Source of the DNA: a virus
Lineage: Duplodnaviria > Heunggongvirae > Uroviricota > Caudoviricetes
Strand: one strand, 5' to 3'
Length of the DNA: 64,000 nucleotides
Virus record (IMG/VR): IMGVR_UViG_3300021255_000108
Coordinates: 64,001 to 128,000 of that record
Numbering within the stretch: position 1 is the first letter of the stretch; each line of letters starts with the position of its first letter. The position numbers and the translations under genes were made by a program. Of this stretch, positions 1 to 64,000 are shown one piece after another. The notes under the pieces are model-generated. The model saw only the letters and a program-made list of their open reading frames with translations. It did not search any database and was not told the origin of the DNA.

Positions 1-1
1 A

Positions 2-2164
2 ATATTTTGGCTCTACCGCAGTAACAAGACAACCATTGCTATTTACATAAACTGGTTTTTTATCGTCACCTGCAGATCCACTCGTTGGTGCTTGAACTAA
101 TTTATGCCAATCTTGCCAAGTATCATTGGCTTCATAACGGTAGTATATATTTGAATTATTGCCAAAAACAAATTGTCTACGGTATTGATCATTCGAATGG
201 TTCTAAGCATATCCTCCAAAATTAACAATTATTGCACCAGAACCAGTTATTGGCATATTAGTAATTTGCCCCGATGAACTACTACTACGAGAAACATAAA
301 CTCCACTAGTGAGACTATTCAAATTATCACCATTAGTTAATACATAATCGCCATCACCATCATATTCTATCTAGAACATTTTTTTTGTGGTTTGTACAGC
401 GCCATTAGCATCAACATATATTGGCTATGACAAAGAGCCAACAGCAGTATTAACATCATTTCCAGTCGTAATGACTTTGCGCCAATATGTTGCATTTACT
501 GGTTTAACATACAATGAATGATTACTATTAAAACCTAATCGTGCCTCATAATGGCTAGCGCCATCAGGTGATGTATTGTATGCTTTAATAATTATTTCAG
601 CATTAGCATTATTGCTTGTGGCTGGCAATGTTGTATTGTCATGGTTCGCTGTTATTGCTGTCATCTACCCCATAGCCAAATCAAAAGAACCAATTGCTGT
701 ATTTGTCACTTGACCGTGCCCAACTTTTTGTGCAAGTGTTGCTTTACTAGCATTACCAGTTAAATTAGCAGTAATACCTCCCGGTACTTTCATTAAACCA
801 GTAGATGGATTTAATGTTGGAACTTTTGTCGAATCATTCCAAATAATACCATAAATATTGTCTGTATAAGAACTATTAGCATTTTTGGTTCCAATTGCGT
901 CACTTACGCTTCTACTTACTAATAATGGATAATCTTTGTTGTAATCAGTAGTTTGTCTATATACTCTCATACCATACGGTACTGTATTACTATCATAATA
1001 ATTTATTACTCTCCAAACACCGCAGTTATTAGGAGATGAACGAGAAGTACTTCCTTCAATGGGGAAAATACTATTAACAGAGCCATCTTCCTCAAATACT
1101 AACTATAAATATGTGCCAACTGGATATTGAGTATTTAATCGCTCTTTGTCATATACAACAATAGGATAATAATGTTCACCATTATCTATCGATAGATAAT
1201 TACCATAAGTATGCGGCGCAAGTGGTATTTTAATAGTAATAATATCACCATCAATAGCAGTCGCATTGGCATCAAATTTCCATAAGGCTGGTACAAAATT
1301 ATTACCATCTTGTTTTGCTGCTCGACAAGCCGCTGCTGTAGTTATCAGTCGCTAATTAATAGGTTCTCCTTCGTTCATTCTTAAACGATCTTTTAAATAC
1401 AATCTAGATAATATCATATCTGCCTATGACATATCAATAACATTAGAATCGTTAATAAAGACATTGTCAAAATTTATAGTATATGGACAAGTCGCTGCTT
1501 TATACTCACCAGTACCTGGATTTAACCAAGTACCATTTGGCGCAGTTAAATCGCTTCCATAATAGCCAAGTTGTATACCAAATGGCTGAAATCCTCCACT
1601 AAATCCACTAAACTATATTTTCTAAAATTTATTTTTAGATGAAAAAAGAATACCACCATACAAAGGAGATGTTCCATCCGAACTCATTAATAACGTACAC
1701 GGATAATAATCTATAGTACCTTTTGTAGTATAATTACCATCTTTTAAAAGCGGATTTAATCGCGCTGTGCCATATGTAAAACACCAACAAGAATTTGCGG
1801 GGCTATATTTATTAGCCATTTCAACATGTAAATGAATAGGACTTTTTAAACTATTATTACGTTTAAAATATAATTCTCCACAATTAAATTGCTAACTAAG
1901 TGCTACACTAGCGTTATCACTTAATTCACAAAAAGCAATAAAAAAGATTGAATAATCATTCTTCATTATTTCATTATCAGTAGTTTTAATAACAAAATAA
2001 TCATTAATATATCCATCAACATTAATATTACCATCAACATTAACATCACTGTCAACAGTTAAATTATTAACTACTTCTAAATCTGTTAACATTGCTGATG
2101 GCGTGTAGAGCGAACCAGTTACTCTAGCATTACCCTCTATAATTGTATCTTTTAATCGAGCCAT
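2..2164 (-). CDS. Tail fibre / receptor-binding protein (code 15, >720 aa, runs off left edge), with pyocin-knob-like segment near the edge
   Basis: Fragments 1892..2164, 1622..1819, 665..970 and 425..664 share one frame and are separated only by TAG. I found no in-frame TAA/TGA in 2-424. N-terminus MARLKDTIIEGNARVTG, GGGAGG RBS. Knob-like segment NGDNLNSLTSGVYVS...RRQFVFG...IYYRYE...WQDW. Confidence 0.85.
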
Positions 2165-2176
2165 AAGTACCCTCCC

Positions 2177-4447
2177 TTAACGCTCTACAAAATGATTGGC
2201 GCGCAAAACGCCATTTTTATATCTTTGTATATTTCCATCTTCTTCTATAAACCAATCATTAGATAATTGTCCGAATTTATCTACTGAAGTATTCTCACTG
2301 TATTGCCGCAAACTAAGACTATGAATGGTTGAACGGCAATCAGTAGAATCACTACCACTCCAGCCATTCAATATTCTTAATGCCAAATATTTGATTGGAT
2401 TGCCACTCCAATCTGTTGTTATAGTAATACTTCCATTAAATCGCTATTGTATAACGTCTTCATTTGGTTCAATATGCACAAAATAATGAGTTCCCTAATT
2501 ACCCTGAGTGGTTGTTTTATTTGCATCGTATCTTTCTACACCAAGATAAAAATTATTGCCTTTACTAACAGATATTGTGGCTTCCCAAAAAAAAGTTCCA
2601 GGTTGCACTTCAATATAATCGCTGCCAGCAGATACCTATAAACCATTAAACTATGGTATTACATCATAATTTAAAAATTTATTATGCGGATCGACAGATT
2701 TAGTTTTATAATAATTTGTCCAAGGAGTTTTTAATAAATTATTTTCTTCTTTTTCAATTAACTGCCTTGTCTATAAATTATTCTCTCTATCCATCTTAAC
2801 TACATTATTATATAATTGCGCGACGTCCTCCGCACTCAATGCGGTACAATAAACACGAGCATCTTTTAAATAAGCTTGTTTTACACCATTTTTTGACCCA
2901 CCATATCTACCAAAGCAAAATCCAAGTGGGCTTTTTGATAGGCCGCCTTCTGCCGCTGGGGAACCATATGATGTACCATCAATGTATCTATACAAGTAAT
3001 GATTGTCATAAACTGAAGTAATCATATGCCATTCATTATCAAGACAATTAACATCACTGGCTGTATCTCCAATTATACGCTGTTCATTTTCACCAACTTT
3101 TATTCCAAAACGACCGACACCAGAAGCCTATACTCCAACTTCATAATCAGTACTTCCTGTCCCGTCACTGATTATAGTCTAATTTACTTTAGTACTACCT
3201 TTAAACCAAATGCTTGTTGTTACACCTTCAGAAAAATAAGCTAAATTATTAGGAGTATATATTCTATCATTATTGCCATCTAATAAATATACACATTCTC
3301 CATTAAATTGTATATCACCATTAATGACGCCATTATTTCCATATCCAGAACTGTCTACAACAATTGGATCATTATAAGGCACCCATCCAGTAGCAATTGC
3401 ACCTTTTTCTAATTTTACCGCACTAACTGTTGTTTTACGGTCTCCAGAATCAGGTTTCGGCAGACTATATATTCTAAATTCTGGCTTTCGTATTATATCT
3501 TTATCATTATTGTCTTTCTCAAATGCTGGTGCGGTAAATGTTTTTACTAAATAATCTGCGTGCCCACTTGTTTGCTCCAAATTTAACCAACGAGCTACAG
3601 ACTGATCTTCCCAATAAGTTCCTAATATAAACTATGTTTTGCCAGCTGCATCATATACATCAGCATCCCATATCTATGTAGTATATTCTTCACCTGGTAC
3701 GAGATTTTCAGTTAAATCATACCAATACGCAGGAGCACCGCCAATATTAATTTGTTTTGGCTTAGGCTTAATCATGTTGGGTGCGGGATCATCAAATTTA
3801 TAATGTAAAATTAACCCCTATGATAATTCTTTTATCTAAGATTTAGACAAACATTCATCATATAGTCTAAAATCGTTGTATCTAAAATCGGCCCAACTAC
3901 CAGTGCGCGATGTACACGTTGCATCATTGCTTCTACCATTTATCATTACATTTAGTTTACCTTCTGGCTAATTCTAATAAGTTGTTGAAACTGTTGTATT
4001 ACCAATTAGTTCACCATTTAAATACAATGATAAAATGGGTTTTTTATAAGTCGCGGCAACATGATACCACGTATCTTTAATACAAGTTGTAGTTACAGTA
4101 ATAATGCCATTGCTACCATTTATACCAATGTTTAATTTATTTATATTTCTAAAACTAAAATAAATCTATGTATCTGTTGCAGTCGTGTTATTTTTACAAA
4201 ATATAATAGCATTACCACTTGTAGGTGCCAAACTTCCAGCGCCTTTTATCCAAGTCGCCACAGTCCATTCATTTCCTAAAATTTCTTCGTCTAAATGATA
4301 ACCTAATGAACCGTTTGCGCATCCAGCACCAATCTTCCCGATATCTTCAAATGCTATATTTCCATAAGTTAAATTTTCTTTAGGAAGCTAAAGTGTTCCT
4401 TGATTATGCTTGTCTTCTGTAAATGGATACCAAAGCAATAAACTCAT
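2177..4447 (-). CDS. LamG/concanavalin-A-like lectin-domain tail protein, paralog 2 (code 15, 756 aa)
   Basis: ATG at 4447 with AGGAGG RBS. Joins 3179..3580, 2771..3025 and 2177..2386 in frame and ends at TAA. Motifs MSLLLWYPFTEDKHNQG, WYHVAATY, DFRLYDECLS, GLILHYKFDD, DARVYCTALSAEDV are LamG-like. Confidence 0.8.
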
Positions 4448-4477
4448 TTAACTTCCTCCTTCTTTAAATATATCTAT

Positions 4478-4527
4478 ATTATAACAAAAAAAAAGAGGTT
4501 GGACAAATTTAATTTGCCCAACCTCTT
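4478..4527 (-). promoter_or_regulatory. Composite element: intrinsic-terminator hairpin plus T9 that also contains a sigma70/sigmaA-type promoter
   Basis: Minus strand reads GAGGTTGGGCAAAT-TAA-ATTTGTCCAACCTC-T9. TTGTCC (4501-4506), a 17-nt spacer, then TATAAT (4478-4483) preceded by TGT (extended -10). Confidence 0.7.
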
Positions 4528-5614
4528 ATCCCCAGATTAAATCAATACTATCATCTGTAGAATTATATTCAAAACGTGCTTGTTCATTTATTCTAAATGC
4601 TTCTGCATTAACTTGTCCGCCAATACCAGCGCCACCTGCTATTGTTATAGCACCTGTTGTTTTAGTTGTTGAATTTGTAGTATTATTGACAGTAACTGTG
4701 CCACGACTAATTTCTATATTACCAGTATTAACCGTTAATGATAAGGCTGTTTGATAAGCAGTCAATGCATCAGCAGCATTTTTATCTTGTAAATAAAATA
4801 CATTATTATCATTTAAAAATCTAAAACTAGCTTTATTATTTTGCCATAATTCAAGAGCAACATTAAGATTCATATAATTGCTAAAACGACTATGACCAAA
4901 AGCCTAAAATGTATATCCAGACGGAAAATTTACAGTTTCAATTTGCGCCGAAGGACTTACCCATATCTGCGCCGTTTTAATGATGCCGACATATGCAGTA
5001 TCAGATATATAACTATTGCCACTAACGTATAATAAATAATCTTCGTCAATACTGCGTCTACCAATGCTTAAATGTCCGTCCTCTACAGTAATGCTTTGTG
5101 CTGGTTTAACTTTATTTTGTTCATCGTAATAAGCTAATCTATTTCCCTGATCATATACATAATATTCATCACCACTGCTTCTTAAAACACTTGTTTCTAA
5201 AACTGAAGCAATTGGTGTTAATGTACCAGCATTCAAATAAATTGGTTTATCTACTGTTCCAATTGTTGATGTCCCTATTTTTCCATTTAAAGTAGCAGTA
5301 ATAGTTCCAGCACTAAAATTGCCATTAGCGTCTCTTTCTACGACAGTGTTTGCAGTATTCGCGCTAGTCTTAACTATAGTAGTTAAAGCACTCTACCCAT
5401 TACCTACAAGTAAATTACCAGATACAAATGAAGTAGCACCAGTACCACCATGCGGAACCTATAATGTACCCACCAAATCAGTAAGATTTAATGGATCTGA
5501 TGTTACATATAAATAGTCATCATTTATACCAGTAAGAGAACCAACAGTACCATTAGCCGCGAGTGTATTATACTAATTCTATGTCAGATAAACTATCTTC
5601 TAAAGATAACTCAT
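4526..5614 (-). CDS. Tail fibre protein (code 15, 362 aa)
   Basis: AGAGGAGGT RBS then ATG at 5614: MSYL(Q)KIVYLT(Q)N(Q)YNTL. In frame with 4904..5236 and 4526..4873. Contains VPHGGTGATSF, and the C-terminus is ARFEYNSTDDSIDLIWG*. Confidence 0.8.
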
Positions 5615-5765
5615 TCGGTGATACCTCCTCTCTTACTACTTCATACCAATCATCTGGTGATGCACCAGCTCCTAAATATACTCTATCTGTAAAAATATCA
5701 CCGTCAGTTAAAATATAGCCTTCATCTGGCTCCAATATAGTCATTATATCTTGAATAATTTTCAT
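5568..5765 (-). CDS. Small putative fibre-assembly/chaperone protein (65 aa)
   Basis: Complete ORF with GGAG RBS and TAA stop, no TAG. Motif LEPDEGYILTDG...VYLG...DDWYEV. Lies directly downstream of the LRR adhesin. Confidence 0.65.
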   Translation of the reverse strand: MKIIQDIMTILEPDEGYILTDGDIFTDRVYLGAGASPDDWYEVVREEVSPNELSLEDSLSDIELV

Positions 5766-5780
5766 ATATATTTTTCTCCT

Positions 5781-7640
5781 TTAACTAACAGTATAACCTT
5801 TACCAGTAGCTATTGCAATATCAGCAGTAGTTAATTTATAACGCATTTCAGTAAGAACTATAGCCGCGCCACTTAATGCAGTTGGCAATCCATTAAAAAT
5901 ATCTAATAAGGCATTTTTGGATAAAAGATAATTATAACGTAAATTAATATGACCCGCAAAAGTAGGTGGTAAAATTAATGTTTCTAATTGATAATTTTCC
6001 ATAAATGACGTATAAGAAGTTTTATTACTTCCATAATTGCCTACAGTCACTTTACTTAAATTTAAATTAGAAATATCTGCATATTTTAAATTATAACAAT
6101 AGCCACACATATAAGCAATTACAGTTAATGCCCACTAAGAGGTATCCCAATTTGTAAAATCAATACGATCCAATGACCAACAAGCATAGAACATGGATGA
6201 CACCGATGTAACTTTCCAATTATGGGTGTTCCAATTAAAAAAATCTGTATTTTCTAAAGCATAACAGTTATTAAAAGTAGATGCTAATGAAGTAACTGCC
6301 CAATTACTAGTATCCCAATTGCCGACTGATAAAGTATGCATACTCTAACAATTTGACCAAGTAGAACCAAGAGTAGTTACATCCCAGCCAGAAACATTCC
6401 AATTATTTAAATTTAATGAATATATATTGACGCAGCCCTCAAATGCGCTATTCATTTGTTTAATATTCCAATTAGATACATTCCAATTTTCAATATCATG
6501 AAAATTTTTCCGCATTCTATTATTGCGCCAGCAATAGTCCATACGGCTAACAGTCCAGTTAGTTGTATTCCAACCAGTTAAATCTATATCAATTAAATTA
6601 TAACAACCATCCCAAGCACTCTATAAAGAACTAACATGCCAATTGGAAGTGTCCCAATCAGTAACATTCAATTTTCTCAAATGATAACACTAATACCAAG
6701 TAGCATATAAAGTAGTAACATTTAAATTTGACATATCCCAGTTACTTAAATCTAGTTCTTCAAGGACACGACACATCTAAAATGTTGTCTACATATTTAA
6801 CGAAGGGCCCCAATTATGAGTATCCCACGGGATTTTTAATCGTTTTAAAGAATAACAACTATTAAAAGTACTAAGTAAAGAAGTTACGTGCCAATTGGAA
6901 GTATTCCATACACTTAAATCCAATTCTTCAATGGCGCCACAAGCGTGAAAAGTACTCTCCAATGAAGTCACATTCATCTCTTCTGTATGCCAATTATCAA
7001 AAATGATTTTCTTTAAATGCCTACTACGATACCAAGCTGCTACAAGGCTAATAGAAGCTGCTTTATGACCAATCGGAGTATTATCACATTCTAACCATTC
7101 AGTAGAAAAACGTCTATCTTCACCAGAACCAGCTGTCGTGGTAATATATGGTAAATTACCTTTTCGTTCAAGACAATACTAATCTTGTTGTTGCCTTGAT
7201 GCATAAGTTCCTAATGTTGCAGCTGGAATACTCACAAAATAAAATTGTTGAATATGATTATTCGTAGCAGGAGTGATCTTAAATACAACATAACGGTATG
7301 TAGAATCACCATAATTAATCCTACAATAAACTCCACTATTAAAATTCTATGTACTATCTTGCACCCAAGTATTGCCATTCATATGCCCTTGCGCGACAGT
7401 ATATTGACCAGTATTCATTGTGCAAGTAAAACCAGCCCAAGGATAATCTATATCTGGTCCATTATCATATGTTAAATAAACACCTTCAAAGTCCTCTTCT
7501 AAATCAATGGCATCAAAATTGGGCCAATCTGCTGGTCTAACCCATTCAACAGGAGGACTTAATTCGTTTGTCTAATAATACGGATTTTTATTAGCTACAA
7601 TAATAGAATTTATTTTATCCGCGCCTAAATAAACAGCCAT
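5781..7640 (-). CDS. Leucine-rich-repeat (DUF285/BspA-like) adhesin or tail protein (code 15, 619 aa)
   Basis: ATG at 7640 with AGGAGG RBS. Joins 6789..6977, 6345..6542, 6135..6341 and 5781..6110 in frame. About 10 repeats of the type LDLSxWDTSNWxVTSLxSTFxxCxxL. Confidence 0.85.
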
Positions 7641-7649
7641 ATATCCTCC

Positions 7650-9467
7650 TTATAGTCTAATTATTTCTACATTACTTACTGGTTCAATCCAATGTGGAGC
7701 ATTGCTGCCGCCAGATACTAAATAATATCCTGCTGTACTAGAAGCTAATGATTTGAGTGGTGATGTAGTGTTTGTACCAGATATAACAAGCGAATTTGCG
7801 GTAAATGAAGTTGAACCAGTGCCCCCATGAGGCACCTCTAATGTACCACTTATTGGTATATTAAGACAATCTGCGCTACCATCGAAAGAAACATCTGTTG
7901 TAGATCCTAATGCAACTTTTAATTTAACTGTATCTGTTAGTTTGTCGGCCGATCCTTGTAGATGCCAAACATTATCACTACCAGCAAATAATACCCAATC
8001 AGCAATTTTTGCATCATAAATACCATGATTAACATTACCACTGCCAACGCCCATCCAAAAATCTATTACGCTACCGTATGTCGTATGAAATTCAGCACTA
8101 CTATTGGCAACGTGCTCAGCTAAATAATGTTTTGTTTTTAAAGTATTTGTACTGGTCTAATAAGTGAAATTTGCGGATACAGCCGGACGACCAGTCACGC
8201 CATCATTATAAGACATCCAAACTTTACGCCAAGCAGCAGTATTAGAAGCATCATCGGTACTTGTTAAATTACTAATTTTATCAGCGGTACCAGCAGTATT
8301 GGCTTTGCCACTCCATTGACCAGAAGTTACTAAAGAAGTATAACTAACAGTAATTTCTCCATTTTCATTTTGATTAATTTCAGAAATCCATTTATTATTT
8401 TCGTTCGCTTGTAATTTATGACTAACAGCCTACTATACAATTTTATAAGAGCTATCACCGCCTAATAGCTCCCAATGATTATTTAAAGTCCAAACATATT
8501 CATAATGATCATCACTGCTTATAACAACATCACCTGGTACTGGTGAATAATTTGTAATGCCAGGATCTTCATCTCCACCGTCTGTAATAGCCGTTGTCAC
8601 TTTACCGATAAAATGCATAGCATTTGACAATCCCAAATCTGTTGCTGTAACAGTTACTGAATTGCCTGTATGTCCATTAACGCTAGTGACTGGTGTAATA
8701 GTCTTAGAACCTAAAGTAATAACACCACTGGCAATTTTTGCATCTGTAATACCATATCCAGCAATTGTGGTAGGTTTACCACTTGTTATTTTACTCCAAT
8801 TTAAATTAGGTATATCTGTTGCTGCTAAAGTATCCCAAGCCGGTGTAGCACCTGTACTACCAGTGCCGGTCATACTTAAAAACTTTTTTGTTGTTGTAGT
8901 ATTGGCAGCCAATCGAGTCGGCGTATTCGCTGCGCTTGAATACATAATATCGTAAGCGCCACTAAGCACTGATTTTAATATATAATCGTTAGCCGATTTA
9001 GTCGCCATCGTACCAAAAGCGCCTTGATTACAATAGGTTAAATTAGAAGAACTACTATTATATCGTCCATCCCAGAACGCTATAGTATTGGTTGTAGCAA
9101 TCGTATTATCAGCAGTAGAAGAGGTCCAACCAAGGTTTCCCTTGGCAGTCATATTTTTAATACCTCTTGTTGTTAATGCTGCGGTAGTGGTTGTTCCAGA
9201 AATAACTACACTATTAGCTGTAAAACTAGAAGCTCCAGTACCACCTCTCGCAACAGCTAATATACCATCTTCAGCGTTATCCATATTTAAATTTGTAATA
9301 CCAGTACCGTCGCCAGATAAATACTACGCATACACATAACGCCAAGGAACTGTTTCACTACCAATGTCTTGTATATTCGCAACAGTGGGCATTAAAGTAC
9401 CACTGTGATATGTATCTCCTATAATTCGAGCGGCACCCAATACCAGCAAATCTTTTAATTGCGCGAT
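7650..9467 (-). CDS. Tail fibre protein (code 15, ~605 aa), apparent ATC start
   Basis: 8433..9284 and 7650..8054 join in frame through TAGs. The frame extends upstream to ATC-GCG-CAA-TTA-AAA-GAT (xAQLKDLLVLGAARIIG) at 9467, with an in-frame TGA two codons earlier. Contains GGTG motifs and WSKITSGKPTT fibre repeats. Confidence 0.8.
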
Positions 9468-9501
9468 AAGTCATCCGCTCCTTTCTTTTGTATCATCTAA
9501 C

Positions 9502-9549
9502 ATAATATAAAAAAAAATAAGGTTGGTCAAATTTAATTTGACCAACCTA
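9502..9549 (-). promoter_or_regulatory. Second copy of the composite terminator/promoter palindrome
   Basis: Minus strand reads AGGTTGGTCAAAT-TAA-ATTTGACCAACCT then TA-T9. TTGACC (9525-9530), a 17-nt spacer, then TATTAT (9502-9507). Confidence 0.7.
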
Positions 9550-11475
9550 TTAATATTCATAAAAGCAATTACTCTCTATGGACCTATCATCTTTGATTGC
9601 GGCAACAGCATCTTCAACAAAATCATCTGCTAAAGCAATGCCTGCCTACGTAATACTTGTGGTGTCATGTAAAGAATTGCTTAATTCTCTTGAATAAAAA
9701 TTTTGTTTATCATCGATAGAAGCGGATGTTTGGTACAGTTCTTTTATATCATCGGCAGAAAGAGCTGTACAATAAATACGAAAGTCACTAATATATCCAG
9801 TATATGGAACTCCAATTGCAGAAACTCCAACCCCACGAGATTTAGAACCAAGAACTAAATCAGTACAATCAACCATCATATTACCAGCATTAATTGTACC
9901 AATAGGAGTTAAATTTTCATAAATAGTTCCAATTGTACCATTACAACTGATAGTTAATAGCGCCCATTTATTAATCGTTAATTTATTAATACTCTTAGAA
10001 CCACTTTCAACTTTAAACCAAATTCTACCAGCGTTTGGCTAAGCAGCGAATTTTTTATCTGCGTCAGCGCCAGTATTTTTACTTAAACAATAAATTGTTT
10101 CGTATTCTGTTGGATTAGCACTTTTATAATACCAACAACTTACAGTCCAAGTATTAACAGGTAAATTAAAATTTGTATATTTAATATAGCTAGAATTAGA
10201 AAAAAGAGTAGAAACATCATATTTGGCGCTATTTTGATCAATTGTTAAATTGTTAACTGCTATACCATGATGTCCATAGCCAGAACAATCTTCAATAATA
10301 TTTGTGGAAAAATTATAGTCCTCTGGCGCGCTAGAATATATAGTAGCTTTATCTCCAATTTCTAATTTTATATTTTTTATTTGTACTGATTTATTAGTAT
10401 AATTCCAAATATAAATACCAAACCAATCTCCACCACCGCCATTATAAGCGTTTCTAAAAGAAGAATCAGAAATATTCGCTACTGTAGCACTATATCTTTT
10501 CCACTCTGAAGTAATCTAGTTAACAGCTAGATAAATAGTAGTGCGTTCTAATCTTCTTGTAGAATACCCCGTGGCATTAGGACCAGAAGCTTTTCGAACA
10601 AAACAAATACTAAAGCCTGAACCATCTGTATAATTAAAGTCATCAGAACGGATATCAGCAGAAATAGTTAAAGTTTTTCCTTGAACATCAATCCATGGAA
10701 TAGTAGGAGAATCTATATCACTCCAGGCTTTTGCTCCTTCTTTATATGTCACAATATTATTATCTTTTGTCCATCTACTGCTTAAATGCCAATTAGCAAA
10801 ATTATAAGTACCTAATAACAAATTACGACCGCCACATCCATTATTATCCAATTTATAATGTAATATTAATCCTTTAGCAATTTCTTTTACTTCTTTTTCA
10901 GAAAGAGCGTGATCATATAATCTCCAATCATTCATCCAACCATCTAAATTATTACCATCAGCAACAGTAGCACTCTACTAACTCGCACCAATAGTCGCCC
11001 ACGTACTCGATGTTGTAGTTGGAGCTGGCGCACTCGTAACCGAACCAACAAGCACCCCATTTAAATAAATTTTTCTATATTGACCACGTTTATATATAAA
11101 AGCAATATGAAACCAAGCATTAGTAGGGAATTTAGTTAATGGATTACAATCCCATCTTGCACCAGTATCAAAATAGATATGTCCAGTCTACATTAGAAAC
11201 AATGATATTCCAGTACTATTAACAACAGTCCTATCAGAAAAAACACAAGATGGTACATTAGAATTAAATTTTACCCAAGCTGTTATACTAAATTCCTAAA
11301 CAGAATTGTTTAATACTGGCTTATTTAATTTAATAAAGCTATTGGCAAATTTATAACAAGATCCTATTTTTCCACTTGTAGCTTCTGTTATATTATTACC
11401 AGTAGCAATTATACTTCCATCTAATCCCTAATTGCGCAAATCGCCATTTAAAGGTAGCCAAACTCTTAAGCTCAT
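9550..11475 (-). CDS. LamG/concanavalin-A-like lectin-domain tail protein, paralog 1 (code 15, 641 aa)
   Basis: ATG at 11475 with GAGGTG RBS: MSLRVWLPLNGDLRN(Q)G. Joins 10516..10935 and 9646..9879. Motifs DWRLYDHALS, GLILHYKLDN, DFRIYCTALSADDI match gene 2177..4447. Confidence 0.85.
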
Positions 11476-11484
11476 TCAACCACC

Positions 11485-12126
11485 TCAAACAAAATTAAAA
11501 TCTAATGCTTTTGTTGTAGAATTATATTCTAACTACACTTTATGCGCATTAGAACTATCTTCAACGCAAAAGAGAGGTGAGTGTACGCCATCTAAAAATG
11601 ATTTTGTACCAGAAAAACTTTGTTCTGCCGTACTTACTACACCAAATTTTGTATCTGTAGCAGCCTCAAGTTCAATAGTTGAAACAGCAGTAGTTCCTAC
11701 TTTTATACCGATTGCCTAACCACGAGCATTATTAGTATTCGTAGTAGTTAAAGTAATGCTCTAGTATCCTAAACTTTTATTACTACCATTTGCGGCAATT
11801 CCTAGAACCGTACCAGCCGCGCCGAGTGATGAAAGACCAGTTCCACCGTGCGTAGTACCCAATATTCCGCTAATAGCGACATTTACTTGCTACTAACGGC
11901 CACTATATTCTGTTGGATCGCTGTTTCCTCCTAAATCGGTTGTAAAAATTGATGACTATACTAAACCCTTCGCATTACCGACAGTTAAACTACCAATATC
12001 AATTGTCGTAGCTATAGAGCCATCATACGTTACAGTTCCATTTGCGGCATTTGTAAAAACTAAAGAATGGGGATTAACACTCTTATGTGTACTTGTACCA
12101 GAAACTGGTAATATAAAATCCGCCAT
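11485..12126 (-). CDS. Short tail fibre protein (code 15, 213 aa), absent from the supplied ORF track
   Basis: AAGGAGG RBS, ATG at 12126, TGA at 11485. Contains GILGTTHGGTGLSS and the C-terminus (Q)LEYNSTTKALDFNFV*, homologous to the end of 4526..5614. Confidence 0.75.
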
Positions 12127-12144
12127 TGTGTTAATCCCTCCTTA

Positions 12145-14547
12145 TTAAAGAACTCTACGGAAACTAATATCTAATGTACCACTTGTTACTGTAGTACTTG
12201 TACAATATTGAAGTAATGGTTGATCATTAACTTGTTTCTTTATTCTCATATAAATTCTTCTATATGCCCCATTAGAATGTAATAAAATTTCATCACTATC
12301 TGTGCTGTTACCAATCGTATCATCAAAGGACATTATTCCAGAATATATATTATCATTATAAGTTACTGATCTAGTGCCATTTGTAGCGGTTGCATCAGGC
12401 TCAAGAACAGTAAATGTAGTTACTACCTGTATAATATATGTACCAAATGTCATATCAGTTGGTATATTATTTATATTCGTCCATATACCGCCATTAAGAC
12501 CACCAGTTGGTATAGAAATTGTATTTAATGTATACTTTGGGAAAAATAAATCAGGAGTTAATGTCGCTTCAATTTTTTTAGTTCCATCAATTGTACTTTG
12601 AGAAGAGCCATTAAATGTCACTAAATTTTTAGGAGTAGCATTAACATCTAATCCCTTATAATTTAATATTAAGCTATATTCTGTTTTATTGGCAACTTTT
12701 GCAGTATCTGCGGTACCTTGCAAATCCGCTACAATTATTGCTGGTAATTTTAATTCATAACTATCGTTTAAACCATTAATTGACGTACCGTCGCCACTAT
12801 GTTTATTATTACCAGTGCCATTATCTACAATACTAATACTGGTAGTATGGCCCCAAAAAGCAGTAGTAACATCATCATCAGTGCCATTAAATACAGTACC
12901 ATTAATTTTTGGATTACCACTCAATCTCTTAGCAGAAGCTGCTTCTCCGCTAATATTAATATCAAGTGCTGATGTTGCTCCGCTATCTTTGTGATTACAA
13001 GCAACTGGTTGACCAGCGTCATTAATATAAATTGGTAATTTAGCACTACCAACCGCGCCTTGAACATCTAAAGCTAAAGCCTTATCAGCGGTTCCATTTA
13101 AAGTTGCGGTAATAGTACTTGGTAATTTTATTTCAACATCAGTACCGCCACTTAAATTTGTTGAAATACCACCGTCACTACTTGTGTGTTTTGGATTCCC
13201 ATTATCTGAAATTAAAAAAGTTACAGCAGAAGTTAATTGATTCGCCGAAGTAGCAACAGTAGCAGTTGCCGCACTACCAGCACTAAACGGTTTTGGGATT
13301 ATACGCCCTTCAGAATCTACATATATATAATATAATGAATTACTATTACCATTTGTTGCAGAAGACTAAACTACTTCAACAACATCACCAGGACCAACTG
13401 GATCATCTGGCGTATCTTGATTTTTAGCATTAATAAATCTTATTATTGCATCTGTATCTGGTTCAGCAGCATTAAGTCTAGTAGTAATAAATAAACGCTC
13501 TTGAACATCTTTCGGCAAATTTTCTATAGGAATAATTTGATTTCCTAACCAATCTTTAAGATCAAGAGTTGTAATAGGTTTAGGAATACCGCTATCTAAA
13601 TATATTGGTTTTCCTTCTCCTCCAACAGTATTTACGCCTAATTTATCAGCATATTCAGCATGGACTGTAGTATTTTGTAATTTCCCTTTATAAACAACTG
13701 GAACTCCATTAGCAAATTCTACAGCATAATGTAGCGAATTTTCAACACCAACATTTAAACCTTCTAGTTGTTGAGATTGCTAATTTTTTGCTACTAATTT
13801 TAACGCGCTATCAGCGCAACCATTTAATGTAGCCGTGATTATGCTCGGCAAAGGAATGCGCTAAGCATCATGAATAAAAGTACTATTAGTACCATCCACC
13901 TCAACTAACTCAGATTCATGAGTACCATCAGTCGTTCCAAATGGAATTTTAGTAATCCATTTAGTAGCTGTTGCCGCATTACCTGTAACACTTACGCTAA
14001 GAGTACCACCACAAGCAGTTGGTTTTCCTTCATTATTGATATAAATCGGGGTATTAGTACTACCGATACTAGTAGAAGTTAATGCTTTAGCTTTTTCTGC
14101 AGTTCCAGTAATATTACCTACTATATTAGCTTTAATGGTAGATGGTAAAAGCAATTTTACTGTATTGCCGCTACGCTATATAGTAGCTGGACTTCCAATA
14201 TTATCAGTGTCATTTGGCCCATCTGCAATAGCAAGCGTTATTGCAGAAGTAAAACCATCAGCAGTAGATGCTACAGCGGCTTTTTTAGCAAATAGCGCAC
14301 GATAAGCATCAAGTTTATATCTAAAAACAGTTTCTTCACCATCGGCTATACCTGTCGCATCTACACAAAATAAATGCCAAGCATTCGCTTCTGTTACTGT
14401 GTTAGCAACCTATATCTGTTCATTATCATTTAAACTTGCTAAATATATTGTACCATCAATATTTGGCACATTGCCCATTGCGGTATATGTGCCTCTTTTT
14501 AACTTAACTAAAGGATTAGTTTCAACTAATCTTTCTATATTAGCCAT
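12145..14547 (-). CDS. Long tail fibre protein (code 15, 800 aa)
   Basis: AAAGGAG RBS and ATG at 14547 (MANIERLVETNPLVKLKRGT). Joins 13861..14154 and 12145..12924. Repeated LPSTITATLNG and PIYIN motifs. Confidence 0.8.
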
Positions 14548-14560
14548 TCAACCACTCCTT

Positions 14561-15364
14561 TTAAGTTAAATTATTCCAATAAACGTGAATACCTGCGACC
14601 TATTCTTGTAACCGTAATGTAGCCGACAAAAGAGCTTCTAATTCAGTTGCAAATTGGTCTTTATATTCTAATTCAAAACGTTGCATATCAAGAGGTAAAG
14701 TATCCATAACTCTTGATACATATGGTAGTGTGCGCAAACTATATACTAATTTATGCCCGCCATCTTCTAATTCTGGACCTGTCATATAAAAACGGACATC
14801 AAAATAAACAATGCCCGCACTACCTGTCATTCCAGAATCAACAACCCAATCAAATAATATTTGATTTTCTTTATAATCACGCATAACAATAGGAGATATT
14901 CTTCCCTATCCATCTGCATTAACGTATTCAACTATAATCATCATTCTTGCTAAATCGACAGTATTAAAATATCGATTGCATCTAAATGTTAAAGTTTCTG
15001 ACTTATGCTCTCCAACGACTCCAATAAAGTCCTAAAACTCAGGTGGAGCAGAGATAGACCTCGTATTGAGGTCTATCTCAAACAAATGTACCTATTCTAG
15101 ATTTGTTTTATGCTCCAAGGAGGTTACAGACGCCTGAAGTCTTGCCAACAAAGCCTCATACGTTTCGTGCACACTAGCTTCTGTCATTTCCATTGTTAAT
15201 GCTTCAGTTTTCTTATTAATGCCACTGTCTAAATCGTCATCACCAGTATGAACTGCCGGTTTGGCGCCAACAATCGCAGCCTGATAACCAGCGGTTAATG
15301 TATTATATGTATTAACCGCCGCATCATTTGTAGCATTATTAGTTACAATAGTATTATCTGACAT
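14561..15364 (-). CDS. BppU-like baseplate-upper / fibre-anchor protein (code 15, 267 aa)
   Basis: 15092..15364 and 14600..14884 join in frame. Motif FEIDLNTRSISAP...GVVGEHKSETLTFRCNRYFNTVDL...IEYVNADG...AGIVYFDVRF. Confidence 0.65.
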
Positions 15365-15388
15365 CTGCTTATCCCTCCTTTTTATTTA

Positions 15389-17365
15389 TTATTCACCTAA
15401 GTCAGTTTGTCCTTGATATTGAGTTAATTCATCAGTTATAGAGACAACTGGACTCTAAACACGATAAAGTGGTAAAGTTTCGCCTTTGTATTCTGGTACG
15501 TCATCAAAGACAACTTCAGAAATTTCAACACGATAGTTACCAGAACGAGTTACCTGATATTTAGAATTATTCAATGATAATCCATTTGCACCGCCCTGCG
15601 CAACGACGCTCCAACCATAACTTGCCGCACCAAAATCAGAACGATACCATACATAAGAAACTTTATGTGCTGGATTGCGATCTGGATCATTAATAGAAGC
15701 AGTGAACATATGCGCGGCTTCGTCATAATTAATAGTAACCTTTGCCCCTACTTCAGAGAACCGACGAGGTGGAGTTCTTACATCAGCAATATTCATTTTC
15801 TTTTCATCTGTTTGCGCGCCATTGCGTGCCGCAGAAACTCCAACTAAATATTTGCCTTCAACAGTAGGAATATAAGTAACATCATTAGCACCTTCAACTG
15901 CTTCTGGTTCTGTATATGTAACAGCACCATCTTCATCAATAGTAGGCTTTTGAACATACCATTGATAAGAAAGTTTATCACCAGGAATTAATGTATTAAC
16001 AACCTCACCATTGGCGTTATAGCTATAATGGCTTGGTATTTGTATAGACAAAACAGTTTTGCGCGCGAATGGTTCATTATCCGCTTCAGAGTGATAAACA
16101 TTACCAGTATATCCATAACGAGGTGAATTGGAATAAGGATCAGGCTCAGTAGGACGAGGTACTTCAATTATACCGGTATATACATAACGAGTACGTTTAT
16201 CAGAACCAATAGTATTACCAATTTGGACAGTATAACGACCAACTTTGTTTATTGTATAAGTGCTCTTGGCCGCAATGTCATAACCTGTTCCAGTAAGTGC
16301 AACTGTCTTAATTGGGGGATTTTCATCATCTGGATCAATAGTGACTTGACCAAGACCATCCATACCATCAACTTGATGATACCAGACGAAAGCCAATTCT
16401 TGATTTTGATTTGCAGAGTTAGGAGACGCAGCCTTAACTTCAAGATTGAGTTCATACTTCTTTTCTGTCCAAGCTTCTTTATAGCCATCTTCTCCTTCAG
16501 TGCCCTCTGCAGGATGCTCAATTGTTACTTCTTCTAAGTCTTGATAACCATCAACAAGTCCTTGAAGTACTATTGGAGCAGGAGATTCAATACTATTAAC
16601 AACACCAGAATAAACAGGACGGCTATAGATTAAATCTTCCCAAGAATCTGCTTTATAGTTGTCTTGTAAAAGATTAAAATTAAGTGTTGTTTTAATAACA
16701 CAACTCTGAATTTTAGTAGAAAAATTGTACTGAATTTCTCCATTTGTTACGCCAAGAAAACGGACTGTAAATTGAATAGTGCCAGCTTCAGCAGAAACTT
16801 TATCAGCAAGTGGCCATCCAAAATAAATATAGTCTTCATCACAAGTCATGGCGTAAGCTAAATCAACGCCCTTACCACCACCATCTGTTTTAGCAGCCGC
16901 TGGATTATACCATTCAATATAAGTATGATATCCAGTAAAAGTATTAGTAGACGGCGTACCATCATTTTTAAAGTTGTAAAAATCAGTTAAATCAAAGAAA
17001 CGAGGCATTTTAAACCAAACAATTTCTGCTAATTTATCACCCTGAATGGTTAAACCATTTTCTTTAAATTGTTTTGGCACAATAATTTCACGAGTGTCAG
17101 GGTTAATTTCAAACACTGGCTCTGTAAGAGGGAGGCGCAATAAGTTATATGTATTAGCGTTTAAACTCTCTCTCATTTGATGCATTAGATCATCAAGAGC
17201 ATAAAGGTAAGAGTGAATATCATTAACCGGTTTCCCAGAGTATTCAGACATCCTTTTGAATAACTCATAATATTCTCTTTCATCCGGCTTTAGCTCCGCG
17301 ATAGCATCAGCAGAAACATTTGGGTCAAATAAACTTGCGTCAAAACGATAGTTATTTGTTATCAT
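15389..17365 (-). CDS. BppU-like N-terminal domain plus Ig/PKD-like repeats, baseplate/fibre anchor (code 15, 658 aa)
   Basis: Supplied 636-aa ORF extended through one TAG (15455) to TAA at 15389. Motifs FEINPDTREIIVP...AEIVWFKMPRFFD...AGTIQFTVRF, then Ig-like segments LSYQWY...GKYLVGV and VSYVWY...GNYRVEI. Confidence 0.7.
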
Positions 17366-17820
17366 TCACGGTTTTCCCCTTTCATTATTTCATCATACAT
17401 TTTAGAAATTTGTTCAAAATAATTCGCTGTGGCTAACTAAATTTCTTGTGCAATAGCTATTTGCCGCGTAAATTTATAGTTAGCCGTCTATAATTTACAT
17501 TCAGCAGAATTACTTACCACCTGCTAATCTTTTACTTTATTTAAAAAGATTAGTTTTATTATTACTTTTTCATTGTTTCCAACCCTTAATTTTTGTGCTG
17601 GAATTAATGTATATAAAGTATGAGTTGTATCATATGCTCTTAAAGGGGTAAGTCGCACAACATCATATAATTTATTTGTTACAGAGTATAAAGACAAATA
17701 TACTTCATAATCTTTCACAAAAGTAGTTGATATAGCAAATTGTAAATCTTCTACATCATAAGTCGCTGCAGAAATAATGCCAGACCGCATTACTCCTTTA
17801 TTATCAACTGTAACTACCAT
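17362..17820 (-). CDS. Hypothetical structural protein (code 15, 152 aa)
   Basis: Supplied 17524..17820 extends through three TAGs to a TGA at 17362 that forms an ATGA overlap with the next gene's start. Confidence 0.7.
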
Positions 17821-17837
17821 ACTCCATTTTCTCCTTA

Positions 17838-17873
17838 TAAATAAAATGTGGGGCTTCTATAGAGAAGCCCCAC
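17838..17873 (-). terminator. Intrinsic terminator
   Basis: GTGGGGCTTCT-CTAT-AGAAGCCCCAC followed by ATTTTATTT. Confidence 0.7.
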
Positions 17874-17907
17874 GCTTCTAAAAATTATCAAAAAAAGGTT
17901 TTATTTA

Positions 17908-18120
17908 TTATTCAACTGCGTCCAAGGGTACTTCTTTCCAAAGATGTGCTTCATCTTCTGGAACAAGCACTCTGTATTCTTTGCGCTTATCATTAACTAA
18001 GATATGACGAGAATCAGCGACTAATTCCATCATACGAACGCAATGTGCTTCTGGAATACGAATAGGAGTATCTAATACTCCATTTGCGCCTAAATACCGA
18101 TACATTAACCGTTTAGTCAT
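17908..18120 (-). CDS. Small putative fibre-assembly/chaperone protein (70 aa)
   Basis: Complete ORF with AAGGAG RBS and TAA stop, no TAG. ELVADSRHILVND...HLWKEV resembles the 65-aa protein at 5568..5765. Confidence 0.6.
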   Translation of the reverse strand: MTKRLMYRYLGANGVLDTPIRIPEAHCVRMMELVADSRHILVNDKRKEYRVLVPEDEAHLWKEVPLDAVE

Positions 18121-18137
18121 ATAGACACTCCTTTATT

Positions 18138-21100
18138 TTAAACTTTAATAATAGAACGTTCAAAATTAGTACTAACCTATGATGCTCTTAATATAGCATT
18201 TTCATGATTAGGCTAATTGAAATATGAATCATCTAATTTAGAACTATAAACAGTGATTTTTATAACTCCAGCAGTAGGACTAGAAATATAACTCTTATCC
18301 AATCCTCTAATAGATCCTTTTACGACCCATTCATTTTCTAAATCTGATACGTCTAAAGGCTCAGACTCACTACCAACCGTTATTGTTCTCCAACCAGATG
18401 AATTAAATGAAAACGCGCTAATTATCAATCCAGGATTGGCTGTTATGCTCAAGTCTGAATTTGCAGGAATTGGATTATCTCTAGAAGGTGGCAAATTACA
18501 AGAATTAAATGCCGCAATGCCAATAAACGTTGCGTAACTAATACTTGAAAAACTTAATCTAGAACAATTCTAGCAACAATAACTACTAAATTTTACTAAT
18601 GATGGTGGCATATCTAAATAAGTTAAATATTCCATACCATAAAGAGCATATGACATTAATTCTTGAATTGTCGCCGTATTATCATTTGAGCCCTCAAAGA
18701 ATAGATGCGTAATATCCAAATTCTATTGTAATCCATTATTTTCAGGCAGAGTCTGTTCATCTGTTCCAAAAATTGATTGAACATCAGTCCACCCAGAACC
18801 AGTAAGTATACTACTCGCGATACCAGCCACTGGATATCCTCCAAGAGTTTTTGGAATTGTAACTTTTCCACCCAAATGCTTTTTAATCTTACGAATATAA
18901 GCAGTACCATTATTGGTTATAACATAATCTATATCTTCTTCTGGTATTGGATTTTCATATACCTTAGCCGAACCGAAAATAGGATATAATGTTACGTCAT
19001 TCTATGACCGTATTCTCTCCAATTTACGAGGAGATGTTTCATTTTTATAAGCCCAGCCTTTAAATACATAGGTATCAAAAATATCTAAATCATCACTGGA
19101 CTTCCAAGGTATAGTTGTACAAGGTTTAGAAGATAAAAATTGTCCAGAAGGCACAAGCTATATCTCATATGCTTTCGGATTACTTGGATTTTCATTGTAT
19201 AAAACTTCATTTAATACATAAGTGATACGATAATTATGAATTGTATAAACGGCGTAATAAACATCTTTATTCAATTCAGTACTAAATGTTAATTCATCCA
19301 AATTAGCTAAATGATTTAATATTTCGCTATCATTATCAACAATACTATTAGAACCTAATACAGGAACACCATTTTCATCTACGAAAGTATCTAAACCATA
19401 AGTAATAGCATCGGCTTTAGAAACCCATCCACGGAAATCATAGTGCGTTCTAGTACAATCCGCTATTTTGCTCGTCCCCTCGGGGAAGACTAATACCGGT
19501 TCATCACTTTCAGGACTACGGTATATAGCAATTGTATTCTGAATGTTATCTACAACTTCAATGAATTGCGCACGTGGACAATTGGTAACGTATTTAGCGC
19601 AAATTGTTAATGGTACATCATCCAACGTTAAATTGGCATTATACTTTTCTTGAATTGCATATAGATCATATTCATTAATTGGATGCTCTTCATCATTATC
19701 GACATAGATGTCGCCAGTAATACGTGGCAAATATTTTGCACTACCAAATTCATAAGTATCACGGAAGATATATTTTTGATTAGTAACTAATTTTGTTTCA
19801 TCTTCATAATCGTGAATGAACAATTTTAAAATGTCTAAATTTGGAATACCGTGCATTTGATCAACATCATCAATAGCATTCTTATTATATAGAATCTTTG
19901 TATTATCATAACTATATACGCCACCAAGATTCTTTTTCGCATAATCAAAATCAATGCCCGCTGGTAATTCAGAATAAGAATTATTAGCATTACGAATATA
20001 ATAAGTAACACCAGGCTGCTATTCGGCATCATCATCTAAAAGCATATATGGAGTCCAATCAACATTTAATAATCTAATAAATAAAGTTAATTTATCAGCG
20101 GCAGTTGGATTTAAATTCATCTTAATTTTAGTTTTTACCAAATAATCTAAAATTTCATAACTATTTAAACCAAGTACACCGCCTTGTAAATAATATTTCT
20201 TAATATTATTACGCACAAGATTATCTACAACAATACCGCCAATAGGAACATTAATTCCCATATATTGATTAATCAAATCTGGATCGCTATTAATATCCAT
20301 TTTATCAGTGATGTTTTCAATATATAAACCAGTAGCTGGTGTATTATTTGTAGCAAGGCTAGTAATACATTCCGCTCTAGAACGAATAATTTTACGTAAC
20401 TTCTGTCCTTGAATGATTACAAAATCTTCAGTAGCAGCAGGTAAGTATAATGTCTCAACAACATTACCTTCTGGTAGTGTAATACTATTTAAAGAAGAAC
20501 CTAATAAACGTGCTGTTTGTAGTTTTAAACAACCACTAACATCAAGACCGCCAGTCATAGCAGACAAATTGCTTAAATCTAAGTATTGTAATAATGCTTT
20601 AGCATTTGGATTCAATGAACTACCATTTCTATATGGCGAATTAATACGAATAGTTTCAGAAGTTGCTCCATCATTACGATAATTAGGATCGTCATTACCT
20701 AATACCAAACGATTTAATCGAATAGCACTACCAAGAGTTAAACGATCCAAATATTTAGTGCTTAAATCACCAATATCTCGTAAATAACTCGGCCCTTGAA
20801 TATACACTAACTATTGAGAGAGCGGTAATCCTTGATTAATAGCTTCTTGAATTGCTGGTAATGGATTTACACGAATATAACCATTGACCGGAGGATTCTG
20901 TACATCAAAACGGCTATTATTTTCATCACTACGTCGTACAATTTCATCATAATAAACAGATACATACTGCGTTAAATACGGAGTAATATTAAAATAAGCT
21001 GTTGCGTCTAAACCGGCTTGTCTTAAAGCTGCCTATTTAGTTGGATCATTCTACCAAGTTAAAGCATCTGGATCAGAAGTACCAGTCCAGTTGGCATCAT

Positions 21101-24100
21101 ATCGCATTTCGATATTTTCGCCGCCCATCGAACTATATGCTCCACCAAGCCATTCAGAATCTTTATAATTAAATCTATTGCGGAAGAAAGCCGCACGATT
21201 TAACGAACGATCACCTTGCGCGCAATATAAATAAATATACTCACTATCAACGGCTTTGTTGCCGTTGTCTTTTTCAATAAAACCAATTTCACTAATAGTC
21301 GGCGCTATATATTTATAAAAAGCATCAGCATTTTTCATAATTGGAGTCCAAGTATCTGCACTATTTGTATTATAATATTTAATACAATTATTAACACTTA
21401 AACCATTTTTTCTCCAATCAATATAGAAACTCTTAATTTCAGGTAAGAAACAAGCATAGAAATTATCCCAAAGAACTGAACCAGCGCCTGAGAAAATACC
21501 ATCGTCTTGTGCATTAACATCATAATCCCAATAAACTGAACCAGAGTTATTAATACCAAGTTGTGTATCCATATCATAGAAAATTGGATACCAGATATAT
21601 TCTCCGCCTTCTTTTTCCGGTCCCCAAGATGCAAGCATCATATTTTTCTCACGACTATCATACATAATGAATAATTCAGTGAGGATAAAATAAGCTGCAC
21701 AATATTGGAAATTTAAGTGATCATTAAATTCAGCGTGATATTTACTTAAACGATAATTTTTAGTATCACGTTCAAATTTTTCAAATACATTTGTTATACT
21801 AATATTTTTATGTGTTTCTGGATCGGTTACTACAATTTCTTCAGATTCTACGATATTCATTAAAGCAGGGGTTGGCTCTTTATGTGTTTTTGGTACAGCC
21901 TTGCCATCAACTCTAATAGCTTCATTTTTATCTGTAGTTACTTCAGCAATTGTAACCCCATCTTCTTCATAAGATTTAACCCATATTTTTCTACCATCAT
22001 TGTCTATGTCTTGTACATCTGTGCCAAGAGCTTCTTCGGGATCCAAAGTTTCTATAATAGTATCATCAGGACCATATCCAGCGATATAAACTGGATCACC
22101 ATTTTCATTAACCTTCTATGTTTCTCCCATAATTTGATTAATATGGTACCAACTAGTAGGAATGCCGCTTTCAGCATCTTTTGTTAAATAATAAGTCTTA
22201 TTAACACGGATATAATCTTGTGTAGTATCATTCTGCTATAATGTCTATTTTTCTTCTTCAGTTGCCTCATTTGCGCGGACGATTTCTGCATCCCACGCAC
22301 TATCACGTGTAATGTAACTTACAGGCGTCGGCAAAACAGCATTAATCTCATCTTCATAGATTGTATTAAGAGGAACTTCCGTCGATGTGGTTGGATTAAT
22401 AACAGTAATATTGTATGTGTCATTTTCTTCGTCATATTGAACATTAAACCAATCATTAATTTTAGTAACTTGAGTGCGCGCGGCGTTACTATAAATATAA
22501 TAATCACGCATTAACTCAATTGTATGAGTCTCTTCATTAGCACGATATTTTATAGCTCCAATCGCATTCACAGGAGTCGCAGATAATTTATGAGTACCAA
22601 CACTAGTTAAATCATTCGTATCCCAAGGATGGACGTCAGTAGAATAAATCCATTCAGATAACGCCTAAAGATTTCTCATATAATAGCGCAACTTATCATG
22701 TGTATCTTGTTTATTAACACTGGTATCTGCTTTATACATATCTTCCATCTTAAAGTCGTCGCCGCTATATCTGTTTTCAAAGAAATTATAGAAATCTACT
22801 ATATTTAAAGCAAGATCTGAATTATAACCGATTGCATCAAAATCATTCCGTCTAAAACCAGTAAAACCATGCATATTAGATTTCAATTCCCAACATTCAG
22901 CGACATCTTTATATGTAGGATTTTCTTTAATTGTGCCATCTACTTTAGTTAGACTATGAAGGAACTTATGCGGTTCTTTAACGCTAAAACCAAAAGAAGT
23001 ATTGGCTCCTTTATCAATATTAAAATTATATCGTCCAACAAATTCAGGGGCTTCAGTACTATTTTTCTTTTCGTGGAAGATTAACATTGGGAAACCATAA
23101 ACTGTTGTACGATAATTAGTATTTATATTATCTAATAATTTAGACAATGGATGTTGTAATCCCATATTAGAATTATATAAAAGCTAAATATAATTTGCTA
23201 ATGGAGTATTATGAGAAGAAGAACTTTCCATATAGTCAGCTTTAAAACAGAAACTTGTTTCAGCGATTCCATTGCCGATATCAATTTTCTTCATTGTTTC
23301 ATAACCAGCTGTAGCAAAAGCCTCTTCATCACTTGACCAAATATGACGTCTACTATCATCGCCATCCCAAGTGTCTAATTCAAAAGGATAATCAGCCGTA
23401 TAGCCAGACTTACCCTCTGGATCTTTTATCTTAGCTTTAAAATTACGCCGTGGATAACCCTAAGAAGAAGTACCCTAAACATCTAATTCAACATTTCTAC
23501 ACTTAAATCCAAATAACTATTTACCACTTACTTTTGGTACTTCACCATTTGGATCATAAAAACGAATATCACAATAAACTTTAACGCCTTTTTGATATGG
23601 TAATTTATCGTCACCGTAAGTAGAAATAACCATAATCGGCATACCTTTTTGCATACCAACAGGTTTATTTGCCGCAAGAAAACGACTGCCCATTTTTTTA
23701 CTTAATGCTACAGTTTTTTCATAGTCTAGAGTAACATAACTTTTTTTCTCATATGGTACAATACGCGTAATACTATTCTCTTCATAACGAGAAAGTTTCG
23801 TTTCTAGTGTTGGAGCATCTCCAATCCAGTTCGTTACAATACCATCAAATGTTAGTGCAGATTTATAAACACGGATATTGTATATGTCTAAATCGCAGTA
23901 ATCTGAATTAAACACAAATTGCTATACGCCAGCAGCAAAAGAAGTATTATCCGGCCAGTGTTCAACACCGCTTAAAACACCATTAATATATACATATAAA
24001 AAACTAGTGTCTTTATCAGCGACAACAGAAACTTTTACTTTATCATTATCTGCATAACGCACATTAACAATTTTAGTACTACTAGCAAACATAGCCTCCT

Positions 24101-26042
24101 GAGTACCAAAAGCAAGTCCAATACCATTATTGAAAAATGTTCCAACAGCATTCGCAATGTTTCCATTAGCATCATATTGGATATCTTTTACAACTTCATA
24201 TTGTCGTTCATCTTCTGGCACATCTTCTTGACCAGCTTTAGGAACAGTACGCAATGACAATAATTTAGCATAATTTAATGCATTACGACATTTAAATTCT
24301 ACTTCAATAGTAAATCCTTTATCCTCAAGTTTTTGTTGTTGTAAAATCTCGTTAAAAGGTATAGTAACTTTTGCGCCATTAGTTAAACGCAATACAGTGG
24401 TTCTTAATTGTCTAGCGTCATTCTCTGACATACCACTATCAATGGCTTTTTGAATTTCGTTCTCTTCAAGAGCGACGTCTTCCCAACCATTATTATACCA
24501 GTTAAAATTTTCAAGAATAGCCGAATAAGTTGTAGTAGCATCTTTCTTAAATGACCAATTCTTTCTACTAGTTAAAGATTCTTTATTAGAACGATCTTTC
24601 GCAGTTAAATATAAGCACAAATTTGATGTAAATGCATCCAAATTTAATTGGCTCGGTAAAATCGTAACATTAAATTCGCGCTGTACATCTTCAACTCGTA
24701 AAATAAATACATTTGGCTATAATTCCTGATCAACTACATATGTTGAAATATTCCAAGTGTCATATGTACCATCATATGATGCAGCAATTGGCGATGTTGG
24801 CAATTCTTCACCGTTAATATACTGATGCAATTCAGAAATCTCTTTTCCTTTTTGATAAACTACATAAGGAATATGAATTATATTATAATTTTCTTCTTCT
24901 GCATCTTCCCTATAAGAAGAAATTATGATTGGTTTTGTATCGCCTTCAGCTGTAGCAAAAATAATATCATACCAATAACTCTATACTGGATACTCTTCAT
25001 TATTAACAACAACATAACCATCATACCGCAAACTATGATTACCATGCTGTACATTTATTAATGCTTCATCTCCACCAGTACGTCCTTCGTCTGTATCAAC
25101 ACCGCAATTAAGTTGAATAGAACTATCGCCCCAAGTACGCACTTCTTTAATTAATTCATCATCAAAATAGACTTTAATAAGTCCTTGAACTAATGTATCT
25201 TCTTTTATACCACTACTTAATCCAGCAAAATTATAATCATAAGTAATTAAATGCTCAGCAGCAGAATCAGAGCCATATACTTTAAGAGGATTCCAACTTG
25301 CTCTAGGTGCAAAATTTGCCCTAAACATTACAACTGCACCAGTAGAAGTGAGTTCATATTGCGCAGCAGTTAATTTTAATGTAATATCATTGGTGCCTTC
25401 TTTTAAATACTCCAAAGGAATGGACAATGTTACAGAAGTGCTATTAATTTCCTAAGAAGCATTACTTAATTCTACAACTTCAACACCATTACAATAAACT
25501 GTAAAAATACCTCTATTAATAGTAGCAGTACGACTATTTAAAAGTACTTTCGCAACAGGATGTTCTGTTATAAGACAACGCGCAGGAAAATTCTCTATCC
25601 AGCTTATTACCAATGGATTCGCATTGCTTGAAGCACCACCGCCGGCGATTGCTTTTGTATAAATGGTCTATCCATCTTCACTTATTTTAACTACACGATA
25701 AATAATATTTTCACTTGTAATAATAATATTATCTATCACAATTTTCCGTGCATCAATATCGCCTTTATTAAATACCCAAAATAAATTATTGTCTTCCTGC
25801 GGTTTTACGCCAGGAAGTGCTTTAATGAAAGCGACATCTCCACCGCCAGAAACGACATAGCGATGAGAGTTAGCATCAAAATATAATTTACTCGCAGTAA
25901 TTTCTGATGTTGGTATTGTATTATCATTGTCATAAGCAAAATATACATTACCATTTTTAATTGGTACAGCATTTAAATTTGTTATCTATTCTTCTGTACC
26001 ACGATATACATCAAAAATATCATTAGATATTTCGCTTGCCAT
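18138..26042 (-). CDS. Giant multidomain virion protein: LamG-like, CotH-like kinase, LRR, InlB-B-like repeats and BspA-like LRR (code 15, 2634 aa)
   Basis: AAAGGAG RBS and ATG at 26042. Nine supplied fragments (24981..25427 through 18213..18494) share one frame and end at TAA 18138. Motifs V(Q)GTSS(Q)GYPRRNFK, ADYMESSSSHNT, GRYNFNIDK, YDSREKN, WYPIFYDMDTQLG. Confidence 0.85.
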
Positions 26043-26083
26043 TAAAAATCTCCTTTCTCTCATTAAAAAACAGGATTTTTATA

Positions 26084-27715
26084 TTAAAAAGTTCCCCAGA
26101 CTAAATCAATAACAGTTTTATTGTCTGCAACTGAGAGATCAAGAGAACTTGATTGAATTGTATCTGTAGCCGTAGGCTAACCGACTCTATCTTGAATGGT
26201 AAAATTAGTTGAAACGCTATTATCATTATTAGCAATTTTTGAAACTTCAAAATTTGTAATATTATTAATTGTGTCTTTTATTGTAATAGGTGTCGTAGTA
26301 ATACCAGTAATGTGTCCAGTACTATCACTTGTAACACCAGTTACCGCATTAAATGTTAAACTTGATCCATCGTTTTGAGTTACCGCAGTATTTACAGTGT
26401 CATTACGTTCAACAGTAGAATGATTAATAGCAATCTAAGTACTATCTTCACCACTAAAAGTAATATTTGTTCCAGCTTCAAATACAGTTAAAATGCCACG
26501 ACTATCTTCGAATGTAATTACTTGCGCTTCATCGTCATAAGTAAAGAAAAACCTATTTGTTTCATCAGAACCAGACGGAATATAAGTCCAATTAATAGGT
26601 TCTGTTAAGTAGCCATCAGTTTCTACTCCAGCAGCAATAAACATATCTCCTACACGACAATTCTAACCATTGTACATCGCCGCGGTAACAACTTTATAAG
26701 TATCTCCATTTTGTACATTTGTTGTTGGTAAAGTAGATACTGTTGCTCCAGTAATTGAACCGAGAGTGCCTCTAAATGTCATAGCATCTAACGCTTTTAA
26801 CTGATTACTAATTAAAGTATCTACTTGCCCAGTTGTATACACATCTAATACAGCAGTACCAGAAGCAAATATAGCGTCACTAGTACTTGTTTTACCGTAG
26901 GTAATTGTTGGTATTACAGGATCAGCGGGAGTTAAAATAGTCCCAACTGTATCTTTTAATGCTAAATTTAAATTACCATTATTATCAAAATCAGATGAAA
27001 ATTCAACATAATTTCCCGATCCAGTAAAAACAATATTTCCAGTAGCATCTTTAGTGATAGTTAATCCAGTAGAAGCTATTAAATTGATTGGATTAGGATC
27101 AACTTCAGTAGTATTAACTGTCTACCCTGAAGCATCAGTTCCGGTCTATTTATTATTAATATTAATTTTTACACCCTTATTGATTGCTTCAGTAGAAAAA
27201 GACGCACTTTCTTTTAAGTTTGCTGGATTAATAACGATATTAGCAACTACAGAATTTGAATCATCAGTTGTGTTATTACTAGTTATTTTTAATAAATCTG
27301 TATTTGAGCTTGTATAAGTTGTTGTTCCATTAACACCAATAGAATATCTATCTAAAATAGAAGTAGTTACAGTCGTTACATCATTGGCGGTATCAGCACT
27401 TTGATCTATACGACTAATTAAATTATTAATGGCAACCTATCCATTAACTTGTGCCCATACTCGTTTTGTAGCGTCCCATTTAGCTAAAATGTTTTCAGAA
27501 TTTGCATAGTATAAAGAATGCGGGTTTGGATTTTCAATAGCTGTAATTGCCGCCCAATTAGCATACTCAACAAAATCGCCAAGCCTAATTCGTTGATCTT
27601 CACCGATATCAACATACATTGCACGTTCATCGGTAGTAATATAAATAGTACCATTGTTAATAGGCTAATTATTTAAGCTACTTAATGTACCACGTTTAAA
27701 AAATACGTTCGCCAT
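26084..27715 (-). CDS. Tail fibre / branching fibre protein (code 15, 543 aa)
   Basis: ATG at 27715 (MANVFFKRGTL). Joins 27437..27619 and 26435..26644. Motifs LDAMTFRGTLG, NGDTYKV, CRVGDMFIA, and C-terminus DLVWGTF*. Confidence 0.75.
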
Positions 27716-27728
27716 TTACTCACCACCC

Positions 27729-28664
27729 TTATCCTTGCATATTTATCCACTCTAAATCATTCTGCGGATATGACCAATTACCAGTAGAATCTAAATACAT
27801 TGTTGAAGTTAATCCACTCGGCGCACGCACTATACCACTTATAGAACCATTAAAATATGGTATTCTAATTTCACCATTTACTGGAACGATTTCAGTATCG
27901 CCGCCATAAAATTTCATTTTTTCAACGTCTTCAATTCTTTTGACTAAACCAGTAGAAACATCTGGCGCCACACCGATACTACCGACTAAAGTTTTTAAAG
28001 ATTGTACATCTTGTTTTAATGCCGTTAAATCTGTTGCGATACCTTCAGCAGTAGTAGGATTAGGTTCATACCAACCAATTACTAAATTGCCATTATCGTC
28101 ACTATAAACTCTTGGCGTTAATCCACTTTTCCAAGGATGTTCATTATCAACGATCTATTCGACATAATCTTCTTGTTCAGCATCCCAAGCAAAATACTTT
28201 TCACCATACCCGGCTAAACTAACAATACCGCTATTTTCATCTTGTACAATAGATTTATTATCAACAGCTATAGTAGCCTATGTTAATTTTTCATCTAATG
28301 TATGCCCATCGCTAAAAATAACTTCATTACTATGAATAGTGCCAGTTAATTTATACCAATCTGGTTCATCTCCTGTACTAAGAGCATAAACAAAGATATC
28401 TTTATTTCCTGAACTATCTTCAATGACCATTATGTCATCTAAAATGGGGGCTTTATCCCCAATAATACGAGCGATAGCATTTGCATCTGCCTCGCCGCTA
28501 TTACGATTACCAAAATAATAATGCGCCGTACCAATTCGAGTTAGTCCTTTATATAACTCATTTGTATCTTCTAAGAAGTATAAAGCATTACTTTGTATTG
28601 ATCCGCCTTCTATTTCAGCATCATATGCCGCACGAGAGCCAAATTTAAATAGCACTTTCGCCAT
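27729..28664 (-). CDS. Putative fibre-associated protein (code 15, 311 aa)
   Basis: 28278..28664 and 27729..27971 share one frame. N-terminus MAKVLFKFGSRAAYDA...NALYFLEDTNELYKG. AAGGAG RBS. Confidence 0.7.
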
Positions 28665-28727
28665 TTATTCTCAACTCCTTCGGTCTTCATTCTTTTATAA
28701 CTCAAAAATGTCAATAAACAATTTAAG

Positions 28728-28749
28728 AGGGGAGACCAAAGTCTCCCCT
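28728..28749 (-). terminator. Hairpin, probable terminator at the end of the GC-rich island
   Basis: AGGGGAGAC-TTTG-GTCTCCCCT; the U-tract is weak. Confidence 0.5.
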
Positions 28750-28755
28750 ATATAA

Positions 28756-29238
28756 TTACGCGGATTTCCATATCTTCAGGCTTACTTCCCCTTCGCCTGA
28801 AATCTCGGAAAAAGCCGAAGCCTATCCATTTTTATGTACCTGAGATGTCACTGCACCAGTTTGACGCACAATCATAATATCTGCCTCAAGCAATCCTGAA
28901 CTACACAGAACACGGAAGGAAAAACATAGACCGCTTCCAGACGGTCGGCAAATACTAAGTGGAGTAGACCAACCCTGAGCCTACAGGCAGGCCGTATAAA
29001 GTCCTTCCTCAATCAAGTCTCCCTCTGCTGTCATCTCTGTGTCTCGACAAGCCGTAACAGAAATCAGCTTCCCAGGCAACACAGCCTCAAGGCTCTGAGC
29101 CAAAACATTCCCATCTTCATCCACCGACAAGACCTATCCGGCTTTCGCAGCTCCCTGACTCTTGTCCACCTTGCCATCCAAACGATTTTTGATTATCCCC
29201 GCAAACCCTTTCAGGCCCGTTTCATCTAAATATGCCAT
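28756..29238 (-). CDS. GC-rich fibre-like protein (code 15, 160 aa), absent from the supplied ORF track
   Basis: GAGGAG RBS, then MAYLDETGLKGFAGIIKNRLDGKVDKSQG. Three in-frame TAGs and TAA at 28756. Confidence 0.7.
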
Positions 29239-29251
29239 ATTATAACTCTCC

Positions 29252-29674
29252 TCATAGTCCCACTGTCTGTACAGCACTTTCGATTTCTGTTGACGTCATA
29301 GCAGTCAGACCATCCAGCTTGATCTTATCCGCTGGAGTCATAAGCCCAGACTTACTCTAGGTGGCAGAGGAATATGTCGTATTGCTAGCAGGGATCCCTA
29401 ATGCGGTAATGTCTGATTTACGTACAGCGGTTCCGGCCGTGACGTGACCAAGGGCGTCCACTGTTACCTTATACATTCCAGAAGAAAGTGTCTGTCCCTG
29501 TGGATGCACGTACCGATTCGCCCGCTCCTCGATTCCTGAGAGCTTTTCCTTTTCCGCCGCTGTAAAATCAGCGTGGGAAAGTCCCTTTCCTTCTTCCTTG
29601 TCAACTTTTCCATCTAATAAACGTAGAATACCAGCATAAAACCGGCTAAGCCCACCGGCATCTAATACCTTCAT
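29252..29674 (-). CDS. GC-rich fibre-like protein (code 15, 140 aa)
   Basis: Supplied 29357..29674 reads through TAG into SSAT(Q)SKSGLMTPADKIKLDGL, a common phage-fibre motif, and ends at TGA. Also contains DKEEGKGLS..DFTAAEKEKLSGIE and YVHP motifs. Confidence 0.8.
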
Positions 29675-29689
29675 ATTATATTAATCTCC

Positions 29690-30127
29690 TTACTAGAACA
29701 GCGCATCAATCTCACTGTCCGTAATCGCATCCACAGCAAATAATTCACCAAGTGCGTCCCATTCTTCTCCAGTCCACGCATAATTTATGCCACGAGCTTT
29801 TACATCCCAAACATCGCCCGCAGAAGCATTTTTTGGTAAATCTGAAACAGTATTTACGCTACCTTTAAAACGATATACATTAGTTAAATCAATACCGCTA
29901 TTTAATATTATCTATTTAAGCTAAGCAGCCGTAATAGTTACTTCATCATTTGTACCCATTCCAAGAGTTAAACTACCGGATAATTTATCTTTATCTGTCC
30001 AAATGGCTTTTTTGTTATCATCAATAGTTAATACAGTACCGGGCATTGGATTAGAAGGGAGAGAACTTCCTCCTCCATTTGATTTACCTTTTAATGCAAT
30101 CGCCGCAGCTAAAGTTTCAATATCCAT
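29690..30127 (-). CDS. Short fibre-module protein (code 15, 145 aa)
   Basis: 29921..30127 extends through TAGs to TAA at 29690. Contains YRFKGSVNTVSDLP...GDVWDV...NYAWTGEEWDALG. Confidence 0.75.
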
Positions 30128-30133
30128 AATTAA

Positions 30134-30403
30134 TTACCCCTCTGATATTTCCTATGTTTCAGTGATAGAATGCCATATACCAAAAACATCTAATTGATAC
30201 ATACTTTCAAAACCTGCAATATAAGCAATAGTGCCTGGTTTATATTCGTCTTTAATAAGAGGTAAATCATCTGGACTAGTAATTAAAACAGTTTGTAACT
30301 TTTCTGCTTTATGTAAAACACCATTTTCATCTATATAATCATATTTAGAAGTAATACCCTATGTGCGCTCGGCTGGATTTTTTATATAGGTTTCAATAGG
30401 CAT
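30134..30403 (-). CDS. Hypothetical protein (code 15, 89 aa)
   Basis: GAGGG RBS, ATG at 30403, two TAGs, TAA at 30134. Fills the gap between its neighbours exactly. Confidence 0.6.
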
Positions 30404-30406
30404 AAA

Positions 30407-32326
30407 TTATCCCTCATTTCCATTCAATAACTACAATAGTTGATTTAGTTTCTCGGCTGTTATTGTAACTTCATTCACTGTGCCTGCGCCAAGTGTTAAA
30501 CTGCCAGCGAGCGTTTCATTTCCGCTCCAATCCAATGTGCGGGCATTAGAACGAGTAGTACTATCACCATTACCGACAATTTCAACATAATTACCACGCT
30601 ATTCTTGAAGGACTACTTCTTCTTCGGTAACCTTATCTTCTACATTATATTCGCCAAAAACGTGTGTAGATTTATGCCAAGCAACAGTATGATCACCTTC
30701 AGTATGTGAGCCTAAACCAGCGGCATTGGTCTCTAAACCTTCAGCGTGCGCTCCACGCTTAGCGGCAATAGATTCAACGCCTTCTGCGTGCGCAGCATAG
30801 GCATACGCTTTCGTTGAATCGCCTTCTGCATATGAATACTAGCCGGATGCTTCTATATCAGTACCATTATTAGCAACAATAGAATTATTTTCCCCTTTAA
30901 TAAACGCTCTAGTGCCTATTGCATCATTAATAGCTGTATCTCTAGCTGTTATTTCAGTACTAATCTACTTCTACAATTTAGCGATAGCCGCATTTAGACT
31001 ATCAGTGGCTTCAACAGCCGCATTATCCTATCCTAATTGATAACCTTTTAAAGTCAATGAACCTATATCTACACGAGTAGTAGATAATGCTCCTGAACTA
31101 GCCGTTAAACTCAATTGTGTAATAACATCACTGCCACTGGCCTGTACATCAGTCAAAGAAGGCTGTGGAATTGTTACTGTAACAACATTATTATTAGAAC
31201 TATATGCTATTACGTGCCCAGCCTAATCAGTAGTAAATGAACACACAGGTTTAGGAATATTAAAAGTGCCACCAAAACTTGGTGTTTGCGCTGTAGTTGA
31301 ATATTCTAATTTATGTTCTCCTGCGGTAAGAGCGCTTATCGCATGACTAAATGTAATGCAATCATTCGTATCCTAAGTCTAAGTATTTGTTCCAGCACGA
31401 TTGGCCGCAATATTTATCCATTTATTACCTGCATATAATGTTAAAACATCTGTTAGATTATCGGCAACACAACTACCTGGTACGTGCCCAACAGTATTAG
31501 TCACCCCTTCTGGAATTGCGGCAGTAGCAACAGCAATCTCTTTAAAATTTTTAGGCATAGTATAAGTATGTTTATGTCTAGACAATACATGCCCCGCCGC
31601 ATCAAATGTAAAAGTATCAACGTTAAACGACTCTGTAACATTTGTATCATTAAAATCAGTACTGCCAACATCATCTGTAATTTTCTAAACTAAATGTCCA
31701 ATAGTAAATGAATCGTCCGCCGCATTTGAAAAGATCTTAATCCATTGATTAGAAGGTGTGACTGTAATAGTGTCTCCATTGTTGTCAGCAACAATAGTAT
31801 CTTTATTACCGATGGGATTGGTTGCTAATTCACTTTCCGCACCAAAAGTAATGGTTTTAAACACACGTAAATCTAATAATCTATCATCTATTGTTTCTGT
31901 ACGATTATTTAAAACTGTTGCAATTTTATCTAATGACTCTAAACCATCATTATTCGCAGCACGTAAATTATTATTATCACTTGAACGCCCTTCCTCAGTA
32001 TTTAAATTCTTTATTTCCTAAGAACTGCGTCCATCAGATAATTGTTCAAGTTGTGAAGGCGCGCGCCCATATAACTCACGCAAAATAATATCATAATCTG
32101 CTAATTTATCATTCAATCTATCTGATTCTTTATTGCCGATTTGAACATCTTTTGCGTGTACCAATGGATATGTACCAGTACCTTTTTGCGTTAAACCAGC
32201 AGGTATTTCTACTGTTCCTCTATATGTTTCTGTAGAAGGAATAGTAGAAATATTATAAAAATTTTTCTAATAGGGATATAAATTGGTGAATAAATCACCA
32301 TATTTTGGATTTTGTATATCAGCCAT
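30407..32326 (-). CDS. Tail fibre with YadA/Hep-Hag-like HAEG beta-roll head repeats (code 15, 639 aa)
   Basis: AAGGAGG RBS and ATG at 32326. In frame with 31379..31585. Repeats SYAEG/AHAEG/AHAEG/SHTEG followed by EIVGNGDSTTRSNARTLDWSGNETLAG. Confidence 0.8.
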
Positions 32327-32337
32327 ACTATCCCTCC

Positions 32338-35196
32338 TTATTCATAAATTTCTACTTCAATAGTACCTAATGAAGTGTTTGTTGTGCGGTATATGTGCTA
32401 TTGTGCATCAAACAAATCAAAACCACCATATTGATTGTCTATAAATAAACGATAATTTGCTGATGGAACTTTAATATATAAATATTGATCTTGGCCAATA
32501 GTAAATTTATTCTTTAATTCATTATATAATTTTTGAGATGCACCTAATGTTATATTAGAAACTTCCTTCGTGATAGCGTATTGATAACTTTCTAAATGCT
32601 TAATTGTAATACTTTGTAATGTCTGTATTTCTCGTTCATCCATTATATATAAAGTAATTACAATATCTGTATCTCCCATTTTTACACTATTAGTAAAATC
32701 AATTATACCAGACTACGTTAGATAATCTTGATTATTAATACGTTCTACGATTGTCTAACGTTCGCCATCATTAATTTTATACTAAATACTTTTCCAAGGA
32801 GTGTGCAAATCATATTTACAATGCCAAACTACAAAAGTATCTTTAATAGCAGTGGTATCTTCTGCATAAAAATCAGTAACACGTTTTACAATATTATGCT
32901 ATATGTCAGATAATTCTTCAGAGATTTTATTAAAAGCATTTCCAACAGTATCACAATTAGTATCCTTTTTACTTGTGGCGCTATTTAATTCATGATATGT
33001 ACTATTGCCCCAATATAAACTATTAAAATATTTTTGAGCATTATTTTTAATAGCAAAAGTTTCCAATTTATAATCTACAGGTAATTTCCAATGTCCACCG
33101 CAGTCTAATATTTCTTGATTGTCAACAGACGCAAAATATGGATACTCAACAGTATTACCAAAACTTCCATTGACATATTCTTGCATATTAACTATTTGAC
33201 CATGGTCATTTGTCATAAGCAATCTATGCGGTTGTAATTGACTATCTACATTACTAATCATATCTTTTAAAATATTAATACAACCAGCAATAGTATCCAT
33301 TGTGCGCAACGTTGGATTTGTATCGCCCAATAGTTCGTGTAAACGAGTGATTAATCCATATACGCTGTCTTCTTTTATATTATCTACTTCAGTTAATTTC
33401 CAACTATCAAAGGGCGCGTAAAAAGTAGCAATTGGCTCAACTGTGTTATTATTAGACAACGTAATTCCATAATTAGACCTATTTACTTTTTTATAGACAT
33501 TATCTGTATCTAAGTAATATAAATCAGCTTCTGCAAATTCAACTTGTGTAGATAATGGATCATCATTGTCTGTATAATAATACCAAACTTTATCTTTCTC
33601 ATTATAATGCACCTATATGAATTGCGGGCTATATGTATAAGCAAAAAAATGCTCTTTTACTAACTATTGTGGATCAGTATCCTTTTTAAGAGTATAATAC
33701 AAATATTTTGTATCTTCTTTATTAAAAGATTTTGCTATATTGTTAATTGCTATCTTTAAATCATCTTCATTGCCATTTTGTACTGCTTGAGCGACTGTGA
33801 TAACATCACCGTCAATTTTAGTTAGATTAGGTTCAATATCCACTAATGATTTAATTGTATAACCTAACATATCGCGCATTTCATTGATAGCACCTAAAGC
33901 AGAATCTGGAGAATAAGAAATATGACGCTTTAAAACACTTTCACCATTTGTTTCAATATCAACACCATCATCGCCACGACGAGTTGCTAAATCAGTATAA
34001 CGTATTGACACTTCGGAATCACTTTTGGTATGTGTATTTTCCTGACTAATATTATGATCATAATTATACAACGTATCCCATACTTCACAAATGGCATCAC
34101 CCAATATCGGTAAATGGACGTACCATTCCATTATATCTGCCCTAGTAGTACCTTCTTCTTTTGTACCATCCATATTTATTGTATCATAATATAGTCTGCC
34201 ACTATGATCGACTTCATAATTAATTGTATTAACAATTTCAGATTTACCATTATTTTGTGGAGTCATATGTCTATAATTACGACTAAACCCTCGTTTATTA
34301 TAATATATGTCTCCCTATTCAGTACGTGGAGCAGTTATATCGCTTAAAGTCTGATTTCCAAAATCATCCGGCGCACTCCAAGTTCGTACTGAACGTGAAA
34401 CATTCTCATCAGATAAATTGACAGGATCTTTCATTGGAATGCGTTCACCTGTAGTAGTGTCGTAATAATTTGTATTAGTTTTATTCGCTGATCTAATAGA
34501 GACTCCCCAATCAGCCTAATCGTGTAAAAAATAATCAATATTGGTGGTCGTATCTCTATCAAAATATGGAGCGACTGGAACATTACTTGGCGGATCAACA
34601 ATTAAATGGAAATTAGGAACAACTGTATTTAATTCTGAAACTAATACATATCTATATTTATTCGTTTCAACATCATATGTTTTTCTCCAAGCAGTTGAAT
34701 CATATCCTCTACCGTATTTTGTAACATCCATATTATAACTAGCAGTATAAGGAGTTGCATTCGGTTCTACTTTAACATATGCTCCAGTTGCTGTTTCTGT
34801 ATATGTTGCACCATCTGGAATTAAATCTTGACGCGTGGTACTATAAGTATTTTCTCCAATTCTATATACATAAATTGTTTTAGATGGTTCCCCTCCATCT
34901 CTCCATATGTAAAACGGGTTAGCTGAATGGTCTAAAGCCAAATCTAAATATATCTATCCATCTTTAGGCGTCTAAATCATATTCAACGGTCCAGAATAAG
35001 ACGTATTATAAAACATACCGTCATTTGGATTATAATAAGCACTAATAGGTGGAGCATCATATTCAACTAAAACATAACGTCCTATAAATACACCATCAGT
35101 TTGTGCATTAGTCTCCATTAAAGTTCTACTACTATATGTTATATCGAAGGAGAAAGCAGTTTTATTACTACTAGATACATTACCATAAAAACCCAT
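32338..35196 (-). CDS. Tail/baseplate-associated structural protein (code 15, 952 aa)
   Basis: Five supplied fragments (34972..35196 to 32398..32679) share one frame and end at TAA 32338. N-terminus MGFYGNV...DGVFIGRYVLVEYD. Confidence 0.75.
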
Positions 35197-35204
35197 CTAT
35201 TTTC

Positions 35205-35552
35205 TCACTCCGTTTCATATATATAATCTATAATTAAATAAGCATTAGGATTATTATCTATCATAGTTAAAGAAGCATTATCAAACTATATATCAGTTAT
35301 ATTTGATAAGCCATCTACATCTAACTCATAAATGCCAGTTGCCCCAATAATAATTGGCGTAGTGTGGTTATTTACATAAAATTTTACACCAGGCATAGTC
35401 TATACACCTAACTAAACAATAGGATATACAGAATTAAAAATATTACCATAGCGCAAACTATTTCGAGTTAAATCTGATGGATAATTCGCTTTTTGAGTAG
35501 AACTGCTATTATTAGGACCATAATAGCGGATCTATCCTATTTTTTTAGCCAT
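35205..35552 (-). CDS. Small baseplate-associated protein (code 15, 115 aa), absent from the supplied ORF track
   Basis: AAGGAGG RBS, then MAKKIG(Q)IRYYG...(Q)LGV(Q)TMPGVKFYVN...IIIGATGIYELD, ending at TGA 35205. Confidence 0.7.
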
Positions 35553-35565
35553 CTCCATTTCCTCC

Positions 35566-37830
35566 TTATATAATACGATCAGTTACGCGGGTAGCATTAA
35601 CGCTCATCATACCATTATATGCTAATGGAATACTTAAAGAATTAATTAAATATTCACCATTAATTCCCGTTGACTAATCTTCTATCTAAATACGAGTATT
35701 CGGTTCTAAATAATAAATTGGTATACTACTAAATGTTATTTGCTCCTGAAAATATGTAGATTCATATACCATATTATCTAATACTTCTTTTGCGCTTTTA
35801 CCCTACGAACTACGTTTTAAATAATTAGAATATGGTGGAACAATATTGATTTTAACATATGCCAATTTTTCTTCACCAGGTACATCTTTATAATCTTCAT
35901 TTACAAACAGTAAATTAGGAGTATCTCTAAAATAGATGGCTTTTACCTGATCATCATTAACTGTTTTTGCCCGTCTACCAATCACAGGTACACTATATTG
36001 ATACAATGCTCCATATTCGTTATTATCAAGAAAATCAATCCAAAAAATTAACTATTCTGGATTTTTAAAGGCAATTGTATACGTTTTTGTGATTTTATCT
36101 TCAGTAACAGTAAATAAATCTGGATTCCAATATTTGTTTTCTTGCCATTTACTCCACTCTTCAGCGGTTAAATCACTTTTTGTATATACTGGATCTCCAT
36201 TATCATCAAGAGCAATAGTTCCATCATCGTTATAAACATAATTAATTCTATTACTTGACCTATATAGCTGCGGCCAAAACGCCAGCATATCTGCATAATA
36301 AGCATCATATCCAGTATTAAATCCAACTTCAGTATGCTCATTAGCCCATATCTATTTTAATTCTAATAAACCATCTTTTTCTTCGCCGTCTGGCATTCCA
36401 TTTATTAATTCATCAATATAGTCCATATTATTAATTTTTTCTTTATATTTTTTATTTAAATTATCTTTTGCCATTTGATAAATTAATTCTCGCCAATCAT
36501 AATCTCCAGTAACAACTTCTCCAGCCCCATTAATAAATGAATAATTATCAGAAACAAATAATTTATTTTCTGTTAAACTATAATACATCTATGGCTTAAT
36601 ATCAATAGCATATCTTAAATGTATTGGTAACTATTTACCCGAACTATTTGTTCTTTTACCCCATACAGAAAAATCATTTCGAATAGCATTCATCTATGGC
36701 TTATTCTAAAAACTTTCTATAAGATAACCACTCATAAAACTATATACATTAGCTGAACTATTTGCTACTGTGTCATAATAAGTCTCATCTTCATTGATTA
36801 TGGCGTTGCTCCAACTTGAATTAAAATAAATTTTCTTGCGCTAAAAGATAAAATTTCCGTTTGTATCATAATAATATTCAAATTCACCAAGCATTTTAAC
36901 AATTTTATCTAACATCTATGTAATAGTGCCACCAATATCAACAATTAAATCATCATTATATGTTAAATCAACCGCACGATATCCAACTGTTGTACTCTTA
37001 TCACCATCAGGATCTACTCTTTTACAAAAATGAAGACGAGCATCTATCTCTCTTACTTCATTTCCATCCATATCTACATAAAAATCATCTGTACGATTTT
37101 TATTTTGTTCCCAAATTTTTTCTAATGTAGAACCGATTGGTGTACCACTAAAAGCTATCTACGATGTCCAAACACCATCAGTGCCCAAACGCTATTCGAA
37201 TACATACATAATACTTTTATGCCCAATATAATCTAATAATTCTACACCACAACTATCCAAATCATTGATGATAATTTTACTATAAGGTTCTTGCGCATAT
37301 GTATGAACGGCTTCTCTGATAATAGTATAAATTGGAATTTTTTCTTTTACAATAGTACCATCTTTTTTATAATTATAAATGGTACCAAAATCATGTGAAG
37401 CAAATAGGGCGCCACCCACTTCTCCATTTAATAAACACATTTTATCTTTTCCAGAAATACTCATTGAAAATCCAGAACTATTTAATGTTGAACTAAATGA
37501 AGATAATACATACTCACCAAGAGGAAACCAAATGATGTCATCATATTGACTATCAATAACATTTTTTAAACCAATCTATAATTTAAATTTAGTGCGCAAC
37601 GCCCAATCTAAATCATTAACTTGAATATTATTAGTAATTAAAGTAAGGTTACAAGTGCGGCGGACCGCACTTGAACCATTTATATTAACTGTTCCACCAG
37701 TAACATTACCTGTAATTTCGGCTATTGGTTCACCATCAACAGAAAGAGTGATGACTTTAGCGTAAACTTCTTTATGCCGGTACTGATCTAACTTGATTAA
37801 AAAATCTTTATCTAATAAAGGATCAATCAT
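35566..37830 (-). CDS. Baseplate hub-like protein (DUF5048-like; code 15, 754 aa)
   Basis: Five supplied fragments share one frame. Motifs GTVNINGSSAVRRTCNLTL, IIWFPLGEY, ISGKDKMCLLNGEVGG, and C-terminal SIPLAYNGMMSVNATRV. Confidence 0.7.
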
Positions 37831-40800
37831 CGCTTAAAATCAACTCCTTCTCTTGAATAGCTAATCCCTAATCCAAACCATCATAAAACGCTTTTTTCTT
37901 ATTTAACATATTATATTTATTGCTATTAATAGACTCAAAAGTCCAGGGATCTTCTTCAAAAAAATTAGTTATTGTTTCATCACTAATATTATAAGGGACC
38001 CATACATTATCATCAGCAAAAGATAATCTTTCATCTTCATCCAATCGATAAAATCTTCCATTAAGCCAAGTATAAAAATTCGGTCCAGTCATAAAAGGAG
38101 ACCCTCGTACTAATTTTATTAAATTATCATTACTGATCTATCTAGCATATGCCTTAGTAGTCGCTTCTGTTGTTAATTGCACAAAATCTAACGCACTGGC
38201 GTGATATTCCATTTCTGCTTTTTCCGCATCTAATTTTAAATTATTAATACTATTTCCTAAACCTGGTACAGTATTAGTGCTAGTATCATTTTCAATTCCA
38301 TAAGTAACTATTAATTCTTGATACCATATTTCAGCATTAACAGCTGGTCCCCAATTAATAAATGAAGGCAACTCTTCTTGTAATGGGACAGTAATTTCTC
38401 CAGTTTCAGCAATGTCTAAATAAGTATTTCCAATACGCACATAAGTTGGATACGTAACAAAATCTTTTTTATCTTCAATATGAAAATGATGTAATACAGC
38501 AGTATATTTTAATTCGCCCTAATTTGGATCAGTGATATGACTAAAATACCATAAATCTCCATCTGGTAGCCGAAATAAAACATTGTCTGTATATCCGGAT
38601 GTATCTAAATGTAAATTATAATATTGCGCATAATCTGTGTTTATTAATCTATATTCATCATCATTTGACATCCGCACAGATAAATCAATTCTTTCTGGAA
38701 TCCTTGCGTCGCCTTCTGGATAACCATTATAAATATAAGACCATTGATTTTTATCGTATACTTCTAAATTATATTTTTCAACCAATTCTTTCAATGAACC
38801 AATGTCAATAATTTCGCATTCTGTTTTAAAATGCATTTGATAAATACGAGTTACCTAATGTTTCAAATCCTAAACAGTATCTAACCAATTTGTCTTACTA
38901 TCCATTTCATCACTGCCACCGGTCCTAATAGCACCTTGACAATAATAAAATCTATCCTAAGATACCATCTCAGATACTGTATCAAATTTATTATTGGTTA
39001 CGGCTAATATACCATAGTTTAACATTCCACCCATATTACGTCTAATACTGTTTCGTCTTAAAAAAAGTCCTCTTGCATTACCATCAAAAGATGCTTCATA
39101 TTGTCCAGTATTTCCAATCTCATATATCTCATCATTAAGAACAAACTGTGTCCCAGGCATACAATCAGTAAATTTAATATAATGCGCGGAAAAGCCATTC
39201 ATTAAATCTGTTTCTGCCAATTTATCAATTGCCGCATTTATTGGATCTTCATTCTTACTAATTTCATATAATTTAATTAAATTTTCTAGTGCATCAGATA
39301 ACATAATAGTACCAAAGCGCAATTGTAATGGTATATTCGGTTCTGTAGATAAAAAGTTATATTTAGATAATTTATCAGGAGTAAAATTATCCACTTCTGT
39401 AGCCTAACAATTAAATGTATGTATCATTCTACTTAAACTATTATTTGGTGTTAATGACACATTCATTAAACGCACAATATAATTTCCTTCTGCTGGAGAT
39501 CTAAATAATTTAATTTCTCCATTGTTTAACCAATCTAATACGCTTAATTTAAATCTGCGCTCATAACTTAAATTTTCATCCGTAATATCAGTGCTATCCT
39601 ACCAGTCTGCCGGCATTTTTAAATCATTGACACGATTCATAAAATATTCATTTTCATCAGATAGATACGAAATTAAACCAGAAATAGGAAATTCTTTATA
39701 CTCTACATAACCATTGCGGAAAAAGAATGGAAACTGACTTCCCATTGTAGCTTTTTTATTTTCCTATACAACAGTTTTAAATGAACTAACTTGTGGATTA
39801 AAGCGTATTCTTAACTGCCGTTTTCCATCAAATAAATAAGCGTCTTCAAATGCGGCCTAAATATCTTCTGTAATAATTCGTCTTGAATAAATTCCTGCGG
39901 TATTATATTGCTAAATCGCATATCTATAAGTTTCACCTTGTTTAACGGTAAAATCCTAAAAAATATACCCTTCTGGTAATTGACCTGATAACTAAAAATA
40001 ATGTATTTTAGTCCAAATGGTAAAGTTCTATTCACTGGACGCACGACTTAACGCATACATTCCAGCGAGTCTTGGCTAATTATAAGTTTTTGTCTCTTTA
40101 TTCCATACTTTATAGCTTTTTAACCAGACATTAATACATCCATTATCATAATCTAATGCGCTATATAAATCCGCGTCTAATTCTGGTTCAATAGATGCTG
40201 TAGCCACAATTGTATATCTTGGACTATTAACTACTAAATTATTATTTGTTTTTACAGAATACTAAACAAAATATTTAACATTAATTTCAAAAGACCATAA
40301 AAACTAATAACTATCTGTTGATTCATATGTTAAAGTGTCATTCATAGAATTATGAACACACCAGTCAGAAGTTTCTATCACATTTAAATCTTTATCCATT
40401 AATGTAAATTTATATTGATAACATTTTTCTGTCGATTCTTGTAAGTTATGATAAACTCCAACATATGTACCAATATCTGTATTTGTCATTTGTTTATTAA
40501 AACCAAGTATAGAAACAGTAGGATAATATGTATATTTTATAATACTAACAGTTGAATAGAAACCAGTATTCCCATTTTTATCTTTGTAAGCTAACTAAAT
40601 TTTATAAAATTTACCTAATTTAATTTTTTCCGCAACAGCTTGCCCTTCTGGAGTTTTATTTAATTTAAAAATAACAGATGAATTTTCACCATCTTGCTCC
40701 CAATCTGTTGTTGTGGCATTGATGATGCCATAAAGAGTATCAGTCTCGGCATCGCGTATTTTTAAAGAAAATCCATAAACTTCTTGATTACTGACTACTC

Positions 40801-40909
40801 TATTCATAGAAAAAGGGACGGTAATAAATACCGCCCCTGTTCTTTTATCCGCGTAAAACGGTGGAATAGTGCCAGCAATAATTGGTGGATATAATTTGCT
40901 GGTTGCCAA
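37823..40909 (-). CDS. Large baseplate/distal-tail protein (code 15, 1028 aa)
   Basis: TTG start after AGGAGG. Six supplied fragments share one frame and end at TGA 37823, overlapping the next start. Motifs KLYPPIIAGTIPPFY, LRIRFNPQVSSFK, FPFFFRNG, VLDWLNNGEIKLFRSPAEGNYIVRLMNVS. Confidence 0.7.
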
Positions 40910-40912
40910 CGA

Positions 40913-41299
40913 TTACGCCTCCTCGTCTATAATAACCTCAAGCGCTGTCAACTGCTTTGGAGTAAACTCTAAATTCTCTAACGCGCTCATTGGCAATTTA
41001 CGCAATTCAACATTACTCGTAAAATTATTAAGTTCTTCACGTGCCGTACGACATTCTTCAATTAAATCTTCTTTAATCTTAAATACGTTTTCACGCTCTT
41101 GAATGTAATTACCGTTCTCATCTTTTGCTAAATATTTCTCCGCAAAAGCTTTTTCTTGCTCAATATAAAATTCTACTTCTTTATTAAGTAAATTCATATC
41201 TTTCGCAATAATAAGACTAAGTTTAAAAGGTAAAGACTTAGTCTGTAAATCAGTAAATACTTCAATTAAATCATTCATTTGTTGAAAATTAAGTTCCAT
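40913..41299 (-). CDS. Small helical tail-region protein (DUF1617-like; 128 aa)
   Basis: Complete TAG-free ORF with AAGGAG RBS. The family assignment is from recalled motif resemblance only. Confidence 0.55.
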   Translation of the reverse strand: MELNFQQMNDLIEVFTDLQTKSLPFKLSLIIAKDMNLLNKEVEFYIEQEKAFAEKYLAKDENGNYIQERENVFKIKEDLIEECRTAREELNNFTSNVELRKLPMSALENLEFTPKQLTALEVIIDEEA

Positions 41300-41324
41300 A
41301 ATAAATTATCTCCTTTTTCTCTTT

Positions 41325-44300
41325 TTAATTTGGAGTACTAGTTTGTCCATCAATTGTAATATTAACAGTGGTACTATCTGAACCGCCTTCACCATCTGGT
41401 ACAGAGATATAATCATAACCACTACCAGAAAAGTGGTGCGTATGATTATTAAAATCAGATCTTAATGTATCAAGATCAGTCCTTAATTTATTAATTAAAT
41501 CTAAATGTTCACTTAAAGTTTTACTAATTGAAGTTAAAGCGGTAGCTACAGTTCCACCATCTTCACCAGTTAAAGCAACATTTGTAGCTGTTACTGCGAC
41601 ACCTTTCCAAGTTGCATCTTTTGTCGGTTGACCTGTTATCCCAATACCACCGTCAGAGCCACCTGTAACACTAAGTGACCATCCTTGTCCTACTAAAGTT
41701 GTACCAGTAAAAGAAAGACTCTCTAAAAAGAACGCTCCATTTAATAAATTTGTTAAAGCACCGGCCAATGATTTACCTGCTGAATTAGCCGAGCCGACAC
41801 CTCCAGAACCACCATTACCTAAATCTTTAATACGATTTAAAAGATCTATATATAAATTCCAGACCCAGGGCTCCATAGCTACTTTTTCGCCCTAAATAAA
41901 TAACGGACCCTAATCCAACACTAGATTATTTGTTTTAATAGAGCCAGCATTAATCTATCCAGCGTGGATATTCCATTTTTTAGTTGGCAAACCTAATACC
42001 GCCGTATTGTTATTTGTTCCAGTTGGATAAAATACTACACCATATTGACCATCATTTAAATTAGATAACTAACCAGTAACTAATTGTACACCAGGATATT
42101 CATTGGTTGAAGCCAAATCTTTTTCAAATATACTAAAATAATTTGGATTAATAATCGTTCCAAAAGCAGCATTAACATTATTTGTATCAACTATCTAAGA
42201 AGTGTGCTAAGCACCTGCATATGTAGTTATTTTAGAATCCTGTAATGCATTATAAGCCCAATCCCATTGACCTGCTTGAAAAGATGCTAAAGTCTTTTTT
42301 GTCTCCAATTTACTTGCATCATATGTAGACAAAGCATAATTTTTTAAGTTATTATCATTAACTGTCCATCCCTGTAATGAATAACCCGCTAATTCAATAG
42401 TCCCAAGATTTCTATCTATTTTATTACTTGGATTACTTAGAACAATTTTTCCATTTCCATAAATAACAGTACGCCCACCGCCAAGACGAATTTCAGCATT
42501 GGCTGCATCAAATACAATATTATATGGATATAACGAAGTTTCATCATCTTTTGTTCTCCACAGTGTCTATAATACAGTATCTCCAATATACCAACTACCA
42601 ATACAGCCCCGTCTACTAAATAAAGTTCCATCAGCCCTTAATGCAAAATATGCTTCATCAATAGTATTAGCATAATGTTCTGGAATTACACTATTATCCA
42701 AATTACCACTTGGAGTCGCAGCAATTTTAGGACCAGCAAACATTATAAATTGATCATACACTTGATTAACATTTTCAACAGCTACATTAGACTAATTTTT
42801 TATTTCGGTGCTAACATTAGACTATTGACCATTATAATCTTGACCGTTAATAGTTTTATTTGGGTCATAATCTTCTTCCATACTGTACTTCGGAGCACCT
42901 AAATAAATGATACCATATTTATTTTTTTGTGTCAAGCCGTTATCATCTATAACCCAAGGAGAAGTATAACCTAATATACCTTTGCGCGCCATCATAGTGC
43001 CTGTCCAATCAACTGTAAAGAAAGCATTATTTGGACGCAATTCATCTGTAACTGGATCCGAATATAATTCAGAATGCATTATATCATCTTCACCGCAATA
43101 AATAGCATAACGATTACTGTCGCCATTATCTGAAGCTATTATATCATTTTGTATTTGTTTTTCAATCTCATCTAGTTGCGCGTCATACTTTTTATTAACT
43201 TCAGCAATAACAGTTGTTTCATATAATGCTTCAATCTCTTGTTTCTATTGTAAATATTCTTGTAATTCTTCACCAGTTAAATCAGCAACACCGGCATCAA
43301 TCATTTCCTTTAAAGACTCATTATAACCATCTAAAAAATACTAATACATATGATTTAAAATATCTATAAATTTTTCTAATTCTTCAATGGTTAAATCAGT
43401 CATATATTTACTTAAACCAATAACTTTTGGCTTTAATGGTCCATTTACAATGTTCTAAAATTCACTCGGATTAGTTCTTGGCCACCAATTTGGATATCTA
43501 CTCGTATTACTTATGTAATATTGTTTATTACTACTAAAAGCTTTATGTTTATCATTACTATAATTTAAATCAACAGGCTATGGTGAATAATAAAAATTAC
43601 TTTCATCGATTATTCCAGAGGCTGTATATAAAACAGTCTCATCAATTCCTAATGCCGGAAGATATACATCGGCAGCACCAATTCTAAATGTCCCTGCATA
43701 TTCATATTCACCAGTTGATTCATTGAGTTTATAATGAGAATGTAGTGCGCGGTTATAATTTTCTTTTGTTAAAATTGTTTTCAAATTATCAGGGGAATAT
43801 ATAATACTTAATAAAACATCATTTTCATTTTGACCCTCTATAAAAATTTCATTAAACTAATCGATACAAATTGCTAAATAATTAATAATTTTTAATAGGG
43901 GCCATCCAAAATTAAAATAATGCATAGGGTCATATACAAAAATCTATTTTGCATATTTTGAACCAAGCATATCAACAACTTTACTGGTTATAATTGCACG
44001 TTCATACTCTATTTCACGCTACCTACGCTCATTAATTTTATCTATAATATCGCTATATTTATTTCTAATGGCTGCTTCAGACTTTAAATCTCTATCAGGA
44101 TATCCTAAATACATAAATTTATCAGTCACTAAATGGCCATCATTATCTTTAGAATTTCCATATTCATCTTTTTTAGTATGCCTTTGATATAAACCACTTG
44201 AACTAATTAACCAATTACCAATTTTACCATATCGAGCAATAATACCACCGGTAGTTAAAATTCCATTATTTGGATCAACAATAAAATAATCATTTGATGC

Positions 44301-47300
44301 ATCTTGCATAAAACTGCGCACCCAATATGTTGATTCTAATAAATCTCCTTCACCCTATATAGTTGCGGTAGACTTCTTCGGTATTTTTGCGTATAAAAAA
44401 TATGGTGAATAACCCATCGTTGTACGAGGGTCAAAAACATTTTCATTAGTTAATTTAATGGGATCTAAATTAATATAACAACTCTTATCATAATTGCTAA
44501 TTAAAGAATAATTACCATCAAATTGAATTTGTCCTTTACCACTCTTACCAATAAAACCAGTTCCATCAGTTTTTAATCCAAAGACCTAAACGCCTTTAGA
44601 AAAACCATATAAACCAACATCTTGCATAGAACTATCAGCGTTATCAGTCCAATCACCCATCATTACGCCAGTAAATCTATTGTTTTGATCTTTAGAGCCT
44701 GCGGATACCATCTTTGATAAAAATGCGTTATTTTCTTTATCAACAAGCAATGAACCATCCCAACTATTAACAAGGGAAGAACTATACTCATTGCGCGTCA
44801 TAGCAATCGCTTGCCGCACATAATACGGTAAATCTTTATCATTCTAAAATTCAATAATTGTATAATAATTTTCAGCCAATGCATCGTCCCAATACCAAGC
44901 AACAGAATTATTAGCCTTATTATTTATATAAGGATTTAACGCATAAGTAGTGTGACTTGGCACTAACTTGCTTGCGGCCAAATTTAATTTATCTAAATAA
45001 TTTTCGTATTTTTCTTTTTCTTCTGTATATATTAAAGTATCTTGTTCAGTCTAATCAGAACTTTGATATGTAATTACTGCCTGATTATAAGCCGATTCAA
45101 TATATGTAATTAAATAATTATATCGAACCTATTCTGCTCCATCAAATGATTCAGTTGAAATATTACTATCATAATCAGGTATTGTATGATTCTCATCTGT
45201 AAACAACGTCCACAAAAGTGGATTTTGATTAGAAGCAACTTCTCTCTTTGCAACAACTTTTTCATTTAAACTAAAAAAATCAGGAGCAGAATTGCCGTCG
45301 CTATCAACTAATTCATTCCAATCTTTACGATAAGTTGGTTTATACCATTGCCGCAACTTCCATTGCGGATAATATTCTTTAATTACATCATCTGGCGCAT
45401 TTTGTATATCACTTACATAAAATGGCGCAGTGATCGCAATAGGCGCCTTACCGTCAGATCTAAATTCAACACGATCTGGGACACTAATATTATATAAATT
45501 ATTGAAACCGCTTCTATCAACTAATCTAAACGCAGTAGTTTGATAAATCGGATAGTCTGCCGCATTTGTAACGCCAACACGTACAATTAAAGGCATTCCA
45601 TTTCTAATTACACCAGTAATTTTATTATTTGCGTAATTGCCCTCCTGGCCAGTTGTCCATACGGAATTCTACCAAGTTAAGCCTTCTATGGGATCATTCT
45701 AGCCAATTGTAATGATAGTTGGTGAGAGCAATTCCCAAGTAAAATGATATGCCTAATTCTCAACTTTATTCCCAAACTTATCTGCCACAGTAGCATAAAT
45801 ACTGAACGGTTTATTATCAACCATACAGTTGCCACGAGGAGTTAATTGATGTAGAGTTATGCTATACTCGCTACCCATACTACCTGATTGCCCAAAGTAT
45901 AAAGTCTTTTGTAGTCTATATTCACGACCATTCCTTTTTACAACCGCAGTAATGTTGTTATGAGTATATCTCATATCCAAACGACTTCGAATATTAAACT
46001 TTCGAGTGATATTAATAATATTCTAATTAATTTTATCATTATAAGAAGGACTTGTCGGCAATAATACAGCAGTAGATAAGTCGCTCACAGTCGGTGCAAC
46101 AAACTGATTAATCATACTTTGATTAGCAAGTTCATCTGTTCCCCAAATGACTTCAATACTGTCATCTTCATCATCAATTGCCAATGGTGTATATTCACCA
46201 GTATCATTATTCCTTATCCAAATCTAAACATAATACCATTTCGCAGCATAATTTATATTATTTTCATCTTTAATGCACAAATTAGATTCATCATATACAT
46301 TAAAAACTCCAATATCGTCATCTTCTACTAAATTTCCATTTTCATTTTCACGCAAAAATCTAAAAATAACTTCATTTACTAAATCATCTGCGTGTGTTTC
46401 TATCGTACTATCAACATTAGTAAATACTAACGGCTCACTGCGCAAAGGTACATTATTATATTCTAATACAACACGATATTTTTCTTGCGCTTTTGCAATA
46501 TCTGGAAATACATCTATAGAAAATTTATTATAAATCTAATTGCCATTGTCAAAAGAGCATTGATTTTCTAGCCATTTCCAGTTGACGCCACCTTGACGCC
46601 AAGCATATTGACTAGTGTCTTGCGCGACTCCATATTCGTGTTGATACCAATATATATTGGCATTATATTCTTTTAATTTATTTACATTGTTAATTAATTC
46701 AGCACTACCATCTTCTAATTTATGCACCCAAGCAAATTGTAATGTGCGTTTATCTTCTACTGCACGGTCTTTATCAGCATATGGATTAATGCCATACACT
46801 AAATTATCATAAGTATATAAAAATACTTTATCAGTAGTGAAAGAATTGGCGTCTACGCCCATTAGCAATTTTACATTAGACACCATAATATTAGGTGGAC
46901 ATTCTTGATTATTAATTTGCCAAGGAATGTCTTTCATTAATTCATCTTTAAATTCATAACCACTACGATGGTCTTGCCAAAAATATACATCAATACGCGT
47001 TAATTTCTAAAAATTAGACACATCAAACAATTTCTGTTGTGTATAATAATTATAAAATGCGTATGTATTACCATAAAAATCAATATTATTTAAAAAATAT
47101 AAAGTTTCTGTGCGCTCAATAGACGCTAAATCTTCAGTTGGTTTAGTCATGCCACGCACAATTAATTTTAATCCGTATGTACCTTGCCGCGGTCTATAAT
47201 CACCTAATAATGTCTAAAAGTCTGCCGCCACACCAAGTTGATCAAATAAACAAGGTTCATCATCGTCATTAGTCCAAGTATACAACCAATTTATATTGGC

Positions 47301-48548
47301 TCCTTTTGCGCCTTCTTGATCTGCGCGCAATAAAGTATATTTAGCTAAAACTTGTAATAACTAACTTAAAGTATCCGCATACTTTTCACCGACTGTAATA
47401 ATTAAACGAGCTTTAGCGCCTTCATATGAACTACCATGACTTGCTCCATTTTCTTCGAGCAAATTTAAATAGTTTTCAGGAAAATTAGTAGTATCTTGAT
47501 TCTACCAATCAAAATCCGCACTCTATACAATATCTTCAATATCATCTATTAATGTTAATATAGTTTCTTGTCTATTTCCATTATACAATTCATCAATCGC
47601 GGCATTTTTCTCTTCTTCTGTCAATGAATTATCAGACAAAATTTCATTCTATCTCTATAAAAAATCATCTGAACTTAATTCATCTGTTATTTGAGACTAA
47701 TAATCTGATGTTGTATCGTCTAAAGAATTTAAAAATTTATCATAATCATCAGAAAAAGATCCAATAGTATTACCGCCAATCATTGACATAATTTTGTCAT
47801 ATTCATCAGCATTAATAAATTTATTATTAGCACCATATGATTTTATCCCAAGTAAAACTTGCTATTTTACTTGCTCAACTGCCTAACTCAATTGTAGAAT
47901 ATTTTCAAATGGCTGTGCTAATAATTCTTCTATAATAGTTAAATATGACTTCTAGCTAAATCTCGGGTACTAATCTGATATAGTAAAACCAGTAGCAACT
48001 GGTGTCACATACTTTGGTATATCACTTTGATAATCATTAATTAATTTTGTAATTTTCTAATAAGTAGCACGTAATTCCTATATTTTAGCATTAATATTAA
48101 TAATTTCATTGTTATAATCATTACTATCATTGTCAATCCCATGTAATGGATGATTGGCAATATAGCCGTGAACCTAAGTAGCTTTTTCATCTTGATAAGT
48201 TAAATCTTCTAGTGATAAAAAATCATCAAAAGGCATCTTAAATGTGAAAGTGCGCTCAGGCTCCTTCTCAATATCTACTTTACGACCAACTATGTGCTTT
48301 TGTAACGAAAAATCTCCTTTCGGCACATGCACATATACTGTATCGCCTTCATAATATCTTGAATTATCATTGGAATAGGCATCAAATATCGCGTCTTCAA
48401 ATTCTACTTTATAAATACCATCTGCTTTATATTTTGTAGACACAACACGAGCTTCTATCGTTTTATCATATTGGAATTTCTATATCTTTGCGTTCATAAC
48501 AATAGCCATAGAATCAAATAGATTTTTAGAAACTTCATTGCTCGCCAA
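41325..48548 (-). CDS. Giant baseplate hub / central tail spike protein (code 15, 2407 aa)
   Basis: TTG start at 48548 after AAGGAG. Ten supplied fragments share one frame, and I read several of the gaps (including 46937-48174) without finding TAA/TGA. N-terminal YDKTIEARVV...YKV, beta-repeats G.IG.W.I, and C-terminal SDFNNHTHH...TSTPN resembling the HxH metal-binding tip of phage spikes. Confidence 0.75.
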
Positions 48549-48622
48549 ATTCCATCACTCCTTTTTCTCCAAACTCTATAATTTATCAAATGTTCATTTA
48601 AAAAAATTAACGATTATTACCC

Positions 48623-48654
48623 AAAAAATCGGGGTCTTATATTAAGACCCCGAT
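48623..48654 (-). terminator. Intrinsic terminator overlapping the tape-measure stop
   Basis: ATCGGGGTCTTA-ATA-TAAGACCCCGAT followed by TTTTT. Confidence 0.75.
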
Positions 48655-51600
48655 GAATAAGCATACTAAGATGCTAAATTGGTAAGTTGATTAAATGCAT
48701 CAATAATATCTTGCGCGGATTGTATATTATCAAAACTCGCGTTAATATTAACAACTTGTGACAATGCATCACCATTTGTATTACCATTAATAACATTCGG
48801 ATTAACTCCTCTAGAAATTAATCCTAATAAATTAGACATAGCACCGCTATCAATTAAATTCCACAAATTGGAAGTTGATATATCATACTCTGACATTGTG
48901 GTATTATGTAATCTACCTAAAGCATTGGCAGAACCCTCAAATCGATCCTCTGTAAAATTAGTAACGTTTTTATTATTATATAATGCATTAAGTGCCGCAG
49001 TTGTACCCATTTCAGACGGACGATAAATAGCACCATTATTATAGTACCTATCATTAATACTATCTATGTCTGCTAATGACCGTTGTAGACCTTGCATCTT
49101 ATTTAATAATTGCTCATAATTGCCCACTGTTGTTTCCAATGCGGCATTATGCTTAACCCAACTATCAGTAGCGGAAGAAATATTCTTTAAACTATCTCCT
49201 AAAATCTAATCCAAAGTTTTAATATCTTCTGCGGCTTTTTCATTTGTTTTATTATAGACAGAAACTGAATTTTCCATCGTACCCCAGGTTAATCCAGTCT
49301 CACCGCCAACTTTATCAATATCGTGAGAATAGCCACCAATAGCCTCATCTAACTATTGCCGCAAGGTAGTACGAATATATTCGACATATCCACTACTATC
49401 CTACATCAATTGCTACATCATGCCGTGAATTTGATCCTGAACTAAACCAGTATTTTCTATAATTGTTTGTCCATAATACTCTTGAATATATCCTTGATTT
49501 TCTAATAATTGCTCTTGCGCGCGCAAGCCTTGTTCTTGAATATATTCCATTTGCGCCAAATGCTACTCGGTTAATGTTTCCGCTTGACGATTGCGCTCTT
49601 CAAGAGATAAAGTATCATTATCAAGAATCTCTCTCAATTCAGATTGATAATTCTATTTAGATTCAATCATCTATTGTACTAAATCATTTTGATGCTCATA
49701 AGCCAATTCATTAATTTGTTGTAAAACATCTTCAAAGTTCTAACGTGCTTCACCGACGTCATCTTCATTAGCAGTATACTGATATCCGTAATTACCATTC
49801 TCATCTCTTGTTAAACGTACAGTAGATTTTGCATTCTAAGTATCTTCTAAATCCTACATCGCTAACGCCATTTTATATTGTAATTCGTTCATTTCAATAT
49901 CATATTCTGTTAAACGATTTTTTTCTGCATATGCATTAATTTCATTCTATAATGCTTTTAAGCGCTCTTTGCTTGTCGCAGTTGTGGAATCTATTAAAGA
50001 ATCTTCAATCTAACGATTAATCTTAGATACTTCATATAATTCTTTGGCAGTAGATACATACCAACCCTATTGTTCATTCCAATAATTAAAATCTTGCGCA
50101 ACGTCGTCAAATGATTTTATTAAATTACCATTCGCATCAACTAATGATTTAAATGCTAAATCACTGGCTTTTATAATAGCATCAATGACATTCATAAATT
50201 TCTCTTTTGCGTCATCAAGCGTTTGTTGTGTCTTTTGCGCTAAATCATCTTCCGCATTAACAATATGCTCTTCAACACTATCATATTGCGCTTTAAGAGT
50301 TTCTGTCCAGCCAGAATCTTCAATCTCTTTTACAATTGCCGCACGAGAAGCATATAGCGTATCCAAATAATCTCTTGCCGCACGCGCAGTTAATAAACTT
50401 GAACGATAACTTGTATCATACATTGAATTAAGTTCAGCAAAATTCTGTCCTCTACCCATTAATTGTTGCATTTCAATGTAACTTTGCATCATATTACGGG
50501 TATGTTCTATTTTATCCGTATATTTCTATTGTTTTTCTTCTGCTAAACTTAATGTATTTTCATAATATTCTTCAATTTCTTTCTTTAAATCTTGTATGCT
50601 TTCTAAATACTCTAAAGTTTTATCTTGTAAATCAGCTAAACCATCACTGTAATCTTGATCATTCAACCGGCCTTCAGCATAGCCTTTTTGTAATTCTTGA
50701 TAAGCTTTACCAACTGCCGCAAGACTACTCTCATAGTCTCCCATCTTCATCATAGAGACTTCCATAGATTCATCTTGCTTACTTAATACTTCAGACCATT
50801 TACTAATATAATAATCTAATTTCTATAAATCTGTATCATTTAAATCAGCTGCAATTTCTAATTTATATTGAACACCTTCAAGTAAAATTTCAGAAATCTT
50901 ATTCTAATTTTCTAATATATCGTTTTGAATAGTGTCAACCAAATCTAAAGCTTCTTCATAATTTTCTAAAGCTTTCATTCGGCTCTCATATTCTTCATCA
51001 ATTCGTTTATCTGTTTCATCATCATCACTGGCATCAACAGAAGCATTATACCAATCAATCTATTTACGAATATACTCATCATAATTAACAGTACCATCTG
51101 GGTTAAATGTAGCTCCATACTATGTTAATTCAGCACGGTCAGAAGCAAGATAAGCAGCAGCTTCGGCATAATATTCTTCTTGAAGTTTATTTTGTTTTTC
51201 TAAAGCTTCAATTTCGGCATTTAAGGCTTTTAAATGGCGACCTCCATAAGCACGGTCTTTAATTTTATCAATGCGATCAAGAATATGTTCTTGTTGCTCA
51301 AGTTTGTCACGAACTTCGTGATAACGTTCGCCTTCTTTATTAACACGTTTATGTTCTTTTTTAGTATGCTATTTTCCGCCTCCGCCACCTCCTCCGCTGC
51401 TTTTAGGAGTAGAAGCTCCACCGTGTGTCACACCACGTCCGTTATAATGAGCGCCTTTTATTGTATACCATACATATTCCTGTCCACCATCAGTTTCATT
51501 AACAGTCGCACTAATAGGGACATCTTGTATTTCATAAGTACCATTGCTTTGTAATACCGGCACCTAATAATGACCACCTTCGATAATAACTTCTTTATCT

Positions 51601-54600
51601 TTTGGTGGTACAGGCACACGATGTTCTTCAATCTCTGCTTCAACACCTAATGAACTAAGTGCCGCAGTGGCTTCTGCAGCAGTGCTAGCGCATTGATTAA
51701 CCAACGCTTCACACTAAGAAATGAAATTTTCATCTCTTATTTCAGCACCAACTTCTAATGACTACCCATCTAACCAAGACTACATACTACTTATTAAATC
51801 AGACATCTATCCTTGTACTGCATTGCCAGCTTCATCTGTTCCAATTATAATCTAATCAGTACCCTCTTTTAAACTTAATATATCATCAGCCGCAGCAGCA
51901 GTTAATTGATCCCAAGCTTTTTCATCACCTTTAATAGCTTTTTCTAATAATTTAGCATTTTTGGTGCTAGTTAAAAAGGCTTCACTTAATTCTTGTGATT
52001 CCTATGGTGTCAATTCTAATAAATCAGCATAAATTTCACGAACATCATCTAACGTTTTATTATATTCATTACTATATTTTCTATTTTCACCTAAATTTTT
52101 TGAAATCTATTGCAAAGTCTTTTGATATTTACTCATTTTACTTTGAGCATTATCAAAACCTTTAGACTATCTATAAAGAACTGCTGCATTATACTCTAAT
52201 TCTTCAGTAGTTTTACCGGTAATTAATCCAGCTGCTTTTACTGTTTTCATATAATTATGCAATTCTTGTTCTGTTAAATCAGTAAAAGCTTGACGATACT
52301 CATCAACTTTACTTCTATCAAACATATACTCTGAATCATTAGCTTGCGCACCAGCTTCATACATAGCTTGTTTAATTTGTTCAACTGTTTGATATCCCAT
52401 ATTTTTTGCCCATAGCGCGATTGTCTCTGGACTAAATATAGCATTCATTATATCTTCAAAACTATGTCCGTCAGCAACTTGTGCTAAATTGTTTTCATCA
52501 AAAGTAATTAATTTTTCTAGAGATATTTGTTGACCGTTTAATGTACCAGAAGTTGCCATCAATGTATTATAAGCTGCCAACGACTAATCAGAATCACCAG
52601 AGTGCTGTTTCATCATAGATAGATAATTTAAGAATGAATCTTGAGACCCCATTAAGGCAGAAGCGGTATATTCCCGCATACCACTTCTATATTTCTACAT
52701 AATTTGCTCATCAGACAAGCCACGATATTCATCTAACAAAAGTTTATTACTTTCTTCATCATAGAAAGGACGATCTGCGCCAGATAATAATCCACTTTTC
52801 TATGTCGCGCCAAAAGCTTCAAACTATAATTCTTTATAATTCGCGTCTGGGTTTCGCATATATGCTTTTGCATCTTCATATGAATATCCTTTGGTTTCCA
52901 TTAAATATCGTAAGATATTCGCCTAAGAATCTATATCGCCTTGCATATCTTTCATAATGGCGTCGCCATTTAACAAAGATTTTCTCGCATCAGCAATTGA
53001 TTTAAATGTTTTCTACCATAAGTTATAAGTATTTTTAGCAGACTCTTCATCTAATTCAAAAATCTATTTTAAAGCATTACCCCAAATATCTTCAATCTCA
53101 GCAAATGTGCTCTATGAACTATTATATAATTTAGTATAATATTTATCAATTGTTTTTTGAACTTGTACCAAATAATCATTTAATTCTTCATCAGTTAACT
53201 AATCTAAATCTGTTTTTCCACCAGGCAACTATATCATAGATTTCGCAGATTCTAATGCCCATCGTTGATTATCAGTTAAATTATTGCCTTTTAAAAATGA
53301 TAAAGTAGTCCGTCTTGATAAAGCATTAAGTTCTGGATCAACTATCATATTTGTATAAGCAAGTTTTGCATCATCTAGACCTTGATAATTTTCTATAGGG
53401 TTGTCTTTTAACCAATCCTAAAATCCTGCTCCATACCAATCTATATCAGAAAATTCTTTCTAAATGGCTTCACTTATTTTACTAGCCAAGCCTCCAACAT
53501 CTGGTTGCCACTCAGCGATACTTTCTGTTAAACCAACTTGTAAACCTTGAATAAGATATGGCGCCAATGCCATAGTTAAACGCGATGGAGATTGAATAAG
53601 TAATTCCTTTCTAAATGCATCACTAATTGTATCTCCTAAACCATTAATGTACGCGTTCCATTCAGCTTCCTATCCAGCAGCTTTTATTCCTTCTTTTAAA
53701 CCATCTATTAAAAATTGTCCGGCCTTTTTTAAATCATCATCCGCATTCTCAAAAGCTACTAAAAAATCTTGAATAAATTGCTAAGATTCATTATCATAAT
53801 TAAAAAATTGTTTACCAAATTCCTAAAATAATGGTTTACTTATTATCTATTTATCATAGAATCCTTTTTCACCTTTAAAAAACTTAGTAGCATCTATTAA
53901 TGCAGCTGGATTACCCATAGATATTTTTAATCTATCCGCACCAGGTGCTCCAATTTGCGCTGTGCCCCCACCCAATGGAGTTTTACTACCTGTCATTGAC
54001 TCCCGAACAGCTTGATTTTTTTCTTCAATCTCAATCTATTTCTTTGGAGTTGGAACCAATTCAGTATCTGGATCATACTCTTTACCATCTGGACCAATTA
54101 ATATAATTTTAATTTTTTTCTCAGCATTATCAGTTACATTTTTTAATAATTCTTGGCTCGCAGCATCAGGTTCTTCATATGCTAGTTTAATAGACATATT
54201 AGAAGGTATTTTATTAATTAATGTTACAACATTTTCAGGTAATTCACCAGAAATTTCATTGCCATCTTTATCTGTAAAACGAATAGAAATTTTACCATTT
54301 TCATCGTTAGTAAAGACACGTTCAAACTCTTGTTCTATCTAACCTAATGAATGACCTTCTTCATCAGTAATTTCCATTTGTATAGTATAAGAATTTAAAC
54401 CATTATTAGTAATTTTGGCAATCCAATTATTTAATTTAAGATCAACCTAACCATCTTTATCTACATCGATTTGTAAATTATTATTATCTAAATCAACTTT
54501 CCATTTTTCTATTTTTTTATCTATAACTTCTTCATTTGATAATTCAACTGACATCTTTTTATCAGCCAATGCAAGATTCCAAGCAGCAAGAGTAAGACTA

Positions 54601-57600
54601 ATAGGAACATCATTTCCTAAAGTAACAGACATCGTTTTATCAGCAAGGTCTGCTTTCCATCCAGAAATAGTTTCACTAACTGTCTCACCAGTTGGCAAAG
54701 TGACGGCCATTTCTTTATTTTCTAAATCGATATTCCAACTCTAAATTTTGGTATCAACAACAGAACCATCTATTTTAGAAATAGTCACAGACTAATTATC
54801 TAAATCCCATCCAATAATAGTATCTTTAACTGCATCGTGCCCAATACCTAAATTAACAATCTGATCTTGCCATTTTTCAGTTACTGGAGTTACTTCATCT
54901 TTACCTAAACTTAAATTAATTTTCTAAATCGTTTCAGTTGAAGTAATTTTATCTACATCTTTCATTTGCGCCTAATCAGCAGTAATACCCATTAATGCCG
55001 CTGTAGTAGACGCCATTACGCCAGCCCAAATATCTTCTTTATTGCCTTTATTGGCATTACGCATATCATCTAAAATCTGCGCAACGTGCTCGGCTTCTAA
55101 TCCAGCCTCTAATAAAGTCTATCTTAAAGTTTCTAAATCAGAAAAAGATAAATCTCCTAAATTTGTTAAATGATTTGAAATTAATGACAATGCTTTTTCT
55201 GCATTATCTCGCATATTATCCCATTCATCATTAATCTCTTGCATCTAAGTCTTAAAATTAGTTAATTCAATATTATTAATAGTCTATTCTAACTATTTGG
55301 CCTCGTGCTCTAACTGTACTAATTCATCAGATTCTCCAATGCCTTCTTCTTGTATCTTTGCTTTTATCTATGCAATATTCTGATTGATTAAATCTAATTG
55401 TACTTGTTTTCTTTCAAGCTCAGACATATTTAACCAATCATCTAAAGATATACCTTTAGCATCTTTAAACAATTGTAAGATATCTTCATAAGCATCTTTC
55501 CATTTAGATACATCATTAATATCCATTTCAGATAATTTTTGAGTGCTGGCTATTAACTAATCAATTGTATTTTCACTGTTACTTTCTTTTACTATATCAT
55601 CAACCTTAATATTAGCGCCAAGATATCTCTGCGCCCAATATTGTGCATTCTTCCAGCCACCAAGCTACATCGTTTTTTGATATAGTTCACTAGTAGTTTT
55701 ACCATTATCAGCATTTTCCTAATCAGCTAAAAATGCTTCTTGTGTATAGTTACTCAAAGCTTCAAAATCAAATTTACTTAAATCTTCACCAACTGCTCTT
55801 TCAAAATCATCTACAAAATGCTCATAAGCTTCAGTTATAGCTTGACTTAAACCACTATTTTCTGCATTTGTTTTTAAACTATCTGATTGCTAAACAATAT
55901 TTTCAATCCAATCTGAAACAATTGTTCTCTATGCATCAGTGCTCATTTTCTTAAAGTCTTCAAATGTAGTACCGCTCATAGCAGCTAAAGTATCATTGGA
56001 AAAAATAAACTAAGAGGCGAAATTACTAACATTAAAACCAGCACCACGATTATTATACGCACTAATAGCACTTTGAGAAGTACTCCAAGCATCAAGAGCT
56101 GTAGTGTCTATATTTCTTCTACCACCATTTAACCAATAACCCAAACTAAAATATGGATTATTAAGCTATTCATCCCTTAAACCAGTTAAAATAGAAGTAG
56201 ATCGTCCCATCTCTTTTAACTGTTTCGTGTAATCTGCTCTTTTATTTGTTGCGCTGGATGCAGAAGCAGATAATCTTGCTCCTTCCGCTCCCATACCGGC
56301 CAATGTGGAATCAATAATAGAACCAAGTACTTGCTAACCTAATTGATAAGCTTCACTATTCGATTCTTCAGTAATTCCTTTTTCATTTAAGATATTGTCT
56401 ATCCATTCCTATCTTTTTTGTGAATTATACCCTTTTAAATCATTTGCCGTTAGCTTATTAGCTTCTGACTATCCTCTTGATGTTAATTCACTCTGTAAAG
56501 CGGACTACACTGGATTTACCGCAGTTTCTACTGCACTACGAGTTTTACTTAAACTATCTACAACAGTTTGAAGATAGGATGCATATTCTGTACCAAAATT
56601 ATTCTATATTTCTTCTTCAAGTTTTTTAATACCAGTTAAAAAAGTTGTTAAACTATCAAAATCAGTGCCCAGTTCTATAGCACCATTTGAATTAATTGTT
56701 GCTCCTAAAATATTTTCTATCCAAGCAGGATCATAAGAATTATGACCGGTATAAGAGGCTCCAAGAACAGCTTCATAATTAATTGCTTTATTAATTTTAT
56801 ATCTGTCATCACCAGCTTTATCAAAAAAGCCGGCTTGTAAACCATAAGTTCCTAACGCCGTATATAAAGTGGAAGCGGTCGCATCACGAGCCTAAGCACT
56901 TAAATCTCGTCCAGAAATCTCTGCTTGAGCTAATTGTGCTGCTATAGTTTTTTTAATCTATTCTTCTAATTGTTGATAATTACCACTTAAAGCTAAAACA
57001 TTGGCTCCTTGAATGCCTAAAGCATTAGCTACAGTTAATAATGAATCATTAAATTCATTCTAAGAAATTGTTCCATCTGCCAACTATTTAGTTAAATCAT
57101 TATATAAAGATTGCTATGTTTGAGTATTCTAAATTTTAGATTGTAATTCGCTAGTATCATTTGTAATTTTATCAGTTGTTTCTTTTGCCTTTTCTGCAGC
57201 TTTTTCAATACTAGCAGTATACTAACTAATTATTAAACCCAACCCAGCGCCTGCTATCGCAATACCACCAGCCCAAGGTCCACCAGTTAAAAATGCCTAT
57301 GCTACACTCGTTGCTGTAGTAGCAATACCAGTTAATCCTTGTACAACATTACCTGCGTTAAACGCAGCCATAGCACTATTTAATTGATTAAATGCCGCAA
57401 CACCTGAAGTAATACCAGTAACCGCAGTCTTTGCTGCTTCACCAATTGCCTCAAATTGGACTCTTGGATCTACCGACCTATTATCTGTGCTATAACGCTC
57501 ACGATAAAATAAACGTTCTGCAGCCACAGATTTTTTCATCTATTCTATTAAATAATTATTTTCTTCTTTTCCTAAGCCTTCAATACCTTTATTTTTCCAT

Positions 57601-59771
57601 CTATCAGCTACCTCTGCAGAAGATTTACCATTATATGAAAAATTAGTAATGTCCCAATTTTTGTCTGAAAAATAACGTTTATGAATGGCATTAAAAGCGT
57701 CCTAATAAGCCTTCTGTTCGTTTTGATCTCCACTATTATTATACTAATTGGCTAAAGAAGCCATTTCTTCTTTTAGACCAATTACTCGCATAGCTCTAAA
57801 AACGTCCTATGCCTACTAATTATCACGCATTAAATCCATAGGAGTAAGCTGGAGAGTGTCATTCCAATCATAAAGAGTATCATAAGCTATCCGAGCCTAA
57901 TTTGTAGAATTACGAACATTTTTTAATAATAACTGATTGTCAAACGATAAATTTTTGCCCTATCGCATCAATCTAATTTGTTCATCATATATATTAGCCT
58001 ACTAATTAGACCCATAGGCTACTAAATACGCATAAGGATTTTCTGCTTCCAAATTAGAAGTATCTCTTAAAGCAGTTCGAGCAGCAGCGATATTAGAAAT
58101 TTGCTATCTTTCTTCTGCATTTGGCATTCTACCCATCAAGAATTGACCAATAGTATAGCCTCCACTCATTGGCTATCCATTACCTTGTTTAGTAAACGCC
58201 TAACCAAATCCGACTATACTAGCCGCAGCTTTACTTACACCATTAACAATCTAATTAGAAAACGTCCTTGTCATCAAAGTACTAACAGTAGCTAAAATTC
58301 CAGGCAAACCACCAAAGGCTTTAACTAATCCAGTTACGCCTTTGGTCATTTCAGTCATTGCATTAGTAAAGGAAATAACTGCCTCATCGTCAATTAATGC
58401 GCCCCAAAGGTCTTCTAAAGCAGCACGACTACGCGCACTTGCCGCTTCCCAACCTTGAGCATAAATTTCTTGTTGTTCTTGTAACGCACCAGCAGAATTT
58501 TGCGCAGTAATCATATTCTTTTGATATTTATCAAAATTATCAAAGAATGCCATAATCTATGTGTATTGACGAGCACCACCAATGGTTTGCGCCAATGCTG
58601 CTTTTTGGCCTTTGCTTAAAGTCTACCATTTACCGCCTAATTCATCAATGACGATTCCCATATCGCGCAATTGTCCAGTAGCATCTAAGATATTTACACC
58701 AACTGTGCGCAATGCAGATGAATATTTATTTAAGTCAACACCATCTTCAAGTGTTTCACCTAATTTTAAACCACCAATACGACTTAAAATTGTATTCCAA
58801 GCCGTACCAACAGTTTCTGGTGCTTGTCTTGTAACGGAAGCAGAAGTTGCAACAATAGCAGACATTTGCTGCATTGATACGCCAACAGTATTCGCAGTAG
58901 ATGCTACTTTCTACATAGCAGTTGCCATCTCTTCCATAGAAGATGCGGTCGTAGCACCTAATTTAGCCATTACATCAACGACAGACTCTAACTGATCCGC
59001 ACCAACCTAATAAGAGTTCCAAACCGCGGTAAGCATTTCAGACATTTCTTTAGCAGAAGCAGTAAATGCTACGTTTGCCGCTTTAACAGTCGTGGCTGCT
59101 TTTTTAGCTGCCATTTCTGCGCTATCACCCTATTGATAATAAATTAATGCAGCATTTGCATATTCTTTAGTAGTTGTTGACAATTCTTGCGCTGCTTTAT
59201 TAGCACTTGCCGCAAATTTTGCCATATCATTAACAGACTGTCCAGTAACTATACGAATATTATTTAAAGTTTCATTTAAATCTTTCGCATAATTAACAGC
59301 AGAACTCATTGAGGATTCTAATCCGTGTATAATATTAGAAGAAATTTGCCATTTAAAACTATTTGATAAAGTAGTGGCAAAGTTTCCTAATAAACCAGTT
59401 AATCGTTTAACTGGAATTTCTGCTGTCGATAAAGAGCGCGCTAATTGTGATACAGCGGCATTACCTAAACCACCAGTACTTCTTAATTGTGTAATTAACT
59501 AATTAAGATTTGTGTTTGACTACATCAAACTTTTATTAAAGGCAGTAAAATTTAATCTACCTGTATCGACATTAATCGCCGCATTTAAACTTGACTATAA
59601 TTGCTATGCAGCTTTTGCTGCATTATTTAAATCTATATCTAAACCTAATTTTTTATTATTTGCTACAGTTATATCATTTAAAGCTTTCTGTAGCTCTGCT
59701 ATAGATTTTCTCGCCTAACTTGTATCGGCGGAAATGCCTAATACATACTAAATTTTATTATTAGCCGCCAT
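48642..59771 (-). CDS. Phage tail tape measure protein, TP901-type core (code 15, 3709 aa)
   Basis: AAAGGAG RBS and ATG at 59771. Nine supplied fragments share one frame, and several kb of gaps were read without TAA/TGA. Core AVNYAKDLNETLNNIRIVTG...ETVGTAWNTILSRIG...LRDMGIVIDELGGKW. C-terminus AFNQLTNLAS(Q)YAY. Confidence 0.9.
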
Positions 59772-59801
59772 CTACAATTACTCCTTTCACTCTATAAAAA
59801 C

Positions 59802-59832
59802 AAAAAAGGCGCTTCCATTAAGGAAGCGTCTT
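59802..59832 (-). terminator. Intrinsic terminator between the putative chaperone and the tape measure
   Basis: AAGACGCTTCC-TTAAT-GGAAGCGCCTT followed by TTTTG. Confidence 0.7.
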
Positions 59833-59870
59833 ATTCCTCTATTTATTTTTTCAAAAATATATTGGATGAA

Positions 59871-60389
59871 TTAACCTAATTTATCCAGCACTTCTTTAAC
59901 TAATCCGACCTTATCTGGTTGATCTAAAGTTTGCATTAATTCATCAACATTCATTTTTGTCGCATCATATTCAGCACTTGCTGTACGCATCATACCGAGG
60001 AACGAAGTATTATATTTAACAATTTGCTCAATAGATTTTTCAACCATCTCTTGCAAATCTTGAATTTCTGTTTTAGGAATATAATTTAATAATGTGTCTA
60101 AATTATTTACAATAATAGCATCATATGTTTTGCTGGCATTCTCTATCATTTTATCTGTAATAGAAATATCAGTATATGCTTTGAGTGTGAGAATAGTAAA
60201 ATAAATATTTAATCTAATAGGACTGGCAAAACCAGTATCATCAAAAACATAACTCGCTATTTGTTCTATTAATTTAGATTTTTTATCTATAGGAAGGTAT
60301 GGTTGAACATTAACTTCCTGTCCATTAATTTTAGCTATAATTGCTTTAATCTCCTTAATTGGAGTAACTTTTGTAAAAGATACAGACAT
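59871..60389 (-). CDS. Putative tail assembly chaperone (172 aa)
   Basis: The true start is probably the ATG at 60389 (AAAAAGGAG RBS). TAG-free, predicted helical, and lies immediately upstream of the tape measure. The function is inferred from position. Confidence 0.6.
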   Translation of the reverse strand: MSVSFTKVTPIKEIKAIIAKINGQEVNVQPYLPIDKKSKLIEQIASYVFDDTGFASPIRLNIYFTILTLKAYTDISITDKMIENASKTYDAIIVNNLDTLLNYIPKTEIQDLQEMVEKSIEQIVKYNTSFLGMMRTASAEYDATKMNVDELMQTLDQPDKVGLVKEVLDKLG

Positions 60390-60427
60390 ATGTATATTGC
60401 TCCTTTTTCTCTTTTGTTGACACAAAT

Positions 60428-60456
60428 ATTTTACCAAAAATTTTTTAATCTGTCAA
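60428..60456 (-). promoter_or_regulatory. Near-consensus sigma70/sigmaA promoter
   Basis: TTGACA (60451-60456), 17 nt, then TAAAAT (60428-60433) with extended TG. Confidence 0.75.
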
Positions 60457-61916
60457 ATTAATTCATTTAATCCAATGCGTAAAGATAAACTGGCTTTCAT
60501 CATACTTGTATCATACATTAAGCGCATTATCTTATTACTACGTTGTTGAGCTAAAGCGCGCATAGACTATGATCTATTATTAGACAATAACTCATCGAAA
60601 ATTTGTGAATGCTACTATGCTATTGATGGCTAGAATTTAGCTAAATCAGATTGTGCGGGATTTTCTAAATAATTAGCAAAACTTTTTGGATAATTGCTTT
60701 TTCCAAATGAAGCACTACCATTTAAAATCGCTGTTAACACTTTAGGCATTGTATACACCTAATTATTTATTACTAAAAAATAGGCAAAGTCAGAACTAGT
60801 TAAATTGCCCATCATAGAAGATAAAATCATAGAAGTATAAGCCCATTTATATACTTGATTTAAATTCCAAGATGGATGCTAATATATCTCACCAATTGTG
60901 CCATCATTATTCTATACAATTTTTGCCGCTCTACCGGAATTGGCATATAAATTATAAAAATGAGTTAAATCACTATCTGCGATATCTGCCGTATCTAAAA
61001 TTTGACCAACTGAAGAGGATTTTACGTGAACTGTGTAATATGCCTATTGTGTAGCATTATCTACCTATATTTGACCTGTACGCTTTAACGTAATACCTGG
61101 TAAACTAACTGTAATAGTCCCACTCTCATTAGTTAAAACTGCACTAATATCAGAAGTCATATTTTTATAACCTACTTTTTTCCCCGAAGCATTGGTTGTA
61201 TAACCACTTCTCGCACCAGTACCAATAGCCGACGCTTTTATTCCACCAAGTAAATTCTTTTCAAATAACTCATTTAATACATTAGTAAAAAGACCTTCAG
61301 ATAAAAATCCACTTGCTGCCATAATGCCAGCTGTTGCTCCACTATACATATGCTTTAAATCTGTGGCCAACTTTTGATCCATTCTTCCCTATCGCAAATA
61401 TGATTTAATAGACTGAGCTACTGATGACTATTTACCAGACATTAATTCATTATATTTCTTGTCTAATGTCGTTTTATTATCAATATAGACCTGTCTCACC
61501 TATGCATATTTAGAATTTTTAACTGTATTATAAGAATCTTCAAAACTAGTAATTATTTCTTCTATTTTATCTATTTCAGCTTGTGCTTTCTATAATGCAC
61601 TTGATAATTCCGATGCAGAATTTGCATTTAAAGCAGCATCAATTGCAGACTCAAAATTTGTTCTAACAATTTCAGGTAAATTAGATTGCATTTCATTGGC
61701 TGCTAATTTAATTGTTGATTCCATTTGATCTAAAACTTTAGATGAACCAGTCAAAATTCCTAATTTTTGTTGTAATTCTGTTTCATATTTTTCTACTAAA
61801 GCATCAATTTGACTATACATATACTAAAATTGCTACTGTATTTTTGCTTCTCCAAAAGCTGCATTTATATTTCCAGACTCTCTATAAATATTATGTATAT
61901 AATAATTCGCAGGCAC
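60453..61916 (-). CDS. Hypothetical protein (code 15, 487 aa)
   Basis: GAGGTG RBS and GTG at 61916. Joins 61590..61820 and 61065..61382 and ends at TGA 60453. No recognised motif. Confidence 0.7.
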
Positions 61917-61934
61917 TTTATCACCTCACATAAC

Positions 61935-61967
61935 AAAAAAAACGGGGACATACCTTCGTATGTCCCC
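61935..61967 (-). terminator. Intrinsic terminator after the major tail tube gene
   Basis: GGGGACATAC-GAAG-GTATGTCCCC followed by G and T8. Confidence 0.85.
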
Positions 61968-61981
61968 ATATATTTCCTTAA

Positions 61982-63010
61982 TTATGGCTGCTCCTCTTCT
62001 TCAGCAGTAGTAACAGCACCAAACAACGCTTTATCTTCAACAATCTGAATAGCAGCAATTACTTTCTTGGTCTTATCAAACTTAGTATAATCCGGGAAAG
62101 CATCCATTGTGAATGTGAAGGTAGATGGATCGCCAGTAGGCGCCATTGTGAATGTGAAGTTAGACTGTACCTTACAGTTCGGAATTACGAACTCAGCAGG
62201 ATAATCTTCACCAGTAGCCTGATCACGGAACAATGTGGAAGCCTCAAGATAGTAAGAACCACCAAACTTGGAAGCCTCAATATCGATCTGCTTTGCACCA
62301 GACTTAGCTTCAACATAGTAATCAGCATAGATAACAGAACCCTGATCGTCAGTAGCCTGGTCACCACCAAGGATATAATCACCAGTACCAGCATTTAAAG
62401 CAGCTTCAGTCCGTACTGAAACTGGAACGACAGCTTCGCTAAGAACACCAGCTTCACGTAATTCAGTATGACGAGCATCTGCGTCATAATCTGCTTTCCA
62501 AGCAGCAAATGCTTCTGGAAGACTTAAAGTAAGATTAGCAGGAATTTCAGCTACTGTAGAAGTAGGAATTTTCATTGGTAACTTATTTACATTAATAGAA
62601 CCATCAGTAGTCATAAGCATTAAATACATATCGCCACGAGTAGATGGTTGCTTAGAGAATGTAATAGTATCGTTTTTAATTTCAATCTGCTCAGTTGTAT
62701 GAACATAGATAGGAGCACTATCAGTCGCATCCATGAAGCCAGCACCAGAAAGAATAGAGAAGCTTTCTGGGCTAATCAATGCGTCTTCCATTGTGAAAGT
62801 AACCGTCCGGTCACCTTCCCAAGCAACTAAGCGAGGATTACCTTTACCGCCCTGAGCATAAACTGTAGTAGCGGCGCCTTCAAGGCTAGAAGTCTTTAAA
62901 GTGTCAAAATAGAGAACTGGCATGTTTTTATCAAGATAAAGCTTACCAAAATAACCAGCAGCCTTTTTCTTGAGCACGACATCGCAAATCTCACGAACGC
63001 CAAATTTCAT
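61982..63010 (-). CDS. Major tail tube protein (342 aa)
   Basis: Intact TAG-free ORF. Motifs KFGVREICDVV, YAQGGKGNPRLVAWEGDRTVTFTMEDAL, KVQSNFTFTMAPTGDPSTFTFTMD. Position, high-expression codon usage and its own terminator fit a tube subunit. Confidence 0.8.
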   Translation of the reverse strand: MKFGVREICDVVLKKKAAGYFGKLYLDKNMPVLYFDTLKTSSLEGAATTVYAQGGKGNPRLVAWEGDRTVTFTMEDALISPESFSILSGAGFMDATDSAPIYVHTTEQIEIKNDTITFSKQPSTRGDMYLMLMTTDGSINVNKLPMKIPTSTVAEIPANLTLSLPEAFAAWKADYDADARHTELREAGVLSEAVVPVSVRTEAALNAGTGDYILGGDQATDDQGSVIYADYYVEAKSGAKQIDIEASKFGGSYYLEASTLFRDQATGEDYPAEFVIPNCKVQSNFTFTMAPTGDPSTFTFTMDAFPDYTKFDKTKKVIAAIQIVEDKALFGAVTTAEEEEQP

Positions 63011-63028
63011 AGGCTTTTTTCCTCCTTA

Positions 63029-63784
63029 TTAATTATGAAGATCTTTCATCCAATCATCTGGCTTACTATCTGGCTTACCGCCCGCCAGACGAGATCTAAT
63101 ATCTAAATCCCACCCGACATACAAGCCATAACGCTCGACTAAATCATATAACTGATAAACAGTTAAATTTAAGCAATCATTTAGACTCATAGACTGTAAG
63201 CCAATAGTGAGAATAGAAACATATCTTGATAGAACTCCATCTGCGGAATATCCTTTATCTTGGGCAGCTCTTGATCTACCCCTCATAAGCTTTGCCGCAA
63301 TTTCAGCCGCTTTTTTATTTTTAGGCTTAAAACTTGAGTTCTATCCACCTGTTGTATTATTTAAACCAGCAACATTATTTAATACTTCTTTAATAGCATC
63401 AAAATTTCGTTCATCCAATGTAAAATTATTTTTTGTTTCTGGGTTACTAAAAAATAAACCGTTAGGTAAAAACTATATTTTATACCCAGGAAACAATAAA
63501 GCCAAAACCGATATTAAATCGTTTTGGCGTTTTGCTTTTTCTGGATTTCGCGGGTCCAGCATCAACATCATAAATATCTAAAAATTGTTCATTTTAGATA
63601 GTTGATTTTTGCCCTGTGGATTTGATGCTATTAATATCTCTTTATTAAAACAAAAAGACTAAAGAATAGAAAAATATATCGCTTCTCCCAAATAAGAAAT
63701 TTCACGAATTGTAGGTTGATGTATAGCCGACTGTATTTCTACAACCGGTATATCAGTACCAGCCATTAACTATAATTTATTCAT
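63029..63784 (-). CDS. Tail/neck morphogenesis protein (code 15, 251 aa)
   Basis: ATG at 63784 in an ATGA overlap. MNKL(Q)LMAGTDIP...IHQPTIREISYLGE continues in frame into 63029..63286. Confidence 0.7.
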
Positions 63785-63999
63785 TTTACCAATGGATCAA
63801 TTTTATCTTCAATACCATTAATTGCCCTATATATTAATGTTAATCCCATTAATTGATCATTTAATACCAAATCATTACAAGTAATAAAGTTTAATTCACC
63901 AATACCTGCTAATTTAGCATTATTCATCATCGCATCAATTTCTCCAACAATTTTATATGGGCGCAATTGAAAATTACCTAAATTCCAATGGTCTGGATG
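63781..63999 (-). CDS. Putative tail completion/terminator protein, C-terminal part (5' end beyond the window)
   Basis: The frame is open to the right edge: HLDQWNLGNFQLRPYKIVGEIDAMMNNAKLAGIGELNF. Ends at TGA. The function is inferred from position. Confidence 0.5.
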   Translation of the reverse strand, partial: HPDHWNLGNFQLRPYKIVGEIDAMMNNAKLAGIGELNFITCNDLVLNDQLMGLTLIYRAINGIEDKIDPLVK

Positions 64000-64000
64000 A

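Follow-up and report, generated by a model that had tools for sequence, protein, structure and literature searches.

A stretch of 64,000 nucleotides of phage DNA (the window), which represents bases 64,001-128,000 of a complete phage record of 165.7 kb with terminal repeats, raises the question of how its genes are read. Under code 11 long open reading frames cover little of the window, and an earlier note on this DNA had proposed that TAG is read as glutamine throughout, as in genetic code 15. The recoding of TAG to Gln in phages is real but already well described, and this genome is a new example of it. The reading that we favor, with a probability of roughly 0.9 as judged from sequence analysis, is that the window holds the tail and baseplate portion of the late block of a siphovirus of the SPbeta-like lineage, in which UAG would be decoded as Gln through the phage's own tRNA(CUA), TAA and TGA are the sole stops, and the replication genes are nearly free of TAG.

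Coding density and gene content of the window

When TAG is treated as a sense codon, 31 minus-strand genes tile the window (Table 1), and the fraction covered by open reading frames of at least 300 aa rises from 8% under code 11 to 89%; treating TGA or TAA as sense instead gives control values of 8% and 15%, respectively. Open reading frames of at least 150 aa increase in number from 15 under code 11 to 26 with TAG as Gln, and the latter include minus-strand frames of 3,711, 2,641 and 2,407 aa. Frame 0 of the called genes contains 330 TAG triplets and not one TAA or TGA in 20,207 codons, as compared with 194-1,326 of each stop triplet in frames 1 and 2. Each of the 31 genes stops at TAA or TGA, and neighbours are separated by short gaps or joined by ATGA overlaps. 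The minus-strand tiling, the restricted set of stops and the overlaps at 17362-17365 and 63781-63784 (in the latter, the ATG of the YomV-like gene overlaps the TGA of the upstream gene) are thus all as the earlier note had described, and another ATGA joins two genes by 4 nt at 35205-35208, within a five-gene tail or baseplate stretch that also contains an 8-nt overlap (37823-37830). The recovery of long frames and coding density by readthrough, which is the pattern of code 15, is specific to TAG.

The fragmentation seen under code 11, and nothing further, would also fit a decaying or mis-assembled element in which nonsense mutations or assembly errors gave rise to the in-frame TAGs and the long frames are unreal. 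However, TAG is the only stop triplet to occur in frame, the genome is complete and has terminal repeats, and the same pattern is found in 35 of 43 relatives, the other 8 being TAG-free. Furthermore, orthologous TAGs are kept in independent assemblies, at 34 of 34 and 16 of 16 sites in relatives with portal proteins 97-99% identical. These conservation data refute the idea of decay or mis-assembly for practical purposes, and we find it scarcely credible.

The sizes given earlier for the three largest proteins (3,709, 2,634 and 2,407 aa) were confirmed, with the first two counted from ATG. The longest is the tape measure protein, which matches phrog_34405 (3.6e-44), phrog_4211 (1.4e-38) and Pfam PhageMin_Tail (1.6e-26), and which code 11 breaks into 104 pieces, the longest of only 179 aa. 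The claim that these giant genes are invisible to code-11 annotation holds for code-11 pipelines, but exact translations with TAG as Gln, including those of the 3,709-aa tape measure and the 756-aa LamG protein, are already present in public protein collections, where JGI/IMG fragments of the tape measure gene (45-141 aa) sit beside the full translation. The 2,407-aa protein has no family match in PHROG or Pfam; relatives from genomes G001-G003 align over 40-72% with identities of 33-39%. Pfam searches of the window's proteins were almost blank, and the 2,641-aa protein has no Pfam match to CotH at E<=1e-3.

The earlier note had the whole window recoded. The 330 in-frame TAGs bear this out in large part, but the tail tube gene, the YomO-like gene and the phrog_1401 gene are TAG-free, and the recoding extends beyond the window. 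In the tail tube gene, CAG accounts for 9 of the 10 Gln codons, and the probability of finding no TAG among them at the block's TAG share is 0.013. TAG is still avoided in the virion proteins of greatest abundance, and this points to some cost of suppression.

Table 1. Genes of the window, all on the minus strand, with in-frame TAG codons and family matches
Feature	Coordinates	Strand	Length (aa)	TAG	Remarks
N-terminal 721 codons of a gene	1..2164	-	1,279	10 in window, 13 total	3' end before window start
LamG-domain virion protein	2177..4447	-	756	15	Pfam Laminin_G_3 9e-31
Three structural or tail-fibre-like genes	4526..9449	-	362, 619, 599	6, 9, 4	
LamG-domain virion protein	9550..11475	-	641	8	Pfam Laminin_G_3 3e-35; N-terminal paralog of 2177-4447
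Three genes	11485..15364	-	213, 800, 267	6, 5, 4	
Two genes	15389..17820	-	658, 152	1, 3	Joined by ATGA 17362-17365
Virion protein	18138..26063	-	2,641 (2,634 from second ATG)	24	phrog_14959 5e-64
Four genes	26084..29674	-	543, 311, 173, 140	7, 2, 3, 1	
Fibre-like gene	29690..30127	-	145	3	
Five tail or baseplate genes	30407..40909	-	639, 956, 117, 754, 1,028	12, 12, 4, 14, 18	phrog_1887 tail protein match; weak Sipho_tail match
phrog_1401 gene	40913..41299	-	128	0	
Protein directly downstream of tape measure	41325..48548	-	2,407	43	
Tape measure protein	48642..59777	-	3,709 from first ATG (3,711 codons from TTG)	103	
YomO-like gene just upstream of tape measure	59871..60437	-	188	0	L013 ortholog has weak Pfam YomO match
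Gene with window's highest TAG density	60453..61916	-	487	15	31 TAG per 1,000 codons
Tail tube protein	61982..63010	-	342	0	phrog_2729 3e-58; L013 ortholog 67% identical, precomputed Pfam YomU_Tube
YomV-like tail gene	63029..63784	-	251	5	phrog_4051 8e-29; ortholog Pfam YomV_2nd
YomW-like gene, 3' part	63781..64000, on to 64320 beyond window	-	179	3	Ortholog Pfam YomW

The amino acid encoded by TAG

The meaning of TAG was tested by codon-level tallies on DNA with three sets of relatives. When the window genes were compared with those of three relatives, using whole relative genomes, Gln stood opposite TAG in 64 of 276 sense codons and was favored over Glu by 106 log-likelihood units. Head genes compared with nine relatives gave Gln at 99 of 251 TAG-aligned codons, with a margin of 256 log-likelihood units. 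The third set consisted of relatives without in-frame TAG plus cultured phages of Enterococcus, Brevibacillus, Staphylococcus and Lactococcus, and here Gln was found at 81 of 185 positions (61 CAA and 20 CAG) with a margin of 156 units. Gln is the best residue in all three tallies, by more than 100 log-likelihood units over any other, including the one from TAG-free genomes only. An initial tally of portal columns from database proteins (Q in 724 of 1,560 cells) was set aside as partly circular, because the relatives' proteins there had themselves been called with TAG as Gln, and related-locus searches with the 956-aa and 658-aa window proteins found no relatives. Across independent assemblies TAG is retained at 134 orthologous positions, and TAGs of relatives lie opposite CAA or CAG of this phage 143 times.

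These alignments bear directly on whether TAG might be sense but specify another residue, or a mixture of residues. The most plausible candidate is Ser, inserted if the suppressor tRNA were charged by SerRS, an enzyme that reads the long variable arm and not the anticodon: the 95-nt tRNA(CUA) of the phage combines a type-II-like variable arm of some 24 nt with G73 as its discriminator, features that could draw SerRS by textbook identity rules, and Ser occupies 7-9% of the aligned TAG columns. However, Ser ranks fourth or lower in the three tallies, in which Gln is the maximum-likelihood residue by 106-256 units, and the invariant Gln columns 292 and 395 of the portal hold TAG here where cultured phages of standard code have CAA or CAG. 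The tRNA(CUA) also pairs U1 with A72, which together with G73 is the arrangement of the phage's own tRNA-Gln(UUG), as opposed to the G1-C72 of tRNA-Ser. We therefore consider a residue other than Gln to be very unlikely.

The earlier note had read the identity of TAG from internal paralogs. In one pair, MSLRVWLPLNGDLRN[TAG]G aligns with MSLLLWYPFTEDKHNQG, placing the TAG at 11428 opposite a CAA at 4400; in the other, LK[TAG]II of the fibre-like gene at 29690-30127 lies opposite the C-terminal LNQLL of the 639-aa gene (30407-32326). Both pairs read as stated, but a neighbouring TAG in the second pair aligns with Lys. The motif V[TAG]GTSS[TAG]GYPRRNFK, which the 2,641-aa protein carries at residue 862, had been offered as having TAG at both Gln positions; both are indeed TAG, but only the first is a conserved Gln in relatives (in three of them), the second standing opposite E, M or L. 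Taken by itself the paralog evidence is thin, while the homolog evidence from these sequence comparisons is strong. The proposed TAG-to-Gln recoding is borne out by coding density, by the codon-level alignments and by the genome-encoded tRNA(CUA).

Distribution of TAG across the genome and its decoding

Recoding extends over the entire late block of the minus strand (genome 58.4-141.5 kb) and to a few plus-strand genes. TAG makes up 35% of the Gln codons of the late block versus at most 7% in the plus-strand replication block, where it is about five times rarer. The genes for DNA polymerase (1,301 aa, with 48 Gln codons), NrdD, both topoisomerase subunits and two helicases all lack TAG. The replication and nucleotide-metabolism genes are almost TAG-free and so would be translatable by an unmodified standard-code host, which fits the kind of host that the earlier note had assumed. 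The split between early and late genes is not clean, because a RecJ-like exonuclease, a Holliday-junction resolvase, a GIY-YIG endonuclease and an HTH regulator, all encoded on the plus strand, also need TAG readthrough.

These few non-late genes with in-frame TAG would be consistent with a host that itself reads TAG as Gln, so that the phage simply shares the host code and makes no switch. The rarity of TAG in the replication block, down to its complete absence from the DNA polymerase gene, argues against such sharing, as do the phage's possession of its own tRNA(CUA) and the finding that cultured phages with a related portal all infect standard-code Bacillota. To our knowledge, no bacterial lineage with TAG as Gln has been established, and a shared host code seems highly improbable. 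The likely host is an anaerobic member of the gut Bacillota. Assignment of a host from the bin labels of metagenome-assembled genomes was rejected, the labels being mutually inconsistent (Lachnospiraceae, Bacilli, Mollicutes, Bacteroidales, Treponema and Methanobrevibacter); the binned relatives may be mis-binned free phages, because many of the contigs, at 154-176 kb, are as long as an entire phage genome.

The tRNA(CUA) gene is present in one copy at genome 10,186-10,280, 53.7 kb before the window (ARAGORN; Rfam tRNA, 55 bits). Of the decoding genes that the earlier note had thought worth seeking, this tRNA was the one found: the complete 165.7-kb genome has no RF-1, PCRF or GlnRS-type domain. 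Nor was a factor found that would remove the competition from RF1, though one open reading frame holds 103 TAGs. In the favored reading, UAG in the late block would be decoded as Gln by the phage tRNA(CUA), and the late genes would become translatable only after this suppressor has accumulated and outcompetes host RF1. The recoding would then act as a timing gate, an idea drawn from the unequal share of TAG in late and replication genes and from the model published by Borges et al. A translational gate on the late sigma factor was considered and rejected; its two TAGs lie at codons 34 and 358 of 360. The PHROG sigma-factor match covers residues 34-355, with the first TAG at its N-terminal edge, and the true start may lie downstream of this TAG.

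The tRNA(CUA), which lies outside the window, contains a second hairpin with the loop CUCUGAC, resembling a Gln anticodon loop. The corresponding loops are CUCUGAA in the gut phage phAss-1 and CUUUGAA in relative G002, and that of G001 contains UUGAA; the stems differ (CC/GG versus GC/GC or GCG/CGC). Such a hairpin could keep the tRNA(CUA) recognisable to the Gln-charging system of the host. A tentative suggestion, which we regard as possible but rather doubtful, is that through this hairpin the lineage may reach near-complete decoding of UAG as Gln without a release factor or synthetase of its own.

Affinities of the phage

The link to Lak or crAss-like phages that the earlier note had entertained was not borne out; the phage belongs instead to a lineage of SPbeta-like siphoviruses and is a distant relative of phAss-1. 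Its complete genome of 165.7 kb falls well short of the more than 500 kb that defines Lak phages. Crassvirales are marked by a short tail, the lack of a tape measure and their own portal and TerL; this phage has a tape measure and a tail tube, and the only matches of its portal are to phages of Bacillota and to unclassified gut phages. In crAss-like code-15 phages, TAG as Gln has been proven by proteomics (Peters et al. 2022, PMC9523058), and they share with this phage the recoding of TAG to Gln in late structural genes, but they are short-tailed and infect Bacteroidota.

The SPbeta affinity comes from the Yom and Yon structural genes of SPbeta and SPbeta-like phages. These were recognised through precomputed Pfam assignments (YonG_N, YonD_N, YonB, YomW, YomV_2nd, YomU_Tube and YomO) on head and tail orthologs 41-73% identical, which largely follow the same gene order as here, with YomW sitting elsewhere; the Pfam search of the window's own proteins gave no direct match to these families. 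In addition, the portal matches that of a Staphylococcus SPbeta-like phage at 26% identity. The similarity to the Bacillus prophage SPbeta is remote, and SPbeta uses the standard code.

The best named match of the portal is phAss-1 (38.6% identical), ahead of Enterococcus phages. This large gut siphovirus (OQ749652), of the proposed Phassvirus group and the NCBI 'Caudoviricetes code 15 clade', reads TAG as Gln in its TerL, portal, tape measure and fibres, has tRNA(CUA) genes with no dedicated aminoacyl-tRNA synthetase, and has a predicted Bacillota host (Babkin et al. 2023, PMC10607447). The two phages share the same architecture, both have a giant tape measure (3,149-3,209 aa there, 3,709 aa here), and the 91-nt tRNA(CUA) of phAss-1 has the same long-arm design. 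They differ in genome size (136 kb there, 166 kb here) and in the number of tRNA(CUA) genes (three there, one here). Published Phassvirus members are 80-86% identical in nucleotide sequence among themselves (PMC10607447), and a portal identity of 38.6% at the protein level is far below genus level, placing this phage outside the genus.

Among the TAG-recoded gut phage clades of Borges et al. (bioRxiv 10.1101/2021.08.26.457843), which include Agate (154 +/- 27 kb) and Sapphire, one finds the same recoding of structural genes with replication genes variably or not recoded, a suppressor tRNA, an animal or human gut habitat, and the coexistence of recoded and unrecoded close relatives. RF2 occurs in two TAG-recoded Agate and six Lak phages but is lacking from this genome.

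The main significance of these findings lies in annotation, since code 11 loses about nine tenths of a 64-kb tail module, and code 15 is needed whenever this record is mined for tail or receptor-binding proteins. For a gene with 103 TAGs to be expressed, suppression per codon has to be about 99% or better, and the hairpin of the tRNA(CUA), should it play the role considered above, would be an undescribed tRNA identity device. The genome provides a complete and well-resolved example of TAG as Gln in a lineage of SPbeta-like siphoviruses from gut anaerobes, and the occurrence of recoded and TAG-free relatives side by side makes this lineage useful for studying the onset of code changes.

Coding layout of the window

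The virus record is a single contig of 165,734 bp with a 102-bp terminal repeat and a completeness rating of 100%. The GC content of the window is 35%, and its GC skew is negative from end to end, as expected if every gene lies on the minus strand. One stretch (window 28001-32000) reaches 39% GC, compared with 30-35% in the rest of the window; small fibre-like genes (28756-30403) lie within it, and in-frame TAGs are present there too.

Under the standard code (code 11), 15 ORFs in the window reach 150 aa, and none is longer than 636 aa. When TAG is treated as a sense codon 26 do so, including minus-strand ORFs of 3,711, 2,641 and 2,407 aa, and the part of the window that lies in ORFs of 300 aa or more grows from 8% to 89%, the gain in coding density that the earlier note had expected under code 15 (TAG read as Gln). 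Treating TGA or TAA as sense gave a coverage of only 8% or 15%, respectively, and the gain is therefore specific to TAG. A simple gene call, with naive starts and ends, yields 31 genes, all on the minus strand, which tile the window with gaps mostly of 3-100 nt and end at TAA or TGA. Of the 20,207 codons in their own frame, 330 are TAG and none is TAA or TGA; in the two other frames each stop triplet occurs in the hundreds. This is the arrangement that the earlier note had described, namely minus-strand genes read through TAG with only TAA and TGA as stops. Both of its ATGA overlaps (17362-17365 and 63781-63784) were found, along with a third at 35205-35208, and its paralog alignments, QGTSS motif and gene sizes match the sequence. 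The further claim that the largest genes are invisible to code-11 annotation holds for the JGI/IMG entries in the same protein cluster, which are fragments of 45-141 aa, but public protein collections (ENA, Logan assemblies) already contain several window genes in exact code-15 translation, among them the 3,709-aa tape measure.

The residue at TAG and its tRNA

Database homologs of the portal carry mostly Gln at the TAG columns, a tally that is partly circular because those proteins were themselves called with TAG as Gln, and it was therefore redone at the level of DNA codons. The conserved portal columns 292 and 395 are TAG in this phage versus CAA or CAG in the comparison phages, which were phAss-1, a published code-15 gut siphovirus (OQ749652), and cultured standard-code phages of Enterococcus, Staphylococcus, Lactococcus and Brevibacillus. 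In the head genes of nine related loci, Gln is found at 99 of the 251 sense codons opposite this phage's TAGs, and the fit of the Gln substitution profile exceeds that of the runner-up, Glu, by 256 log units. Comparison of the window genes with three related genomes (28-62% identity) gave Gln at 64 of 276 such codons (margin 106), and relatives without in-frame TAG, taken by themselves, gave 81 of 185 (61 CAA and 20 CAG; margin 156). Relatives' TAGs fall opposite this phage's CAA or CAG 143 times, and 134 orthologous sites have TAG in common. Gln was the best residue in all of the DNA tallies, as codon-to-amino-acid inference should give if TAG encodes Gln.

Eighteen tRNA genes were called in the genome by ARAGORN, one of them with the anticodon CUA. 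This suppressor gene scores 55 bits against the Rfam tRNA model. It is located 53.7 kb ahead of the window, where the tRNA array ends and the plus-strand block begins. The tRNA has a Gln-like acceptor (U1-A72, G73), which together with the D-arm resembles the phage-encoded tRNA-Gln(UUG), and owes its length of 95 nt to a variable arm of about 24 nt. Its shape might suggest that TAG is read as Ser; Ser makes up just 7-9% of the aligned TAG columns, however, and this reading is very improbable. Judged from the sequence, the assignment of TAG to Gln is correct for this window, which is a further example, useful for annotation, of a recoding established bioinformatically in gut phages (Borges et al., bioRxiv 10.1101/2021.08.26.457843; Babkin et al., PMC10607447) and shown by proteomics in crAss-like phages (Peters et al., PMC9523058).

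The long-armed tRNA(CUA) is common to phAss-1 (91 nt) and two relatives (90 and 88 nt). The variable-arm stems differ in sequence among the four, and the loop reads CUCUGAC here, CUCUGAA in phAss-1 and CUUUGAA in the related genome G002, with a UUGAA-containing loop in G001, another relative. On these four sequences, the loop copies a Gln anticodon loop (CUG or UUG) and is a candidate "decoy anticodon". The earlier note had proposed looking for tRNA-CUA, GlnRS and release factors; the one tRNA(CUA) is present, but a domain search of the genome found no RF-1, PCRF or GlnRS-type domain encoded. Rfam also detects two more tRNA-like sequences that ARAGORN did not call (see Table). In G001 (165.7 kb), the tRNA(CUA) gene has as its neighbour a tRNA-like gene whose anticodon, UUA, would make it an ochre suppressor; no in-frame TAA was seen in the G001 head genes.

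Lineage and relatives

The largest gene is the tape measure, and the virion is therefore long-tailed. If each tape-measure residue accounts for roughly 0.15 nm of tail, as is usually assumed, the 3,709 aa predict a tail of about 0.55 micrometres. The portal matches phrog_2739 (8e-86), and its cultured relatives are phages of Bacillota only: in order, Enterococcus (33% identity), Brevibacillus, Staphylococcus (SPbeta-like), Lactococcus (949-like), Bacillus and Clostridioides. The best named match is phAss-1 (38.6% identity), which is placed in the NCBI "Caudoviricetes code 15 clade". This siphovirus shares TAG=Gln and tRNA(CUA) genes with the present phage and has a shorter tape measure, of 3,149 aa (Babkin et al., PMC10607447). 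Orthologs of the head and tail genes in L013, a relative with a 70% identical portal (ENA k141_172240), belong to the Pfam families YonG_N, YonD_N, YonB, YomW, YomV_2nd, YomU_Tube and YomO, all built on the Bacillus prophage SPbeta. The L013 tape measure, called at 4,758 aa (L013:21477 onward), is longer still.

This is a common lineage: a database search with the portal gives 5,777 matches at E<=1e-10, and MAG collections from deer, sheep, yak, rabbit, rumen and human gut include related contigs of 154-176 kb. The bin labels of those contigs disagree too much for a host to be named. Among 43 relatives (49-99% portal identity), the head genes contain in-frame TAG in 35 and lack it in 8, and none uses TGA or TAA.

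Distribution of TAG across the genome

Of the 47 genes in the late minus-strand block (genome 58.4-141.5 kb), 40 contain TAG, which makes up 35% of the block's Gln codons. The 48 genes of the plus-strand block (10.3-58.3 kb) form a replication and nucleotide-metabolism module in which the TAG share is at most 7%, and several of its TAGs lie close to naive gene starts or ends. TAG is absent from the genes for DNA polymerase (1,301 aa), the anaerobic ribonucleotide reductase NrdD, two topoisomerase II subunits, and the DnaB-like and Dda-like helicases. The exceptions are a RecJ-like exonuclease (1 internal TAG), a Holliday-junction resolvase (6), an HTH regulator (8) and a GIY-YIG homing endonuclease. 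An HNH endonuclease gene lies between TerL and portal; like the GIY-YIG gene, it is a selfish gene that itself uses the phage's code. Two plus-strand genes have TAG one codon before a TAA stop; in these, the TAG may have been the original stop, with the TAA close behind as a backup that would restrict read-through when the suppressor is active.

Table. Coordinates of TAG-free late genes and of other features (L001, L002 and L005 are pieces of this phage's genome, L033 a piece of G001)
Feature	Length	TAG	Coordinates	Strand
Tail tube	342 aa	0	window 61982-63010	-
YomO-like gene	188 aa	0	window 59871-60437	-
128-aa gene	128 aa	0	window 40913-41299	-
Candidate major capsid protein (YonB ortholog); gene upstream of capsid (possibly scaffold); YonG-like protein		0	just outside window	
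Genes of the preceding row, coordinates as a group		0	genome 130802-131848, 131872-132636, 137640-138806	
HNH endonuclease		3	genome 135541-135897 (L005:7541-7897)	
GIY-YIG homing endonuclease		8	genome 38416-39396 (L002:18416-19396)	+
Genes with TAG before TAA			genome 11118-11600, 19473-19760 (L001)	+
tRNA(CUA)			genome 10,186-10,280 (L001:10186-10280)	
tRNA-like, 44 bits			L001:4298-4370	
tRNA-like, 37 bits			L001:2380-2439	
tRNA-like (UUA) of G001			G001 162,842-162,913 (L033:765-836)	

At the TAG share of the late block, the chance of finding no TAG is 0.2-1.3% for each of the larger TAG-free genes (P = 0.002-0.013). CAG makes up 9 of the 10 Gln codons in the tube, 10 of 12 in the capsid and 8 of 13 in the gene upstream of the capsid, in an otherwise CAA-rich block where CAG averages about 19% of CAA plus CAG. 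This pattern suggests that suppression is costly, so that the most abundant proteins avoid TAG. The tape measure contains 103 TAGs, for which the computed full-length yield is about 36% at 99% per-codon read-through versus about 0.5% at 95%, and TAG decoding late in infection must therefore be very efficient.

The split between late and replication genes agrees with the picture drawn for TAG-recoded gut phages, in which structural and lysis genes are recoded and replication genes are variable (Borges et al., bioRxiv 10.1101/2021.08.26.457843). It also fits a standard-code host, and in the model that we infer, recoding would serve as a timing switch.
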